A stretch of 64,000 nt of DNA from Scenedesmus sp. PABB004. Lineage: Eukaryota. This document shows, piece by piece, positions 1-64,000 of this stretch. Position 1 is the first letter of the stretch; each line of letters starts with the position of its first letter. The notes beneath the pieces were generated by a model. That model did no database searches. It saw only the letters and a program-made list of their open reading frames with translations, and was not told the origin of the DNA. The translations under genes and the position numbers were made by a program. Location of the stretch: contig CM026547.1 in NCBI GenBank assembly GCA_014905635.1, positions 3,782,001 to 3,846,000 of the forward strand. The letters are read 5' to 3'.

Positions 1-65
1 GGCGCGCGCCCGGCCCGCCCGCCGCGTCCCCCACCCCCAGAGCCCGCTCCCGCCCCTTCCCCCAG

Positions 66-600
66 GTGGTTTGGCATTCAGGCGTCGCTAACGCTCGCTG
101 ACCGTGCGTCACATGTGACCGAGCTGTTAACCACAGACATGCAGACGCTGGCGCAGCTGCCAGAGCCTGACAAGGAGCACCACGCGTGGGCCGTCGCCCA
201 GGTCGGCCTGACGCGGGCGCAGGAGCGCCGCATCGTCGCGGGGCTCGCGTGGTTCAAGCGCAACCTGAACCCCATGCTGGAGGAGCTCGCGGCGCTGCAG
301 CAGGCTTGCGCCGACAGCGGCGGCGGCGGCCGCGGCGACGGCGACCGCACCCGCGCGGCGGTCGAAGCGCACGCCGAGTACCGGCAGCGGCTTGCGGCCG
401 AGGCGGCGCGGGCGGATCGCATCGGTGTGGTGATGCGGAAAGACTTCCTGCACCGCATGGTGTGGGCGGGCTTTCTGTGGGGCTCTCTCACCTGGACGCA
501 GATCGCGCGGCTCCACGTGCTCATGTTTCCCTACGTTCCGATGCCCGCCTGCATCGGCACCGTCATTTATGGCGCGTCGGTGGCCACCGCCAGCTGCTGA
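66..600 (+). CDS. Last exon of a green-algal bZIP/DOG1-like family protein (5' part outside window)
   Basis: Acceptor CCCAG ends at 65, frame open to TGA 598-600, TGTAA at 945. Motifs VGLTRAQERRIVAGLAWFKR and LTWTQIARLHVLMFPY align with the genes at 31260-32885 and 44492-46090. Confidence 0.65.
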
Positions 601-934
601 GCAGGAACGTTGTTGCATTTCAGCGCCGCCGCGGCTGCAGCAGCCTGGGAGGGGGCGCCTGGAGCATCGGGCATTTGGTGCGCGCTGTGCTTGCAACACC
701 CGGTGGGCTTGGCATGCAGGGGAGGAGCTACCGCGTGGGGCTGGCTGGAGGAAACCGGTGTGCTGGACACTCACAGCATGTGCGCTCATGTGTGCTGGTC
801 ACTTTGCAGCGCGCGATGATAAATGATCGCGGTCGCTGGTTGCTCGCTCGTCTGTTCGTCTGTCCACAACCTTGGGGGGCCGCGCGGTGCAGCTGTGCAG
901 CTGCCCCACATTTGGTGGCGGGGGAGGCAAAACC

Positions 935-950
935 ATTACAACGTTGTAAT
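935..950. terminator. Palindromic bidirectional poly(A) signal ATTACAACGTTGTAAT
   Basis: Perfect 16-bp palindrome with TGTAA on + (945-949) and on - (936-940), between two convergent genes. TGTAA is the chlorophyte poly(A) signal. Confidence 0.7.
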
Positions 951-994
951 CGTTGCGGAAGTCCCGCACGCCCGCGGCGCGCCCCCGCTCCCGC

Positions 995-3932
995 TCACAG
1001 CAGCGTGTGCAGGCGCGAGAGGCGCTCGTCGTCGCGCAGCGCGAGGCCGACGTCCTCCTTGTCCACGTTGAGCGCCACGGCCGCCTTGAGGTGCGCGCCG
1101 TCGCTCAGCAGCAGCCGCACGCCCGCGAGCCGCACCAGGCACTGCTGCAGCACGCCCAGCGGCGGCGGCGTGAGGCCCACCAGGGCGGCGATGCTGTTGG
1201 CCGCGCGCTCAGCCACGCTCTGCGGGCGCGCGCGCGCGTGCGTGCGGCGCGGGCGTGTGAGCGCCGGCTGCGCCGCGCCGGCGGCGCCACGCCCGCCGGC
1301 TGCCCCACCGCCTCTGCCCGTCCCTCCCTCCGCCGGCGGCGCACACCTGGATGATCACGGCGCTGCGCCCCGTCGCGCGCGCCTCGACCACCACCGCCAC
1401 GAGCAGCACCTTCTCCCACGTGCTGCGGCTGCGCAGCAGCTTGTGGTGCAGCGCGCTAAACATCTCCTGCTGCGCCTGCGTCACGTGCGCGCGGCGCACG
1501 AGCGGCGCCTGCCCCTCGGCCCACGCCACGCGCGGCTGCACGCCGCCGCCGTCGCCGCCGCCGGCGCCGCTCTGCGTGACGCTGTGCTCCAGCAGGTGCT
1601 GCTGCCGCGCGATCTCGACCGCGCGGCGCAGCAGCTCCAGCGCGCGCCGGACGTCGCCTGCGAGCGGTGGCGGCGGCAGAGGCGGCGGCGGCGTCAGCCG
1701 GCGGCAGCGCGCCGGGGCGCCGCCGCGGCGGGGCGCGCGCGCGGCGCGCGGCGCGCGGCGCGCGGCGCGCGGCGCCTGGGCGCGCCGCGCCGCGCACCGG
1801 TCTCCGAGGCGACCTTGCGGCAGGCGAGCTGCACCGCCGCCTCCTCGACCGCGCCGGCCGCGGCGCTCGCGTGCAGGCGCGCCCTGACGATCGCGAGCAG
1901 CGCCTGCACGCCGTACGGCGCAAACGGGAGCTTGGCCTGGTCGAGGCGGCTCGCGATGCGCGGCAGCACGCGCGCGTCGAGGTCGTGCGTGTTGCTGATG
2001 CCGATCACGGCCAGCCGGCTGCCGGGCGTGGCGGGCCAGTCAAAGAGCTGGTACAGCACCTGAGCGCGGCGCGCGGGGCGGGGGGCATGAGCGGGCGGCG
2101 CGTGGGCGCGCGGGGCGGAGACGCGTGCGCCCGCCCGCCGGCCGCGCGCGCAGCGCAGCGCGGCGCGCCGGCGCGAGCCCCCGCGGGCGCCGGCGCCGGG
2201 CTGGGGCGCGCGGGCGCGGGCGCGCCCCGCCGCGGGGCCGCGCACCGCCTGGTCGCGCGTGAGCAGCATGTCAATCTCATCCAGCACGATGATGGTGCTG
2301 TACCGCCGCCGCGGCCCGCCGGCCGCGCCGCCGCCGACGCCAAAGTGCTGCTGCAGCGCGTCGCGCGCGCTGCGCGGCGCGGGGCGCGGCGCGGCGTGAG
2401 AGGCATGGGGCGCGGCGGCGCGGCGGCGCGCGGCGTCGCGCGGCGGCGCGCGCCGTGGCAGCGCACCGCGCCGGCCCGAGGTGCTGCCCGCTGAGCTTCT
2501 CCCACAGCCGGCTGAACACGTGCTGCGGCGACGGCAGCTGCAGGCAGTTGATGGCCACGAGCTGGCTCCCCGCCGCGACCGCGTCGCCGGCCTGGGCGTT
2601 GAGCACCTCCATCACCAGCGCCGTCTTGCCCGTGCCGGGCACGCCGCAGATGTAGAGCACGCCGCCGTCTGGCGGCGCGTGCAGCGGCGAGCGGTGAGCG
2701 CGGCGCCCGGGGCGGGCGGGCGGGCGGCGCGCGGGCGGGAGGGCGCCGCCGCTTGGCACGCACCCTCCTTGAGCGCGCGGGCGACAAATCCCTGCAGCCG
2801 CACGCGCTCGTCGTCGCGGCACGGCAGGCTCGCAGGCACGGCCGCGAGGCTCAGCGCCGCGTGCAGGCGGCCAAACGCGTCGGCCTGCTCGCTCCGCGCG
2901 CCGCCAAGGTCGCCCGCGCCGAGGCCGGCAAACTGCGGCGCCAGCGGCGGCGACGGCCAGCGGTCAGCGCCCCGGCGCGGTCCCCCCCCTCGCCCGCGTG
3001 CTCCGCGCCTCACCCGCTCCGCCGCGGCGGCCGCCGCGAGCATCGCCGCCGGCAGCTGGCCGTGGCGCTTGCGCTTGGCGCCGCCGCGCGCGCCGCGCAG
3101 GTGCGGGGCGAGCTCGGGGCGGTACGCGCCGTCGTCGGACTCGCCGCCGCTGCCGCTGCCGCTGGGCTCGCCGTCGGCGTCGCTGTCGCTGTCGCTGGCG
3201 CCGCCGGCGGCGCGGCCGCGGCGCCGCGCGCGCGCGCGCGCGGGCGCGGCGTCGCGGGGTCCCAGGGGTCGGCCCCCGCGGGGCCGGGCCCGCCGCCGCC
3301 GGGCAGCAGCTCGCCGGCGCGGCCGTACTTGCGGCGCTTGAAGCGGCGCCACGTCTCGTCGTACTCGTAGTCACACACAAAGACGTCGTTGCCCTCCTCC
3401 TCGCGCGCGTCGGCAAACGCGGCGGGCGCGTGCACAAACGCGCGGCCCGCGAGCGCGGCGACGGGCTCGACGTACATCTGCGCGCGCAAACGCGCGGCGC
3501 GGTCGGCGCGGCGCGGTCAGCGCGCGCGAGCGTCGTGGCCGCCGCCCCTGCAGCCTCACGCCCCCCCCCCCCCCCTTCCCCCATGTGTGCGCGCCTTGGT
3601 GCCCAGGAAGACCTCGCGCGCGCCGTGCTGCCGCGTGCGCCCCAGGTGCGTCTCCTGGGGAAGCAGGTAGTAACGCACCAGCAGCTGGTCCCTGCGAGCC
3701 CCGGCAGGGCAGCGCCGCGGCGGGGCGGTCGGCGGCGGCCGCGCCGGGCGGCGGCGGCGGCGGCGGCGGCGGCGCGTGCGCGTGCGCGTGCGCGCTCACT
3801 CCTCCTGCCCGTCCGGCGCCCGGCCGCGCTGGCAGCCGAGCACGTGCACCAGCGCGAGCTGGTTGGTGCCGTGGAGCAGCTTCTGCCACTTGGCGATCAG
3901 CCGCGCCGGCGGCGGCGGCACCTGCGCGCGGC

Positions 3933-3973
<41 letters not shown>

Positions 3974-5357
3974 CGCGGTCGAGCGGGCGGGCTCCGCGCG
4001 CACCGCTCCCCGACCCCCCGGGCCTGCCGCGCCGCCGCCGCACCTGGCCGGCGTTGCACTCGGGGCACAGCCAGTCGCCGTCCGGCACGGCCTTGAGCGG
4101 CGGCGCGAGGCAGCGCAGGTGGAAGCCGCGCAGGCAGGTGCTGCACTCGAGGATCTCGTTGCCGCGCCGGCACTTGCTGGAGTGGCAGACCTGGGCGCGC
4201 GCGCGCGCGGCGGCGCAGCGCGGCGCGGCGCCGTGTGGGCGGCTGCGCCCGTGCGCGGCCCGTGCGCCCTCTTCCTCCGCCCTCCCGCCCTCACGCGCGC
4301 GCGTGCGCCCGTGCGCCGCGCCGCCCACCTCGCAGGCCTCGTCCTCGTCCTCCTCGTACTCGTACTCGTCCAGCCGCACGTACGCGTCGTCCCCGGGGCC
4401 AATCACCTCGCCGTCGACGTCCACCACCGCGAGCGCCGCGCCGACGGGCAGCTCCGCGCCGCCGCCGACGCCGCCCGCCCGGCGGCCGGCCCGGGGCACG
4501 GCCGCGGCCGCGGCCGCGCCGCCGCGCGCGCGCAGCTTGGCCGAGGCCGGCGCCCGCGCCGCCGGCGGCGTGGCCAGGCTCATCTTGGCCAGCGGCGTGG
4601 CCAGGCTCGGCGGCGGCTGCGCGGCCTTGGGCTGCGTGCAGCTGCGCGCCAGCCGGCCCGAGGGCGTGGCCGCCGCGCCGCGCGCGCTGCGGGGCGTGGC
4701 GGCCGCTGCCGGCGCCGCGCCGCCGGCGCCGCGCCTGGGCGTCACGGCCGGCGCGGCCACGGCGCCCTGCCGCCTGGGCGTGCGTGCGGGCGCGGCTGCG
4801 GCGGTCGGGGCCTTGCCGCGCGGCCTGCTGCTGGCCCGCGACGAGTGGAAAGGCCGCACGTCGTCGCCGCTCTCGCTGCCGCTCTCGCTGTCGGGGCCGC
4901 CGCCGGCGCCGCCGCCGCCGGCGCTGTCCGCGGCGTTGGCGGTCGCAAAGCTGTCCTCGTCCTCGCTGCCGCCGCCCTCCATGGCGGTGTGCTGCTGCTC
5001 GCTGTCACTGCCGTCGCCAGCCGCTTCGCTGTCGCTGACGACCGCCGGGCGCGCGCTGGCGGCGGGCTGCTGCCGCTGCCGCCGGCCGGCCGGCGGCGCC
5101 TGCTCGTCGTCGCTGTCGCTGGTGTCCGACGCGTGCACCATGACCACGTCGGCCGCCGCCGGCCGCCGCTTCGGCTGCTGGTCGCGGCCCGCGCGGCGCT
5201 GCCGCTGGTCGCTCGCGACCAGCGCGTCGTCGTCGCTGTCGCTCGCGTCCGCGTAGCTGGCCCGGCTCGCGCCCCGGGTGCGGGGCGTTGTCGCGTCAGC
5301 AGCAGCCTTGGCCGCCCGCACGGGCGTGCGGGCGGCTCGCTTGGGCCCTGTGTCCAT
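995..5357 (-). CDS. ORC1: Origin recognition complex subunit 1 (PHD + BAH + AAA+ + winged helix), multi-exon
   Basis: PHD finger (CEVC..ECSTCLRGFHLRCLAPPLKAVPDGDWLCPEC), BAH (LPQETHLGR..REVFL; DVFVCDYEYD), Walker A GVPGTGKT, Walker B LDEIDMLL, IGISNTHDL..LPRIASRL. PHD+BAH is the plant-type ORC1 layout. Confidence 0.93.
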
Positions 5358-5941
5358 GCTGCAGCAGCTGCAGTGAGATGGCCGCCCCCCACCGCTCGCC
5401 CAGGGCCGGCCGCGGCCTGGCGGCCTGCTCAGGGATAAGGGAGCGTGTAGTATCGGCCGGGAGCGATGCCTGGGGGGTCGCGCGGGGCAGCAGGGCGCGC
5501 GCGGAGTCGCACGGCGCGGGAGCGAGCCCTGCGCGCGAGGGCGGGAGCTGCGCGGGGAGCCGCACGGCGCGTGGGCAGCGTCGGTGCGCGTGTGGCGCGG
5601 CGGCGCGTGGCAGCAGGCGATCGACGCAGCGGCGGCGGCGGCGCCCGGTTCGAGCGCAAGAACCGCCGAAAAAGAACGCGCCGCAGTCTGTCGCCCTGCT
5701 GCCGCCCCGGCGACGTGCCATCACACGAGTCGCCCTGCGCTTGCGTCCAGCGGCCACGTTGAGCGGCGGCGAGCGCGGGCAGCAGCGGCAGCAGCAGCGG
5801 CGGGTCGCGCAGCAGCGGCGGCGCCGGCGCCGGCGCGGCCGCGTGTTGCCCGTCGGTGCTCTCTCTGGGTGGTGGCGCAGCCGGAGCGTGCGCGGCGATC
5901 AGAGTCGCGGGTCGTGGATCAGCAGCAGCAGCAATCACCAA

Positions 5942-6576
5942 ATGAGCGAGCCTGGCGCGCGGCCACCTGGCCCGCCCGGGCCGCCCCCGGGCCCGCCAGC
6001 GATGGCGACGGACGCCGATCAGCCGCAGGCGGCGCCGCAGGCGGCGCTGCTCGCAGGCGGCGACTCGGCAGCCAGGTGCGCGGCGCTGCGGCGGCGCTGC
6101 TGCGGCGCTAGCGTCGCGAGCGCTCGGCGTGCTCACACCGTGCCGCGCCGCCTGCCCCGCTCCCCTGCCCTCCTCCGCAGCGGTCTGAAGCGTGCGGCGC
6201 CCGAGGCCGCGGAGGAGGAGGGCCTGGCGCAGTCGAAGGATAAGGTGCAGCGCGGCGCCGAGCAGCCGCCGCCCACGCAGCAGCAGCAGCCGGCGGCGGC
6301 GCAGCTGGCGCCGCCGGGCCCGCCGATCGGCGCGCCGCCGGGCCCGCCGCCTGGCGCGCCGCCGGGGCCGCCGGGGCCGCCGGGCCCACCGGCGGGCGCG
6401 CCGCCGCCCGGGTACGGCGCGTATGGCTACGGCGCGCCGGGCTACGGCGCGCCGCCTCCGGGCTACGGCGCGCCGCCGGGCGCGTACGGCTACGGCGCGC
6501 CGCCGCCGGGCTACAGCCACGACGCCTATGCCTACGCCTACCAGCAGCAGCAGGCGCAGCTGCAGCAGGCGCAGCT

Positions 6577-6615
<39 letters not shown>

Positions 6616-7751
6616 CCTCGCCGGCGTGCCCGGCGCCGCCGCGGCGGCGCACAGCCGCCGGCCGTCCATTGAGGCCAGGGCGGTCATCCACGCGCCGCCG
6701 CAGCCCGCGGCGGCTGCTGGCGCCAACGGCGCCGCGGCGCCGGCCGACGGCGCCGCCGCGCCAGCCGGCGGCGGCGGGGCCGACGGCGGCGGCGGCGACG
6801 GCGGCGGCGGCGGCGGCAAGCAGCTGCCCGCCGCGCTGCGCGCGCGCCTGATCGCGCGCGGCATCATCAAGGGCGAGGCCGGCGGCGCGGCCAGCGGAGC
6901 GCCCGCGCCCGCGCCTGCGGCGCCCGCGCCCGCGCCGGCGCCGGCCGCCATGCCGCCGCCGGCGCCCGCAGCAGGGCCGGCGCCGCGGCCGCTGGGCGCG
7001 CTCCCCGGCCTGCCGCCGGGCTGGCTCGCCGCGGCCGACCCCGCGCACCAGGGCGCGGTGTACTACTACCACCCAGCCTCCGGCGAGCGCTCGTGGTCGC
7101 GCCCCGCCGCGCCGCTGCCGCCGGGGTGGGTGGAGGCGCTCGACGGCGCGACCGGGCGCTGCTACTACTGCAACGCCGGCCTCGGCGCGTCGCAGTGGGA
7201 CGCGCCCGGCGGCGGCCCGCCCGCGCCCGGCGGCGGCGCGCCGGGGGCGGCGTTCGTCCCGGCGCCCGCGTTTGCCGGGGCGCGGCCGGGCTACGCGTTC
7301 AAGGCGGGGCCGCAGGGCCTCGGGTACTACGCCGACGCCGCCGCCGGCGCGCCGGGCGGCGGCGTCGGCGCCGGGCGCGCCGCGGCCGTGGTGAGCGCGC
7401 CGCCGGCCGTGCGCCGGCCCTTTGACGCCGCGCCGCCCGTCGGCGGCGACGACTTTGGGGCGGACCGCGGGCCGCGCAAGACGCGGCTCGAGGCGATCGC
7501 GGAGCGCCAGGCCGCGCGCAACGCGGCGCTGGCCAAGGCGGGGCGCAGCCGCGCCCGCGGCGGCGACGACGTCGACCCCATGGACCCGGTGAGCGGCTGC
7601 GCGGCTGCGCGGCTGCGTGCGCGCTGCGCGCCGCCCGCCCGCGCGCGCGCGCTGCGACCGACCCCGCCGCCCCGCGCAGTCGGCCTACTCGGACGCGCCG
7701 CGCGGCGGCTGGAGCGCCGGGCTGGAGAGCAGCCGCGAGCAGCAGACGTGA
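5942..7751 (+). CDS. PQBP1: Polyglutamine-binding protein 1-like, two WW domains
   Basis: WW motifs LPPGW..YYYHPASGERSWSRP and LPPGWVEA..YYCN..SQWDAP. Spliced C-terminus DVDPMDP|SAYSDAPRGGWSAGL (intron 7589-7679) matches the PQBP1 signature. Confidence 0.85.
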
Positions 7752-8081
7752 GCGAGCGAGGGCGCCGGGCGGTCGGTCGAACGGCGTCGTGCGCAGACCG
7801 CCGCCGCCGCTCGCGCTGCTCGCGCCTCCAGCCCGGTGCCGAGCCCACACAGCTCGCCGCTTCCGCGCACCGCGTCCAGTGCCAGCGCCCTGCCGCGCCC
7901 ACCAGCGCGCAGACAGCCCTCGCTGCCCGGCACCCCGCGCGCGAACGCCCGCGTACTGCGCCCGGGGAGGCGGGGGGCCGCTGGAACGGCGTGCTGGGGC
8001 GGGCGCCCGACCAGCTGCAGCAGCAGCACCCGGGGGCGGCAGCAGCAGCATCGGGCGCAGCACCCGGCTGCTGGGGCCGCG

Positions 8082-10064
8082 ATGGCCACCAGCAGCGCGG
8101 GCGTGCTGACCAGCGATGAGGTGAACTACATCATCTACCGGTACCTGCAAGAGTCCGGTGCGTCGGCGCCGCCGCCGCCGCCGCCGCGCCGGCCTGCCGC
8201 GCGCCGCACGGCCGCCGGGGCGGGAGGTGCCCGGCCCGCGCCCGCGCCCGCGCCCCTGACGCCGGAGCAGCTCACGCAGCGCGGGCGGCCCGCCGCGCGG
8301 CCGCCGCGGGCGCGCGCAGGCTTCCACCACAGCGCGTTCACGTTTGCGCACGAGAGCCACGTGCACCGCTGCGAGATCGACCCCAACCAGGTGCCGCCTG
8401 GCGCGCTGGTGACGTTCGTGCAGAAGGGCATGCAGTACCTCGAGGCGGAGGCCAACATCGACGTGCGCGCGGCGGCGGCGCGCGGCGGCGCGCGGCGGCC
8501 GGGCCGCAGCAGCGAGCGGCGGCCGGCCGCCGGCCGCGGCAGCGAGCGGCGCCGCCCGCCGCCCGACCGCAGGAGGGCGGCGAGGTGGACGGCGAGTTTG
8601 CGCTGCTCGACCCGCGCGACATCCTGACCAAGAGCCTCGACGAGCTGCGCCGCCTCGCGATCGACCGCAAGGCCAAGCGCGTCGACCGGCAGGCCGGTGC
8701 GGCGGCGGCCGCGGCGCGCGGCACGGTGGTGGCGACGGCTGCGGCGCGCCCAACCGCGCGGCGCGCGGCGCGCGGCGGCGGCCCACGCGCGCCCGCGCAC
8801 GTGCGCCGCGCCGCAGAGCTGACGAGCCGGCAGGAGCGGCTGGAGAAGGCGCGGGAGAAGGCGGAGCGCAAGCGCGACCGCGCGGCGGCGCAGGAGGCGG
8901 AGCGCGCCAAGGCGGCGGCGGCGGCTGCAGCGGCAGCCTCCAACGCCGCCGCCGCCGCGGCGGCGGCCGCGGCCGCGGCCGCCGTGGCGGGCAGCGCGGC
9001 GGCTGTGAAGCAGGAGGCCAACGGCGCGGCGGACGAGGCGGCAGCGATGGACGAGGACGGCGGCGGCGTGGAGATCACGGGCAGCGAGACGCTGAAGGGC
9101 CACGAGAGCGAGGTCTTCATCTGCGCGTGGAGCCCCATCGAACTGCTGCTGGCCTCGGGGTGGGCGCGCCGTCGCGAGGCCCCGCGCGCGCGGCGGGGCG
9201 CGCGACGCCGTCGGCGCCGCGGCGGCTGACGCAGCCGCCGCGCCGCGCTCGCTGCGCAGGTCGGGCGACGCGACGGCGCGCATCTGGGACCTCGCGCCCG
9301 GCACCGACCACGCGTCGCCGCTCGTGCTGCGGCACGAGAGCGGCAGCGCGAGCAAGTCCGGGCCGGGGTCCAAGGACGTGACCACGCTCGACTGGCACCC
9401 CCAGGGCGGCCTGCTCGCGAGCGGCTCGTACGACGGCGTCGCGCGCGTGTGGACCAAGGAGGGTGCGTGCGCGCGGGCAGGCGGGGCCCCGCCGCCGCCG
9501 CCGCCGCGCACGCTCAACGCGTGCCCCGGTGTCCCGCCCGCCCGCGCGCCCGCGCGCCGGCCCAGGCGAGCTGAAGCTGAAGCTGGAGCGGCACAAGGGC
9601 CCCATCTTCAGCCTCAAGTGGAGCAAGCGCGGCGACATGCTGCTGAGCGGCAGCGTCGACAAGACCGCGATTGTGTGGGACGCGGCCAGCGGCGAGGTGA
9701 AGCAGCAGTTTGAGTTCCACAACGGTGCGCGCCCGCCGCACCCGACTGCGCGCGCCCGGCGGCGCGCGCCCGGCGCGCCGCGCCGCCGCGCCCTCACGGC
9801 CCTCGCGCCCCCGCGACGCGCCGCGCCGCGCAGCGCCCACGCTCGACGTGGACTGGCGCAACAGCAACTCGTTTGCGACGTGCTCCACCGACAAGGCCAT
9901 CCACGTCTGCCGCCTCGGCGACACCAAGCCGCTGAAGACGTTCACGGGCCACACAGACGAGGTGCGAGCCCGCGCCGCCGCGCACGCGGCGGGCGCCGCT
10001 GTCGGGCGGCGGCTGGCGGCCCGGAGTCTCTGAGCGCTCGAGCGAGCGCTTGAGCGTTTGAGCC

Positions 10065-10103
<39 letters not shown>

Positions 10104-10694
10104 GCGCAGGTGAACGCAATTCGCTGGGACCCGCAGGCCAAGCTGCTCGCATCGTGCAGCGACGACACCACCGCGAAGGTGTGGAGCGTCTCGAGCGACG
10201 CGCCGCTGCACAGCTTTGCGGCGCACAAAAAGGAGATCTACACCATCAAGTGGAGCCCCACGGGCGCCGGCAGCGCCAACCCCAACCTCCCGCTGCTGCT
10301 CGCGACCGCGAGCTTCGACACGACCGTCAAGCTCTGGGACGTCGCCGCCGGCGGGTGCGCGCGCCGCGCCGCGCCGCGCCGCGCCTGTGCGTGCACCGCC
10401 GCTGCCGCCGCTCACCATGCCACCCGCCGCGCGCCGCGCTGCGCCAGGCTGCTGCACAGCCTCGAGGCGCACCGCGAGCCGGTCTACAGCGTCGCGTTCA
10501 GCCCCGACGGCCGGCTCATGGCGTCGGGGTCGTTCGACAGCATGCTCCACATATGGAACGTGGCCGACGGCGCGCTGCTGCGCAGCCACAAGCTCGAGGG
10601 CGGCATCTTTGAGGTCTGCTGGGCGCGCGGCGGCGACAAGCTCGCCGCCTCCACCAGCAGCAAGGCCGTGGTCGTGCTCGACCTGCGGCGCTGA
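8082..10694 (+). CDS. HOS15: TBL1/HOS15-type LisH + WD40 co-repressor subunit, multi-exon
   Basis: [26 protein letters not shown]is[70 protein letters not shown]. Confidence 0.93.
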
Positions 10695-10974
10695 GCCGCG
10701 TGCTGACCTGCGGCGCTGAGCGGCCGCAGCGGCGCCGACAGAGCGGGCGCGCGCGGCGGCGCGGGCGGCGGCTGAGACCCGTTCGTGTCGCGACGCTGCG
10801 CCTTCTGCAATCGCCCCCAGCGCGCGCTGCATTGCCCCGTCTCCCCCCGCGCCCCGCGCGAGAGCCGTCGCCACACGATCCGCCCGCGCCCCGCGCCCTC
10901 GCTGTCCGCCGGAGCCGGCAGCAGCAGATTGCGGCCAGGCCCGCAGCTCGCCGTCGCGCGCCCGCGCCGCCGCG

Positions 10975-11283
10975 ATGGACCTGGGGCTGCGCATTGCCAT
11001 CGGCGTGGGTGTCGCAGCCGGCACGGCGGGCCTGATCGTGGTGCCGAGCAAGAAGCAGAAGGACGCAGCAGCGATGGACCTCTTCGACGCGCGCTTCGAC
11101 GACCTGCACCCCCAGGACCGCAAGGCCGCCGAGTTCCGCGCCGGTCACCAGCGCTGGACGGGCTTCTTTGAGCGCAGCATCTACCCGCTCACGCGCAAGC
11201 TGCCGGGGGCAAAGAACCCGGTGCTCAACCCGTACAGGGACGCCGAGCCCCTCGGCGGCGGCGGCGGCGACGACGACGAGTGA
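10975..11283 (+). CDS. Small 102-aa protein with N-terminal hydrophobic segment, unknown function
   Basis: ATG-to-TGA ORF with strong GC3 codon bias and non-low-complexity sequence; IAIGVGVAAGTAGLIVV is a TM-like stretch. Confidence 0.65.
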   Translation: MDLGLRIAIGVGVAAGTAGLIVVPSKKQKDAAAMDLFDARFDDLHPQDRKAAEFRAGHQRWTGFFERSIYPLTRKLPGAKNPVLNPYRDAEPLGGGGGDDDE

Positions 11284-11953
11284 GCCGCGGCCGCCGGCCG
11301 CTTGACCCCAACCCTGACGTGTTTCGTGTGTTGTGTTTGACCCTGTCGGACGGCTGGCGCGACCGCGTGACCCGTGTTCTTTGGTCGTGGGCGGCAGCCC
11401 CGGCGTGCGCGGCCGGCCGCCGCGGCGCCGCGGCGGGCCGTGCTCTCTTTTCACATGTCCCTTGACAGGCGGGGGCGGGCTTTGGCAGGCGCGCCGAGCG
11501 CGCCGAGCGGGCCGAGCGCGCGGGCAGCGGCGCCCGGCGGCTGGAGCGGCGGCTGGACCCGGAGCAGCGAACGGCGGCGATGGCAGCCGGGCTTGGCTGG
11601 CTGGAGCAGCAGCAGCGGTGGCGCTCTGGTGGAGGCGGCGCAGCGGGTGCGTCGGCTGCTGCGCGGAGGTAATTGCTTTACGCTCGTTTGCGCTCCGTCC
11701 GTCCGTCCCGGCCGAGCTAGTGAAGAAAACAAGCGCCACCACGCGCGCCAACCCCCGCCGCTCGGCCGACCCGGCTCGCGCTGCCACACAGCAGCAGGCG
11801 CGTGCGGGCGGGAAAAAACTCGGCTCTGCTGTGTGCCAAACGCTCTGTACACCGGCAACAACAGATCCGACGCCGAGCGGCGGCGCGCACGCCGGCGCGC
11901 GCACACGCACACCGGCACACACAGGCGCGCACGCGCGCGCCGCCGGGCACCCC

Positions 11954-12502
11954 TCACATGATGGCACAGCCGCAGTCGGTGACCGGGTTGTAGTTGCCGT
12001 GCGGCCGCGCGGTCTCCATCTCGGCGTCCACGCCCGCCTGCCGCATCGCGTACAGCTGGCGCAGCACCTCGTCAAAGCCCGGCCGCGCCGCGGGGTCCTG
12101 CGCCCAGCACGCCGCCACGAGCGCGCGCACGGGCGCGGGCCAGTGCGCCGGCAGCGCCTCGCGGTGCCCGCCCGCGACGGTGCGGGCGTAGTCGAGCAGC
12201 TCGTCGTGCTGCCCCGCCATCGCGACGCGGCCCGCGATGACCACGCCCGCGAGGAGCTCGTACAGGATGATGCCAAAGCTGAAGACATCGATCTTCTCAT
12301 TGTACTGCCGCCCAGACAGCACCTCGGGCGCCATGTACATCAGGCTCCCCACCTTCTGCGTCGCCTCGATGAACTGCTGCGCGCCGCCGGCGCCGGCGCC
12401 GGGCGGCGCCGCGGCGGCGGCGCCGCGCGCCGCCGCGAGCTCCGCGAGCAGCGAGGGGCAGAGCTCGGCCGCCGGCGCGGCGCCGCGGCGCGCGGTGCGC
12501 GG

Positions 12503-12536
<34 letters not shown>

Positions 12537-14771
12537 ACGGGCGCCGGCGCGGGCGTGATCTCGCCCTGCTGCTGCCCCGCCGCGGCGGCCGCCTGCAGCG
12601 CGTGGAAGGCGCCGCCGGCGCGCACCGAGCCCTCCAGGGCCTGCACCGCGGCAAAGGTGCGGCTGACCTCGCGGTCGGCGCGCGCGCCCGCCGGCAGCTC
12701 CGGCTGCGCCGCCGACGAGGCGAGCACCGCGGTGACAAACTCCCGCTTGCCCAGCAGGCCCTGGCTCTTGGCGCGCACCACGTCCAGCAGCTGCTGCTGC
12801 TGCGCCTGCGCCTGCGCCTGCGCCTGCGCCGCCGCCGCGTGCTGCGCCGCCGAGCCGCCGCTGAGCATGGAGGTGGCCGAGTCGGAGTGCGGCACCGCGG
12901 CGCCGCCCTGCGCGCCGTCGCCGCCGGCGGCCGCCGCGGCCGCGGCGGCGCCGCCGGGCGGCAGCGGCGGCCGCCGCAGCCCCGGGCCGCTGCCCCCGGG
13001 CGGGCGGCCGCCGCCGCCGCCGCCTCCGCCGCCGCTGCTGCCGTTGAGCGCGGCCGCCGCGGACGCGACCGCGGCCGCCGCGGCCGCCGCGGCCGCCGCC
13101 GCGCCGTGCACACTGCCGCCGTGCGCGCTCGCGTCGGCGCTGCTGACCAGGCTGGCCGTGCTGGAGCGGCGCGTGAGGTAGAGGTTGCCGCCGTAGAAGG
13201 ACTTTTCATACTCCCCGCCGTGGTACGTCGTCTCCTGGCTCCACGGCACGAGCGACCCGCTCGCGACCATGCGGCGCACGCGCTTGTGCAGCCCAAAGTC
13301 GGCGAGCTTGGCCTGCGTGTGCGCGCGGGCGTGGGCGGGCGCGGGCGGGCGTGGACGGCGTGGGCGTGGTGCGCGCGCGGCGCGCGGGAGGCGCGCGGGT
13401 GGTGCGCGCGCTGCGCGCGGGTGGCGCACCGTGCTGTCGCGCGTGGGCCCGCCCGTGAGCAGGATGTTGTCGAGCTTGAGGTCCCTGTGGATGATCATGG
13501 GCGTGCACACGCAGTGCAGGTAGCGCAGCGCCTCTGCGATCTGCATCGCCCAGCGCAGCGCGTCGGCCTTGGAGTAGGGCGGGTCAAAGGGCCGGGCCAT
13601 CGCGTCCATGACGAGCGCCTTGAGGTCACCGCCGGCCATAAACTCCTGCAAGCCCCGCGCGGGCGGCAGGGCGGTCAGCGGCGCGGCCGCGCGGGCGCCG
13701 GGCGCGGGGCGGCGCGCGGTGGTGGCGGCGGGGCGCGTGCACGTGCGCGCGGTCGCCGCACCTGGACCACAAACATGCTCTCCCGCATGGCCACCAGGTC
13801 GCTCAGGTCGGACGCGCCCACGCCGCGCAGCTGCACGATGTTCCTGCGCGGCGGCGGTGCGGCGGCGGCGGCCCGGCGCTCGGCGCCGCCGCCAGCCAGC
13901 CAGCCACCTCTCTGCCCGGTCGCCCGGCGGCGCGCCGGCGCCGCCGCGGGGCGCCGCGGCGCGCCACCGCCACCGCACCTGTGCGCGAGCTTGCGCAGCA
14001 GGTTGGCCTCAGTGAGGAACTCCTTGAGGTCGGCGGGGCCCTTGAGCACGTCGGGGCGCAGCCGCTTGACCGCGACGGGCTCCGTGAAGCCCAGCAGCGG
14101 GTCGGTCAGCTGCGCAGCGTGCACGTCGGCAAAGCCGCCCTGGCCGAGCAGGTCGCCCATCACCAGGCGCTCCTGGTGGATGAACAGGTCGCCCAGCAGC
14201 TCCTGCAGCACCTCCTGCGGCGACAGCACCACCGCGCCGAGCGGCCCCGAGGCCGGCGCCGCCGCCGCCGCCGCCTCGGCGCCGTCCGCCGCCGGCGCCG
14301 CGCCGGGGCCGGGCGCGGGGCCGGCGTCGCTGTCGGCAGACTCGGCGCGCGCGCTGTCGCTGCCACGCGTCGCGCCGCCCTGGCCCGCAGGCGCGCCGCC
14401 GGGCTTGCTGGCGTCGCCGCCGGCGCAGGCCAGCAGGTTGTGCTGCAGCGCCGCGAGCTTGGCGGCGGTCGGCGGCGAGCCGATGAGCGCCGGCGCGCCG
14501 GCCGCCGCGCAGGCCAGCGCCGACTGCTTTATCTCAAAGCTGGCGCGCTGGATCTTCTCCGCGCGCTTGGCCTCATCGTCCTCCACCTGCGGCGGCGCGG
14601 CGGGCGGCGGCGGGCTCGCCCGGCGCGCTGCGGCAGCGCCTCGCCGCGGCGTGCGCCGCAGCGCCCGCCGCCGCACGGCGCGAGCGCCAGCTGCCAGCTG
14701 CGGCATTGCCGGGCGCTCCCTCCGCGCGCACGCACCAGGATGTCGAAGAAGAGGCTCGGGGACTTGTGCAT
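11954..14771 (-). CDS. Tyrosine-kinase-like (TKL) protein kinase with C-terminal CaaX, multi-exon
   Basis: GQGGFADV, VAVK, HRDLKLDN, DFG, GSLMYMAPE, DVFSFG, CWAQDPAARP; ends DCGCAIM*. Start at 14771 inferred from an in-frame GT donor. Confidence 0.88.
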
Positions 14772-15165
14772 CGTGTGCCCCGTCGCCGCCCGACGCGGCG
14801 GGCCTGCGCGCTGGCGACTAGAGCTTCATGCTGCGCGGGAAGGCGACGACGCACTCACGGGGAAGTGCGGAGCGCTGCTCTCCGGGTAGGTGGCGGTGGC
14901 CCCGATGGTGGGGTCCAGGTCCTCTTGCGGAGAAACTCGCTCTTTGGCTGCTGAGATCGCGCTGGTCAGAGCCGACACCTCGTGCCCGACGCGGTGGGAA
15001 CTGCTGCCGCTGCCGCTGCGGTGGCGGCGGCGGCGGCGGCTCCGGCGAGCGCGCCGCGCGGTTGCCGACGACCGACCCCCGACGCGAGCGCGCGCAACAA
15101 CTCTCGCTCCGCGATTCCTGCGCCTCTCCGTCTCCGACGCACTGTGACAGCGCGCCCGCCGCCGC

Positions 15166-17456
15166 TCATGCTGTGAGCTTGGCGAGCTCGGCCTCGAAGC
15201 TCGCCTTGAGCGTGGTCAGCCGCGCCGCATGCGCGCCGTCGCTCGCCTGGCTGGCCTCGTCGATCCAGCCCTGGATCTGCTTGGCGATGACGCCGCCGCG
15301 CAGCCGGAAGTGCATGCGGATGACGCCGGCAAACTCGGCGGGCGGGTGCTGCAGCTGGTCGACCATCGCCCACTTGACCGTGGCCTCGCGGATGACCTGG
15401 CGACGAGCGGGCGGCGGGCGCGTCGGCGGGCGCGTCGGCGGGCGCGTCGGCGGGCGGCGCGGCACACGCAAAGGGCGCCGTGCGCGCCGCGGGGTCCCGC
15501 GGCGCGGCGTGCGCGGCGCGCCTTGTTGTACTCGCGGCTCGCGGTCATGTCGCCGCGCTGCTCGTAGCCGGGCTCGTTGAAGTAGGGCTGCGGCACCAGG
15601 ATGAGGCTCTGGATGGACACGAGCACCTGGCCCCCGCGCACGCGGCGCGGACGGCGCGTGAGGGGCGGCGGCGGGCGCGCCGCCGCGCAAAGCGCGCTGC
15701 GGGCGCTGAGGGCGCGCGGCCGCGCGGCCGCGCCGCGCACCTGGAACGCGCTGGAGACGTCGGCGTTCCAGCCCTCGCCGCGGTCGCCGCTCCACGTGCC
15801 GAGCAGGCTGAGGCAGACCTTGCCGCAGTTGTACAGGTTGGGGTTGAACCGCACCGACCCGCCGCCCGTCGTCACCAGCAGCACCTGGCGCCGCGCCGGC
15901 GGAGCGTCGGCGCCCGTGCCGCGCGCCGCGCCGCGGCCGCGCGGCGGGGCTGCTGCTGCGTCATGGCGGCGCGCGCACCTTTGGCGGGACCTGCGGGTAG
16001 GTTGAGCCGAACCACCAGTCGAAGATGAAGCAGCCGCCCGAGTAGGGCGTGTCCTCGGGCCCCGTGATGAGCGCCTTCCACAGGAACGTGTTGTCCTCGT
16101 CCACGCGCACAAAGATGCTGCTGCTCTCGTTCACCACGATCAGGCGCTCGATGCCTGGCGGCGCCGGCGGCGGCAGCGGCGCCGGCGGGCTCGGCGGCGG
16201 CGGGCTCGGCGCGCCGCGGGCGCGCGGGCCGCGGGCCGCGGGGCGGCGGCGGCGGCGCCCCGGGCGCAGCGCGGCGCGGCGAGGCGCGGGGCCGGGGGCG
16301 CGCGCACCGGCCATCTCGCTGGTGACCTTCTGCACGCGCGCCTTGAGGCTCATCGTGTCCTTGGCCGCCTCGCCCGCAAACTTGTGGCGCGCCGCGATGC
16401 GCGCGCTGTCGAGCTGCGCACCGCGCGGCGCGGGCGGCGGTCAGCGCGCCGCCGGTCGGCCCTCCGCGCCCGCCGGACCCCCCGGCGCCCCCAGCGCCGC
16501 CCGGCGTCCCCGTGCCACGCACCACGAGCGGCTTCATCGCCGCCTCGTAGCTGGCCGCCGAGGCGCTCGCAGACGGGCCCGTGCCGGCGGCGGGCGCCGC
16601 CGCGGGGGCCGGCTGCGCCGGCGCGGCGTCCGCTGCGGCCGCCGCGGCCGCCGCGGTGCTGCGCGTGGCGCGCCGCGCGCGCCCGCCCTTGGCCGGCGCC
16701 GGCGCCGGCGCCGCCGCTGCGCTGCTCGCCGCCGCCGCCGCGGCCATCGCGGCCGCCGCGGCCGCGTCCTCCGCGGTGGTGAGGTGCTGCAGCTTGCTGA
16801 TCACCAGCAGCAGCTGGTCGGCGATCTCCATGCTGCGCTTCGCCTCCTGCACCAGGGCCTCTGCGCAGAGCGGCGGCGCGGGCGGCAGGCGTCGCGTGGG
16901 CAGCCCGGCCGGCGGCGCGGCAGCGGCGGGCAGCCTGCGCGCCCGCGCGGGCCGCGCACCCGTCTGCTTGTCCACGCGCGGCGCCTGCCCCGCGGCGGAG
17001 CTGCTGCCGGCCTTGGCCGCCGCCTGCTGGCCCTCCAGCGCCTTGGCCATGCGCTGCCGGTACATCGTGGCGCCCTTGACCAGCCCCCGCGCCGCGCCCG
17101 CGACCGACCCCACCTGCTGCTGCTGCGACTGCTGCTGCTGCTGCTGCTGCGACTGCTGCTGCTGCTGCTGCTGCTGCTGGCCCTCCTCGCCGCCGGCGCC
17201 CTCGTGGTGCAGCACGTCGGCGGCGAGCAGCGCCTCGGTCGCGGGCCGGCACAGCGCGAGCGCGACCGCCAGTAGCGGCTGGAAGTACTGGTGCCGCTCC
17301 ACGAGCTCCGTGAAGGCCACCTTGCCGAGCTCGCGCGCGAGCAGCGGCAGCAGCACGCTGCCCTGCACCGCCGCCACGCACTCCTGCTGCACCGGCGTGA
17401 GGCCGACGTCCATGGGCTCGCCACCGTCTGCCGCCGCTGCTGCCGCTGCCGCTGCT

Positions 17457-17487
<31 letters not shown>

Positions 17488-19911
17488 CCTTGGCGGCCTT
17501 GCCGCGGCCGCGCGCGCCGCTGGCGGGCGCCGGTGCGGCGCTGCGCGCCGCGGCCGCCAAGGGCCCGGCGCCGTCGCCCGCAGCGCCGGCCGGCGCGGCG
17601 GGCGCGCCGTCCGCGCAGCCGCCGAGCTCCTCGTTCAGCGCGTCTGCCAGGCCCTGCAGCAGCCCGCACAGCTGCTCGTCCTGCGCCTCCTGCGCCGCCT
17701 GCGCGGCCTTGGCGTCCCACACGGGCCCCGCGCGGCCCGAGCTGCCATAGCCGTAGCCGACGCCGCGTGCCCACACCACGCCCCGCGCCGCGGCAGCGCC
17801 ACCGGCGCCCGGCGGCGGCGCGGCGGCGGCGGCGCCCGCCCCCGCAGCTGCGTATGCGGCGCCGTCAGACGCCACGTCGGTGCGCTGCTTCTTCAGCTGC
17901 TGCGGTTCGGTGGGCGTGTCGGACCTGCGGACGCCGAAGCCGAGCGGGCGGGGCTCAGCACCCGCCCGCCGCTCGCGCGGGCGCGCCGCGCGGCGCCCGC
18001 GGCCGGGGGTGCGCCGCGCACCTGCCGCGCGTCGAGCGGCCCTCGTAGAGTTCCCTGTGCTGCGCGTAGCAGGCGGGCTTCACGTCCGTGAGCGCCTCCA
18101 GCCGCGCGAGCGCCGCCTGCACGGGGCTGAACGCAGAGCCGGCCTGGCTGTTGCGCGGGTGGTTGACGTCCACGCGGCCGTGCTCCTGCGGCGAACACGG
18201 GCGCGGCACGCGGCGGCAGCGGCGGCGGCGGTGTCTGGTGGGGCGCAGGCCCGAAACCGCGCGCTGCAGCCGACGCGCGGCCGCTGCGCGGGGGCTCAGT
18301 GCCGCGCGCGCGGCGCGCGCGCGCACCTCCAGGAACTCCTTGATGCGCTGCAGCAGCTGGTCCATGTTCATCCAGGGGTCCCAGTGCTCCAGGCGCAGCA
18401 GCGGGTGGCTCGCGAGCGCGCCCGCGAGCGGCGGCGCGAGGTGCGGGCGCAGCACCTCGAGGCGCGGCGGGTAGAAGGGGTGCAGCCCGCGCATGAACGT
18501 GAAGCGCAGCTGCACGCTCGACACCGCCCACTTCACAGACACCTCCTGCATGTCCTGCGCGCGGCGCAGCGGCGGGTCGTCACGGCGCGGCAGCGGCGCG
18601 GCGCGGCGCGGCGGCGGGTCGGCGCGGCGCGGCGCGGCGGCGGCGCGGCGCCGGGGCGCGGTGGTGGTGCGGCGGGCGCCCGGCGCACCTTGGCGAGCTG
18701 GCAGTCGGGGCGGAAGCCGCTCTTCCAGAGCTCCACGTTCCAGGTGAACACGTCGTCGCCCGCGCTGTCGGCGCTCACGTCGGCGGGGCCCTGGTACTGG
18801 CGGCGGATGAAGCCGAGCAGTTCGTTGGACAGCATGCTGCACGCCTCCTTGCTGCGGGCGCGGCGGCGGGCGCGGCGGGCGGCGCGTGGGCGGCGGCCGC
18901 GCTGGCCGGCGGGCGGCGGGGCGCGCCGTCCTGCAAGGCGCAGGGCGCTCGCGGCGCGCGCGCCGCACCTGCTGAAGATCTGGCGCTTGCTCGCCTTGCC
19001 CTGCTCCATGGACAGCGCCGTCTGGCTGGCGGCCGCCTTCTCCAGCTCCTCCTCGAAGCGCGCCCAGCGGCCCTGCGGCGGCAGGGCGGCGCGGCGTGAG
19101 CGACGACGCGCGCGCTCGCAGGACGGCGCGCGCGCCCGCGGCAGCGCGCGAGCGCGCCGCCGCCGCCGCCGGGGCGCCGCACCTGTCGCTGGCCGCACTC
19201 CACTAGCAGCTCCTTGTCCTCCTGCTCGTCGTCGCCGCCGTAGTCGTCGTCGCTGCCGCTGCCGCCGTCACTGCTGGCCGGGTAGTCGGAGCCGTCCTCG
19301 GACATGGCCTGCCGCGGCGGCGACGGGCGCGGGGCGGCGCCTGCGTTTGCGCGCCGGGCGCACGCGGCGCGCGGCGCGCGGCGGCGCGGGCGGCGGCGCG
19401 GGCGCACCTCGCCGGAGCCGTCCTCGTCCATGCGCTGCCGCCCGCCGCCGGCCGCCCCCGCCGCGCGCAGCGCATCCTCGTCGACGGGGACGTCGAGGGC
19501 GTCGCAGATCTGCGCGGCGCGGCGCGGGGCCGCCGCCGCTGGGCCGCGGCGCGGCGCGGCCGGCAGCGCGCGCAGCAGCAGCGGCGCGCAGCAGCGGCGC
19601 GCGCCGCGCCGCGCCGCGCCGCGCGCCTTGCTCAGCACGGCCGGCAGCGGCGCGGCGTCCATGAAGCGCTCGCTGAGGCGGGCCAGCTTGGCGCCCAGGG
19701 CCTCGTCCTCGGCCGTCACGAGCGCGCCGCAGGACGGAAAGCTCGAGGGCTCGAGCAGCGTGATGCTCACGCGCTGCGCGCGCTCGGCGCCGTCCACCGC
19801 CGACAGCACCACCGTGTCGCCGTCGAGCTCGAGGCCGCGCAGCTGGCCCGTGGGCGCGATCGAGGCGAGGCTGCAGCGCAGCGCGCCCACCGCGCCCTCC
19901 AGGCCCCCCAT
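15166..19911 (-). CDS. Large ubiquitin-conjugating enzyme: UBE2Q-like module plus C-terminal BIRC6/UBE2O-type UBC, multi-exon
   Basis: [74 protein letters not shown]. Upstream exons give [32 protein letters not shown]. Confidence 0.85.
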
Positions 19912-20182
19912 GGCTGCCACGGCGCGTTCACACGGCGTAAGGGGGACGCTCCGGATGTGGGAGCGGGGGCGGAGACGGAGCAGAGGCGGCGGGCGCGCCA
20001 GGAGCGCGCGCGCTGTCACAGTCCAGGCGTCTGCCGCTCTCTCGCAATCGCGAAGCACGCACACCGGCGCTCCGCGCACGCACACCGCCGCCACGCACCC
20101 CGTGGGAGCGCTCCCGCGGCCTGGGACGGTCGAAGTGCGGAGAGGGAGGCGCCATCATCAGCTTGCGGCCCGCCCCTGCGCC

Positions 20183-23100
20183 ATGGCGCTGGTGGTGGCC
20201 GCCGGCGATGACCGGTCCGAGCCGGAGGTGATAGCGCGCCTGCCAGCCGCTCCCGGCTCGCGGCTGGCCTTTTCCTGGGGCCTAGGGACGCAAGTGCGCG
20301 TGGCAGCGGTCGCTGGCGGCGCCGCCGCGCCCTGCGAGGACCCCCACGCCGCGGTGGTGGAGTGGTGCGCGCGATCGGCGACCGCGACGGGGCGCGCCGA
20401 CGCCGGCGGCTGCGCGGCGCGCGTGGCGGTTGCCGCCGCCGCTGCTGCTGCTGCCGCCGCTGCGCGCGCTCCGCGATGCGGCCCTGCGCCCGCGGCGCAG
20501 GAGCCCGCCCGTGGGCGAGCAGCGCCGCATCGCGTACGACATCGCGCCGCTCTACCGGTGCCTGCGCCAGACGCTCGCGCTGCTCGGTGCGCCGCTCGCC
20601 CCCGCCCGCCCGCGTGCCCCCGCGGCGCCGGCCCGGTGTGCGCCCTGCCCTGTGTGCCGCCCGCCGACGCGCCGCCGCCGTCGCCGTCGCCGCCGCCGCC
20701 GCCGCCAGGCCCGGGGCGCCAGGTCGAGGCCAAGGAGGCGCTGCGCGAGTACAGCGCCGGCGTGCTGGACATCCTCACCACCAACGCCAGGCGCGTGTGC
20801 TGTTGGGGGCAGCGGCGATGGTGCCGGCGAGCCCTCACCGCACGCGAGCGCCGCGCACCAGGGCCCCTGCCGACCGCGCCCCGCCCGCCCGCCGCGCAGC
20901 GACCCGGCCGCGGGCCCGCCGGCGAGCGAGGAGGCGCTGCAGGTCGCGTACGAGGCGGGGCTGTGGAGCCTGCTGGAGCTCTTCTTCCTCTCCAGCGACA
21001 CGCCCGAGGGCTTCTTCGCAGAGGCACGGCCGGCGCGGCGCCGCCCGCCCGCCCGCCCGCGCGGCGCCGTTGCCCGGCGCCCCCGCCGAACGTTGCTGCC
21101 GCCGCCGCCGCTGCACGCGCGCGCGCAGGCCTTTGCCGCGTGGCTGGGCCAGCACGGCGGCCTGATGAACGCCACGCCCGGCTTCCACGCGCTCGCGGCG
21201 GAGGCGCGCCGCCTGGCGGGCCTGCAGCGTGTGGACAGCGAGGCGAGCTACTGGCCGACGCTGCAGCGCCTCGTGCTCACGGGGCAGCTCGAGGCCGGCA
21301 TCGCGCTGCTCACGGCGCACCCAGCGTATGCGGCGCTGCAGGACCCAGACATGGCCGCCAAGGCGCGCCGCCGCCGCCGCCGCCGCTGCCGCCGCCGCGC
21401 GCGTCGGGCCCCCGCGCGCGCCTCACAGGGGCCGCAGGCCGCCGGGAGCGCGCTGAGCTGCTGCCGCGTCCACGCGCACGCGCGCGCAGGTGGAGGTGCT
21501 GGACGTTGTGTACCAGCTGCTGCGCACGGTGCCGCGCTTCTCGCGCGCCGGCGGCAGCGCCGCGGGGCGCCTCGGCGGCGCGGGCGCGCTCACCGACGAC
21601 GTCGTGGTGTTCTCGGCGGAGCGCGCGGCCTGGCGGCGGCGGTGCGCCGCTGCGCGGCTCGCGGCTCGCGGCCTCGGCCGCCGCCCCCGCGCCGCCGCCC
21701 GTGGCACCGCTGAGCGCCGCCGCCGTGCGGGCATGGCGCAGGGTGGACGAGCTGTGGGAGGGGCGTGAGGCGCTGCTGGCCGACCTGAAGAAGCTGGACC
21801 CCGCCGCGTCGAAAGGTGCGCGGGCCGCGCTGCGTGCGCGGGGGCGGCCCCCGCAGCGAGCAGGTGCAGCGGCCGGTGCCGATCGCTCTCTCTCGCGCGC
21901 GCGCGCCCGCTCGCAGGCCTCGCCGGCGTGCTGTGCCTGCTGTGCGCGGGCTCTGACCACCAGGCGCACGCGGCGGCGGCGTTCAAGCTGATGAGCGCTG
22001 TCGCACACAACTGGGCCGAGCTGCTCGCAGGTGTGCGCGGCGCTCGTTCCGCCCGCGTGCCTCCCTGCGCCAGCCGTCAGCCGTTCCTCCCTGCGCCAGC
22101 TGTCAGCCGTGACGCGCCGCCGCCCGCCATGCACCGCGCCAGGCACGCTCCTGTGGAAGTACCCAACGCTGCAGCCGCAGCTGCACCTGCGCCACCTCGT
22201 CCCCAAGGTGCAGGCCGCGGCGGGCCTGGTCACGCGCGACAGCGACGAGGCGTTCCTGGCCTGCCTGGAGCAGGTGGGTGTTTGTGGTGGCGGCCGTGCC
22301 GCGCGCTGCCAGCGGGCCGGCCGCCGCCGCGCCGCGCCGCTGGCGCCGACGCTCGCGCCGCCGCCGCGCGCCGCGCAGCTGCTGCTCGCGAGCTGCGACC
22401 AGGAGGTGCAGAGCGTCGTGTCGCTCTGCACCAACAGCCCCTACTGCAGCCTCCAGTTTGTCGCGCACGTGTACGACGTGCTGCGCGGCGCGCCGGGGGC
22501 GGAGCGCGTCATCGCGCGCCCGCTGCCCCACCTCGGCGGCGACCAGGCCGAGCTCTTTGCACTGCACTACGTCGAGACTCTCCTCGGCCACGCGCCGACG
22601 TGGCAGCTCGCGGCCGAGTACCTCGCCTGGTGCCCCGTGCACGGCGCGGCGGCGCTCGAGGCGGCGCTGGACCGCAGCCCGGTGCGCGCCGAGCGCCGGC
22701 GCCGGCGCGGCGCGCGCGCGGGCCCGGCGCGCCGCCGCGCGGGCCTCGGCCGCTCACGCGCTCACGCGCCGGCCGGCCGCGCCGCGCCTCGGCGCGCGCA
22801 GTTCCCGCTGCAGGACGAGCGCAGCGCGCTCAAGGCCATCGCGCTGGCGCAGCGCCACGGCCTCACCGCCGCGGCGGCGGGCCTCGCGCGCCGGCTGAGC
22901 GCCGCGGCGGCGGCGAGCGGCCGCCCCGCCGCGGCGCTGCAGTGGGCGATGCGCGGCAACGACCCCGCGCGCTGCGCGGAGCTGGTCGCGCCGCTGGTGG
23001 CCAAGGTGCAGGCGCAGCTGCTGGAGCAGGTGCGCGGCGGCCGGGCGCCCGCGCGCGCCCGCCCGCGTGGGCGGCAGGCGGCAGGCACAGCGCGGCGCGC

Positions 23101-24097
23101 AGGCGGCGCGGGCTGCACCGGCGACGCCGTCCTCTCTTGCACGCGCACACGCACACAGCTAGCCAGCCAGGCAGCGCGGGCCTTAAGATCACACCTCCCA
23201 GCCGCGTGCGGCTGTGCCCATGAGGTGGCATTGAGTCATACCCGCGCGACAGCGAGCAGCCTGGCCCCCGCCTGCTCCAGGCGGGGCGCCCAGCGTCCCC
23301 GTGGTACAGCCGCCGGGCGCGCGCCCACCGCCCGGCCGGCCCCAAAGACGGGGAGACAGCGAGGCAGGCGCCCCCGCCACCGCTCGGCCGCCCGCCGCTG
23401 ACACGCCCCGCTGCGCCGCTGCCCGCGCGTGCTGCGTCGCCCCCAGGCGGGCGACTTCAGGGCGCCGCCGCTGGAGCTGCCCGAGCTGCGCGAGCTCGCG
23501 CCGCTGCTGGCGTGCTTGCCGGAGCCGCGGCGCGGCTCGGACGACGGCGGCGCGCCGCGCGCGTGGGGCGCGCCGCAGGGCCGGCCGTACCCAGAGCTCC
23601 ACTTCCTGCGAGCGGTGCTGCAGCTGCAGGACGCGCTCGCGCTCGTGCGGCGCGCGCAGGGCCTGGGCGGCCCCGACGGCGCGCCGTGCCCGCCCGAGCC
23701 GGCGGCGCTGGGCGACGCCTACGCGGCGGTGCGCCGGCCCGCGGCGGAGCTGCTGCTGGAGGGGCTCGCGCCCGCGGCGGTGCGGCTGCCGCTGCTGCTG
23801 CACCTCGTGCCCGTGCTCGAGAGCGCGCACGCGCCGTTCACGCGCGCCGACGTGGCCGGCCTGCTCGCGCTGCTGAGCGGCGCCGACGGCGGGCTGCCCG
23901 CCGCCGCGGCGGCCGTGCTCGCGGGCATGCACGCGCCCGGCGCGGGCCTGGCCTGGCCGGCGGCCGGCAAGGAGGGCAGCGGCGGCGGCGGCCTCGCGCC
24001 GCGGCACCTCGCCGACGTGCGGCTCGCGCTGTGCCGGGGCCTCGCGCGCGCGCACGTCGGCGAGGCCGAGGCGGCCGCCGCAGCACTGGGCGCGTGA
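20183..24097 (+). CDS. NUP85: Nuclear pore complex protein Nup85, multi-exon
   Basis: LWSLLELFF, YWPTLQRLVLTGQ..ALLTAHPAY, NWAELLAGTLLWKYP, FVAHVYDVL, ELFALHYVETLLGHAPTWQLAAEYLAWCP. Confidence 0.85.
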
Positions 24098-24440
24098 GCG
24101 CGCGGCGCGGCAGGCGACGAGCCCGCGCGCGTGCAACAACGCGGCGGCGCAGGTCTCAGCGCTGCCGGCCCGCGCCGCAGAGCACCCACCCACCGCCCTC
24201 TCCTGCGTGGCCCGCCGCACGCACACGCGTTCTCGCCCGCCCCGCCCGGCCGCTGCAGCAGCGGTCGCGCGCGCCAACCGCCGCCGCCGCCGGCGGGAGC
24301 GCTGCCGCGCCAGCGCCGCTCGCGCGCAGCCCCGATGCCGCCCGGCGGGTGGCCCCGCTAGCTGATCCCGGGCCGCCCAGCGCCCGCCCGGGCGCGCCAC
24401 CGCAGCCGGCGGCGAGCAGCGGCGGCGCCGCGCGGGCGCG

Positions 24441-27400
24441 ATGCTGTCGACCAAGGGCTTCTTCGCGCTGTTCAAGCCCGCCGTCGCCAAGTTCAGCGAG
24501 GAGGAGCTGCGGGAGCTGTACCAGACGCTGCTGCGCAACCCCGTCGTGGGGGAGTCCAACCGCGCGCTCGTTGTCGAGACGATCCGGTGCGCTCGCCGCC
24601 GCCGCGGCGCGCGCGCGGCGCAGCAGCGCGCCTCCCCGCCCGCCCCCGCTGTCTGGACCGGCCACAGCCCCGGCAGAGAGACCCCGGCGGCCGCCGCCGC
24701 GAGTCGGGGCGCAGCGCAGCGCGGGCGGCGCGCCGCCAGGCGCTGCCCTCTGCCGCTGCCGCGCGCGCGCCGCCGGGGGGCCCTCGCGTCACCGCCGCGT
24801 CCACCGCACGCACGCGCACAACCCGCGCGCGCACGCCACCCCCACCGCCCGGCCGCAGGCGCATCGCGGAGTACATGATCTGGGCGGACCAGCACGACCC
24901 GCGGCTGTTTGACTTTTTCCTGGAGAACAACATCATGACCTACCTGCACCGCGTGCTGCTGCAGCCCGCCAACCGCGCGGGCGAGGTCGCCAAGCAGGCG
25001 CGCGGCGGCGGCGGCGGCGGGGCGCGCTGGGAGGGAGCAGCGCCGGCGCGCCCGCAGCACTGGACGCCCGCACGCGCACCCCACCCTCCCCCCTCCGCAG
25101 GTGCTGCAGACGCTGAGCATCATCATCCAGAACGTGCGCAGCGAGACGGCGGTCTTCTTCCTCTTTTCTAACAACCACGTCAATAACATCGTTGACCTCG
25201 ACTACGACTTTGACGACGAGGAGGTCCTCGGCTACTACGTGAGCTTCCTCAAGACCATCGCGCTCCGCCTCAACGCCGGCACCGCCCAGTTCTTCATCAA
25301 CGCCGCGCCCACGCGACACGGCGCGCCGCCGCCGCCGCCCGGCGGCGCCGGCGCCGCCGCCGCCGCCGGCTCGTTCCCGCTGTACGCGCGCGCCATCGCG
25401 CTCGCGCACAACCGCGAGGGCATGGTCCGCGCCGCGGTGCGCACGCTGACGCTGCACGTGTACAGCGTGCCGGACGCGGCCATCGCCGACTACGTCACGC
25501 GCCCGCCCGCGGCGGCGCACTTTGCCGAGGTCGCGGCCTACCTCGCGGAACAGGTCATGGTGCGGCTCGGCGCGTGCCGCACGCCCACGCCACGCCTTGC
25601 ACCGCACCGGCCGCGGCGCGCTCGCGCCGCGCCGCGCCTCGCGCCTCGTGCCGCGCCGGGCGCGGCGCGCGCACGCAGCGCGCTCACGCTGTGCCGCGGC
25701 GCAGCTGCTCGACCGGCGGCTCGCGGCCGCCGAGGCGGGCGGCGGCACCGCGCTGGGCTCGCTGGACAGCCAGCTCGCAGAGGTGGAGGACGTGCTGTCG
25801 TACGTCAGCGACCTGCTCAGCCTGGGTGAGCGCCGCGCGGGCGCCTCGCTGCGTGCAGGCAGGGCAGACGGTGTGCTGCGCGGGCGCCGCTCACGCCCGC
25901 CCGCCCGGCCGACCACGGAACGCAGGCGTGCCGCGCATCTCGCAGCTGCTGGCCGACGCGGTGTGGCAGCGCGTGGTGGAGCCGCTGCTCCTGCGCCCCC
26001 TCATGCGGCCGGGCGCGGTGGGCAGCGCCGCCGCGCAGCCGCCCGCGCACCTGCAGCAGCAGTCGCGCGCCGGCGTGCCCGGCGGCCGCGCCGCCCTGCT
26101 GGGGGGCGGGCCCTCCGGCTCGCCGCGCGCCTTCACGCAGCTGGACGGCGGCGCAGGTGGGGCCGAGCCCGGGCCGGGCGCGCCCGGCGCCGCCCGGGGC
26201 CGCGCGCCGCGCCGACCCTCCGCGCGCCGCGCCACGCCCGCAGGCGGCCCGCCCGGCAGCGGCTCCGGCGGGCGGCAGGCGCCGCGCGTGCGCCCGGTGT
26301 GCTCCGTGTTTGTGCTGGAGCGTGTCTTCCAGCTCGTCACGTTCGCGCCGCTGCTGCAGCAGCTGCTGCTGGCGCTCGCGTGCGGCGGCGGCGGCGAGGG
26401 CGGGGCCGGCAGCGCGGGCGTGAGCTGCCGTGCCACGCTGCTGGGCCTGCTGGGCGGCGGCCAGCCCTATCCGGCAGTCATGGCTCTCCGGCTGCTGGTC
26501 GCGCTGCTGCACAACCGCCACATCAGCACGGAGCTGCTGTGCGCGCTGTCGCTGCTCCCGCGGCGGCGCCGGGCGCAGCCGGGCGCGGACGCAGGGGCCG
26601 GTGGCGGCGGCGCGGACCCGGGGCAGCTCGCGCTGCTGGTGCAGGCGGCCCTGGCGCAGTTGCGGGGCAGCGGCGGCGGCGGCGGCGGCGCGGGGCTGCA
26701 GCCCCCTAGCCCTGTCGACCTGCTCACCTTGCTGACGCAGCAATACCTGCCCGGCCAGCTGCTCGGGACGCACCGCAGCGAACAGCAGCAGCAGGCGCCG
26801 GCCAGCGCCGGCGGCGTGGAGGGGCTGGAGGCGTGGCTGGAGCAGCAGGCCGAGACGGCGGCGGCAGCGCCTGGCGTGTCGGCGGCGGTGGCGAGCAGCG
26901 CGTTCGGCGCGTTTGGGCCGCAGCTGCTGGACGCGCTGCTGCGCCTGCTGCAGCTGCCAGAGCTGCCGCCGCAGGGCCTGCGGCTGCTGGGCTGGCTGCT
27001 GCACCAGCTGCTGCCGCCGGCGCCGCCCGCGGCGGACGAGCTGGACGACGCGGCGGACGCGGGCGTGCCGCCGCCGCAGCAGCAGGTGAAGCAGGCGCAA
27101 GGACAGCAGGCGCAGGAGCAGCAGCAGCAGCCGGCGTCGCCGCCCCGGCACCGGCGCGGCGCTAGCAGCTCCAGCATGCTTCCGCACCCGTTGGCCGAGC
27201 CAGTCGGCGAGCTGAGTGACGGCAGCAGCTCGCCCACCAGCGCGGGCGCCGGCGGCGCGAGCAGCAGCAGCCTCAGCCGCGCCGCGAGCGACGACGACTC
27301 GCTGGCCGACTCGTCCGTGGCAGCGCCGCCGGTGTCGACCACGGCGCCGTCACTGCGGTCATTCATGGGTGGGGCCGAGGCGCCCGGCGGGTGCGTGCTC

Positions 27401-29096
27401 AGCGCCGACCAGGCGGCGGCGGTCGCGGCGGCAGTCGCCTCCGCGGCGGCGGCGTTCAGCCACCAGCTGGGCAGCATGTGGTGCGAGGCTGTGTTCCCGC
27501 TGCTCGCCGCGGAGTGGGCGGCGTGCCGGGAGGCGCTGCAGCGCCCCGTGCTGCGCGCCGGCGCCGACGCGCTGCTGTCAGGCACCGCGGCGTGGCCGCT
27601 GCTGCTGGGCCTGCAGGCGCAGGCCGCCGCGGGGGAATCGGGCGGGGGCGCGCCGCCGGCCGGGCTCGAGGCGCTGAGCGTGTCGGGGCGCGCCGCGCTG
27701 GGGTGCTTCCTCGCGGTGCAGCGCGTGGTGGCGCTCACGCAGCTGCGCGAGGTGCGGCGCGGCGCGCCGGCGCCGCGCCCCCGCCCGCCGCGCGCGCGCG
27801 GGACGCCTGCTGGGGGCGGGCGCGCTGACGCGCCCGCGCCGCCGCCGCTGCCGCCGCCGCCGGCGCCACCGCCGCGCAGCTGCTGGCGAGCGGCGCCGTG
27901 CCGGCGGCGCCGCCCGTGGCGACGCTGAGCGAGGCGGAGCTCAAGCAGGTCGACATCCAGGAGGGCTTCCAGGTTGACCTCGCGCCGGGCTCGGCGCTGC
28001 CGTGCGTGGTGTCGTTCGCGCCGGGGCAGGAGCGGCGAGTCTACTTTGCTGGTGCGCGCTCGCCGCCCCGCCGCACGCGCACGTCGCCGCCTCGCGCGCC
28101 GCCGCCGCCGCGCAGCGCCGCCGCGCGGGCCGTCACGCCGCCTGCCGCCGCGCCCGCGCCCGCGCGCCTGCGCAGTCGCGGGGCTGTCGCGCAAGCAGCT
28201 GACGGCGATGCAGGCGGGCGGCGCCGACGCGGCGGAGCAGGCGCCGGGCCTGCTGCACTCGCTGCCCGTGGCGGTGCTGGCGGACCCGAGCCCGAGTCGG
28301 GCGCAGGCGGGCATCGTGCTGTCGGTGGCGCCGCTGCTCGGCGCGCGGCCGTACGCGGACGCGGCCGTGCCCAAGTGGCTGCACGTGCACGTGCGCCCCA
28401 GCGTGCGCGGGCTGACGCGCGTCATCAAGGTGCGCGCCTGGACAAGCAGCACGGTCCGAGCGCCTGCGCGCTGCGCACCCCGCCGCCGGGCTGCTGCACC
28501 GCGCGCGGCGCCCCCAGCGCGCGCCGCCGCATGCGCAGACCGCCGCGGCCAAGAAGGGCGGCCTGCTGGCGGCGATGCGCCAGCTGGCGGACGGGCACTG
28601 GGTGCTGGCGTTCTCAACCGCCGACAAGGCGGCGGGCGCGGTGGCGCTGGTGGAGCAGCACACGGCGCACCTGCGGCGGCTGTATAGCGCCGCGCTGGCG
28701 CCGCTCACGGGGCCGCAGGCGCAAGCAGAGCTCGCCGTGGAGGAGCAGCTCACGGGGGGCGAGCCGCTGCAGGAGCTGTCGGAGGACCAGCAGCAGCAGC
28801 AGCAGCCGCCGCCGCAGCAGCAGCAGCAGCAGCAGCCGCAGCAGCAGCAATTGGCAGAGGGTGAGCTCGTGCAGCAGGGCGTGCAGCAGCAGTTGGTCGA
28901 GCTACAGCTAGGGGCAGAGCAGCCACAGCCAGGGGCACCTGGGGAGCCGTGCGCGACCGACGCGACCGCAGGTGCCACAGCAGCTGCCACGGCAGCTGGT
29001 GAGCGCGCCGCTGCCAGCCGCAGTGCGGAGCCTGCGGAGAGCGCGGATCTGGGCTCACCTGCACCGGCTGGCAAGGGGTCTGAGCACGCGGGCTGA
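24441..29096 (+). CDS. CLEC16A: CLEC16A / TT9 (GFS9) FPL-domain endosomal-vacuolar trafficking protein, multi-exon
   Basis: [88 protein letters not shown]; C-terminal PKWLHVHVRPS and DGHWVLAF. Confidence 0.9.
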
Positions 29097-30708
29097 GCGC
29101 AGGCCCTAAGGGCTCGTCGGTAACCACTCATTACCGGGCGCGAGCGTTGGCCAGCCTCGGGCAGCTGCCACAAACCAGCACCGCGCCCTCAAACCAACTC
29201 CACGTGCAACACCGCCGACCGAGTGCAGGGAAGCTGCCTGTGCGGCAGCCATGCAACGCCTCCCCCCTCAAGAAAGCTGCTTGCCACGTCTCTGCGGCCG
29301 GTCAACAAAGGGCTGACCGCCAAGTCTGCACGAGACACGTTGCGTTCACCACAAGGAATCGAGCCTCGCACTGGGTGCAGTGCGGGCGGTGGGCTGCCCA
29401 CCTCGGACGTGCGTTTGAGATGCACACACGTGCGCCATCAGAACATGTCGGCGACACATCAGAACATGTCGGCAGCGGGCAGGCGGCTGTTGAGCCGCGC
29501 GTTGAGCTGGGGCGACGTGGCCTCAAACACCGGCGCACGGCCGCTGGCAGCGTGCGCGATCGCCGCGCTGGTGTGCAGCGAGGCCTCGTGCGCGTTCTGG
29601 GCGCGCTTCTCGGCGCGCGAGATGAGCATGCGGCTGTTGAGCCGCGCCGCCACCTGGGGCGACGTGGCCTCAAACGCAGGCGCGCGACCGCTGGCCGCGT
29701 GCGCGATGGCCGCGCTGGTGTCCAGCGAGGCCTCGTGCGCGTTCTGGGCGCGCTTCTCGGCGCGCGAGATCAGCATGCGGCGCTCGGCCTCCAGGGAGGG
29801 CTTGGCGTCCTCGAACGCAGCCACGCGGGCGCTGGCCGTGTCGCTGATGCGCTCGTGCGCTGCGTCGTGGGCTGCTTCGTGGGCAAACGCCGCGCGGCTG
29901 GCGCGCTTCTCGGCGCGCGAGAGGAGCATGCGCGGCTCGTTGTCGGTGGCCTCGTGCGCGGGGCCATCGCCCTCCGCGGCGGCGGCGATGCGCGCGTGGT
30001 TGAACGCCGCGGCGTCGGCGGCGGCGCTGATCGCGCTGGGCGTGGCGCGCAGGAGGAGGCGCCGCGCGTCGGCACCTGCGGGGGGACGCAGGGCGGCGGG
30101 CGGCGTGAGTGTGAGAGGCGTGCGAGCGAGGCGTGGAGGCTGACAGAGGCTGGAAGGCAAGCAGCATCAGGCGCTGCCGCGCCCGCTGGCCGCCGGGCAG
30201 CGGCGGCTCACCGGCAGCGACGCAGGCGAGCAGGAGCAGGGCCGCCAGCCGGCACGGGCTGCTGCGTGCCATGTCAGGCGCCGCGGGAGGCAGGCTGCGG
30301 AGCTGGAGAGCGGCGAGCGCTCGAGAACGGCGGTGCGAAAGAGTGGCTTCGGTCCTGAGCAGCGGGCTGTGCGTGAGGCTCGTGAGGCGTGCTGTGGGTG
30401 TCGTGAAGGCTCCGGCGAGTCCGCCTTTATCGCGCCGCACGAGCGCAGGCCCCGCAAAGCCATCATCAAACTCCCGGCCCAGCAAATCCGCTGGCCCGGA
30501 GTGCCGTGCGGCCGCGCGCCCGGGCGGGCATCAAATCCGCCCGACGCGACGTGACCTGGGTCCGGGCGGGCGTCGCCGTGGCGTGGGGTGGCGGCGGCCA
30601 GCCCGGCCGCCGCTGCGCAAGCGCGCGTGCGGCGCGGGCGGGGCTGGCAGGGGCGGGAAGGGCGCTGAAGCTGGCTGGTGTGGCCGATGGCACACGCGCG
30701 ACGTGGGC
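28927..30708 (+). repeat. Segment A of a segmental duplication (inverted copy at ~42443-44254)
   Basis: Near-identical reverse-complement match including non-coding DNA; starts inside the last CLEC16A exon. Confidence 0.93.
29459..30272 (-). CDS. Secreted repeat protein / candidate prepro-peptide, copy 1 (exons 30272-30212, 30075-29459)
   Basis: Signal peptide MARSSPCRLAALLLLACVAAG, GT-AG intron, then RRLL and three R-M-L-[LI]-SRAEKRA units. Differences I compared with copy 2 are synonymous except one K/R. Confidence 0.8.
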
Positions 30709-30781
30709 CGATGCCACACGCGCAGCCGCCAGCGCTGCTGCCAGCGCCGACGCGGGCTCGCCCGTCTGCGGCACACCCGGC

Positions 30782-30892
30782 CACAGGAGTAGCTCTAACG
30801 GATGATGATGAGCGGGGGCGGCTCCAGCACGGGGGGGGGGGGCGGCTCCAGCACGCCCCCGCTCATCATCATCCGTTAGAGCTACTCCTGTG
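30782..30892. repeat. Perfect 39-bp inverted repeat with 33-nt spacer (MITE-like or hairpin RNA)
   Basis: CACAGGAGTAGCTCTAACGGATGATGATGAGCGGGGGCG (30782-30820) is the exact reverse complement of 30854-30892. GGCGGCTCCAGCACG occurs twice (30817, 30841) around a G run. Confidence 0.9.
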
Positions 30893-31099
30893 AGCGTGGA
30901 GAACCACCCGACCACCCGCCGGCCGGACCGATGCAACCAACGCGCTCCGATCAACTGATCAACGAATCAGCAGATGTCCCCTGCGAGCCGACTGCGCTCG
31001 CACACTACAGATTCCCACAACATCATCTGTGCGAAGAGGGGGCCGGAAGCTGGGGCGCGATGTGGCCGTGCCAGGCCAAAGTCCAGAAACCAAGCAAGT

Positions 31100-33082
31100 G
31101 CGGACGGCTGCTGTGTGTGACGCCCCAGGTGCGACCGGCCGTGCGTTTGTGCAAGAAGAAGTAAGGCTGCTCACGCCAGTTGGCCAACCGTTTAGGATGT
31201 GAGACCCAGCATCCCCCTCCATCCAAGCCACGCTGCTGCCAGCGCCGCTTCCGCACCAGCTACAGTTCTTGCTTGAGCACCGGCGCCGGCGAGTCCGCTG
31301 GCGTCGGCGCCGGCGCGGGCGCCGGCGCGGGCGCGGGCTGCGCGTACGCCTCGACCACAGCGCCGGCAAACGCGACCGCGCCCAGTTTAAGGGGGTGCAG
31401 GAGCACCTGCAGCCGCGCAAACTGCTGGCAGCTGAGAACGCCATACAGCTGCGCGCCGGCGATGCCGCCGAGCAGCCCAAACTTGGCGAGCAGCAGCTGC
31501 ACCTCCCGGAGCCGCTCCGCCCGCACCTCCTCCCTGCCCAGGTGCTGGAGCATGCTGCTTGCGAGCAGCGCCTCGCCACCGGCGCCGGCGCCAGCGGCGC
31601 CCGGCGGGGGCAGGCCCACCTCGGTGAAGAGCTGGCAGAGCTTGCTCGTAATGGGCGCGTGGACGCGGCGGAACACCTTGAGCCCGGCCACAATGTCGCG
31701 CACCTGGTCGGGCGACAGCCCCAATGTGCGGCACGCGTGCGCGACGCGCTCGGCCTCCCGTGGCAGGCCGTACATGACCGTGACCACACTGTTGCGGCCG
31801 CACAATATCATCTGCCCGAGCAGGACAATCCACTGCATTGCCAGCTCATGCAGCTGCTCCAGTGGCGGCGAGCTGCCCGTCAACGGGCCCGCCGCGTCCA
31901 GCTGATGCAGCGCCACAGCCGCACGGCGCACGATCTGCGAGGCGCGCGGCGTGGGGGCGCAGGCGAGAGCTCTGCGCAGCACGCGTCGCGCGGCGGCACG
32001 CGGCGCGCCGCGGCGCGCGGCAGGCGCCACTGCTGGCTGCTCAGCGCTCTGCTTCTGTGTGCAGCCTCACCTCATCGCAGTGCTGCGTGAGCCCCTCAAC
32101 CGTCATGGTCAGCGCTTCGGGCGGCGCGGGCTGCGCACGGGGCGGAGCGCCGCGGGCGCCGCTCGGGGTCGACGGCCGCTTGCGCCCGTGTGGCCCCCGC
32201 TGCCTGCTCTGCCACACCTGTGACAGTATGTGCCGCACCAAGCGCAGGGGGTCGTGTGGCGGCGCCATGCGCTCATGTGCCGTTGCTGCCGCCTCGCTCC
32301 CGAGCTCGGACGCGTTGTCGCCGTCGCTGCTGCTGCGTTCCGACGCCGTCGGCTGGCAAGCCGCCCCTGCTCGCGGGCCGCCACTGAGCGAGGCGGCGCG
32401 CAGCTGCTCCAGCAGCAGCAGCTCCTCGCCGTCCGCGCCCAGCTCGGAGGCCGCAAGCAGCAGCGGCCCGGACGCGTCGCCGCTCTCGGCGGCCGCGGCC
32501 AGCTGCTGGCCCTCCAGATGCTGCCTGATCCAGCCCATGGTGTCAACGTACGCCTGCAGGAGGTCATGCTGCGGCAGGGTGCGGCGACGGCGGCGCAGCG
32601 GCGGCGGTCGGCTGCTGCTGCTGCCGCTCCGCCAGGCGTTGCGTGCGGGAGGGCCCGGATCAGCCACTGCCGCTGCGGCAGAGCGCGGCCCGCATAACCG
32701 CCGTCCTCACGGCCCGTGCGACGGGCCCTTCCAGGCAGCCACGGGGCGGCGCGGCCCACCTCAGGCGCGATGGCGTCGCGCTCCTCCGCGAGCCGACGCA
32801 GCTGCGCCTCCCGCTTCTTGATCTGCTTCAGCAGCCGTGCAACGTGGCCGCGATGCACGGCAGAGCGGCTCTTGTTTTTCAGCATCGCTGCTGCCGCAGG
32901 CCGCCGGCCGCCGCTGTCACGCCGGCCGGGCCATGGCGGCGGTGCCTGCGCCCAATCGCGGGCTCCTGGCGGGCGGCTCTGGCACCAGGCAGGCCGGGGC
33001 TGCCGGCCCAGGGGCTGCGGCGGCGGGCTGCGCGCCACGCCTGCGCCCTGCACCCTGACCGCGCGCCTGCCGCCGCTGCCGC
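31100..33082 (+). repeat. Segment B of a segmental duplication (inverted copy at ~44293-46250)
   Basis: Reverse-complement match, high in exons and introns, decaying in the 3' UTR. Confidence 0.92.
31260..32885 (-). CDS. bZIP-like protein with DOG1/TGA-like C-terminal domain, copy 1 (exons 32885-32760, 32568-32071, 31934-31260)
   Basis: Basic region MLKNKSRSAVHR followed by a heptad coiled coil (LLKQIKKREAQLRRLAEERDAIAPE|HDLL); in-phase GT-AG introns. An alternative upstream in-frame ATG lies at 33203. The domain name is an inference. Confidence 0.65.
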
Positions 33083-33297
33083 CCAAGCTGACGCGCGCTG
33101 CTGCTTTGCCCGGGCCACAGCGCTCCTTCGTCTCCAGACCGCGGTCTCCATTGACAGGTTTCTGTACAGCCGCAGCACTTGCGGCCGCGCTGCCTGAGCT
33201 CATCTGCGGCTAGCCCCCCTGCAAAACAACGAGTGCGCCAACCCATCCATGCCTGCTACTTACTCCATCATCATCACTAACCGCGCGCCGCGCGCCC

Positions 33298-36200
33298 TCA
33301 CAGGGCCTTCACGCGCCCCCCGCCGCCCGCCTGCTGCGCCGCCTGCGCGCCCGGCGGCCCGTGGCCGGCGTGCGTGCCGGCGCCGGCGCCGCTGTCGCGC
33401 TCGAGCATGAGCAGCTCCTCGGCAAGGTCAAACATGCACGCGTAGGAGGGGCGCCAGAACTGGAGGTCTGCAAACTCCTCGCGGGCCGGCCCGACGTCCT
33501 CCACCTCCAGCGCCGCCCGCGCCGCCGGCCTGGCTCCGCCGGCGGGCGCGGTGCCGCCCGCCGCCTCGCCGCCGCCGGCCTGCTGCTGCTGCTGCTGTTG
33601 CTGCTGCCGCTGCTGCTGCTGCTGCTGCTGCTGCCGCTGCTGCTGCTGCCACCGCTCGGAGCCCGCGCCTCCCGCGGCCTGCACCGCGCCCGCCGCCGCC
33701 GTCGCCGCGACGATGCCGGCGAGCGCCGCGGCGTCCCACGCGCCGCCCGGCGGCACCGCGCCGCTCTGCTGCGTGCGCAGCGCGCGCGCGCTGCCGCGCA
33801 CCGCCGCGGCGGGCAGGGGCGGGAAGATCTCGTGCACCAGCTCGTTGATGGCCGACAGGCTGGACCAGGTGCTGCTCTGCACCGCGGTGGAGGCCTTCTG
33901 GAGCTGGCCCTTGGGGTTGATCGTGAACGTGCGGCTCAGCGGCACGCCCACCTCCCTGCGCGCGGCGCCGGCGCCGGCGCGGGCACGTCAGCAGCAGGGC
34001 GGCGGCGCAGCGGCGCGGGCACGTCAGCAGGGCGACGGCGCGGGCGGGCGGGCGGCGCGCCTGTACGAGACCTCGTCCGTGTCCCTGTTGCCGAAGCCGG
34101 CGTAAAAGGGGTTCCAGTCGGGCGGGAAGAGCGCGCGGATGTCCTGCAGGCACGCGATCTTGAACTCGTGCGGCCGCCGCACCACGATCTCCCTGTACAG
34201 CGACGGCAGCAGGCCGTGCGGCGAGATGATGACCGGGCCGGACGGCATCTTGTGGCCGTCCTGCACCAGCGTGTGCAGGTACTCGCGCGTGATGTTGGCC
34301 TGCGCGATGGCCCTGCGCGCGCACGCGGCGCGCGGCGGCGCGGCGCGGCGCGGCGCGTCAGGCGCGTGCGCAGCCGTGGCCGCGGCCCGGCGCGGCCGCG
34401 TGCCCGGCGCGCCTGCCGCCCCGCGGCGGCGCGGCGCGGCGGGCGGCTCGCCTGCTGCTGAGGAACATGATCTGGTAGCCGTTGCTGTCAATGTTGTGGA
34501 AGAGCTGCGTGATGCCCGGGTGGCTCCAGTCGACGCCGAGCGTGGGCAGCACGTGGCCGAGCAGGTCGCTGCGCGTGATGGTGCCGTCGACGTCGCTCAC
34601 CACGAGGCGCGTGTTCCAGCGCAGCAGGTAGATGTAGGCGGTCAGGTCGGCGGCGCCGCCGGCGCGGAACGTGATCGTGTTGGCGCCCGGGCGCAGCGGG
34701 AGCAGCGAGAGCTGCTCGCTCGTGGGCGTGAGCGTCTTGCGGATGATGATGATGTGCTTCTTGCGGCTGCCGCGCGGCGGCGACGCGCCGCTGCTCGCAA
34801 AGCTCACGCCGCGGCCGGCGCGCGGCGAGCCGGCCGGCGCGCCGTCCGGCGCGCCCGCGCCGGCAGCGCCGCTGTCGCCGACGCCGCTCTGCGCGGACGT
34901 GCGCTCCAGCGCCGGCGCCTGCGCCGCCTTGCTGCCGCCGCCCGACACGCCCGCGAGGGAGAGCAGGTTTGAGAATGACCCACCCGACGGCACGAGGCCG
35001 CCGCCGGACGCGGTCGCGCTGCCGGCGCTGGCCGTGACGCCCGGCGGCGGGCTCGTCCCCGGCGGCAGCGACTTGCCGCTGCCGGCGGTGTCGCGCCAGC
35101 CCGAGAACGGCCACAGGCGCCAGCTGCTCGAGACCGCCTGCGGAGCGGCGTGGTGGCGGCGGCGGCGTCGGCCGGCGCCGCACCGGCGCAGCGCGGCGCG
35201 CGCCGATGCCCTGTGACCGACGACCGCGCGCTGGCCGCAGCGCGCGTGGCGGGTGCCGCCGCGGGCGCGCCTTCTTGGCGGTGGCGCTGAGCTCCTCCCC
35301 CAGCTTGAGCGGGAACAGCCCGCTCGCGTCCGGCGCTGCCAGCGCGTCCCAGCGCCCACCAAACGCGAGCATGCCCACCACCATCGGCGCCGCCACCTGG
35401 CGGCGCGCGACGCGCGGCCGCGGCGGCGGTGACGGCAGTCGGGTCGGCGGGCGCGCGCGTGACCGCCGCGAGCAGCAGGCGCGCGGGCCCCGCGGGCTGG
35501 CGGGCGCCGCGCGCCGCGCGCGCGCCTGCCACGAGTAGAGGCTGGCGCCGATCTTGACGACCAGGCCAGGGTCGGCCATGAGGGCGAGCCCCTGCTCCGC
35601 CCATTCCGCCGCCCCCAGCCGCCGCGTCTCAAACACCTGCTGCGCCTCCGCGGGCGGCATGCCCGGCCGCAGCAGCCCGCCGCAGAGGCTGAGCTGGAAG
35701 CCGGACAGCCCCAGCGCGAACGGGCCCGCGCCGGCGGCGAGCTCGCCGCCGGGGATGCCCAGGCCGCCGCGCAGCCGCGGCGTGCCGCCGTCGTACGACG
35801 TGCCCAGCGGGCCCCCGAGCTCGCTGTCGCCCAGGCAGCCGGGGTCGGGCGGCGACGCCCCCAGCGGCCCCGGCATCGGCACCGGCGCCGAGCCGCTGCT
35901 GTCCGCCGGCGCGGACGCTGGCTGCGCCGGCTTGCGCGGCGTGCTGGGCTGCAGCTCCGCGGGCGCCGAAGCCGCTGCCAGACTCCCGCCCCCGCCGCCT
36001 GCTGCCGCTGGAGGGGCGCACGCGGGCAGAGAGACGCTGCTCAGCTCGGCCAGCAGCGCGCCCCTGCTGCCCCTGCCGGCCGCAGGCCGCGCACCGGACA
36101 GAGCGGCGGCCACCGCGCCAGGGATGGCGGGTGCGGGCTCCGCCGCACCGTCCAGGATGGCGGTGGCGTCGGCCTCCTCCAGCGCCGGGCCGCACCCGCC

Positions 36201-38234
36201 ACCGCCGCCGCTGCTGCTGCCGCCGCCGCTGCTGCCGCAGCCGCTGCTGCTGTTGCTGCTACTGCTGCCTGCTGCTGGGGACGGTGCTGCCTGCGGCAGC
36301 TGCGGCCCTGGCTGCTCCAGGCGCTGCTGGCCTGACTGCTGCTGCTGCTGCTGCTGCTCCTGCTGCTCCGCCGCCTTGAGGCTGCTCGCCAGCAGCCCGT
36401 CCCGGCTCCGGCTGGGGCTCAGCACGCTGCCGGCGAGCATGGGCGCCGCCTGCGGCTCGCCGCTGCCCTCGCCGTCGGCGCGCGGCGCGGGCCCGCCCAC
36501 CGACGACGAGGAGCTGTCGCTGCCGGCGTCGGCTGCCGTGGAGGCGTCGGCCGCCTCGTAGGCGCTGTACGAGGCAGCCGAGTCGAGCGCCGCGTCCAGC
36601 TCCCGCTGCTGCACCTGGCGCACGCCGCGGCGCCTGCCGCCGCCCGCCGGGGGCGAGCTGACCTCAAAGCCCAGCTGCCGCACCGGCTGCTGCGTGCCCT
36701 TGCCCGCGCCCCTCCCGCTGGGCGGGCGCTCCGCCACTGGCGCGCCGTTGGCGTGTGGCGAGGCGTGCAGTCTCGACGGCGCGCGCGCCTTGGGCGCCTG
36801 CTGCTGCTGCTGCTGCTGCTGCCGTGCGCCCGCCGCCGCCGCCGCCGCCGCCGTGGCCGCCGTGCCAAGGCCCTCTGCCGTGAACGACTCGTCTGACTTG
36901 ACCTTGACTGAGTAGCGCGTGTCCAGTAGCATGTCCTGCAGCGTCGCGCGCGCCGGGTGCTCCGCCGCGCCGTCGCCCGGCGCCGCCAGCACGAGCGGCG
37001 CCCGGTGCTGCCGCCGCCGGCGCGGGCGCGGCGCACCCCCGCCGGCGTCGGCGCCGGTGCCGCCACTGCTGCTGCTGCTGCTGCCCGGCCGGCGCGCCGG
37101 CAGGCCCAGCCGGCCCAGCCGCGCCGCCGCGTCGCCGCTCCCCGGCAGCGAGCCCGGCGCTGCGGCCAGGCCCTCGCGGATCGCCGCCAGCACCTCCTCG
37201 GGCGTGAGCACGGCGGCGTCCGGCGCGCTGCCGCTGCTGCTCTCGCTGTCGCTCTCGCTGCCCGACGCGCCGACCCCGGCGGCGCCCGGCGCTGCGCCCG
37301 GCGCTGCGCCCGGCGCGCCGGCGGCGGCCGCCGCGGCGTGCTGCGACGCCTTGATGCGCTGCACCTGCTCCTGCACCGCGCCCAGGATGGCCTCGTTTGC
37401 GTAGGGTGCGCCCTCGTCGGAGGAGTAGCCGCTCGGCGGCGACATCATGCCTTGCAGGAACTCCTCGTCATCCGCGTCTGGACGCCACGCAACGCGGCGG
37501 CAGACGCGGCGGGCGCGGCGGCGCGCTCGGCGGCGGCCCGGGCCGCCGGCGCTGCACGGTGCCGCGGCGCGGCGGCGGGCTGGGCTCACCGCTGACAATC
37601 TCCATCGTCTCCGCGGCAAAGTACGCCTGACCGTACGCGCCGAGGTGCATGCTGAAGGCCGCCTCCTCGCCTGCGTGCCGCGGCGGCGGCGGCGGCGCAC
37701 AGTCGTGCCCCACGCCCGCGCGTCGTCATTGTCAGCGGCGCGGCGGCGGCGGCGGCGGCGCGCACCGTTGATGAGGATGTGGACGCGCTTGTCCTTGCTG
37801 CGCATGGGCGTGTACTTGCCAAACCGCACTGCGGCGGCGCGGCGCGGCGGGGGCGGCGTGGGCGCGGGCGGGCCCGGCGAGCGGCCGCGCCGCGCGCGGG
37901 CGGGCCGCGCACCGTAGAAAGGCGAGCACTTGAGGCTGCCGTCGGGCTGCTGCACGACCATGATGTCGATCGCGCCCGCCATGTGGGGCGTGAGGCCGTT
38001 CACGGCGCTCAGGATGGCGGTGCCGCCCATGACGACGCCGCTCTGTGCGCAGGGGCGGGCGGGCGCCGGGCCGACAGCAGCGGCGGCGCCGCGGCCGAAG
38101 GCGGGCGGTCGGCGCGGCACGGCGCACGCCACACGGCCTGCCAGCGCTCGGCCGGGCGCGGCGTGAGCGGGCATCCAGCGCCCGGCAGGCCGCACCTTGA
38201 GCGCGCTCGCCGCGCGAGCAGTTTTGCTCGACAT
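33298..38234 (-). CDS. PAH1: Lipin / phosphatidate phosphatase (PAH), multi-exon
   Basis: [45 protein letters not shown] catalytic [40 protein letters not shown]-terminal FWR motif. Confidence 0.95.
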
Positions 38235-38683
38235 CCTGGCCCGCCCGCGCCCGCCTGGGCGGCGTGCCCTGCTAATTAGCGACCAGCCGCCATGCCACGC
38301 GCGCCCCAGGCGCGCTGCGGAGGCCGCTGTGCGGGGCGGGTGCGCTTGGGCGTGGGTGCAGGCGCGCTCCCGTCTCCTCTCCCCAAGCTGCCGTCTCCTC
38401 GATCAGCGCGGTGGGCTGAGGGGGAAGCCGCGGGCAGGCCAGAAAGCCGAGCGCGTGCGTCGGCGGGCCGCTTGAGCCCTCGAGCGCGCCCGCCTACCGC
38501 CGCCGGGCGGCGCCGGATGCACAGCCCAGCCCGCCCGCCCCCGCCCTCCCACGCACACTCCTCCCCTGGCTCTCTCCATCGGGCGCAGGCAGCGCGAACG
38601 CGGCGTCGGCGCGCGCGCAACCGCCGCCGCGACGCTCGAACGCGGCGCCGGCGCGCGTCGATGCCGTAGCAGCAGCCCGCGCC

Positions 38684-41600
38684 ATGGCGACCGACATGCT
38701 GCTGCCGAGCAGCAGCCAGTTCTTCCCGGCCGGCGAGCTGCCGTTCGCGAGGTGCGCGCACGGGCGGCGCGCGCCAACAACGGCGCTGCGCGCCAACCGC
38801 TGCGTGCGGCGCAGGCTGCGCCGCCACCGACCCCCCGGCCCGCTGGTCCGCACGCCACGCGCAGCAGCACCAACGGCGCCGCGGCGCCGCCGGCGCCGGG
38901 GTCGGACTCTGGCGAGGCGAGCGACGACAGCGGCGCCTGGGCCCGGCCGTCCGCGGCGGGCGGCCTGGACGCGGCGCTGCTGCAGCGCCTGGCCGCCCAG
39001 CCGCTGGGCGACGGCGGCAGCGGCGGCGGCGCGCCGCCCCGAGCACTGCGCTGCTGTCGCTGCCGAGCGACAGCGCGCGCGTCAGCCTGGGCGGCGCGAC
39101 CGCGGCGCGGCTGATGATGGCGATGGGCGGCGCGCAGGGGCCGCTGCAGCCCATCCAGGAGGAGCGTCTGGCGGGGCGCCTGTCCTTGCCGGACGCGCGC
39201 GCCCGCGAGCTCCGCGGCGGCGCGCGGCCGCTCGGGGGCGGCGCGTCCGCGCTGGACCTGGGCGGCGGTGGCGGCGCGGACGGGGAGCGCGTCTCGGCTT
39301 CGGCGCCGTCCAGCCCCGACCACGGCAACAAGGCCTGCGCCGCCGCGCACCAGCGCTGCTTGGCCGCGGGCAAGCGCCGCCTGGCCGGCGAGCTGCAGGC
39401 GGACGAGGTGCGTCGGCGGCGGCGCGGCTCGACAGCGGGGCGCAGCGGCCTGCACCTCCGCCGGTGCTGGGCTCACCCGCGCCGCCACGCCGTGCGCTCG
39501 CTCTGCGCCAGGGCGTCCGCAGCAGCTGCCCGCTGCCACACGGCATCGTGGCGGGGGCGCTTGGCGCGCAGCCCGGCAGCCTGAAGGACAAGCGGCCCGG
39601 CAGCGGCAGTGCCATGGAGCAGCTGCTCCAGGTGGGGGGTCCCCGCCAAGCTCATGAGCGGGGCGGGCCGCGCAGCTGCACCGGCGGCGCCCGCGTGGCG
39701 CTCACACCGGTCCTCCTCCTCCGCTGCCGCCGCCGCCGCCGCAGGGCGAGATTGAGCGTCTGGCCAGCTCCAACAGCGACCTGGCGGAGCTGCTGGCCGC
39801 CGCGCGCAGCGGCAGCACCACCAGCCAGCAGCAGCTCGCGGCCGCGCTGGAGCAGCTGGCGGACGCGCAGGACCAAATCGTGGCGCTGCGCGCCCGCCTG
39901 GCAGAGGCGGCCGCGCAGCTGGTGGAGCGGGCAGACCTGGCGGCGGCGCTGCGGGCAGAGCTTGCCTCGTCCGACAAGGCCCGTGCGGGCCTGGCGGAGC
40001 AGCTGGACCGCCTTGCAGACAAGGTGTTTGATGTCGCTGTTGCTGCCGCTGCGCGCACTCTGGCCGCGGCTGCTGGCACGCGCAGCGGCGGCTGCTCACT
40101 CCGTCACGCGCGCCCCGGCCCCGGCCGCAGGTCGGCACGCAGGAGGGCCAGCTGGAGTACGCCCACAAGCAGCTGGACGCGGCGCAGGCAGAGGCGCGCG
40201 CGCAGGGCGAGGCTGCTGCCGCTGCCACGGCCGCAGGCGAGCAGCTGGCCGCGCAGCTCGACGCCGCACGGGAGGAGCTGGCGGCCACGCGCCGCGAGCT
40301 GGATGGAGGTGGGCCGCCGCCCGGCTGCCGCCTCGCTCGCGCAGCAGCTGCTGCGGCGTGTGCGGCGCCTGACCGGCAACGCCTCCCGCCCACAGTCACC
40401 AGCCGCCTGTCGTCCGAGGCCACCGACGCAAAGCGCGCGGGCGACGAGTCGTCTGGCCTGCGCCGCGACCTGGCGCAGCTGCAGGCGGAGCTCAGCCGTG
40501 CGCGTCAGGACGCGTCCGAGGCGCGGGAGCGTGCGCGCCAGGCGCAGGCCGACGGCGAGCGCCGTGTCGCGCAGCTCGAGGGCGAGCGCGCGGAGCTGGC
40601 ACAGCAGTTGGGGGTGAGACCACCGCGCGGCTGCGTGGCGGCCGCGCGCGCCTGGGGCCGGTCGGCGCGCGTCACACACGCGCGCGTGCGCCGCGGCCGC
40701 CCGCGCAGGCGCTGCGGGACCGCGCCGCCGCGCTGCAGGCGCAGCACGACCGCGCTCGCGAGGCGCTCGCGGCGGCGGAGGGCGACAACGCCACGCTGCG
40801 CGGCGACGTCGCTGCGCTGCTGGGCTGCAGGCAGGAGCTCGTGGAGGCGCGCGACCGGCTGCGCCAGCTGCAGCTGGAGAGCGGCAGGCGCGCGGCCGAG
40901 CTGGAGGCGGCTGCCGCCGACCTCTCGCAGCAGCTTGCGGTGAGGCGGCGCCCCCGCGGCCTGTGGCGGCGTTGCCTGCGCGCGCGCGGCCGCTTACGCG
41001 CGCGCGTCCGCGTACGCGCGCCACTCCGCCGCGCAGTTCTCGCGCGCGCAGGGCGACCGCCGTGCGCAGCAGCTGGCGGCGGCAGAGGCCAACTGCGGCG
41101 CGCTGCACGCCGAGCTGGAGGCGGCGCGCCACGCGGCCCAGCAGGCGGCGCACGACGCGGCACTGCAGAAGCAGGGCCTGCTGCACCAGCGCCAGGCGGC
41201 GCTGCACCAGCAGCAGGCGGCCATGCAGCAGCACGTCGACCGCCTGCAGCAGCAGCACCAGCAGCAGGTGCAGCAGCTGCAGGCGCAGCTCGACCGCGCG
41301 CTGGCGGCGGTGTCTGCGTCGGCCGCGCGCGTGCCGGTCCTGGCCGCGATGGCGGGCTGCGGCATAGGCAGCTATGACGGCGGCGGCGTTGACGCCGTCG
41401 GCGCCGCCTCGGCCCACGGCCTGCTGGACCACGGCCCGCTGAGCAGCGGCGTGCTGCGCGGCCAGCGCAAGCTCACGTTTGAGGACGAGGCCCTGCCGTC
41501 CTCGCCGTCGGCGCTGCTGGCGCACGGCCACGCGTCGCCGGGCGCGCACGACGCGCCGGCGCACCACCACGCGACCTACAGCTGGTCGCCGGGCCCGTGC

Positions 41601-42191
41601 GGCGTGCCGGCGCAGCAGCAGGCGGCGCTGGGCAGCCCCGGCTGCGAGGTGTCCGCCTACTGGCCGGCGGCCGGCGCCGGCCAGGGCGGCGACGCGGCGC
41701 CCAGCTCGCCGCCCGCCAGCCCCAGCGGCCGGGCGGCGCAGCTGCCGCAGCAGCCCCGGGCGGCCGCGGGGGCGGGCGGCGGCGACACGCCCTGGTTTGC
41801 TGGCGGCTCCAGCGGCCGCACGCCCGCGAGCAGCAGCAAGTCGGCGGCGCCGGCGTCGCCGGGCGCGTCGTGCGGCGGCCCCGGCCGGCCGCCCAGCGCC
41901 GCGGCGGGCGGCCGCCCGGGGCCCGCCCCGGCCGGGGCGGGGGCGTCGCCGTTCGGGACCGACATGACCGCGGCGCAGCTGGCGGCGCACACGAAGCAGC
42001 TGGAGGATGACCTGCTCGTGCTGTGCCAGGAGAAGGACGAGCTGCTCCGGGAGCACGCCAAGATGCCGTTGGGCTCGGGGCGGACGATCCGGGAGAAGCA
42101 GCGCAAGGCGGCGATCGAGGCGCGGCTGGAGGAGCTGGCCGTCGTCATCAGCAGGACGCGCATGGCGCTCAAGCGCGCGCTCGGCAAGTGA
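38684..42191 (+). CDS. Long coiled-coil protein with MPHOSPH9/enkurin-like C-terminal hairpin, multi-exon
   Basis: Heptad-rich exons; ends LEDDLLVLCQEKDELLREHAKMPLGSGRTIREKQRKAAIEARLEELAVVISRTRMALK. 5' exon structure uncertain. Confidence 0.6.
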
Positions 42192-42911
42192 GGGGCGGCG
42201 GGGCGGCTGCGGGCGCTGCGGGGCGTCGGGTGACGCGTGCCGGCGGTGGTGGTTTTTCATTCGCGTGGTTGACTGCGCTGCGTCTGGCCGCGTGCTGTTG
42301 TGCGCCGTCGCTGGGCTGGTCGGGGGTCCATCCTGGGACGATCTGGCAATCATCGAGCACACAAAGTCGGCGGCGTCGATCCCGCAGCCAGGCCTCAGGC
42401 CCGAGGCCTGGCGCGCGCCGCGGCTTGCGGTGGCTGCCGCGCGCCCACGTGCCCTCGCGCGCGTGTGCCATCGGTCACGCCAGCCAGCTTCAGCGCCCTT
42501 CCCGCCCCTGCCAGCCCCGCCCGCGCCGCACGCGCGCGCTGCCTGCGCAGCGGCGGCCGGGCTGGCCGCCGCCACCCCACGCCACGGCGACGCCCGGCAA
42601 CGCCCGCCCGGACCCAGGTTACGTCGCGTCATTAGGATTTGATGCCCGCCCGGGCGCGCCGGCCGCACGGCACACTCCGGTGCAGCGGATTTGCTGGGCC
42701 GGGAGTGCGGGAGTTTGATGATGGCTTTGCGGGGCCTGCGCTCGTGCGGCGCGATAAAGGCGGACTCGCCGGAGCCTTCACGACACCCACAGCACGCCTC
42801 ACGAGCCTCACGCACAGCCCGCTGCTCAGGACCGAAGCCACTCTTTCGCACCGCCGTTCTCGAGCGCTCGCCGCTCTCCAGCTCCGCAGCCTGCCTCCCG
42901 CGGCGCCTGAC

Positions 42912-43725
42912 ATGGCACGCAGCAGCCCGTGCCGGCTGGCGGCCCTGCTCCTGCTCGCCTGCGTCGCTGCCGGTGAGCCGCCGCTGCCCGGCGGCCAGCG
43001 GGCGCGGCAGCGCCTGATGCTGCTTGCCTTCCAGCCTCTGTCAGCCTCCACGCCTCGCTCGCACGCCTCTCACACTCACGCCGCCCGCCGCCCTGCGTCC
43101 CCCCGCAGGTGCCGACGCGCGGCGCCTCCTCCTGCGCGCCACGCCCAGCGCGATCAGCGCCGCCGCCGACGCCGCGGCGTTCAACCACGCGCGCATCGCC
43201 GCCGCCGCGGAGGGCGATGGCCCCGCGCACGAGGCCACCGACAACGAGCCGCGCATGCTCCTCTCGCGCGCCGAGAAGCGCGCCAGCCGCGCGGCGTTTG
43301 CCCACGAAGCAGCCCACGACGCAGCGCACGAGCGCATCAGCGACACGGCCAGCGCCCGCGTGGCTGCGTTCGAGGACGCCAGGCCCTCCCTGGAGGCCGA
43401 GCGCCGCATGCTGATTTCGCGCGCCGAGAAGCGCGCCCAGAACGCGCACGAGGCCTCGCTGGACACCAGCGCGGCCATCGCGCACGCGGCCAGCGGTCGC
43501 GCGCCTGCGTTTGAGGCCACGTCGCCCCAGGTGGCGGCGCGGCTCAACAGCCGCATGCTGATCTCGCGCGCCGAGAAGCGCGCCCAGAACGCGCACGAGG
43601 CCTCGCTGCACACCAGCGCGGCCATCGCCCACGCGGCCAGCGGTCGCGCGCCGGTGTTTGAGGCCACGTCGCCCCAGCTCAACGCGCGGCTCAACAGCCG
43701 CCTGCCCGCTGCCGACATGTTCTGA
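42912..43725 (+). CDS. Secreted repeat protein / candidate prepro-peptide, copy 2 (exons 42912-42972, 43109-43725)
   Basis: Same structure as copy 1; 147-bp (49-aa) internal tandem repeat starting at 43405 and 43552. Confidence 0.8.
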
Positions 43726-44087
43726 TGTGTCGCCGACATGTTCTGATGGCGCACGTGTGTGCATCTCAAACGCACGTCCGAGGTGGGCAGGCCACCGCCC
43801 GCACTGCACCCAGTGCGAGGCTCGATTCCTTGTGGTGAACGCTACGTGTCTCGTGCAGACTTGGCGGTCAGCCCTTTGTTGACCGGCCGCAGAGATGTGG
43901 CAAGCAGCTTTCTTGAGGGGGAGGCTTTGCATGGCTGCCGCACAGGCAGCTTCCCTGCACTCGGTCGGCGGTGTCGTGCACGTGGAGTTGGTTTGAGGCG
44001 CGGTGCTGGTTTGTGGCAGCTGCCCGAGGCTGGCCAACGCTCGCGCCCGGTAATGAGTGGTTACCGACGAGCCCTGAGGGCCTGCGC

Positions 44088-44254
44088 TCAGCCCGTGTGC
44101 GCAGACCCCTTGCCAGCCGGTGCAGGTGAGCCCAGATCCGCGCTCTCCGCAGGCTCCGCACTGCGGCTGGCAGCGGCGCGCTCACCAGCCGTGGCAGCTG
44201 CTGTGGCACCTGCGGTCGCGTCGGTCGCGCACGGCTCCCCAGCTGCCCCTGGCT
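44088..44254 (-). pseudogene. Captured 3' fragment of the CLEC16A last exon
   Basis: Translates [31 protein letters not shown], matching the C-terminus at 28927-29096, with no upstream exons. Confidence 0.75.
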
Positions 44255-44292
44255 CAACGCAGCAACCCTCGTCAGCCTCGGCGGCAGCGGCA

Positions 44293-46250
44293 GCGGCAGC
44301 GGCGGGCAGGCGCGCGGTCAGCGGTGCAGGGCGCAGGCGTGGCGCGCAGCCCGCCGCCGCAGCCCCTGGGCCGGCAGCCCCGGCCTGCCCGGTGCCAGAG
44401 CCGCCCGCCAGGAGCCCGCGATTGGGCGCAGGCACCGCCGCCATGGCCCGGCCGGCGTGACAGCGGCGGCCGGCGGCCTGCGGCAGCAGCGATGCTGAAA
44501 AACAAGAGCCGCTCTGCCGTGCATCGCGGCCACGCTGCACGGCTGCTGAAGCAGATCAAGAAGCGGGAGGCGCAGCTGCGTCGGCTCGCGGAGGAGCGCG
44601 ACGCCATCGCGCCTGAGGTGGGCCGCGCCGCCCCGTGGCTGCCTGGAAGGGCCCGTCGCACGGGCCGTGAGGACGGCGGTTATGCGGGCCGCGCTCTGCC
44701 GCAGCGGCAGTGGCTGATCCGGGCCCTCCCGCACGCAACGCCTGGCGGAGCGGCAGCAGCAGCAGCCGACCGCCGCCGCTGCGCCGCCGTCGCCGCACCC
44801 TGCCGCAGCATGACCTCCTGCAGGCGTACGTTAACACCATGGGCTGGATCAGGCAGCATCTGGAGGGCCAGCAGCTGGCCGCGGCCGCCGAGAGCGGCGA
44901 CGCGTCCGGGCCGCTGCAGCTTGCGGCCTCAGAGCTGGGCGCGGACGGCGAGGAGCTGCTGCTGCTGGAGCAGCTGCGCGCCGCCTCGCTCAGTTGCGGC
45001 CCGCGAGCAGGGGCGGCTTGCCAGCCGACGGCGCCTGAACACAGCAGCAGCGACGGCGACAACGCGTCCGAGCTCGGGCACGCGGCGGCCGCAGCGGCAT
45101 ATGAGCGCATGGCGCCGCCGCACGACCCCCTGCGCTTGGCGCGGCACATACTGTCACAGGTGCGGCAGAGCAGGCAGCGGGGGCCACACGGGCGCAAGCG
45201 GCCGTCGACCCCGAGCGGCGCCCGCGGCGCTCCGCCCCGTGCGCAGCCCGCGCCGCCCGAAGCGCTGACCATGACGGTTGAGGGGCTCAAGCAGCGCCAC
45301 GATGAGGTGAGGCCGCACACAGACAGAAGCAGAGCGCTGAGCAGCCAGCTGCGGCGCCTGCCGCGCGCCGCCGCGCGTCGCGTGCCGCCGCGCGACCGCG
45401 CGACGCGTGCTGCGCAGAGCTCTCGCCTGCGCCCCCACGCCGCGCGCCTCGCAGATCGTGCGCCGTGCGGCTGTGGCGCTGCATCAGCTGGACGCGGCGG
45501 GCCCGTTGACGGGCAGCTCGCCGCCACTGGAGCAGCTGCATGAGCTGGCAATGCAGTGGATTGTCCTGCTCGGGCAGATGATATTGTGCGGCCGCAACAA
45601 TGTGGTCCTGGCCAGGCATGGTCAGCACGACGCTGAGCGCGTCGCGCACGCGTGCCGCGCCGTGGGGCTGTCGCCCGACCAGGTGCGCGACATTGTGGCC
45701 GGGCTCAAGGTGTTCCGCCGCGTCCACGCGCCCATCACGAGCAAGCTCTGCCAGCTCTTCACCGAGGTGGGCCTGCCCCCGCCGGGCGCCGCCGGCGCTG
45801 GCGCCGGCGCCGGCGGCGAGGCGCTGCTGGCGAGCAGCATGCTCCAGCACCTGGGCAGGGAGGAGGTGCGGGCGGAGCGGCTCCGCGAGGTGCAGCTGCT
45901 GCTCGCCAAGTTTGGGCTGCTCGGCGGCATCGCCGGCGCGCAGCTGTTTGGCGTGCTCAGCTGCCACCAGTTTGCGCGGCTGCAGGTGCTCCTGCACCCC
46001 CACACAGTGAGCGCGGTCGCGTTTGCCGGCGCCGTGGTCGAGGCGTACGCGCAGCCCGCGCCCGCGCCGGTGCTCAAGCAAGAACCATAGCTGGTGCGCC
46101 GGCGCCGCTCACAGTGGCGTGGCGGAGCTGGACGAACGGGATTGCAGATGTCGCTCACATCCTGAACGGCCGGTCAACTGGCGCCTCACTTCTTGCACAA
46201 ACGCGCGCCTCGGCCGTGGCACCTGGCTCACACGCGGCAGCCTTCCGCGT
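44293..46250 (-). repeat. Inverted copy of segment B (31100-33082)
   Basis: Reverse-complement identity across exons, introns and part of the 3' UTR. Confidence 0.92.
44492..46090 (+). CDS. bZIP-like protein with DOG1/TGA-like C-terminal domain, copy 2 (exons 44492-44617, 44809-45306, 45455-46090)
   Basis: Intact frame and conserved splice sites relative to copy 1. Confidence 0.65.
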
Positions 46251-46665
46251 CGGGTTTTATCGCCTGTGACCTCCTTGCGTCGCCACTGTTGGGCTGCTGC
46301 GGCACTGTCTCTCTCTCTCTCTGTCACGGCAGCGGCATTGGGTGCCGCTGGTCCCACTTTTTGGGGGGGCGTGCATCATCTGTTGCTGCATCGGCCAAGC
46401 TGGGTTGAGCGCTGGGCAGCTGTGCAACTGGGATCGCCGACGGCTGCGCCGACGCGTCCTCGCGCGTGTGAGCGCTGCGCCGCCTGTCGGCGCCTGGCAG
46501 CAGCGGCGCCTGCTGCGCAAGGCTGGCGCACACGCGCCTGTGCCCGAGGTAATCTCTCCCGTTACCGCCGCGGCCGCGGCAAACCCTGCGCAACACATCC
46601 TGCCTGGCGCCGCGGCGACAACTGCAGCTGCAGCGCCGCCGCGGCGCGCGCGTCGCGCTGCGCGC

Positions 46666-48927
46666 TCACCGCCGGCCGCGCCCGCGCTTGCCGCCGCCGC
46701 CGCCGCCGCGGCCCCTGCCGCCGCCGCCGCCCCTGCCGCCGCCGCCGGCCGCGGCGGCTGCGGGCGCGGAGACCTCCTCGTCGTCGCCCATGTGGCCGCG
46801 CTTGTGGCCGCGCTTGGGCCCGCGGCCGTCGTCCGCCTCCTTCATCTGCATCGTCGCGATGCGCTGCGCGGCGCCGACCTGCTCGTGCAGCAGCAGCACC
46901 TCGTCGCGCTCCGCGGGGAAGGCCTCCATCTTGACCCCCGTGAGCGCCTCGATCTTCTGAAACATCTCCACGTCGTACTGCGTCACCAGCGTCACGCTGC
47001 GCCCGCTGCGACCCGCGCGCGCGGTGCGCCCGACCCTGCGCGCGGCGGCGGCGGCGGCGGCGGCTGCGTCGGCGCGCGCGGCGGCGCGGACCGCCGCCGC
47101 CCTGCGCCGCCGCCCCGCCGCCCCGCCGCCCTGCGCCGCCGCGCCGCCGCCCCGCTGCCCAGCGCCGCCGCGCCGCCGCCGCGCCGCCCCGCTGCGCCGC
47201 CGCCGCGCGCGGCGCCGCACCGGTGCACGTAGTCCTTGCTGTTGGCCGGGACGTCGTAGTTGAGCACCACGTCGACGCTGGGGATGTCGAGCCCCCGCGA
47301 CGCGACGTCGGTCGCGACCAGGATGCTGCGCTCGCCGCCCTTGAACTTGTTGAGCGCGCCGAGGCGCTTCGGCTGGCTCATCTGCCCGTGGATGGGCACG
47401 CTGCCAAAGCCCAGGTTGCGCAGCATCAGCGCGACGCGCCGCGTCGCGTCGCACGTGCGCGTGAACACCTGGCGCGCGGCGCGGCGCGGCGCGGCGTGGC
47501 GCGGCGCGGCTCGGCGCGGCGCCGCGACCGCCGCGCGCTGCCGCGGCGGCGCGCGCGCCGGCGCCGCGCGCCCGCCACAGCCGCGCACCATCGCGGTGCT
47601 GCCGCTGAGCTCGTTGAGCACAAACGCGAGGTAGCAGTCCTTGTACTTGGCGGGGACAAAGAGGTACTGCTGGCGCAGCGTGTCAACGGTGCTGTACTTG
47701 GCCGCGACCTCGACCTTGACCGGGCTCACCAGGCACGCGCGCTGCAGCTTGGCGACCTTGGTCGTCATCGTCGCGCTGAACAGCTGCGTGCGCCGCTCGC
47801 GCGGGATGAGCTGCGGCGCGGCGGCGCGGCGGCGGCGAGGGGCGGGCGTTATGCGGCATCCAGGGCGGGGGCGAGGGCACGGCCGCGGCCGCGGCTGCCG
47901 CTGACGCGGCCGCCGCTGACGCCGCCGCCGCTGCTGCCTCGCCGCTGCGCTGCCCTTGCCGCGCGGCAGACCTTGAGTATCTGGTCGATCTCCTGCTCAA
48001 AGTCCATGTCCAGCAGCTTGTCCGCCTCGTCCAGCACGAGGTGCTTCAGCGCCTTCAGCGTGAAGCCCTGCGCGCGCACGCGCCACGCGCCCGGGGTCGG
48101 CCCCCGCGCTGGGCCCCGGCTGCGTCGCCCGCCGCGCGCGCCGCGCCGCCGCCGCCCCGGCGCGCGCCTTGGTGTTTGACAGGTGGTCCACGACGCGGCC
48201 GGGCGTGCCGACGATGACGTGCGGGCGCTTGGCGAGCGCGATCGCCTGGCGCGGCGGCCGCGGCGGAGCGGCGCGGGGGGTTGGCGCCCGCTCGGGGTTG
48301 GCGCCCGCGTGCGCCCGCGTGCCGCCAGCGCTGCCTGCCCTGCCTGCGCTGCCTGCGCCGCGCCGCCGCACCTGGGCCATCATGTCAATGCCACCGACCA
48401 GCACGGCGCTCTTGAGGCCAATGCCCGACCCGAGCGCCTCAAACTGCTCCGCGATCTGGATTGCCAGCTCGCGCGTCGGCGACAGCACGAGCGCGTAGAG
48501 CTCCTGCGGCTTGTCCATGAGGCCCTGCAGGATGGGCAGCGCAAACGCGCCCGTCTTGCCGCTGCCCGTCTGCGCGAGGCCGATGACATCGTGCCCTGCG
48601 ACGACGCCGGCGGCGGCGGCGGTCGCTCGGGGCGCGCGGCGCGCGCGGTGCGGCCGCCAGCCGCACGCGGCGGCCAGCGGCAGCGGCAGCCGGCGGCAGC
48701 AGCGGCGACCGCCGGCCGCCGCCGGCGGCCATGCGCGCGCCGGGGCGCGACGGGAGCGCACCCTGCAGCAGCGGCGGCACGGCCTGCTGCTGGATGACGC
48801 TCGGCTGCTTCCATCCGAGCGCGGCCGCCGCCTCGGCGAGCTGCTCGCAGAGGCCGAGGCCCTCAAAGGCCTTGATGGCCGCCTCCCGCTCCGCGTCGCT
48901 GAGCTGCGTGTCCCGGCCCGCCTTCAT
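46666..48927 (-). CDS. RRP3: DEAD-box RNA helicase RRP3/DDX47 (plant RH10), multi-exon
   Basis: [90 protein letters not shown]. Confidence 0.95.
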
Positions 48928-49458
48928 GGCGCGTGCCGGCCCCCCAGGCGCGCCTCAAGAGGGGCGAGACCTGCTGCTGCTGCTCGAGGGTCGGCGCGAG
49001 CGCCGGCGGGCGGCGGCGGGCTTGGCGGGGCTGCTCGTGGGTGTGTCGGCCGAGGCGGGTGGGATGTGTGGCGGCCGCGCGCACGGGAGCGGGGCAGCGC
49101 AGGCGCGGCAGGAGCAGCGCAAAGCCGCGACCTGAGCCCCTGGCCCAGGCGAAGCGACGCGGCCCGCGCTGCCTCGCGCAGACGCATCCCAGCCGCTCGC
49201 ACTCCACGCACGCGAGCGCCCAGCGCCCGCAGCGCGATCGGCGCCCGCCTTTCGCGCCAAGGCCGCTGCAGGACGCGCCAGCGCGCCCGGGAACCCCGGC
49301 GCCGTCGGGGCTGGGCACACACGCACGCGTCACGCGGCCCCGCGGCGCCCCAGCGCCCCAGGCACACAGCGCGGCGGCGCGCGACAGCAGCAGCGGCGGC
49401 GTCGCCCGCCGCGCCTCCCATGCCGCGGCGCGGCGCGCGCTCCCCATGCTGAGCCTGC

Positions 49459-52068
49459 ATGCGGAGGATGCTGAGCGCCGTGCTCGACAAGGCGGCGGCG
49501 GCGCTGTGGCCGCCGCGCGCCGGCCGGCTGGCGCAGGGCGGCGGTGCGGCGCTGCAGCCCGGCGGCGCCGGGCCCGCCGCGCCGTGGGCGAGGTGCGGCA
49601 GCGGGCGCGGCGGCAGCGGGCGCGGCGGCAGCGAGCCCAGCCCGCTTGCATGCGCGCGCGCCCGACCTCCCCCGTGACGCCGCCGCCGCCGCCGCTGCCG
49701 CCGCCGCCGCAGGCGGCACCGCGCGGCCGCGCAGACCGTGCTGCGCGTCCACACCGGCGCTGACCGCTCGGCCGCGGGCAGCCCCGGGCCGCCCGCAAGC
49801 GGCGGCGGCGCAAGCGGCGGCGGCGGCGGCGAGAGGCCGCTCGGGCTGGAGGTGCTGGCGCAGGGCACGCAGGACGCGTTGCACGTCTTCAAGCAGCCCG
49901 CGGCGGCTCCGCAGCAGCAGGCGCTGCAGCAGCAGCCGGCCGCCCCGGCGCGGGTGCCCTGGGACGCGATCTACGCGCCCGTCAACGGCGGCGGCGGGAG
50001 CAGCGGCGGCGCCGCGCGCGCCATCGGCGGCACCGCCGGCGCCGGCGCCGCGCCGCAGCCCGCGGCGGGCAACGGCGCCAACGGCCACGCCGCAGCGGCG
50101 GCGGCGCACGCAGCAGCGGCGGCGCACGACGGCGGCGGGCACGCCGGGCGCGGGGGGAGCCCGCCCCCGTTCCGGCCCGCGCTGGCCGCGGGCGGGGTGC
50201 CGCCGGCTGCGGGCACCAGCATGCTGCTGGCCTGCAGCCAGCACGGGGGGCACGGCCGGCCGCCAGGCGGCTTCCACGCGCCGCCGCTGGCGCCGCAGCA
50301 GAGCTTCCAGCGGCAGCCGGCGCGGCTGCCGCTGGTGCTGGCGGCGCAGCTGGGCGCGCAGCAGCCCTGGCAGCGGCAGCAGCAGCAGCAGGCGTCGCAG
50401 GCGCAGCCCTGGCAGCAGCAGCCGCAGCAGCAGGCGCCGCAGGCGCAGGCCTGGCAGCAGCAGGCCCGCCACGCCGCGGCGGGGCTGCCGCCGCCGGAGG
50501 CGCCAGCCGGTGCCGAGCCGGGCGACTCTGGGCAGCAGGCAGGAGGCGACGTCATCGAGGGCGGCTGGGCAGGCGGCGGGCGCTTTGTGCACGCGCACCC
50601 CGGCGGCGCGCTGACCGAGGTCCCGCCCGACGTCGCGGTCGTCAGCGACGCGGCCTCGGCGCGGCGCGTGGTGGACCGGCTGCTCGCGCTCGCGCGCGAC
50701 GGCGTGGCGTGGACCGACGGCGCCGGCGTGGCGCGGCGCGAGCCCGCCGTCTTTGCGTGCGATACCGAGGTCGCCGGCATCGACATCAAGGCCCAGAGCC
50801 CCGTCGGCCACGGCACGGTGATCTGCTTCTCCATCTACGCGGGCCCCTGGGCCGACTTTGGCCCCGGCGGCGGCGGCGCCGCGGGGCACGTGCGGCAGAG
50901 CCGCGTCTGGGTCGACCTCGCGGCCGGCTGGGCGCAGCGGCAGGCGGCCGCGGCCGAGGCGGCGGCGGCTGCCGCCGCGGAGGCCGCGGCGGTCGAGGCG
51001 GCGGCGGCCGAGGAGGCGGCGGTCGAGGCGGCGGCGGCGGCAGTCGAGGCGGCAGAGGCGGCCGTGGTCGCCGAGGCGGCGCTGCGCGACGCCGCGGCGC
51101 TCGAGGCGCTGAGCCTGACGCCGGGGGCAGCGGCGTCGGCGCTCGCAAAGCCCAAGCGCGCCGGCCGGAAGAAGCAGGCCGCTGCAGAGGAGGCCGCCGC
51201 AGCAGCGGCGGGCGAGGCGGCGTCGCCGGCGGGCGCAGCGGAGGCGCGTCCGCTGCCGCCGCCGCTGGCGGCTGCGGAGCACGTGCCCGCGGGCACGGCG
51301 GCGGCAGAGGCGGAGGCGGTGACGGGCGAGGCGAGCGGCGGCCGCAGCGGCGGCGGGCGGCTAAGCAGCTGGGCGGGCGCCGAGGCAGAGGAGGAGGTCG
51401 CGGCCGCGCCCATCGTGAGCCAGGGCCGGCGGCGGCGCAGCCGCACGCAGCGCACACGCGCTGCGACGGCGCAGGAGGCGGCCGCCGCGGAGCCGCAGGC
51501 GGGCAGCAGCAGCGGCAGCGGCGGGGGCGGGCCCGTCGTGGCCGCCGCCTCGCTGCAGGCGGCAGCGTCGGACGGCGGCGCAGCGGCGCCGCCGCCGGAC
51601 GGCCCGCTGCGCCCCAGCCGGCAGCGCCGCAGCTCCACCTCGGCCGCGGCCACGGGCGCAGCCGCGGCGGGCGGCGGCGCGGCGCGCGGCCGCCCCGCGG
51701 CGGGCGCGGCGGTCTACGGCGACGGCGTGCCGGCGCCGAGCGTGGCCGACATCCTCTCAGACCCCACCGCCGCGGGTATCCTGGCCGAGTTTCAGCGCTT
51801 CTTTGGCGACCCGGGCGCGCCCAAGGTGTGGCACAACTACGGCTTTGACCGCCACGTGCTCGCGGGGCTCGGCGTGTCGCTCGCGGGCTTTGGCGGCGAC
51901 ACGCTGCACATGGCGCGCCTCGACGACGCAAGCCGCAAGCTCTCGGGCGGCTACAGCCTGGAGAGCCTCTCGGGCGACGCGCAGGTGACGCGCCGGCCGC
52001 GCCACGCGGCGCCGGCGGCGGCGGCCGCGCGCTGGCGCGCGTCGCGCCGCGGGGCCCGACCCGCCCAC

Positions 52069-52111
<43 letters not shown>

Positions 52112-54258
52112 ACCCGCAGCTGCTGTCCTTGGTGCGGTCTGACCTCGGCGCCGACGCGCTGCTGCCCAAGCGCGGCATGAAGGAGCGCTTCGGCCTGCTG
52201 CGGCTCAAGGCCGCCAACGCGGCGCCGGGCAAGGTCGCGCAGGTGCCGCCGATGCACGTGCTGCACACCGACCCGCGCTTCCGCGCTGAGTGGATCGACT
52301 ACTCGGCCCTCGACGCCAAGGCGCGCCGCGCTGCGCACGCTGGGCGCGCTGGGGCCGCGCGCGGCGGCGGCGTGGCGCGGCGGCAGGGGGTCGGGGCGGC
52401 GCCGCGCGGCGCCGCGGGCGCCCGCCGCCGACCGCGCCGCCGACCGCGCCGCCGCCGCCGCGCGCAGGCGACGTGGAACGTGCACCGCGCGCTGCGCGCG
52501 TCGCTGGCCAAGAAGGAGGCGGTCATGGATGACTACCTGCTGGCACAGCTCGCGCCCGTCAGCGCGCACCTCGCGGCCGCGCAGGACGCGCAGCGCGAGG
52601 CCGCCGCGTCGGCGGCGGCGGCGCAGGCGGCCGCGGCGCGCGCGGGGCCCGCGCCCGCGCCGGCGCGGCCGCACGCGGGCAAGGGCCCGCCGCACCCGCG
52701 GCCGCGCTCGCTGCCGGCGGCCGCGCGCGGCGGCGCGAGCGCCGCGCCGGCTGCGGCGGCGGCGGCGGCGGCCAGCGCCGGCTACAGCAGCGGCAGCAGC
52801 AGCTACACGATGCTGGACCTCTACAACGACTACTGGCTGCCCTTTGGCGAGCTGCTCACGTCGATGGAGGCGGAGGGCGTGCGCGTGGACCGGTGAGCCG
52901 CGCCGGCGCGACGCGGGCGCACGGGCGCCCCGCGGGCCGCGCGCGCCGGTGCCGCGCCGCTGACGCGCCCCGCGCTGCGCCGGCGCGCGCTCGCGCCCCG
53001 CAGCGAGCACCTGGCGGCGCAGGAGCAGCGCGCGCTGGTCGACCAGTCGGCGGCGGAGCGGCACTTCCGGGAATGGGCGTGCAGGTGGGGCGGCGTCCGC
53101 CGCGCTCTGTGTGCCGCGCGCCCCGCCGCCGCTGGCGCCGCGCCGGCGCCGCTGGCGTCGCGCGTTCGTCCACGGCCCCGCCGCGCCGCAGGTACGTCCC
53201 CGGCGCGGCGCACATGAACGTCAACAGCCAGGTCCAGATCCGGCAGCTGCTCTTCCCCGACGCGTGCGAGGGGCCGACCAAGGTTTTCAAGGCGCTGAAC
53301 CCTAGCTACGACCCCGCCGCGCGCGGCAAGGACAAGCCGCGCCGCTGGCTCGACTTTGAGCTGCACGGCCTGTGGGGCGAGGGCGCGCCGGGGCGGCTGG
53401 TCGTCGAGACCAAGACCGAGAAGGGCACGCCCGCGGTCAGCGGCGCGGTGCTGTGGAGCCTCGTCGGCAAGCCCGGCGCGGCGGCCAAGGCGCTCGCCGA
53501 GCTGGACGCCGCGCCCGCCGCGCCGGGCGGCGCGCTCGCGGACGACGACGGGCTGGATGCGGTGCACGCGGAGCACGGCGGCCCGGACGAGGACGAGGAG
53601 CTCGGCGGCGCCGGCGGCGCGGCCGAGCCCGGCGGTGTCGGCGGCGGCGCGGAGCCCGAGGTCGTGCTCGGCCCGGGGCCGGGCGTCGATCCGGAGCGCT
53701 GGGCGGCGCTGGAGGCCGAGGCGGCGGCGCTGCGGCTGGGCAAGATGTACGCGGCGATGGGCGGCGGGCGGGAGGGCATCGAGGCCTGCCTCGCGCTCGA
53801 GCAGCTCATCGAGGTGACCCACCGGCGCGCGCCGCGGAGCCGGCGCGGCGCGCCTGGCTGCCCGTCCCCCGGGCCTCACGCGGGGGCTGGGCTGGCGGCC
53901 GGGGCCGCCTTTGCCGCCGCGCGGCGCGCGGCCGAGGTCACGCCGCGCCGCCGCCGCCGCCACACCGCGCCCGCGCCCGCGCCTGTGTGCAGGTGTCGGC
54001 CATCGACAAGCTGCTGTCGGCGTTCATACAGCCCCTGCAGCAGGACAACATCAGCACCACGCACGCGCTGCCCGCCGGGGACGGCGACGGCGCCGCGCCG
54101 CCGCGGCCCATCCACCGCGTGCACTGCAGCCTCAACCTCAACACCGAGACCGGGCGCCTCAGCGCGCGGCGGCCCAACCTGCAGAACCAGCCGGCGCTCG
54201 AGAAGGACCGATACAAGGCGCGGCGCGGCGCAGCGCGGCGCGCTGGGTGGGGCGGCGG

Positions 54259-54295
<37 letters not shown>

Positions 54296-55548
54296 GGGCG
54301 GGGCGGCCCCCGCGACGCACGGCCCGCGCTGAGCGCCGCCCGCCGCGCGCCGCAAACACGCAGGTGCGCAAGGCCTTCACCGCCGAGCCCGGCAAGACGC
54401 TGGTGGTCGCCGACTACGGGCAGCTCGAGCTGCGCCTGCTCGCGCACATGGCCGACTGCAAGTCGATGATCCGCGCGTTTGAGCTCGGCGGCGACTTCCA
54501 CAGCAGGCGCGCGCGCCGCCGCCGCGAACGCCGCGCGCGCCGCGCACGCCACGGCGCCCTGCCCCCGTCGGCACCGCGCCCCGCGCGCCGCGTGCCGCGC
54601 GGCTCACGCGCGTTCCTGCCTGCCTGCCTCCCCCAGGACTGCGCTGGGCATGTATGACTACATCCAGACTGCCATCGACGACGGCGCGTGCCTGCTCGAG
54701 TGGGACGGCGGCCCCGACCACGCGCCGCCGCCCGCGCCGCTGCTCAAGGACAAGTTTGGCAGCGAGCGCCGCAAGGCCAAGGCGCGGCCGCGGCCGCGGC
54801 CTCCCGCGGCCTCCCGCAGCGCGCCGCGTGCGCGCGCCGCGGCCGAGCCGCGCCTCCACCTCACCGCCGCGCTCCGCCGCCTTGCCGCCCCCAGATCCTC
54901 AACTTTTCGATCGCCTACGGCAAGACCGCGCACGGCCTGTCCAAGGACTGGGGCGTCAGCCTCGACGAGGCCGAGGCGACCGTGGCGCGCTGGTACGCGG
55001 ACCGGCCGGAGGTCCGCGAGTGGCAGGCCGCGCAGCGCGGCTACGCGGCGAGGCACGGCTGGGTCAACACCATGCTCGGCCGCCGCCGCGGGCTGCGCCC
55101 CGGCATCACCGCGCCCGACCGCTGGCTGCGTGCGCGCGCCGAGCGCGCGGCGATCAACACGCCCATCCAGGGCAGCGCCGCCGATGTCGCGAGCGCGGCG
55201 ATGCTCTCCATCGCGCGCGACGCCTGGCTCGCGGAGCACGGCTGGAAGCTGCTGCTGCAGGCGCGCGCGCGGCGGCGGCGGCGGCCGCGGCGGCCGCCCG
55301 CGCGCTGCGGCCGGGCGGCCCATTGACGTGCCGCCGCCGCCGCCGCCGTTATGTGTGGCCTGCCGCGCCAGGTGCACGACGAGGTGATGCTCGAGGGGCC
55401 GCGCGAGAGCGCGGAGGAGGCCAAGGCGCGCGTCGTGGCGGCGATGGAAAACCCCTGGGCCAACCTGTTGGGCTTTGTCGGCAAGCCGCTGCGCGTGGAC
55501 CTCGCGGTCGACGCCAACATCGCCGACACCTGGTACGAGGCCAAGTGA
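49459..55548 (+). CDS. POP: Plant/protist organellar DNA polymerase (POP, family A) with 3'-5' exonuclease, multi-exon
   Basis: ACDTEV..SPVGHG..CFSIYAG, KVWHNYGFDRH, GYSLESLS, TETGRLSARRPNLQNQPALEKDRYK, VADYGQLELRLLAH, ERRKAKILNFSIAYG, ERAAINTPIQG, LQVHDEV. The start codon is uncertain. Confidence 0.95.
54260..54293 (+). repeat. (GA)n microsatellite within a POP intron
   Basis: About 17 GA units. Confidence 0.9.
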
Positions 55549-55850
55549 GAGGCCGCGCCGAGGCAGGCCGCGGCAGCCCGCGGGGGCCGAGGCGGGCGGG
55601 GCCGCCGGCGCAGGCGGCGTGGGCCCAGGCGCCGCAGCGTGGGGGCGCAGGGCGAGTTGGTTTTGTGCTGGGGCTCCCCCAGCAGTTTGGGGTTGCGATT
55701 GCAGCGCGGCTCGGCGCATCTGTCAGCACTGGTTGCCGGCGCCGCGGCGGCGAGGGGTGGGGGCCTCATGCCGGCGGTGGTGCTGTTCCGGCACCGCGGC
55801 GTCCCACGACTCTGGGGTTGTGACGCCGCGGCCGTGGGCGTGCGAGCGCG

Positions 55851-55878
55851 TGTAAACGCCCGCACGCGCAGTCTTACA
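55851..55878. terminator. Opposed TGTAA poly(A) signals for convergent POP (+) and golgin (-)
   Basis: TGTAA at 55851-55855 and TTACA at 55874-55878. Confidence 0.65.
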
Positions 55879-55920
55879 GCCGGCACCACGCGCGCGCGCG
55901 CCGGCCAGTCGGCCAGCCAG

Positions 55921-58837
55921 TCAGTGCCCGCCGCCGGGCAGCTCGTGCGCCGCGGCGCCGCCGCCGCCCGGCAGGCCGCCCGGCAGCGCGCCGGCCTTGT
56001 CGGCCGCGCCGAGCAGCGTCATCGCCTGGCGCTGCATGCGGCCGAGGAGGTAGTAGACGTAGAGGTGGATGAGCAGCGCGTACGCAAACACGGCGAGCCG
56101 CGCGAGCGGCTGCTGGCGCAGCAGCGTGCTCGCCGACGCGGCGGTCGTGTCGAGGAAGTGCGCCGTCGCCGTGACCGCGCCGCCGAGCTTGCGGTGCCGC
56201 GCGAGGCGCTGGTAGGGCTCGCCGAGCGCGTCCATGGGTATGATGTCGTGCCCGCCGCGCCCGCCGCCGCCGCCGTCGCGGCGGCCGCGGCCGCGGCGTG
56301 CGCCTTGCCGAGCTCGGACTTGAGGCCCGCGACCTGCGCGCAGGACGGGGGGGGGGGGGGGCGGCCTGAGCAGCGCGTCCGCGTCCGCGTCGGCGGCGCG
56401 GCGGACGCGCGCGGCCGGCGCCGCACCTGGCGCTCGAGCATCATCAGCTGCGCCTGCTTCTCCCCTGACAGCCGCTCCAGCTGCTGCTGGCGCTGATACA
56501 GCAGCTCCTGCAGCTCTGTCACCTGCTGCTCCAGCTGCGCCGGCCCGCGCGCGCTCGCTGCGGCGGCCGCCGCCTGGCCGAGCTCGTGCTGCAGCGCCGC
56601 GGCCTGCGCCTCGGCGGCGTGCTGCGCCTGCGCGGCGGCCAGCGCCGCGGCCTGCGCCTCGGCCAGCTGGGCGCGCAGCGCGTCGCACTCCGCCTCGGCC
56701 TGCAGCGCGGCGGCGTGGTCGGCCGCGCCTCCGGCGCCGCCGGCGCCGCCGCCGGACGCGGCGGCCTCGGCCTGGCGGAGCGCCTCACGCAGGCGCGCCG
56801 CCTCGGCGCCAGCGATGGCCTGCTGCTCCTCCAGCTCGCGAGCGCGCGCCGCCAGCTCCTCCGTGCCGCGCTGCGTGGCCGCCAGCGCCTCGCTGCGGGG
56901 CGGGGCGCTCGGCGCGCTCAGCTGACGCCGCACGGACCCCTGCGCGCGGCCCTGCGCGGCCGCGCCCGCAGCCGCACCTGCTGCTGCCCAACTGCTCCTC
57001 CAGGTCGCGCTCGCGCGCCGCGGCGGCCGCCTTGGTGGCGGCGTGCGCCTTGCGCTCGCCCTCCAGCTGCGACTCGGCGGCCGCGAGCTCCGACCGCAGC
57101 GCTGCGGGGCGGCCGGGGCGGCGCGGGCGCGCGCTGGCGGCGGGGCGTGCGCGCGTGTGCGCCGCGGACGTGCCGCGCCCCGCGTGCCGGGCGCCCGGGC
57201 GCCGCGCCGCGCCGCACCCTCGAGCGCGCCGCCCTCGATCGAGTCCTTGCTGGTGAGCACCTGCTGGTGCTGCTCCTGGATCGCCTCCAGCGCGCCCTGC
57301 AGCGCGCTGACCTGCCGCGCCGACGCCTCGAGCTCCGCCTGCAGGCGCGAGATGTGCCCGTCCTGCGCGGCCGCGTTGGCGGCGGCCGACGCGACGACGT
57401 CGTCCTGCGCGCGCTGCAGCGCGGCCGCCTCGGCCGCCGCCGTGACCGCGCGCGCGGTCTCGGCCGCGGTGCGCTGCTCCGCGGCGTGCAGCAGGTCCTC
57501 CAGCTGCATGTTCTCCTCCTTAACAGTGTCCAGGCGCTTGCGCAGCGTCTCGACCAACCGCGTGAGCTGCGCCTCCTTGGCCGAGCCGCCGCCGCCGCCG
57601 CTCAAGGGCAGGTCGGGTGCGCCCCGGCGGCGGCGGCGGGCCATGGCTCGCCGGGGGCGCCCCCGCGGCAGGCGCCGCGGGCTGCTGCGGCGGCGGCAGC
57701 GGCGGCGCTGCCACTGGCTGCTGCGGCTGGCCCCAGGCCGGCGGCGTCGCGTCCTCGGCGCTCGCAGCCACCGCGGGCGCGTCTGCTCCCGCCGGCTCCG
57801 GCTCCAGCACGGGCGGCGCCGACGGCTCGGCGGCTGGGGCCGCGTCGAACATGGGCGCCTGCGCATCCGCGCTCTCCGTGTGAGCGGCGCCCGGCTGGTC
57901 GTCGGCGGCAGCAGGCTGCGGCGCGTCCGCAGCCGCGGCAGCGCCGGCGACCTGGCCGGCCGACGCCGTGGAGGCCGGCCCGCTGGCAGCGGCGCTGCCT
58001 GCGGGCGCCGCGCCTGCAAAGGGCAGCGGCGCAGCGGCGCTGCCGCTGCTGCTCGGCGGCCCCGACACCGCCGCCGCGAGGCTGCCAGAGCTGCCTGCGC
58101 CTGTGGGCGGCGCAGCCGGCGGCGGCGGCGGCGCACCGAATGCGCCGACGGGCGGCGGCGGCGGCGCTGGGAAGGCCACCGGCTGCTGCAGCTGCTGCAG
58201 CGGCTGCTGCGGCTGCGGTTGCTGCTCGGGCTGCGCCGGGCCGAACGGCCCGTGCGGGCGGAGCGTGTAGCTGCCGGCGCTGCCCGGCTGCGCCGGCGGG
58301 CCGCCCACGCCCGGCTGCGGCGGGCCCCAGCTCGGCGGCGGCGGGGCGGCGGCGCGCCCGGCTGCCAGGGCGCGGGCTGGTGCGCGGGCGGCGGCGCCGC
58401 CGCGCCCAGTGGGCTCGCGCCCGGCGGCGGCAGGCCGGCGGCGCGCTGCTGCGCGTGCACGGGGCTGCCGCCAGCCTGCGGCGTGAGCGGCGTGAGCGGC
58501 GGCGACGGCGCGTCGGCGTGGCTGCGCGCGGGCGGCGGCGCCGAGCGGCAGCGGCGCTGCCCGCCGCTGCTGCGCGCCCACCTGCTGCGCGGCGCTGCCG
58601 AACGGCCCCGGCGGCGCTCCCGACGGCGAGCCCGGCTTGCCGCCTGCGGTGGCGCGGCGCGGGGCGCGTTGGGGCGGCCGCAGCGCGCCGGCGCGGGCGT
58701 GCGCGGGCGGCGCTGCTCTGTGCGTCCTTCGCTGCCGCCGCACCGGCGCCCAGGTTGGTGGCCGCGGTCGACACGGTGCGGTCCACCGCCTCCAGCAGGT
58801 TCTCCGCCGCCTTGAGCTGCTGCGCCAGCCAGCTCAT
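55921..58837 (-). CDS. Golgin-84 / GOLGA5-like tail-anchored coiled-coil protein, multi-exon
   Basis: N-terminus MSWLAQQLKAAENLLEAVDR; coiled coil with LYQRQQQLERLSGEK; C-terminal FLD..LLRQQPLARLAVFAYALLIHLYVYYLL. Confidence 0.85.
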
Positions 58838-59120
58838 CGCGGACGACGGCGCGTGGGGGCAGTGATGCTGTTGCGCCTGCTGCTCGGGCGCCTGCCGGCC
58901 GGCTGGCCCGCCTGGCGGGCGGTGGGTGGGACGACCTCCAGCAGCCTCACAGCGTCAGATCAGGCGTCGTCGTCCCTTGTTGCCGTTGGCTGTTACGCGA
59001 ATTTTTGCCGACAGCTCGCCCCGCAGCGCGCCCCGGCTGGCCGTCCGCCCTGGCCAGCACCAAGGCGTCAGAGTGCACTCCGTCCGTGAGCGAGGCAAGC
59101 AGGCGCGCGCGCCAGGCACG

Positions 59121-61154
59121 ATGCTGGGCGCCCAGCCCGCGCCGCTGGCGCCGGTGCTGGCGCTGGCGGGCGCCACCTGGGGCGTGCGCGGCGCGGGAGC
59201 GCTGCTGGAGGCTCTGTGGCCGCGGGGCGGCGGCGGCGCGGCGGACGGGGGCGCGGCCGACGCCGCCGCGTGCTGGAGCAGCGCCGCGCTCGACGCGTAC
59301 CGCGAGGTGGCCCGCCTGGCCGCGCGGGCGGCCCACCACAGCGCACACTACGAGCCGGCCGTGCTGGAGGCCGGCCTGCGCGGAGTGGCGCTCGCCGCGG
59401 TGGCCGCGGCGGCGGTCGGCGCGTGGCTCGCGCTCGCGGCGGCGACCGCCGCCGCCCGCGAGCGCCGCCGCTTCGCGGCGCGCGAGGCGGCGCTGCTGGA
59501 GCGCTGCGCGGGCCTGGCGGAGCAGGCCGCCGACCTGGGCGGCCGCGCGCACGAGGCGGTCGAGGCGCTGGACGAGCTGGCGGAGCACTACGAGGCGGCG
59601 ATCGCCGACAACCGCCGCCTCGCCAACACGGCGGCGTCCTCCAAGGCGCTCCTGCGCGAGCGGGCGCAGGCGCAGGTGCGCGGCGCCGCGGCGCTGTGCG
59701 CGCAGGCGGCGGCCTGGCAAGCCGCAGCGGGTGCGCCGCGCCGCCCGCGCACGCCGCCCGCCGCGCACCGCGCCCTCGCGCCGCCCGCCGCGCAGTGCGC
59801 CGCGCCGCCGTGCGGGGCCGCCGCCACGCAGACGCCGGACGGCGCGGGCCTGGAGGCCGAGTCGTCCGCGCCGGAGCTGGGCGCGCTCGTCGCGTGCGCG
59901 CCGGTGGGGCCGGACCGCGACACGCGGGGCGGCGCCCGCCCCGACACCGCGAAGCACACCAGCAAGCAGTTTGGCTCGCCCACCAAGGGCGCGTCCGCGG
60001 GCCCCGCCTCGGCGGGCAGGCAGCCGCCGACGCCGGCTGAGCAGGCGCTCGCGGAGGCGCTGGCGGCGGGCGCCGCGCCCGGCGGCACCCCCGCGGCGGG
60101 CGCCGCGCCCGGCGGCACCCCCGCGGCGGTGCAGGCGGCCGTGCTGCGCGTGAACCAGCGCCTGGCAGAGGAGGGCCACGACGAGCGCCTGGCGCTCGTG
60201 CCCGTGTCGCCGGGCGGCGCCGCCGGCGCGCAGCAGCAGCCCTCGCCCGCAGCGGCGCCGCCGGCGAGCCCCGACGCGGCGCTCGTGCTGCGCGGCTCTG
60301 CGCCGCCGGCCAGCCCCCAGGCCTTTGCGACGCACGGCGACGTGCGCGCGCTGCTCGACCGCCACACCGCGGAGCAGGAGGTCCTGCGGTGGCGGCAGGA
60401 GGTCAGCCACCTGCAGGAGAGCGCGGCGCACTACCGGCACATCGTCGAGGGGTCGCGCGAGGAGCTGCGCCTGCTGTCGTCCCAGAAAAAGGCAGCCGTC
60501 GCGGGCGCGCTCAGCCCGGCGGGCAGCCTGGCCGGCGCGTTCGTCAACACGCGGCGCGGCCCCGCCACGCCGCTGCCCTTCCCCGCGCGCGGCTCGCCGC
60601 TCGCCGGCTTCTCCCCGCTCTCGGCCGGCGGCGGCCGCGGCGGCGGCAGCGCGCTGGACGACGGCGCCAGCGCCGCCGCTATCAGCAGCGCGTTCCGGGG
60701 GCTGCTCCCCGGCGCCGGCACGCCCGGCAGCGCCGGCTCCAGCCGGCTCTCGCCGCGCGGCGGCGGCGGCGGGCCCGGCAGCAGCGCCGCGAGCGCCGCG
60801 AGCGGCCGCTCGGGGCCGCCGCCAGACGCGCTGCCCATGGCGCCGCTGGACGGCGCGGCGGCGGGCCCCAGCCCGCGCAAGCCGCCCAGCCCGGGTGCGG
60901 CCGCGGCGGCCGCGGCGGCGGCCAAGCTCGCGCACGTGCTGGACGACGCGCTCGCGCGCAGCAACTCGGTGCGCGAGCGCGCGCGGCGCCTGGGGGGGGG
61001 GGGGGGGGGGCGCGCGCGCGCGCCCGCGGCTGCTGCCACCGCGCCCCGCCTCCCCGACCCGCATCTGCCACCGCCGCCGCCGTGTCGCCGCTCGCAGCTG
61101 CTGGAAAAGACCAAGGCCGCGCGCAGCGCGGTCGAGGGCCGGGCGGCGACGTGA
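59121..61154 (+). CDS. Unknown protein with TM-like segment and coiled coils
   Basis: Coding-like codon bias, hydrophobic GVALAAVAAAAVGAWLALAA followed by heptads; probable introns near 59676-59794 and 60969-61097. Confidence 0.55.
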   Translation: MLGAQPAPLAPVLALAGATWGVRGAGALLEALWPRGGGGAADGGAADAAACWSSAALDAYREVARLAARAAHHSAHYEPAVLEAGLRGVALAAVAAAAVGAWLALAAATAAARERRRFAAREAALLERCAGLAEQAADLGGRAHEAVEALDELAEHYEAAIADNRRLANTAASSKALLRERAQAQVRGAAALCAQAAAWQAAAGAPRRPRTPPAAHRALAPPAAQCAAPPCGAAATQTPDGAGLEAESSAPELGALVACAPVGPDRDTRGGARPDTAKHTSKQFGSPTKGASAGPASAGRQPPTPAEQALAEALAAGAAPGGTPAAGAAPGGTPAAVQAAVLRVNQRLAEEGHDERLALVPVSPGGAAGAQQQPSPAAAPPASPDAALVLRGSAPPASPQAFATHGDVRALLDRHTAEQEVLRWRQEVSHLQESAAHYRHIVEGSREELRLLSSQKKAAVAGALSPAGSLAGAFVNTRRGPATPLPFPARGSPLAGFSPLSAGGGRGGGSALDDGASAAAISSAFRGLLPGAGTPGSAGSSRLSPRGGGGGPGSSAASAASGRSGPPPDALPMAPLDGAAAGPSPRKPPSPGAAAAAAAAAKLAHVLDDALARSNSVRERARRLGGGGGGRARAPAAAATAPRLPDPHLPPPPPCRRSQLLEKTKAARSAVEGRAAT

Positions 61155-61522
61155 GGGGCGGCGCGCGGGCCGCGCCCCAGCTCCGAGGGTGGGGTGCCCT
61201 GGCGTGGGCCGAGCTCCCGGGGCGCGTGAAACCACGGATCGCGCGCAGCCGATTCAAACACGTCGCGGCGGTTCCGCTACGGCGCGCGCCGGCGCCACGC
61301 GCGCGCCGCCAGCCCGGCTGCGCCGCCACAGCACCGTCGCGGTCCTCCCTCGCGCCCTCGGCCGCCGCCAGCCGCCCTGTGCGCCGCTGTAGGCCTGGGC
61401 GCGCCGCGCACTCCCTGCTGCTGCTGCCTTTCCCGGCGCCCCTGCTGCCTCTCCCTCGCTGCTGCTGCCTCTCCCGGCGCAACGTCTGCGGTTTCTACTA
61501 CGCCGGGTCCGCCCCGCGCCCC

Positions 61523-61735
61523 ATGGACGCACAGAGCGTGGCGTCCGGCGAGGCTGCCATCGAGGCGCTGCACGGCATCGCCCAAATCCTCGACACCGGC
61601 CTCGACCGGGAGACGCTGCGCATCCTGGTCGGCCTCTGCGAGGCGGGCGTCAACCCGGAGGCCCTGGCGCTGATCGTGAAGGAGCTGCGCCGCGAGGGGG
61701 CCAAGCAGCAGGCGGCCGCGCCGGCGCGGCGCTGA
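61523..61735 (+). CDS. MZT1: MOZART1 / GIP1 gamma-tubulin complex subunit (70 aa)
   Basis: LHGIAQILDTGLDRETLRILVGLCEAGVNPEALALIVKELRRE is the MZT1 signature. Confidence 0.95.
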   Translation: MDAQSVASGEAAIEALHGIAQILDTGLDRETLRILVGLCEAGVNPEALALIVKELRREGAKQQAAAPARR

Positions 61736-61828
61736 GCAGCAGCGGCCGCGGCGGCAGCGCCCGCCGCCGGCGCCGCTGCTGCAGCGGCCGGCGCCTGCGC
61801 GCGGCGGCGCGCGCGCGCAGTCAGCGCC

Positions 61829-62879
61829 ATGTTTGGGGCCGGCGGCGGCGGCGGCGCGGCGCCCGGCGCGCCGCGCGGCGGCGTGGCGGCGCCCACGCTC
61901 ACGCAGCTGGGCGTGGGGCGGCCGCAGGGCAACGCGCTGATCGGGTCGGAGGGCGCCGAGTTTGTGGCGAGCCTGCTGCGCACCAAGGGCCCCAACGCGG
62001 CGGTCTCGGAGCTGCAGGCCAACTACGGCCTGCAGCACCCGCTCTGCCGCCCGCTGCTGTCGGTGCTCGACTGCCTCGGCATCTCTCGCCGCGAGGCGCA
62101 CCTGCACGTGCTCAACCGCGCGCGCCGCCTGCTGCTCGACTGGGTCGCCGCGGTGCGCGCGTCCGACGCGGGCCGCGCGAGCGAGGCCGGCGGCGACGCG
62201 CCGGAGAGCCGCGAGGAGATCGAGCTGCAGGCCAAGCTCGAGCGCCTGCTCAATGCCAGCTTCAAATACATGGGCGTCCCCGAGCTGCAGCAGGCGCGCG
62301 CTGCAGGGCAGGCCCGCGCGGCGGCGGCGGCGGCCGCGGCGGCGGCCGCGGCGGCGGCCGGCGGCGGCCGGGCAGCGGCGGCGCGGCGGCGAGCCAGCGC
62401 CGCGCAGTCGAACCGCGCCGGCGCCGCGCGGCAGGTGCCCATGGCGGTCATGGCGGCCATGGCCCGCGTGCCGGCGCCCTACCTCAAGCAGCTCGCGGAG
62501 GACCGCGAGATCTTCAACGACCTCCCGCCCGCCGTCAAGCAGCAGGCGCGGCGGCGCCGGCGGCGGCTGCTGCGGCAGCGCTCGCACCCTGCCGCGAGCC
62601 CCCGCGCGCGCTGCCCCTGCGCGGCCGCCTGCCCCGCGCCGCCGCCCAGCGCCGCCGCGCGCCGCCGCGCCGCGCCGCCGCAGGTGTATGAGTATGATCG
62701 CAACCTGCTGCAGCAGGACGCCGTGCAGTACATCGCTGCCTACAAGTACGAGCTGGGCACCACGCTCACCGCGCTCAACATGCGCCAGTTTGTGCGCGCG
62801 CGGCGCCGCGTCGCCGACAAGGCGCCGCTGAGCCGCGCGGGCAGCGGCGCGGGCGGCGCCGGCCGGCGAGCCCCGACGC

Positions 62880-62923
<44 letters not shown>

Positions 62924-64000
62924 GCGCGCCGCTGCCCAAGCCGGGCCGCGGCGGCGGGCGCGGGCGCGGCCACGCCGGCCGCAGCCCGCACGCTGGCGGC
63001 GGCTTCAGCGTGGTCTCGGTGCTCTCGGCCGTCAGTCGGGACCTGGGCCAGCCCGAGGCGGCGCCGCAGCCGCAGCAGCCGGCGCAGCGCACGCCGCTGC
63101 GCAAGCCGCCGGGCTCGCCGAGCGGTGCGCAGGGTGGCGCGCCGGGGCCGCCGCGGGCGGGCCCGCCGGCGCGCGCAGCCGGGCGGCGGCCGCAGGCCGC
63201 CCGAGCGCCGCCGGTGCCACCGCCTCTGCCGCGCCGCCCGCAGGCTCCTCCGGCGCCTCCCTCGCGCTGCTGGGCGGCGGCGGCCGCGCCGGCGCGGCCG
63301 CGGCGACGCCCGCGGGGCCGCTGATGTGCCGCAAGAAGCTGCGCAGCGGCAGCGGCGCGATCAAGCAGCTGCGCGAGATGGTCGGCAACAGCGGCAAGGT
63401 GTACGGCCACCTGGTGGAGCTGTGCGAGGTGCGCGGCCCGCGCCGCGCCGCGGGCGCGGCGCTCCACGCCCGGCCCGGCCCGGTGGCCCAGCGCCGCCGC
63501 GCGCGCCCGCGCTGACGCCGCTCGGCCCCGCCCGCCACGCTGCAGGTGCGGCTGAAGGAGAGCCCCAGCCCCTACCTGGGCGCAAAGGAGCTCTCCTACT
63601 GCGCGCTGCGCACGCAGCTGCTCATGTCGCTGCACGACTCCAGCCAGAAGGCCGGCGGCGCCAAGGCCGGCGCGCCGCGCAAGGAGCGGGACTTCCTGAC
63701 GCGGGTGCGTGCCGCGGCGGCGGCGGCGGCGGGGGAGGGCGGCCGCGCCGGCAGCCGGAAGCCGCGCGCGTGCCAGCCAGCGTGTGCCAGGGCCTGGGCC
63801 AAGCGGCCACGCCGCGCCCGCAGGTCCGCGAGCAGCTACCGCGCGAGGGCCGGTCGTACGACCTGGTGTGGCTGTTTGACGCCGCGCTCATCCAGCGCCG
63901 CCTCACGCTGCAGCACATGCGCAAGCTCGCGGAGCTCTTCGACTCCCACCTCAAGGTGCCGCGCCGCCGGCCGCGTCGGGAGCCGCGCGCGCGGCCGCCG
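61829..64000 (+). CDS. NELFB: Negative elongation factor B (COBRA1) homolog, partial, runs off window
   Basis: Colinear motifs with metazoan NELF-B: LLSVLDCLGISRREAH, KLERLLNASF..VPELQQVPMAVMAAMARVP..LKQLAEDREIF..VKQQVY, IKQLREMVGNSGKVY, YCALRTQLLMSLHD. Confidence 0.85.

What the first reader, a model, noticed from the sequence alone, without database searches (positions are those of the whole stretch)
3478..62683. Very high frequency of GC-AG introns (at least 19, about one in five)
Seen: conserved protein motifs rejoin in frame using GC donors at ORC1 3478-3594(-); UBC 15397-15521, 19510-19626(-); NUP85 20791-20899, 21024-21128, 21363-21489; CLEC16A 24998-25100; lipin 33956-34060, 34313-34451, 35138-35270, 35397-35525(-); RRP3 48068-48167(-); POP 52321-52467, 54218-54363, 54507-54636, 54782-54894, 55261-55371; NELF-B 62294-62434, 62546-62683. 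Every one has exonic AG before the donor (AG|GCGCG, also GCACG and GCGAG), whereas GT donors tolerate other exon ends. My total of roughly 100 introns is an estimate. Known: GC-AG is about 1% in most eukaryotes. Inference: relaxed +2 recognition compensated by exonic U1 pairing, perhaps with altered U1/U6.
Basis: partly seen in the sequence, partly recalled or inferred. Interest (0 to 1): 0.75.

Follow-up and report, generated by a model that had tools for sequence, protein, structure and literature searches.

The report
Many GC-AG introns in GC-rich alga
In this extremely GC-rich stretch of green-algal nuclear DNA roughly one intron in six starts with GC instead of the usual GT, a pattern already known from a few other GC-rich algae and one that mainly matters because standard gene finders would mis-annotate such genes.

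Summary
The window is about 79% GC nuclear DNA. Its closest protein relatives are Tetradesmus and Monoraphidium (Sphaeropleales, Chlorophyceae).

All 19 claimed sites read AG|GC...AG.
- 14 are fixed to the codon by gapless alignment to homologues or solved structures: POP 5, lipin 4, UBC 2, RRP3 1, NUP85 2.
- 3 need an intron (frame shift or stop codons), and the GC site is the only consensus-like donor: ORC1, NUP85 20791, CLEC16A.
- 2 (NELF-B) rest on composition and weak homology.

My gene finder, trained on GT donors only, recovers all 19 donors among about 106 introns. That is 18% (95% CI 11-27%), and at least 13%. No RNA data could be obtained.

GC donors always have exonic AG (19/19, against 38/86 for GT) and an above-median donor context. 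They never occur in phase 1. At five of these intron positions, relatives carry GT.

Best reading: these are ordinary U2-type introns whose +2 T became C under extreme GC pressure. The change is tolerated only in otherwise perfect donors.

High GC-AG shares are already published for Emiliania huxleyi (about 55-60%) and pelagophytes (about 14-17%). This is a new member of a known kind. An altered U1/U6 could not be tested.

One new, unexplained detail: the GC introns lie in runs of consecutive introns (P about 1e-4).

The parts
3478..3594 (-). GC-AG intron in ORC1 (BAH domain), 117 nt, phase 0, AAG|GCGCGC
   Evidence: Read-through has 2 stop codons. The upstream exon matches a BAH domain (5znp residues 61-87). 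The downstream exon matches Arabidopsis ORC1b 192-226 and Pfam BAH 73-118. In-frame GT alternatives would delete matched BAH residues. An intron is required; the junction is not fixed to the residue.
15397..15521 (-). GC-AG intron in BIRC6/UBE2O-type UBC gene, 125 nt, phase 0
   Evidence: Gapless alignment across the junction to the Tetradesmus and MMETSP homologues. A Monoraphidium model runs on with V (= GTN) after the same exon end.
19510..19626 (-). GC-AG intron in the same UBC gene, 117 nt, phase 0
   Evidence: Gapless alignment across the junction to 4 homologues, including a transcript-derived one.
20791..20899 (+). GC-AG intron in NUP85, 109 nt, phase 2, CAG|GCGCGT
   Evidence: The length is not a multiple of 3, so an intron is required. 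The acceptor and phase are shared with fragments from relatives. The donor is not fixed by homology: an in-frame GT 6 nt downstream scores -3.7 in context, against +4.9 for the GC site.
21024..21128 (+). GC-AG intron in NUP85, 105 nt, phase 0, GAG|GCACGG (weakest context, 1.5)
   Evidence: Homologues P0241-P0244 and P0268 are contiguous across the junction. Four unspliced fragments from relatives continue with V (GTN) at this exon end.
21363..21489 (+). GC-AG intron in NUP85, 127 nt, phase 0
   Evidence: Ungapped across the junction against P0268. Five fragments from relatives end their homology at the same residue and continue with V.
24998..25100 (+). GC-AG intron in CLEC16A (FPL domain), 103 nt, phase 0
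   Evidence: The length is not a multiple of 3. The flanking exons match Pfam FPL up to position 40 and from position 47. An in-frame GT 12 nt upstream has context -4.3, against +5.1 for the GC site. The junction is not fixed to the residue.
33956..34060 (-). GC-AG intron in lipin (LNS2 domain), 105 nt, phase 2
   Evidence: Pfam LNS2 positions 183|186 around a split codon. Gapless against 8 homologues. Read-through has 2 stops.
34313..34451 (-). GC-AG intron in lipin, 139 nt, phase 2, CAG|GCGAGC
   Evidence: Pfam LNS2 positions 99|101 around a split codon. Gapless against homologues.
35138..35270 (-). GC-AG intron in lipin, 133 nt, phase 0
   Evidence: Gapless against the Tetradesmus homologue. 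The gene finder chose it even with a GC-donor prior of 1e-6.
35397..35525 (-). GC-AG intron in lipin (Lipin_mid), 129 nt, phase 0
   Evidence: Gapless against Tetradesmus, a transcript-derived homologue and others. Pfam Lipin_mid 1-56 ends at the exon end.
48068..48167 (-). GC-AG intron in RRP3/DDX47 helicase, 100 nt, phase 0
   Evidence: The upstream exon ends at DDX47 (3ber_A) residue 180 and the downstream exon starts at 181.
52321..52467 (+). GC-AG intron in organellar family-A DNA polymerase (POP), 147 nt, phase 0
   Evidence: Gapless against 17 of 18 homologues in a conserved motif.
54218..54363 (+). GC-AG intron in POP, 146 nt, phase 0
   Evidence: Gapless against 18 homologues. Pfam DNA_pol_A about 140|141. 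L078 has an acceptor at the same place.
54507..54636 (+). GC-AG intron in POP, 130 nt, phase 2
   Evidence: Gapless against 18 homologues. The orthologous intron has the same phase and a GT donor in metagenome loci L078 and L063.
54782..54894 (+). GC-AG intron in POP, 113 nt, phase 0; no in-frame GT within reach
   Evidence: Gapless against 18 homologues. The orthologous intron has a GT donor in L078. Chosen even with a GC prior of 1e-6. There are no in-frame GT alternatives.
55261..55371 (+). GC-AG intron in POP, 111 nt, phase 0
   Evidence: Gapless against 18 homologues. Pfam DNA_pol_A 332|333. Read-through has a stop. L078's nearest intron lies 12 nt further downstream.
62294..62434 (+). 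Probable GC-AG intron in NELF-B, 141 nt (or 114 nt if the acceptor is 62407), phase 0
   Evidence: Weak. It is in frame and stop-free. In 62294-62407, 4 of 7 A/T bases fall at would-be third codon positions, and the read-through coding score is -6.2 nats. The gene finder prefers acceptor 62407. No homologue fixes the junction.
62546..62683 (+). Probable GC-AG intron in NELF-B, 138 nt, phase 0
   Evidence: Weak. It is in frame and stop-free. The upstream exon aligns to human NELF-B up to the exon end. The read-through coding score is -18.5 nats, but the A/T split 6/5/1 looks coding-like. The downstream exon alone finds no NELF-B match.

Best explanation
These are ordinary U2-type spliceosomal introns with the minor donor form GC-AG. 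In this window they make up about 13-18% of all introns.

The most likely history is as follows. The ancestors had GT donors. In a lineage whose nuclear DNA has been driven to about 79% GC (by mutation bias and/or GC-biased gene conversion), the T at intron position +2 was replaced by C.

The change survives only where every other donor position already matches the local consensus: exonic AG, then G at +3 and G at +5. The remaining U1/U6 pairing then still defines the site.

Third codon positions are about 95% G/C, so an exonic A at -2 is almost impossible in phase 1. GC donors are therefore confined to phase 0 (after AAG, CAG or GAG codons) and phase 2 (AG|N).

Shown: the introns and their boundaries (14 exactly), the context rule, the phase bias, and GT in relatives.
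Inferred: the direction and cause of the change, and that the introns are spliced efficiently.
For: Sequence and boundaries.

Non-coding nature: A/T 84/95/89 by would-be codon position, against a coding split of 31.5/62.2/6.3%.

Independent gene finder. Its donor matrix was learnt from GT donors only.
- It recovers all 19 donors.
- It keeps two of them even at a GC prior of 1e-6.
- The total model score is highest with GC as the second donor type: 6962, against 6861 (CG), 6793 (CC), 6767 (GA), 6747 (GG) and 6705 (GT only).

Context rule:
- Exonic AG 19/19 against 38/86, p = 3e-6.
- Donor hexamers: GCGCGC 13, GCGCGG 3, GCGCGT 1, GCGAGC 1, GCACGG 1. These mirror the GT consensus GTGCGC/GTGCGG.
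- Context score 4.4-5.7 in 18 of 19, against a GT median of 3.19.

Phase: 15 in phase 0, 0 in phase 1, 4 in phase 2. GT introns are 42/26/18 (chi-square p = 0.015). A/T at third codon positions is 4.5%.

Ancestral GT. At five of these intron positions relatives show GT or a V (GTN) read-through:
- NUP85 21024: 4 fragments.
- NUP85 21363: 5 fragments.
- UBC 15397: 1.
- POP 54507: L078 and L063.
- POP 54782: L078.
No relative showed GC at any of them.

Selection still favours T. 18 of 52 perfect-context donors are GC, while intron interiors have C/(C+T) = 0.888.

Literature. High GC-AG shares are ascribed to high GC content in E. huxleyi (PMC4028052, passages read; PMC7779022, passage) and in pelagophytes (bioRxiv 10.1101/2024.10.30.620910, passage). 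Genomic GC correlates with splice-site GC (PMC7072748, passage).
Against: - No transcript evidence. No RNA run could be listed, so splicing at these exact sites is inferred from protein homology and composition only.
- Five of the 19 are not fixed to the residue. For NUP85 20791 and CLEC16A an in-frame GT with a poor context lies 6 and 12 nt away. The two NELF-B cases could still be low-complexity coding sequence.
- The rule that every GC donor has exonic AG may be partly ascertainment. However, no conserved junction in POP, lipin, UBC, RRP3 or NUP85 was left unexplained.
- GC content alone does not set the rate. E. huxleyi has about 55-60% GC donors at 65% genomic GC, while this window has 18% at 79%. 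Lineage-specific tolerance must also matter.
- Intron-interior GC is the same for GC and GT introns (0.885 against 0.879). Yet GC introns cluster in runs (P about 1e-4). Simple uniform mutation pressure does not predict that.
- One 64-kb window may not represent the genome.
Confidence: 0.72

Rival explanations
1. The spliceosome of this lineage has changed, for example at the U1 5' end, the U6 ACAGAGA box or Prp8. C at +2 would then be recognised almost as well as T.
For: The share (13-18%) is more than ten times the plant mean of 1.2% (PMC6310983, abstract and passages). GC content alone does not predict the share across lineages: E. huxleyi has about 55-60% at 65% GC (PMC4028052) against 18% here at 79%. 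So lineage-specific tolerance exists somewhere.
Against: GC donors occur only in otherwise perfect contexts (19/19 exonic AG). That is what an unchanged spliceosome would require. Among perfect-context donors T is still twice as common as C (34 against 18), against a neutral expectation of 89% C. No snRNA gene is in the window and no genome is held, so nothing points positively to a change.
Confidence: 0.12
2. A sizeable part of the 19 are annotation artefacts. They would be in-frame low-complexity coding inserts or introns that really use a nearby GT, so the true share would be only a few percent.
For: At 79% GC all six frames are open for hundreds of codons, so 'rejoins in frame' is weak evidence by itself. 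My gene finder over-calls GC donors: 8 extra calls, one shown wrong by homology. With decoy donor types it still decoy 'introns'. The two NELF-B cases are in frame and stop-free. The interval of one (62546-62683) has a coding-like A/T split (6/5/1).
Against: 14 junctions are fixed to the residue in invariant motifs by independent homologues or solved structures. 10 of 19 lengths are not multiples of 3, and 3 more have stops. The pooled A/T periodicity is flat. Even counting only the 14, the share is 13%.
Confidence: 0.06
3. The introns are real, but the window is unrepresentative. The genome-wide GC-AG share would be much lower (a few percent), and the runs of GC introns in a few genes would inflate the local figure.
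For: GC introns are clumped. There are 9 adjacent GC-GC pairs against 2.75 expected, P about 1e-4. 12 of 19 lie in three genes (POP, lipin, NUP85). Six gene models with 4-8 introns have none. Only 64 kb were seen.
Against: 8 of the 12 gene models with at least 3 introns carry at least one GC intron, spread over the whole window. The window's composition is uniform at 73-82% GC.
Confidence: 0.25

Closest known systems
GC-AG majority introns of the haptophyte Emiliania huxleyi
   Same: A GC-rich algal nuclear genome in which GC replaces GT at the donor while the AG acceptor stays canonical. The authors ascribe it to high GC content. Ab initio gene predictors are misled (PMC4028052, passages: 56% of 241 curated junctions, 13 checked by RT-PCR; PMC7779022, passage: about 55%).
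   Different: A different supergroup. The share is much higher (55-60%) at a lower genomic GC (65%). Here it is 13-18% at about 79% GC, in a chlorophycean green alga, with a strict exonic-AG rule. There is no RNA verification here.
GC-AG introns of pelagophytes (Aureococcus anophagefferens 14-17%, Pelagomonas calceolata about 14%)
   Same: A nearly identical share. The authors attribute it to high genome GC content. A lower-GC relative (Aureoumbra) has 0.32% (bioRxiv 10.1101/2024.10.30.620910, one passage read). This parallels the GT donors seen here in lower-GC relatives.
   Different: These are stramenopiles with few introns per gene. Part of their GC donors belong to introner elements (bioRxiv 10.1101/2021.10.25.465678, passage). 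The introns here sit at old, conserved positions in housekeeping genes and share no repeat.
Ordinary U2-type GC-AG introns of plants and animals (about 1%)
   Same: The same dinucleotides and the same dependence on a stronger match at the other donor positions (recalled: Burset et al. 2000; Thanaraj and Clark 2001). GT and GC interchange at homologous positions (PMC7072748, passage).
   Different: The frequency is ten to fifteen times higher than the mean of 1.2% over 121 plant genomes (PMC6310983, abstract and passages).
U12-type (minor spliceosome) introns
   Same: They are also called non-canonical and may have unusual terminal dinucleotides.
   Different: U12 donors carry a long invariant motif after the first two bases (recalled: the ATCC core). 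None of the 19 donors has it: all read GCGCG, GCGAG or GCACG. These are not U12-type.

Membership tests
U2-type GC-AG spliceosomal intron | The intron begins with GC and ends with AG | tested here: met
   19 of 19 on the stated strand. All 19 end in CAG.
U2-type GC-AG spliceosomal intron | The segment is absent from the mature message, so the flanking exons join in frame to give the conserved protein | tested here: met
   Tested at protein level only. 14 of 19 junctions are gapless against homologues or solved structures. 3 more need an intron because of a frame shift or stops. 2 are inconclusive. No RNA data.
U2-type GC-AG spliceosomal intron | The remaining donor positions follow the organism's GT-donor consensus, usually more strictly | tested here: met
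   The matrix was learnt on GT donors only. The context score is 4.4-5.7 in 18 of 19, against a GT median of 3.19. Exonic AG is 19/19 against 38/86.
U12-type intron | A long conserved donor motif directly after the first dinucleotide, and a matching branch-site motif | tested here: not met
   The donor hexamers are GCGCGC (13), GCGCGG (3), GCGCGT, GCGAGC and GCACGG. The U12 motif itself is recalled and comes from no call. The branch site was not examined.
GC-content-linked GC-AG enrichment (as in E. huxleyi and pelagophytes) | A very GC-rich nuclear genome | tested here: met
   73-82% GC in every 4-kb bin of the window. Intron interiors are 88% GC. The whole genome was not available.
GC-content-linked GC-AG enrichment (as in E. 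huxleyi and pelagophytes) | A GC-AG share of the order of 10% or more of all introns, with canonical AG acceptors | tested here: met
   19 of 105-106 introns (18%, CI 11-27%), and at least 14 of 106 (13%). Acceptors are AG in all. This holds for this window only.
GC-content-linked GC-AG enrichment (as in E. huxleyi and pelagophytes) | Lower-GC relatives carry GT at the same positions | tested here: met
   At five intron positions there are 13 observations in relatives, all GT or V (GTN). No data for the other 14 positions.
GC-content-linked GC-AG enrichment (as in E. huxleyi and pelagophytes) | Junctions verified on RNA | not testable with these tools
   No RNA holder was listed, so no reads could be laid.

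The most novel reading that the evidence does not exclude
GC-donor introns are not scattered singly but converted in blocks. Runs of 2-4 consecutive introns in one gene are all GC: NUP85 has 3, lipin its last 4, POP its last 4, NELF-B its first 2. This would point to a local process. Candidates are short recombination or gene-conversion hot spots that drive T to C at several neighbouring donors at once, or a spliceosome or exon-definition regime in this lineage that makes GC donors mutually tolerable when adjacent. It would make the alga a natural system for watching a shift of the canonical donor from GT towards GC.
Probability: 0.12. Interest if true: 0.6.

Novelty: new member of a known kind. 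Interest (0 to 1): 0.38.

Why it matters
Practically, a gene finder that allows only GT donors, or penalises GC heavily, would mis-call about one intron in six. It would therefore damage about half of the multi-intron genes here: 8 of the 12 gene models with three or more introns carry a GC intron. In my GT-only run the affected exons were truncated by up to 83 codons, or read through. The same problem is on record for E. huxleyi.

Biologically, this adds a green-algal (Sphaeropleales-related) lineage to the few known cases where extreme GC pressure erodes the most conserved base pair of the donor. It comes with a clean rule set:
- exonic AG is obligatory;
- phase 1 is excluded because of codon bias;
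- T is still favoured two to one in perfect contexts.

It also shows, by comparison with E. huxleyi, that GC content alone does not set the share. It is not a new mechanism.

Tried and rejected
- RNA evidence: no RNA holder was listed for window 19000-28999.
- Whole genome: none is held, so there is no genome-wide rate and no U1/U6 inspection.
- Rfam scan of the window: 0 matches at gathering scores.
- Untrained gene finder: it gave meaningless introns (57 GC, 28 GT) and was discarded.
- Decoy donor types: 11-25 decoy introns are still called, so raw counts of non-GT calls are not a clean control. Only the total model scores were used.
- Eight further GC calls of my gene finder are not accepted: 5257-5340(-), 6885-6971(+), 21621-21741(+), 23106-23446(+), 37008-37097(-), 56188-56255(-), 57647-58013(-), 62866-62984(+).
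  - 21621 is contradicted by homologue P0268, which supports the GT donor at 21642.
  - Two imply exons of 0-1 codons.
  - The rest lie in unconserved low-complexity sequence.
- RRP3: two suspected missing micro-exons turned out to be wrongly chosen acceptors of two GT introns.
- NELF-B: the last 36 residues of exon 1 and exon 3 alone found no NELF-B structure. No cap was left for a homologue search.
- Metagenome loci for POP: 74 of 80 gave one unbroken match (intronless relatives). Of the 6 split ones, the DNA of 5 was read; L078 and L063 showed introns at positions shared with the window.
- Read-through coding as an explanation: rejected for the set as a whole, still open for the two NELF-B cases.
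- U12-type introns: rejected.
- Earlier notes of this scan: nothing on this genome or look-alikes. Three Ostreococcus notes are unrelated.
- Literature: one search with min_terms=2 returned only irrelevant papers.
- Searches for a report of high GC-AG shares in green algae found none: 'GC-AG introns'+'green alga'+'GC content'; 'GC-AG'+'non-canonical splice'+'algae'; 'GC-AG'+'Chlamydomonas'; 'GC donor'+'green alga'; 'GC-AG'+'Chlorophyt'. The library lacks most subscription journals. The per-species supplements of PMC6310983 and PMC7072748 were not opened; they may list algal values.

Full report
WHAT THE WINDOW IS

Every 4-kb bin has 73-82% G+C. All six frames are open for hundreds of codons. 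So 'exons rejoin in frame' is weak evidence by itself, and I looked for independent tests. No whole genome is held and no RNA run could be listed. Everything below therefore rests on sequence statistics and protein homology.

The closest relatives of three proteins are Tetradesmus obliquus and Monoraphidium minutum, at 64-87% identity in single exons. The DNA therefore comes from a chlorophycean green alga near the Sphaeropleales. 'POP' is the organellar family-A DNA polymerase: Pfam DNA_pol_A, and homologues that also carry the 3'-5' exonuclease domain.

THE OBSERVATION

All 19 intervals read exon-AG|GC...CAG on the stated strand.

I wrote a semi-Markov gene finder using codon usage, a shadow strand, and donor, acceptor and length terms.

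- Trained with GT donors only, it learnt the donor (C/G)(A/C)G|GTGCG(C/G), the acceptor GCGCAG|G and a median intron length of about 120 nt. Even with a GC-donor prior of 1e-6 it insisted on two GC donors, at 54782 and 35270.
- At the other claimed sites the GT-only model had two ways out. It used poor GT sites that cut up to 83 codons out of conserved domains, or it read through.
- With GC allowed, but the donor matrix still learnt from GT donors alone, it called 86 GT and 27 GC introns. It recovered all 19 claimed donors, 18 with the same acceptor.
- The total model score is highest with GC as the second donor type: 6962. The alternatives score 6861 (CG), 6793 (CC), 6767 (GA), 6747 (GG) and 6705 (GT only).
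- The decoy runs also show that the finder is permissive: 11-25 decoy introns were still called. So I do not accept its 8 extra GC calls. One of them (21621) is contradicted by a homologue that supports the GT donor at 21642.

ARE THEY INTRONS RATHER THAN LOW-COMPLEXITY CODING INSERTS?

- Coding sequence here puts 31.5, 62.2 and 6.3% of its A/T bases at codon positions 1, 2 and 3.
- Inside the 19 intervals the split is 84/95/89. In the 86 GT introns it is 474/476/470.
- Ten of the 19 lengths are not multiples of three, and three of the nine in-frame ones contain stops.

ARE THE BOUNDARIES RIGHT?

Fourteen junctions are fixed to the codon:

- POP, 5 junctions: each falls inside a motif that is nearly invariant in 18 homologues, and the alignment is gapless.
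- Lipin, 4 junctions: gapless. Pfam LNS2 positions run 99|101 and 183|186 around split codons.
- UBC, 2 junctions: gapless against Tetradesmus and transcript-derived homologues.
- RRP3: the exons end and start at DDX47 residues 180 and 181.
- NUP85 21024 and 21363: ungapped at the junction against a 966-residue homologue and several fragments.

Sliding such an intron by one to three bases gives the same message only with boundaries such as CG-GG. GC-AG is therefore the only reading that keeps the AG acceptor.

Three more need an intron, and the GC site is the only consensus-like donor:

- ORC1 3478: stops in read-through, and BAH-domain matches on both sides.
- NUP85 20791: 109 nt. An in-frame GT 6 nt downstream scores -3.7 in context, against +4.9 for the GC site.
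- CLEC16A 24998: 103 nt. Pfam FPL matches up to position 40 and from position 47. A GT 12 nt upstream scores -4.3, against +5.1.

The two NELF-B cases are in frame and stop-free, and only weakly supported:

- Human NELF-B aligns up to the end of the exon before 62546.
- Composition argues against coding for 62294-62407, where 4 of 7 A/T bases are at third positions.
- It is equivocal for 62546-62683 (A/T 6/5/1, but a codon-usage score of -18.5 nats).
- The acceptor of the first may be 62407 or 62434.

HOW MANY

- 19 of 105 introns is 18.1% (95% CI 11.3-26.8%).
- The chance of 19 or more at a 2% rate is 4e-13.
- Counting only the 14 exact ones out of 106 gives 13%.

RULES THE GC DONORS OBEY

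- Exonic AG: 19/19, against 38/86 for GT donors (p = 3e-6).
- Hexamers: GCGCGC 13, GCGCGG 3, GCGCGT 1, GCGAGC 1, GCACGG 1. These mirror the GT consensus.
- Context score without +1/+2: 4.4-5.7 in 18 of 19, against a GT median of 3.19.
- Acceptors (CAG in all) and lengths do not differ from GT introns.
- Phase: 15 in phase 0, none in phase 1, 4 in phase 2. GT introns are 42/26/18 (p = 0.015).

The phase bias follows from the AG rule. In phase 1 the A at -2 would be a third codon position, where A/T is 4.5%.

The AG rule could be partly ascertainment. However, in the five genes checked against homologues no conserved junction was left unexplained.

WHERE THEY COME FROM

At five of these intron positions, relatives carry GT.

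- Unspliced ORF fragments of relatives stop matching exactly at the exon end and go on with V (GTN). This holds for NUP85 21024 (4 fragments) and 21363 (5 fragments).
- A Monoraphidium model does the same at UBC 15397.
- In metagenome locus L078 (55% GC, 84% identical in one exon) the introns matching 54507 and 54782 begin with GT. In L063 the one matching 54507 also does.
- No relative showed GC.
- The intron at 55261 lies 12 nt upstream of L078's nearest intron.
- 74 of the 80 loci fetched are intronless relatives and say nothing.

Among donors with the full context AG|GYGNG, 34 are GT and 18 are GC. Intron interiors have C/(C+T) = 0.888. So T at +2 is still selected, only more weakly where the rest of the donor is perfect.

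INTERPRETATION

The simplest account is GC-biased substitution pressure acting on ordinary U2-type donors. The remaining U1/U6 pairing compensates.

A changed U1 or U6 is neither needed nor testable here: Rfam finds no snRNA in the window.

COMPARISON WITH WHAT IS KNOWN

- The plant mean is 1.2% GC-AG over 121 genomes (PMC6310983, abstract and passages).
- E. huxleyi has 56% GC donors in 241 curated junctions, with 13 checked by RT-PCR. The authors blame the 65% GC genome (PMC4028052, passages). PhycoCosm quotes about 55% (PMC7779022, passage).
- Aureococcus has 14-17%, Pelagomonas about 14%, and the lower-GC Aureoumbra 0.32% (bioRxiv 10.1101/2024.10.30.620910, one passage).
- Genomic GC correlates with splice-site GC (PMC7072748, passage).

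So the phenomenon and its explanation are in print for other algal lineages. My five searches for green algae found nothing. Per-species supplements were not opened, and most subscription journals are not in the library.

The finding is a new member of a known kind.

An 18% share at 79% GC, against 55-60% at 65% GC in E. huxleyi, shows that GC content is not the only factor.

UNEXPLAINED

The GC introns lie in runs of consecutive introns: NUP85 has 3, lipin its last 4, POP its last 4, NELF-B its first 2. There are 9 adjacent GC-GC pairs against 2.75 expected in 20,000 shuffles (P about 1e-4). The interior GC of the introns does not differ (0.885 against 0.879).

LIMITS

- There is no RNA evidence.
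- Only one 64-kb window was seen.
- Five junctions are not fixed to the residue.
- GT intron counts come from my own gene finder. It mis-set at least two acceptors and one donor.

Noticed in passing
window 20791-21489, 33956-35525, 54218-55371, 62294-62683: GC-AG introns occur in runs of 2-4 consecutive introns within a gene. There are 9 adjacent GC-GC pairs against 2.75 expected under label shuffling (P about 1e-4). Intron-interior GC does not differ from GT introns.
   Followed up: partly
window about 28981-33054 and about 42708-46073: An inverted segmental duplication, with arms 95-99% identical in blocks of up to 1214 nt. It flanks the lipin gene and a coiled-coil gene. Each arm carries a 226-residue secreted-looking repeat protein with one identical GT intron (30076-30211 and 42973-43108), and a gene of about 180-193 residues of unknown function. 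A third relative of that gene lies at 139-600.
   Followed up: partly
window 55261-55371 against L078:1520-1740: The last POP intron sits 12 nt (4 codons) upstream of the nearest intron of the closest metagenome relative. This is either intron sliding or independent gain and loss at neighbouring sites.
   Followed up: no
window 61829-64000: A NELF-B (COBRA1) homologue is present in a chlorophycean alga. Pfam COBRA1 gives E = 0.0013 on one exon, and human NELF-B matches at E = 0.006. The gene runs off the window end.
   Followed up: no
window 46997-47220 and 47784-47971 (- strand): In RRP3, my gene finder chose acceptors too far downstream. Upstream AG sites restore two conserved helicase segments, so these two GT introns are about 160 and 185 nt rather than 188 and 224 nt.
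   Followed up: yes
P0241-P0261, P0288/P0289/P0293: Many database 'proteins' of related algae are unspliced ORF calls or mis-annotated models that read into introns. They turned out to be usable as evidence for intron position and for the first intron codon (V = GTN).
   Followed up: partly

Follow-up and report, generated by a model that had tools for sequence, protein, structure and literature searches.

In Scenedesmus sp. PABB004, two neighbouring genes, here called A and B, are present at two nearby loci, the second copy being both inverted and swapped in gene order. We lean slightly towards one inversion whose breaks were staggered at either end as the origin of this arrangement (isochromatid or chromatid, with dupINVdup or two-switch replication as equivalents). 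The window, that is, the whole stretch of DNA analysed, comprises 64,000 nt of contig CM026547.1.

Self-BLAST of the window showed that block a, 28927-30708, is the reverse complement of 44254-42451 (1749/1810 identical, 96.6 %) and that block b, 31100-33082, is the reverse complement of 46248-44293 (1838/2014 identical, 91 %). Read on the minus strand, the right copy (42451-46248) carries B first and A second, as had been described in the first-pass annotation, and its statement that a plain inverted duplication is incapable of this order was upheld. The signed order is X a b M -a -b Y, with a and b both present at each end and the inverted duplicates lying on either side of a single-copy middle, M (Table 1). 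The left and right copies differ by 119 substitutions and 24 indels, and the reading frames are intact in all four gene copies, A, B, A', and B', in agreement with the earlier claim that both genes were kept whole.

Table 1 Features of the duplicated cassette and its surroundings (window positions)
Feature	Position	Strand	Remarks
Last exon, FPL/CLEC16A-family gene	28539..29096	+	Pfam FPL in upstream exon; orthologues; frame
Block a left (CLEC16A tail, 3' spacer, gene A, A promoter)	28927..30708	+	self-BLAST
Gene A left, 2 exons (30272-30212, 30075-29459), 225 aa	29459..30272	-	
Gap, 391 bp	30709..31099	.	single-copy in assembly
Fold-back, perfect 39-bp arms, 33-bp spacer	30782..30892	.	single copy
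Block b left (B 3' region, gene B, B promoter)	31100..33108	+	self-BLAST
Gene B left, 4 exons, 403 aa	31260..32885	-	
Microhomology at B-A joint, 9/11 with 28928-28938	33108..33118	+	null 1.7-4.3 %
M, putative inverted segment, 9342 bp	33109..42450	.	
Lipin gene, in M	stop 33298	-	
Coiled-coil gene, in M	stop 42191	+	
Block a right, orphan CLEC16A tail at its end	42451..44254	-	self-BLAST
Gene A' right	exons 42912-42972, 43109-43725	+	224/225 aa identical to A
Block b right, so-called linker included	44255..46248	-	
Gene B' right, 4 exons, 390 aa	44492-46090	+	92 % identical to B
Right outer flank, B' to DEAD-box helicase stop (46666)	46249..46665	.	

Protein A has a hydrophobic N-terminus, and its gene holds two 147-bp repeats. 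The genome-wide search proposed earlier found only two copies of A in the 40-Mb assembly. No homologue was obtained by protein search (112-357 aa), in Pfam, in the Atlas, or in viral contigs; such blank searches do not show novelty. A mobile or viral origin of A was rejected in view of its two copies and the blank viral-contig and family searches. Protein B combines a basic, coiled N-terminus with an algal C-terminal domain that may be DOG1-like, which is a weak lead. The B family gave 16 matches, among them at least three close paralogues without A on the same contig, and inverted family copies are present on C34. As in the first-pass annotation, no transposase was seen: a Pfam scan of 13 + 36 window frames was without transposase or RT families, and Rfam gave no match in 28500-46800. 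In a search that skips very common words, the joints matched only themselves, the partner copy, and short low-complexity sequence, with no dispersed repeats or transposons. A target-site duplication at the ends of the right copy did not rise above chance (31/200 shuffles).

The stretch 44255-44292 had been taken for a foreign 38-nt linker between B and A. This was not borne out, as it aligns to 33083-33108 plus a short GCC/GCT expansion with a score reached in 1/200 shuffles, and 33040-33108 is joined to 44337-44255 in one BLAST match (E 4.8e-10). The linker is a diverged continuation of B, and B therefore ends at 33108, and no more than one extra base separates it from the start of A.

A staggered inversion would have started from the order CLEC16A(+), A(-), coiled-coil(-), lipin(+), B(+), helicase(-). 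The staggered breaks, about 1.8 kb apart on the two sides of A and about 2.0 kb apart on those of B, would have been filled in, or copied from the sister chromatid, depending on the repair pathway, and the 9.3-kb middle would have been rejoined backwards, leaving A and B at each end in mirror fashion. The new joints would be the gap (30708/31100), with the fold-back as a scar, and 44254/44255, with the microhomology. A would then be native on the left and B on the right, and gene conversion between the nearby inverted copies may have followed and made their divergence patchy. In the signed-order check, inversion yields the observed order with two new joints and either circle needs three, so that inversion is the more economical. 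Its inverted orientation is obligatory and its short range natural.

The first-pass annotation had favoured a circle of about 4.2 kb that opened in the gap and was reinserted; in the present terms it would comprise 28927-33108, with microhomology at its closing joint, and would have gone back in, inverted, 9.3 kb from the left locus as its donor. The signed-order check confirmed that this model reproduces the observed order, but it is neither the sole one-step model nor the one with the fewest joints, and we regard it as rather unlikely. Swapped block order is the published signature of such events (PMC7188851, PMC7450558, PMC3245284), and the direct closing joint with its microhomology fits. 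Circle duplications of tilapia vasa (PMC3245284) and of human (PMC7450558, PMC7188851), with yeast and cattle as cited there, share with the present case, in the excerpted text of these papers, the swapped blocks, a clean closing joint with short microhomology, and the retention of introns; a donor-only gap is also found in the tilapia case. They differ from it in that only 4.2 kb is involved here, 9.3 kb from the donor, that a 391-bp gap with a fold-back lies at the supposed opening, and that the acceptor site is putative. The human copies described in the excerpt lie 0.09-58 Mb away or on other chromosomes (PMC7450558), as against 9.3 kb here, a non-specific feature, and the human joints lose or gain 1-27 bp, as against the 391 bp of the opening gap. 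A circle would also have to land 9 kb from its donor within a 40-Mb genome and become inverted by chance.

The gap would be the new a-b joint under inversion and an unduplicated donor spacer under the circle. Only two perfect hairpins with arms of at least 30 bp were present in 722 kb scanned, and one of them is the fold-back in the gap, in which a direct repeat of 17 bp, built around a run of G, extends across the spacer (an internal slipped repeat). This fold-back favours inversion because the gap is a new joint in that model only; with the donor untouched, a scar there would be unexplained. It could be older than the event, or younger. In a sharper version of the circle, a cruciform formed by the fold-back would have set the opening, and the gap would have been lost by resection or diverged later. 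The 111-bp fold-back was also considered as a MITE. It resembles a terminal-inverted-repeat element in being short with perfect terminal inverted arms, but differs in being single copy, in having no target-site duplication on reading its flanks, and in that its spacer is a slipped repeat of the arm end. Its exact matches are its two arms only, matches with three mismatches numbered 6 vs 36 in a reversed control, and the MITE was rejected.

The right outer flank (46249..46665) shows weak similarity to two sequences, the gap and the 3' flank of paralogue B0. Without its hairpin, the gap (278 bp) weakly matches 46249-46530 (32/1294; 26/4508 for the proximal 72 nt), and it could thus have diverged rather than been lost. 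For the circle this would make the opening nearly lossless; the likeness is just as compatible with a circle opened near 30710, and it weakens the 3' test with B0 described below. Homology of A beyond its block was not significant, either into the gap (28/150) or past 42450 (849/4508). With B0 as outgroup, the score of the left 5' flank of B was reached by 276/5446 background windows and that of the right by 1749/5446; at the 3' flank (200 nt), the figures were 1546/2532 for the gap and 141/2532 for the right flank, the latter giving p about 0.055 for continuity at 46248/46249. B0 thus appears to lean left at the 5' flank and right at the 3' flank, with p only about 0.05 in both tests and an earlier anchoring without a 3' signal. 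The split is what inversion predicts and counts for it; the circle would not expect the 3' flank to lean to the right flank instead of the gap.

Gene order in the outgroup does not add to the case for the putative flip of M. In Chromochloris zofingiensis, the sole species with locus tags for two markers in cluster look-ups, the coiled-coil gene adjoins lipin, and their flanks differ from those found here. With seven markers, three reversals were counted from the present order and four from the flipped one, which leans against inversion and suits the circle, in which M lies as today. Nine markers tie at 5:5 and 13 markers at 4/12 adjacencies each, the Chromochloris order being heavily shuffled relative to this contig. 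No outgroup shows M flipped. A single contig, of 2.2 kb and reaching no further than 330 bp beyond the CLEC16A stop, came from a synteny scan of metagenomes; scans of viral and prokaryote sequences were empty, and the synteny markers had no match in the supplements of PMC6913025.

Block a begins inside the last exon of the FPL/CLEC16A-family gene, as had been stated, and contains its final 55 codons and stop. From this the left copy had been called ancestral. The A-side joint inside CLEC16A is probably ancestral indeed, but under inversion neither locus is the ancestral copy, and the tail makes no discrimination between circle and inversion. The argument is also weaker than first stated because the tails of CLEC16A orthologues are unconserved and the shared tail is not coding-like in codon usage (725/942 non-coding windows score as high, in a rough test with 1/8 training pieces out of frame and some containing an intron). 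These same two points would suit a circle donated by the right locus, with its contiguous B-A, and inserted into the CLEC16A tail, which likewise reproduces the order. We consider that version very improbable: at the closing joint it would call for 391 bp of unique filler, the shared codons are G-rich in frame at the first codon position to a degree equalled by 1/942 non-coding windows, and the 5' flank of B0 leans to 33109 onward.

Total divergence differs between the blocks (26 substitutions in 1774 bp for A, 93 in 2009 bp for B; Fisher p 1e-8), as would be expected had A and B been copied stepwise, each in a local event of its own by template switching or repair-associated copying, or had a tandem duplication preceded nested inversions or excision through the gap. 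The A-free paralogues of B and its inverted copies on C34 speak for such a history too, as does the frequency of local duplications in both orientations. Synonymous divergence is nevertheless alike (7/176 for A, about 20/310 for B; Fisher p 0.31), which is the prediction of one event and counts for inversion. The excess in B sits in patches, and the copies of A share a 667-bp identical run, matched by 0/20000 random placements, across which a wild contig differs over 438 nt by 20 substitutions and 12 gap letters. Because the excess is patchy and the run is identical where the wild contig differs, later gene conversion between the copies, as judged from these alignments, is preferred to different ages. 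Conversion of B' by B0 was rejected, as there is no tract and 45 left-derived and 42 right-derived sites are interleaved. Stepwise copying, which also requires reciprocal landings or breakpoint reuse, is to our mind improbable.

Concern about mis-assembly was met in part by freshwater-metagenome contigs. Record 7 of X1 bridges 46248/46249 with 487 + 264 nt, and the fit of X1 record 5, a contig that has the left-type 3-nt indel, ends exactly at 44254. The joints 44254/44255 and 42450/42451 are crossed by 14 and 28 letters only, short of a 31-letter rule, and the long identical run could come partly from polishing. Since an outer joint of the right copy is bridged, and the copies differ as much as stated above, an artefact has the smallest probability of the explanations considered.

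Duplication by staggered inversion is an already known kind of rearrangement. In the excerpted account of Drosophila, 17/29 inversions carried inverted duplications, with both breakpoint regions at each end in six; duplication sizes ranged from 46 bp to 1.9 kb, with one of 6.3 kb (Ranz 2007, PMC1885836). As far as the excerpts go, these inversions and human dupINVdup (Collins et al. 2017, PMC5338099) resemble the present case in having both non-repetitive breakpoint regions inverted at each end, kilobase sizes, and joints without a transposon. The middle is only 9.3 kb here, the host is a green alga, and the flip is putative; the Drosophila duplicates, moreover, are mostly decayed (PMC1885836), whereas whole genes with promoters and open frames are found here. 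De novo structural mutations in Chlamydomonas reinhardtii include inversions and duplications, some transposon-free and end-joining-like (PMC9977147). In the excerpted part of that report, however, active elements were linked to 70.6 % of the inversions and translocations of one strain, and the non-element inversions had short deletions, paired inverted duplications not being described there. A limited literature search (titles, abstract openings) found no algal report of either mechanism.

Within 652 kb of the contig, four further two-copy inverted pairs (650-834 bp, 90-98 %) enclose ordinary genes over 2.0-8.3 kb, which counts for inversion. In the same 652 kb there are also three direct pairs whose members are not adjacent but lie about 8 kb from each other, and local copying without inversion, which weighs against the inversion reading, is thus a fact here. 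In one inverted pair, the promoter and first exons of SecY run in frame up to the start codon of a PfkB kinase. With five inverted pairs per 652 kb, it is a tentative and somewhat doubtful suggestion that micro-inversions of 2-10 kb, each with 0.6-2 kb copied at its ends, are a routine occurrence in this very GC-rich alga.

A DNA circle is not proved by a swapped-order inverted duplicate near its source, since the identical sequence results from a staggered inversion, and scans for circle-mediated duplications need a staggered-inversion control. The locus offers a compact, testable green-alga example in which two intact genes were probably duplicated together in one step. Should its mechanism also apply to the neighbouring inverted pairs, a genome-wide process worth measuring would be at work. 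Micro-inversions would then offer a way, independent of transposons, to duplicate whole genes (A, B, a tRNA-Cys) and to swap promoters and targeting peptides, and they could drive both the spreading of B-family genes locally and the scrambling of gene order relative to Chromochloris.

The duplication is real, inverted and order-swapped, and carries two intact genes. The assembly of origin comprises 40 Mb in 80 contigs, and the window was placed at G000:C1:3782001-3846000. Its G+C content is 78 %, its introns are spliceosomal and its top protein matches are to Sphaeropleales green algae (93 % to Tetradesmus for the lipin exon in a protein search; Scenedesmus, Hariotina and Raphidocelis for CLEC16A). 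Self-BLAST recovered both blocks of the inverted duplication described in the first-pass annotation. The 38 nt that had been read as a linker in the right copy turned out to be the diverged continuation of block b, so that b extends to 33108 and the inner joint of the right copy is direct. On the chromosome the layout reads X a gap b M -a -b Y. Of the 11 bases at 33108-33118, where b ends and the next sequence begins, 9 are shared with the start of a at 28928-28938, a score reached by 1.7-4.3 % of random pairs in about 20000 draws. The helicase in the right flank Y is, judging from its motifs, presumably DDX47/RRP3.

Features of the duplicated locus and of related loci (window positions unless a contig or locus label is given)
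Feature	Position	Copy or partner	Remark
Distant B-family member	169-567		+ strand
Gene preceding CLEC16A	23402-24097		Nup85-like by eye
CLEC16A	24366-29096		
X			left flank, ends in last CLEC16A exon
Block a	28927-30708	44254-42451	1749/1810 identical
Gene A	29459-30272	42912-43725	
Gap	30709-31099		391 bp
Fold-back	30782-30892		downstream of gene B, on its strand
Block b (self-BLAST)	31100-33082	46248-44293	1838/2014 identical
Block b (full)	31100-33108	46248-44255	
M	33109-42450		lipin and coiled-coil gene
Orphan CLEC16A tail	44085-44254		between A' and the B' promoter
Inner joint	44254/44255		
Y			right flank, begins with 3' side of DEAD-box helicase
B0	L011:5001-6645		411 aa, intact
B3/B4 tandem pair	L013:4100-8370		94 % alike
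Distant B-family copies	C34:167025-169360	C34:185477-187850; C34:201725-203714	76-86 %
Second 39-bp-arm hairpin	C1:3669847-3669945		
Inverted pair L047	C1:3857051-3861970		97 %
Inverted pair L070	C1:3955158-3959944		90 %
Inverted pair L071	C1:3969885-3973553		98 %
Inverted pair L101/L102	C1:4072871-4073517	C1:4081773-4082411	650 bp, 91 %
Direct pair	C1:3577817	C1:3585995	92 %
Direct pair	C1:3683675	C1:3692125	99.5 %
Direct pair	C1:3706437	C1:3714846	89 %
Tandem gene cluster	C1:3755835-3765841		

All four predicted frames (A, A', B and B') are open, with GT..AG introns. Gene A has two exons. Its product of 225 residues is hydrophobic at the N-terminus and contains two repeats of 49 residues; A and A' differ by one residue and are the only two copies in the assembly. 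No homologues were found in protein, Pfam, Atlas and viral-contig searches. The hydrophobic leader is followed by RRLL and by three R-M-L-(L/I)..EKR motifs dividing repeated units, and the product looks like a secreted pro-peptide, with putative cleavage, we assume by analogy, by subtilase- or kexin-type enzymes. Gene B has four exons and encodes 403 (left) or 390 (right) residues that are 92 % identical. It received no Pfam name; in the Atlas it matched unnamed chlorophyte clusters (0.86-0.88) and a DOG1-bearing cluster (0.79), the latter being a lead only. Across the assembly, 16 matches to the B family were counted. Among them, B0 lies 5 kb ahead of the window and a tandem pair 110 kb past it, none of these paralogues having A alongside. 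B0, B3/B4 and the + strand member show a local spread of the family on C1; on C34, three distant copies lie in alternating orientation within 37 kb. The orphan CLEC16A tail has kept its frame and stop. The gene preceding CLEC16A resembles the Nup85-family part of the fused Hariotina gene model P0004, and this adjacency may thus be conserved.

An assembly artefact is unlikely, since the copies differ by 119 substitutions and 24 indels. Contigs of a close relative occur in two freshwater metagenome studies, in three runs (X1 and X2 belong to one study, X3 may be near the source strain), and were aligned to window positions 33110-50000. X1 record 7 (767 nt) covers 45762-46512 and thereby extends across the outer joint of b', with 487 nt on one side and 264 nt on the other. 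The fit of X1 record 5 ends exactly at 44254, leaving 104 letters unaligned, and this record has the left-type 3-nt indel, as expected of a left copy. Of the remaining two joints, X2 record 12 crosses one by just 14 nt and X3 record 20 the other by 28 nt, both under the bridging threshold.

Total divergence differs between a (26/1774) and b (93/2009; p 1e-8). Synonymous divergence is alike in A (7/176) and B (about 20/310; p 0.31), so that duplication of both blocks in one event is allowed; stepwise copying is regarded as improbable. A 667-bp identical run in a (29802-30469; 0/20000 random placements) contrasts with the 3' region of B, where 30/147 positions differ. X1 record 4, which lies within this run, nevertheless departs from it by 20 substitutions plus 12 gap letters over 438 nt; lipin contigs in the same comparison showed 3/262 and 1/261 differences. 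At 45608-45634, X1 record 6 and X2 record 13 carry the right-type sequence, but they are left-type 8 and 25 bases off. The patchy divergence was probably caused by gene conversion between the two copies, and metagenome assembly collapse or reference polishing may contribute. The five A-coding differences (29537-29561) mostly copy the adjacent repeat unit.

A signed-order check found three one-step histories that produce the observed order. A circle from either the left or the right locus creates three new joints. Only two, the gap and the inner joint, are needed if the middle was inverted between breaks staggered at each end, as in the Ranz et al. 2007 model (PMC1885836) and in dupINVdup rearrangements (PMC5338099), as far as their accessible text goes. 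The first-pass annotation had argued from the start of A inside the last CLEC16A exon that the left copy is ancestral. The argument cannot separate a left circle from the inversion, as both models leave this joint and the B-promoter/lipin joint ancestral. The models diverge at the gap and at the two outer joints of the right copy.

The gap contains a fold-back whose two 39-bp arms match perfectly (z -11; 0/200 shuffles) and whose spacer is spanned by a 17-bp slipped repeat; no second copy was found in the assembly. Only two hairpins with arms of at least 30 bp occur in the 722 kb scanned, which gives a chance of about 0.1 % for placement within 391 bp. The fold-back reads as a scar of templated end joining, which would suit a new joint; alternatively, it may have been a cruciform that opened a circle. 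If transcribed, it could also form a 3' hairpin or a putative small-RNA precursor; an Rfam search gave no match.

The 5' flank of B0 leans to the left locus (3/500 shuffles; 276/5446 genomic windows, against 1749/5446 for the right). At 100, 150 and 200 nt, its 3' flank gave 1009/5104, 658/3346 and 141/2532 against the right locus and 4891/5104, 2838/3346 and 1546/2532 against the gap, a signal absent with an earlier anchor. The gap is weakly similar to 46249-46530 (32/1294). These are tendencies rather than firm results, the 5' side leaning to the left locus and the 3' side to the right.

In Chromochloris, the coiled-coil gene clusters with Cz05g23050 and lipin is Cz05g23060 (PMC8126118, accessible part); as these are neighbours, the pair is old. 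Supplement 3 of PMC11258321, as far as consulted, places CLEC16A (22200), golgin (22160), HDR (23010), organellar polymerase (24060) and helicase (24070), paired by family name rather than sequence, on the same chromosome in scrambled order. Reversals were 3 versus 4 for seven markers, favouring today's orientation of M, and 5 versus 5 for nine; thirteen markers gave 4/12 adjacencies under either orientation. A flip of M would thus be unsupported by this order, and one subset leans against it.

Circle-mediated duplications have been described in tilapia (PMC3245284) and human (PMC7188851 and PMC7450558); yeast and cattle cases are cited in these papers. In the portions available, their swapped order and closing joint are matched by the locus, but their distance is not; PMC7188851 sets aside look-alikes from tandem duplication plus deletion. 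A DNA-circle origin is rather doubtful here, and on balance the locus more probably works like a staggered-break inversion. The available text of PMC12722694 does not mention algae, and that of PMC9977147 describes algal inversions, most of them element-linked; a literature search mostly outside subscription papers found no algal case of circle duplication or staggered inversion.

Direct duplicates about 8 kb apart form three non-adjacent pairs in 652 kb of C1, the 99.5 % pair enclosing UFD1/UBX and SAND-domain frames; no retroelement family was matched in the frames scanned there. The same 652 kb holds four further two-copy inverted pairs of 650-834 bp, enclosing 2.0-8.3 kb of ordinary genes; no transposase was found among 58 frames scanned. 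L047, L070 and L071 surround two PHD/GNAT-like genes, a PI4 kinase and PsaD, and L047 contains a putative tRNA-Cys gene, read by eye. In the fourth pair, around SecY plus PfkB, the promoter of SecY is repeated together with its first two exon pieces; the L102 copy stops exactly at the PfkB kinase ATG, in frame, as if the kinase borrowed a putative plastid targeting peptide. The four pairs look like one-sided forms of the staggered-break event, as candidates. If this is true, the repeated inverted pairs on C1 would reflect one genome-wide process.

Follow-up and report, generated by a model that had tools for sequence, protein, structure and literature searches.

A predicted secretory tandem-repeat protein of a small orphan family in the green alga Scenedesmus sp. 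PABB004: intact helical array or processed polyprotein?

Judging from the sequence, the green alga Scenedesmus sp. PABB004, whose DNA is very GC-rich, carries a genuine nuclear gene at 30272..29459 on the minus strand of the window (the whole stretch of DNA that was analysed, 64,000 nucleotides in length), and the predicted repeat protein of this gene matches no known family, fold or publication in the databases and literature that we searched. The reading that we favour, at a rough probability of 45%, is that the product is a small secretory protein that stays largely intact, its alanine-rich helices forming an extended array that is not globular; we prefer this to a processed polyprotein, the precursor of multiple secreted peptides that an earlier note on this DNA had proposed, which we regard as possible but doubtful.

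The gene consists of two exons and has an inverted paralogue (copy B) within the window:

30212..30272, minus strand: exon 1 (61 nt), with the ATG at 30272, encoding a signal-peptide-like N-terminus (residues 1-20 and the first base of Gly21)
30076..30211, minus strand: phase 1 intron (136 nt) with GT..AG borders (GTGAGC...CCGCAG)
29459..30075, minus strand: exon 2 (617 nt), encoding the rest of the signal peptide together with the four repeat units, with the TGA stop codon at 29459..29461
42912..43725, plus strand: copy B, with exon 1 at 42912..42972, the intron at 42973..43108 and exon 2 at 43109..43725
28927..30708, no strand assigned: duplicated segment with the repeat gene, whose partner lies at 44254..42451 (96.7% identity)

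Splicing gives a coding sequence of 678 nt and a protein of 225 aa, the start codon being the first in-frame ATG past an upstream stop. Comparison with related DNA demonstrates both the two-exon structure and purifying selection in the frame of the repeat gene. In a strain variant found on one metagenome contig, exon 1 differs from that of the window by only two third-position changes and one 3-nt insertion, and the intron carries 10 substitutions together with four 2-nt indels; such indels would not be tolerated by a coding stretch. In case of copy B, exon 1 is identical to that of the window, and the complete coding sequences differ at eight sites, seven of them synonymous and one conservative (K112R); the resulting dN/dS is 0.049 (binomial p = 5e-4), with dN exceeding dS in the other two frames. 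The frame in exon 2 has GC contents of 0.735, 0.597 and 0.925 at the first, second and third codon positions. No TGTAA poly(A) signal is present within 660 nt downstream of either copy, and no RNA run carrying the stretch was among the public runs listed, the seven runs with parts of it all being DNA metagenomes.

At the N-terminus, inspection reveals a hydrophobic run of 14 residues that starts at residue 9, is preceded by only eight residues and is followed by A-D-A before R25. Comparable hydrophobic leaders are present in the related proteins P0003, P0005 and P0004, and in four of the relatives the leader is followed by GADA or VRA immediately before an R; we infer that cleavage at [AV]-x-A, directly upstream of the first R, removes a signal peptide. 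The remainder of the protein is made up of four units and a short tail:

29933..30064, minus strand: unit 1 (44 aa), with head RRLL at residue 25, directly after the predicted signal-peptidase site
29780..29932, minus strand: unit 2 (51 aa), with head RMLL at residue 69 followed by SRAEKRA; divergent and without the G...ATSP turn
29633..29779, minus strand: unit 3 (49 aa), with head RMLI at residue 120 followed by SRAEKRA
29462..29632, minus strand: unit 4 (49 aa, 29486..29632), with head RMLI at residue 169 followed by SRAEKRA, and the eight-residue tail RLPAADMF

The SRAEKRA strings start at residues 73, 124 and 173, which places the KR pairs at residues 77, 128 and 177 of the 225-aa protein. 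The succession of signal peptide and repeats described in the earlier note was thus recovered, and its remark that the last two units are near-duplicates holds: units 3 and 4 share 92% identity at the protein level, with 13 differences over 147 nt (dN/dS 0.23), whilst Tandem Repeats Finder reports a period of 147 with 2.1 copies, 91% matches and a score of 508. The composition is dominated by Ala (29.3%) and includes Arg (10.7%), Ser (9.3%), Glu (6.7%), His (4.4%) and Pro (4.4%).

Among 1.84 billion representative proteins only two matched the window protein, P0003 (E 1.9e-12) and P0004 (E 3.6e-5), with P0005, P0006 and P0007 brought in by profile searches. P0007 is the NCBI 1479-aa model 'hypothetical protein HT031_000736', within which the repeats of copy B are contained in full; its record names Scenedesmus sp. 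PABB004 (Chlorophyceae), in agreement with the algal gene that the earlier note had suggested. By sequence relationship the window protein, its paralogue and four metagenome proteins form a small orphan family, and because the same architecture recurs in the paralogue and five other proteins, the pattern seen in the window lies far beyond chance. The four metagenome proteins (P0003-P0006) are known from protein sequences, and no DNA locus for them was found in two scans of metagenome contigs and one of viral contigs. The number of units per protein ranges from 4 to 6, the arrays having grown separately in each lineage. The family could not be assigned to anything known, just as the earlier note had failed to recognise it: a single-sequence, word-indexed protein search with the window protein gave no match, Pfam returned sub-threshold noise only (with the E limit at 10 for a search with the window protein and at 1 for all six family members), the best match among PDB sequences had an E of 1.2, the ESM Atlas gave no usable match, Foldseek against the PDB gave none, and VIA-align retrieved no chains other than generic ones of coiled-coil or single-helix type (Z up to 7.1). 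Neither the strings SRAEKRA, KMDQRE and SDATAPE nor the locus tag occurs in any paper of the searched literature, and the main text, as one part of a Scenedesmus cell-wall proteomics paper (PMC11839794), holds no HT031 entry. The plant ST/DUF2775 proteins, as portrayed in a portion of PMC3499167, resemble the family in combining a signal peptide with tandem repeats and a narrow taxonomic range; however, their repeats are unrelated in sequence and length, and the window protein has no Pfam match.

The case for an intact helical protein lies in the conservation of the repeat. The repeat unit spans 49-54 aa and conserves the pattern R-x-L...R10...A14..A17...T21...I25..A28A29.G31....V.[DE]AT[AS]P, within which L3, A14 and I25 are invariant in all 22 regular units and are spaced by 11 residues. 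Conservation extends over unit positions 1-41 and leaves only the last ~10 positions variable: a short conserved mature peptide between variable spacers, as would be looked for in a multi-copy precursor, is therefore not what we find. On a helical wheel, L3, R10, A14, A17, T21, I25 and A28 lie at 0, 340, 20, 320, 0, 40 and 340 degrees, hence within ±40 degrees on a single face. R1 is also conserved and lies on the opposite face (160 degrees), so that the stripe does not account for it. The models suggest one long helix per unit, which would terminate at the conserved G...T-[AS]-P turn: AlphaFold2 places helices at residues 2-35, 47-129 and 141-178 with a pLDDT of 79-93 over residues 50-120, although the mean pLDDT of the two AlphaFold2 models is 66 and 43 and the ESM value 0.38, so that these models, built from six sequences, are of low confidence. 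Since the family lacks Cys and Trp, has GRAVY values of -0.25 to -0.38 and gives models with a pTM of 0.17-0.25, no globular core is indicated.

Under the favoured reading, the product would enter the secretory pathway and stay mostly uncut, and the face formed by L3, R10, A14, A17, T21, I25 and A28 would act as a packing or ligand-binding stripe that is repeated 4-6 times, which may allow the protein to bind multivalently, or to associate with itself, at the cell surface or wall. For the R-x-L head this would mean that its invariant L is kept as a member of this stripe and not as part of a protease site. We count in favour of such a structural role that the family conserves neither the KR pair nor the His content nor the net charge; against it we count the low confidence of the models, the position of R1 opposite the conserved face and the periodicity of conservation, which peaks at 100 degrees but lacks significance (the index is reached in 552 of 5000 shuffles). 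Also against it are the restriction of the R-x-[LIVM]-x motif to unit heads or pseudo-heads, the presence of a head before a poly-Q tail and the start of the array at the signal-peptidase site; together with the position of R1, these are features to be expected of a cleaved polyprotein.

Features of this kind speak for a processed polyprotein. According to this possible but doubtful alternative, a Golgi S1P-type subtilase or another endoprotease would cut at each R-x-L-[LI] or R-R-M-L head and would release, from the window protein, four Cys-free helical peptides of ~45-50 aa that serve as signals or in defence, with trimming at KR perhaps following. The R-x-[LIVM]-x tetrapeptide heads all 24 units of five family proteins, such that, in at least one register, R stands at P4 and L, I, V or M at P2. 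Of the 36 occurrences of the tetrapeptide, 32 are at unit heads and none is within a unit body, the remaining four being two offset registers of first-unit heads and two in a degenerate head of the C-terminal tail, whereas random placement in shuffled sequences would give 3-5 per protein. In P0003, P0005 and P0004 the last unit is followed by a further head ahead of a C-terminal poly-Q tail. The array starts at the signal-peptidase site in all lineages, with the first RxLL lying 0-4 residues past the predicted site in every protein, and variation in unit number (4-6) through expansion within each lineage would also suit a precursor.

However, the motif is of low information and is inherited with the repeat, and thus its presence in 24 of 24 heads cannot be counted as that many separate occurrences. 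Seven units (RMLE, RMLD) have an acidic P1 when read in the RxLx register. Owing to its position right behind the predicted signal-peptidase site, the first RxLL delimits nothing, and a cut after it would free merely a stub of 4-8 residues. The proposal of the earlier note that RxLL motifs delimit the repeats is supported in part, in that the heads conform to a site-1-protease-type site, and fails for the first of them. The internal heads lie within helices in all eight cases across the two low-confidence AlphaFold2 models (mean pLDDT 66 and 43), six of them at least nine residues in. The spread of conservation beyond a short peptide core, as described above, also speaks against processing, as does the lack of Cys and of a Gly-basic amidation signal. 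A cationic antimicrobial role, which we dropped, is opposed by the shift in pI from 9.9 in the window protein to 5.3 in relatives and by the low mean hydrophobic moment of the family proteins (0.16-0.20). As to the KR pair, taken in the earlier note as a Kex2-type site, a dibasic is present at this position in three of the four window units and three of the four first units of relatives, but in none of the 14 later regular units of relatives, which show QR (11), QL (2) or QH (1) instead: KR is not a feature of the family.

Known systems offer partial parallels to such processing. Plant substrates of S1P/SBT6.1 include RALF23 and the pro-forms of type-I pectin methylesterases. A passage of PMC7162652 describes a further one, CLEL6 (CLEL/GLV type), as being cut at RRLR and RRAL in the cis-Golgi, and SKI-1-like subtilases are reported throughout Archaeplastida in a section of PMC6713707. 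The family resembles the plant substrates in its predicted secretory nature and in the R-x-x-L or R-x-L-x tetrapeptide, with all 24 heads fitting the loose consensus; unlike them, it has no sequence relationship to any of these and carries the motif in every helical repeat copy, whereas the plant proteins have a single pro-region site before one mature domain. A search of the 64-kb window for an S1P-type subtilase found none. Within the green algae, part of PMC9351486 describes the secreted preproGATI of Chlamydomonas (Cre03.g204500) as processed by the subtilisin-like protease VLE1 at a furin-like site; this characterised peptide precursor is likewise a green-algal secretory protein, the window protein being a candidate precursor. 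ProGATI is, however, a multidomain glycoprotein of ~250 kDa that has Pro-rich linkers and yields an amidated product from its C-terminus, and the 225-aa protein is a pure tandem repeat with no amidation signal and no similarity to it. Fungal precursors processed by Kex2 (yeast alpha-factor type) share the signal peptide followed by repeats, and the KR found in three window units, but KR is not conserved here and the units have four times the length of such peptides. The nematode polyprotein allergens (ABA-1 type) have units of ~130 aa, each folding into a defined bundle that binds lipids, with cleavage at dibasic sites. Like the algal family they are tandem arrays of helix-rich secreted units, in their case cut after translation to give numerous copies of one small protein (an excerpt of PMC3079579); the units here are of ~50 aa, without a predicted compact fold, and a check for relationship gave no match in Pfam or among PDB sequences and only generic long helices in fold searches, up to the Z of 7.1 given above.

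Less probable than either of these readings is a stress-protective hydrophilin: a largely disordered, LEA-group-3-like protein located in the secretory pathway or the cell wall, whose units would form 11-residue-periodic helices on drying or at surfaces and shield membranes or wall polymers. The hydrophilic composition without Cys or Trp, the Ala content of 20-29%, the tandem repeats, the low-confidence fold predictions and the 11-residue spacing of the invariant positions are compatible with this. Set against it are a unit of ~50 aa (49-54) that is no array of 11-mers, a low Gly content (2-6%), a gene without any link to stress and the lack of any LEA family among the Pfam matches at the E limits given above; a match to an LEA-type repeat family had been named in the earlier note as an outcome that would speak against its own proposal, and none was obtained.

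We consider it very improbable that the repeat block is not a separate gene but an internal exon of a larger protein, as P0007 has it. This model covers all copy-B repeats and joins them to an upstream coiled-coil protein and to another gene downstream, yet it does so by omitting the ATG and first residues of copy B and by splicing out its stop codon. Moreover, the 5' neighbours of one copy are not those of the other, the two having only the gene with ~436 nt of 5' and ~532 nt of 3' flank in common, and P0003, P0004 and P0005 are short ORFs, each with its own hydrophobic leader. Copy B is currently hidden within this chimeric 'hypothetical protein' model.

Least credible of all is an organellar linker that condenses Rubisco in the pyrenoid: EPYC1 and CsLinker are likewise lineage-specific algal proteins with ~4-6 repeats that each contain a helix, and the four repeats of the window protein, with a structured element every ~50 residues and a pI of 9.9, resemble the FLIPPer criteria (largely disordered, with repeating structured elements at a spacing of 20-120 residues; both points from a portion of PMC11570498), but those linkers are basic proteins of the stroma whose helices are short and set in disordered spacers, whereas here eight residues and a 14-residue hydrophobic run look like a signal peptide and not a transit peptide, the pI is variable with acidic relatives (5.3), Trp is absent from the family, and the predicted helices occupy most of the unit instead of acting as short stickers in a disordered chain.

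To our knowledge, hardly any secreted peptides or matrix proteins of chlorophytes have been described beyond Chlamydomonas and Volvox. If the favoured reading of an intact protein is correct, the family would represent a new extracellular helical-repeat module of Scenedesmaceae-like freshwater algae. Should the less likely chlorophycean polyprotein apply, in which an S1P-type subtilase would cut the R-x-L heads to yield 4-6 copies of a Cys-free helical peptide of ~50 residues, it would be the first case in green algae of a multi-copy precursor of secreted peptides, and would make S1P-type pro-peptide processing older than land plants; release of the repeats would also provide a directly testable case of such site-1-protease-type processing in a green alga. 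Given that the evidence is confined to sequence and the family is small and lineage-restricted, the immediate significance is modest.

Several further candidate functions were dropped. Binding of metal through His, as raised in the earlier note, does not agree with the His content, which in the comparison across the family is 5.0% in the window protein and 0.8-1.5% in relatives, nor with the difference in pI. A PEXEL/RxLR-like host-targeting motif (R-x-L-x-[EDQ]) is found by eye in only three of the 24 heads, and a type I antifreeze-like helix would call for an 11-residue Thr periodicity that is absent by eye. An arabinogalactan or hydroxyproline-rich (AGP/HRGP) protein is disfavoured by the Pro content of 4.4% and the lack of a Pro-rich backbone with clustered [AST]-P; the single conserved T-[AS]-P in each unit could still serve as one Hyp site per unit.

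The window genes are of the split eukaryotic type, as seen from the Pfam-supported neighbours (PHD, WW, protein kinase, Nup85, lipin, DEAD-box helicase and MOZART1; a golgin-like match is weak), and the repeat gene at 30272..29459 is composed of the following parts:

Minus strand: exon 1, 61 nt, opening with the ATG at 30272
30211..30076, minus strand: intron, 136 nt, GT..AG
Minus strand: exon 2, 617 nt, with the stop TGA at 29461..29459
Unit heads in the product: RRLL (residue 25), RMLL (69), RMLI (120) and RMLI (169)

The 225-residue product (the window protein, 29.3% Ala and 4.4% His) begins with MARSSPCR, a 14-residue hydrophobic run and A-D-A, followed by four units of 44, 51, 49 and 49 aa, each opened by an R-x-L-type head that is a candidate site-1 protease (S1P) site; SRAEKRA follows the head in three of the four. 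Units 3 and 4 share 92% protein identity and form a 147-nt tandem repeat (TRF score 508). Upon splicing and translation, the leader, heads and units described in the earlier note were reproduced to the residue. The 17 nt that span the final codons and the stop have an exact second copy 21 nt downstream, just 3' of the stop (29436-29473); both copies of the gene carry this repeat. The usual poly(A) signal of chlorophytes is TGTAA: neither copy has one in the 660 nt following its stop (28800-29458; 43726-44400).

GC content is 72–83% across all 2-kb bins of the window, and stop-free stretches of 250 codons or more number 156 over the six frames; a long ORF is therefore not in itself a sign of a coding region. 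Four independent lines nevertheless indicate a real gene. The first is paralogue B, an inverted plus-strand copy (42912..43725) lying in a duplicated segment (28927..30708 against inverted 44254..42451, 96.7% identity). The coding sequences differ at eight sites, seven synonymous (binomial p 5e-4) plus K112R, whilst the same differences read in the other two frames are mostly non-synonymous; the dN/dS of 0.049 depends on the last ~344 nt, since the copies are identical over the ~470 nt that begin at the ATG and take in all of the 136-nt intron (29803-30272 vs 42912-43381). Given that the flanks of the copies diverge by 4–8%, this identity may reflect recent gene conversion in the 5' half. Secondly, the 13 nt differences between units 3 and 4 give a dN/dS of 0.23, and thirdly, the reading frame shows a GC3 of 0.925 against a GC2 of 0.597. 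Finally, a close variant is present on contigs from freshwater metagenome runs: in one of 438 nt the proposed intron holds 10 substitutions and four 2-nt indels, with a second contig from the same study in agreement, while exon 1 shows only a 3-nt insertion and two third-position changes, both synonymous by our codon reading. In another contig one codon of the C-terminal tail carries two changes, which we read as Pro to Ala, and the 3' flank has five listed changes. Sequence comparison thus establishes a duplicated, selectively maintained gene for a tandem-repeat protein that is predicted to enter the secretory pathway and belongs to a new family of narrow range. Metagenome pieces 95–100% identical to the gene partially cover 29250-30420 in freshwater and lake runs, so the alga or a close relative lives in such waters.

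A word-indexed protein search with the window protein as single query gave no match, and exhaustive phmmer against 1.84 billion representatives (E up to 0.001) gave exactly two, P0003 (1.9e-12) and P0004 (3.6e-5). Profile searches added P0005 and P0006, all four being singleton 'hypothetical proteins' from JGI metagenomes, and a one-unit profile run over longer proteins added P0007, an NCBI model. The earlier note had not recognised the family; in keeping with this, no match was found among known families, solved structures, folds or Atlas clusters, and the motif strings are absent from the searchable literature.

Family members exhibit a hydrophobic leader followed by GADA\R or VRA\R (counted in four members; backslash, predicted signal-peptidase site) and 4–6 units of 49–57 aa, with no Trp and essentially no Cys. 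L3, A14 and I25 are invariant over 22 regular units, R1 occurs in 21 (counting the first-unit register), and A17, A28, A29, G31, T39 and P41 each occur in 19–21. In the unit tree, first units from different proteins cluster together and later units fall into lineage groups (support 82–97, bootstrap not fully settled), which indicates that arrays expanded separately in each lineage. Dibasic KR/RR is found in three of four window units and, in the relatives, in three of four first units and 0/14 later units, so that the KR site proposed as Kex2-type does not hold for the family, which falls outside the definition of a Kex2-type precursor. The suggested His-based metal binding fares no better, His being 5.0% in the window protein against 0.8–1.5% in relatives; pI likewise differs (9.9 vs 5.3).

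Our favoured reading, at a probability of roughly 0.45, is that the window protein stays intact: its alanine-rich helices would form an extended, uncleaved array, in which the conserved face may act as a repeated packing or binding stripe. AlphaFold2, run with a 6-sequence alignment, predicts long helices at 2–35, 47–129 and 141–178 (mean pLDDT 66, 79–93 for residues 50–120; pTM 0.25). For P0005 it predicts one ~43-residue helix per unit with a G...SDATAP turn between, at a pLDDT of only 43 (Atlas model, 0.38). The best conserved of the unit positions, L3, R10, A14, A17, T21, I25 and A28, cluster on one helix face (+/-40 degrees), and conservation periodicity peaks at 100 degrees, an index matched by 552 of 5000 shuffles.

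A serious rival, if a doubtful one, is a polyprotein cut at the R-x-L heads into peptides. R-x-[LIVM]-x stands at the head of 24/24 units, and its 36 occurrences comprise 32 heads, two in the offset register of first heads and two in a tail pseudo-head, with none within unit bodies; shuffled sequences would give 3–5 per protein at random positions. Heads also flank the final unit in P0003, P0005 and P0004, whose tails hold one more head and then a poly-Q run, and R1 is conserved although it lies off the conserved face (160 degrees). Furthermore, published studies describe cleavage of R-x-L-form S1P-type sites in the plant Golgi (PMC7162652) and report an S1P-type protease clade across Archaeplastida (PMC6713707). 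Against this, conservation spans the whole unit and seems helix-phased; all eight internal heads are predicted inside helices, six at least 9 residues in (low-confidence models); KR, His and charge vary; and the first RxLL comes immediately after the predicted signal-peptidase site, a position in which it could delimit no peptide. These points favour the intact array. Likeness to S1P substrates or to nematode-type polyproteins would be at most one of working, with no family membership. The window protein is a lineage-restricted, probably secreted tandem-repeat protein, possibly a polyprotein, known from sequence alone.

An LEA-like protective protein is improbable. More so is the view that the deposited fused model is correct and there is no separate gene: P0007 ('hypothetical protein HT031_000736 [Scenedesmus sp. 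PABB004]', a chlorophycean alga; 1479 aa, from a 4.85-Mb contig) does include paralogue B, with R112, but lacks its first residues and continues beyond its stop, which is spliced out, and hence looks like a chimeric prediction joining three neighbouring genes (an upstream coiled-coil gene, paralogue B and a downstream gene). A pyrenoid-linker-like protein is the least probable of all.

A second inverted pair (31319-33082 with 46073-44293) adjoins the first, both pairs (28927-33082; 42451-46073) showing about 96% identity. Segment order is permuted between the copies, with a gap of 610 nt in one and 38 nt in the other, which could reflect rearrangement of the duplication or a fault in the assembly. 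The 610-nt unique piece separating the two duplicated segments contains a 113-nt imperfect palindrome (30782-30892, 83% self-complementary).
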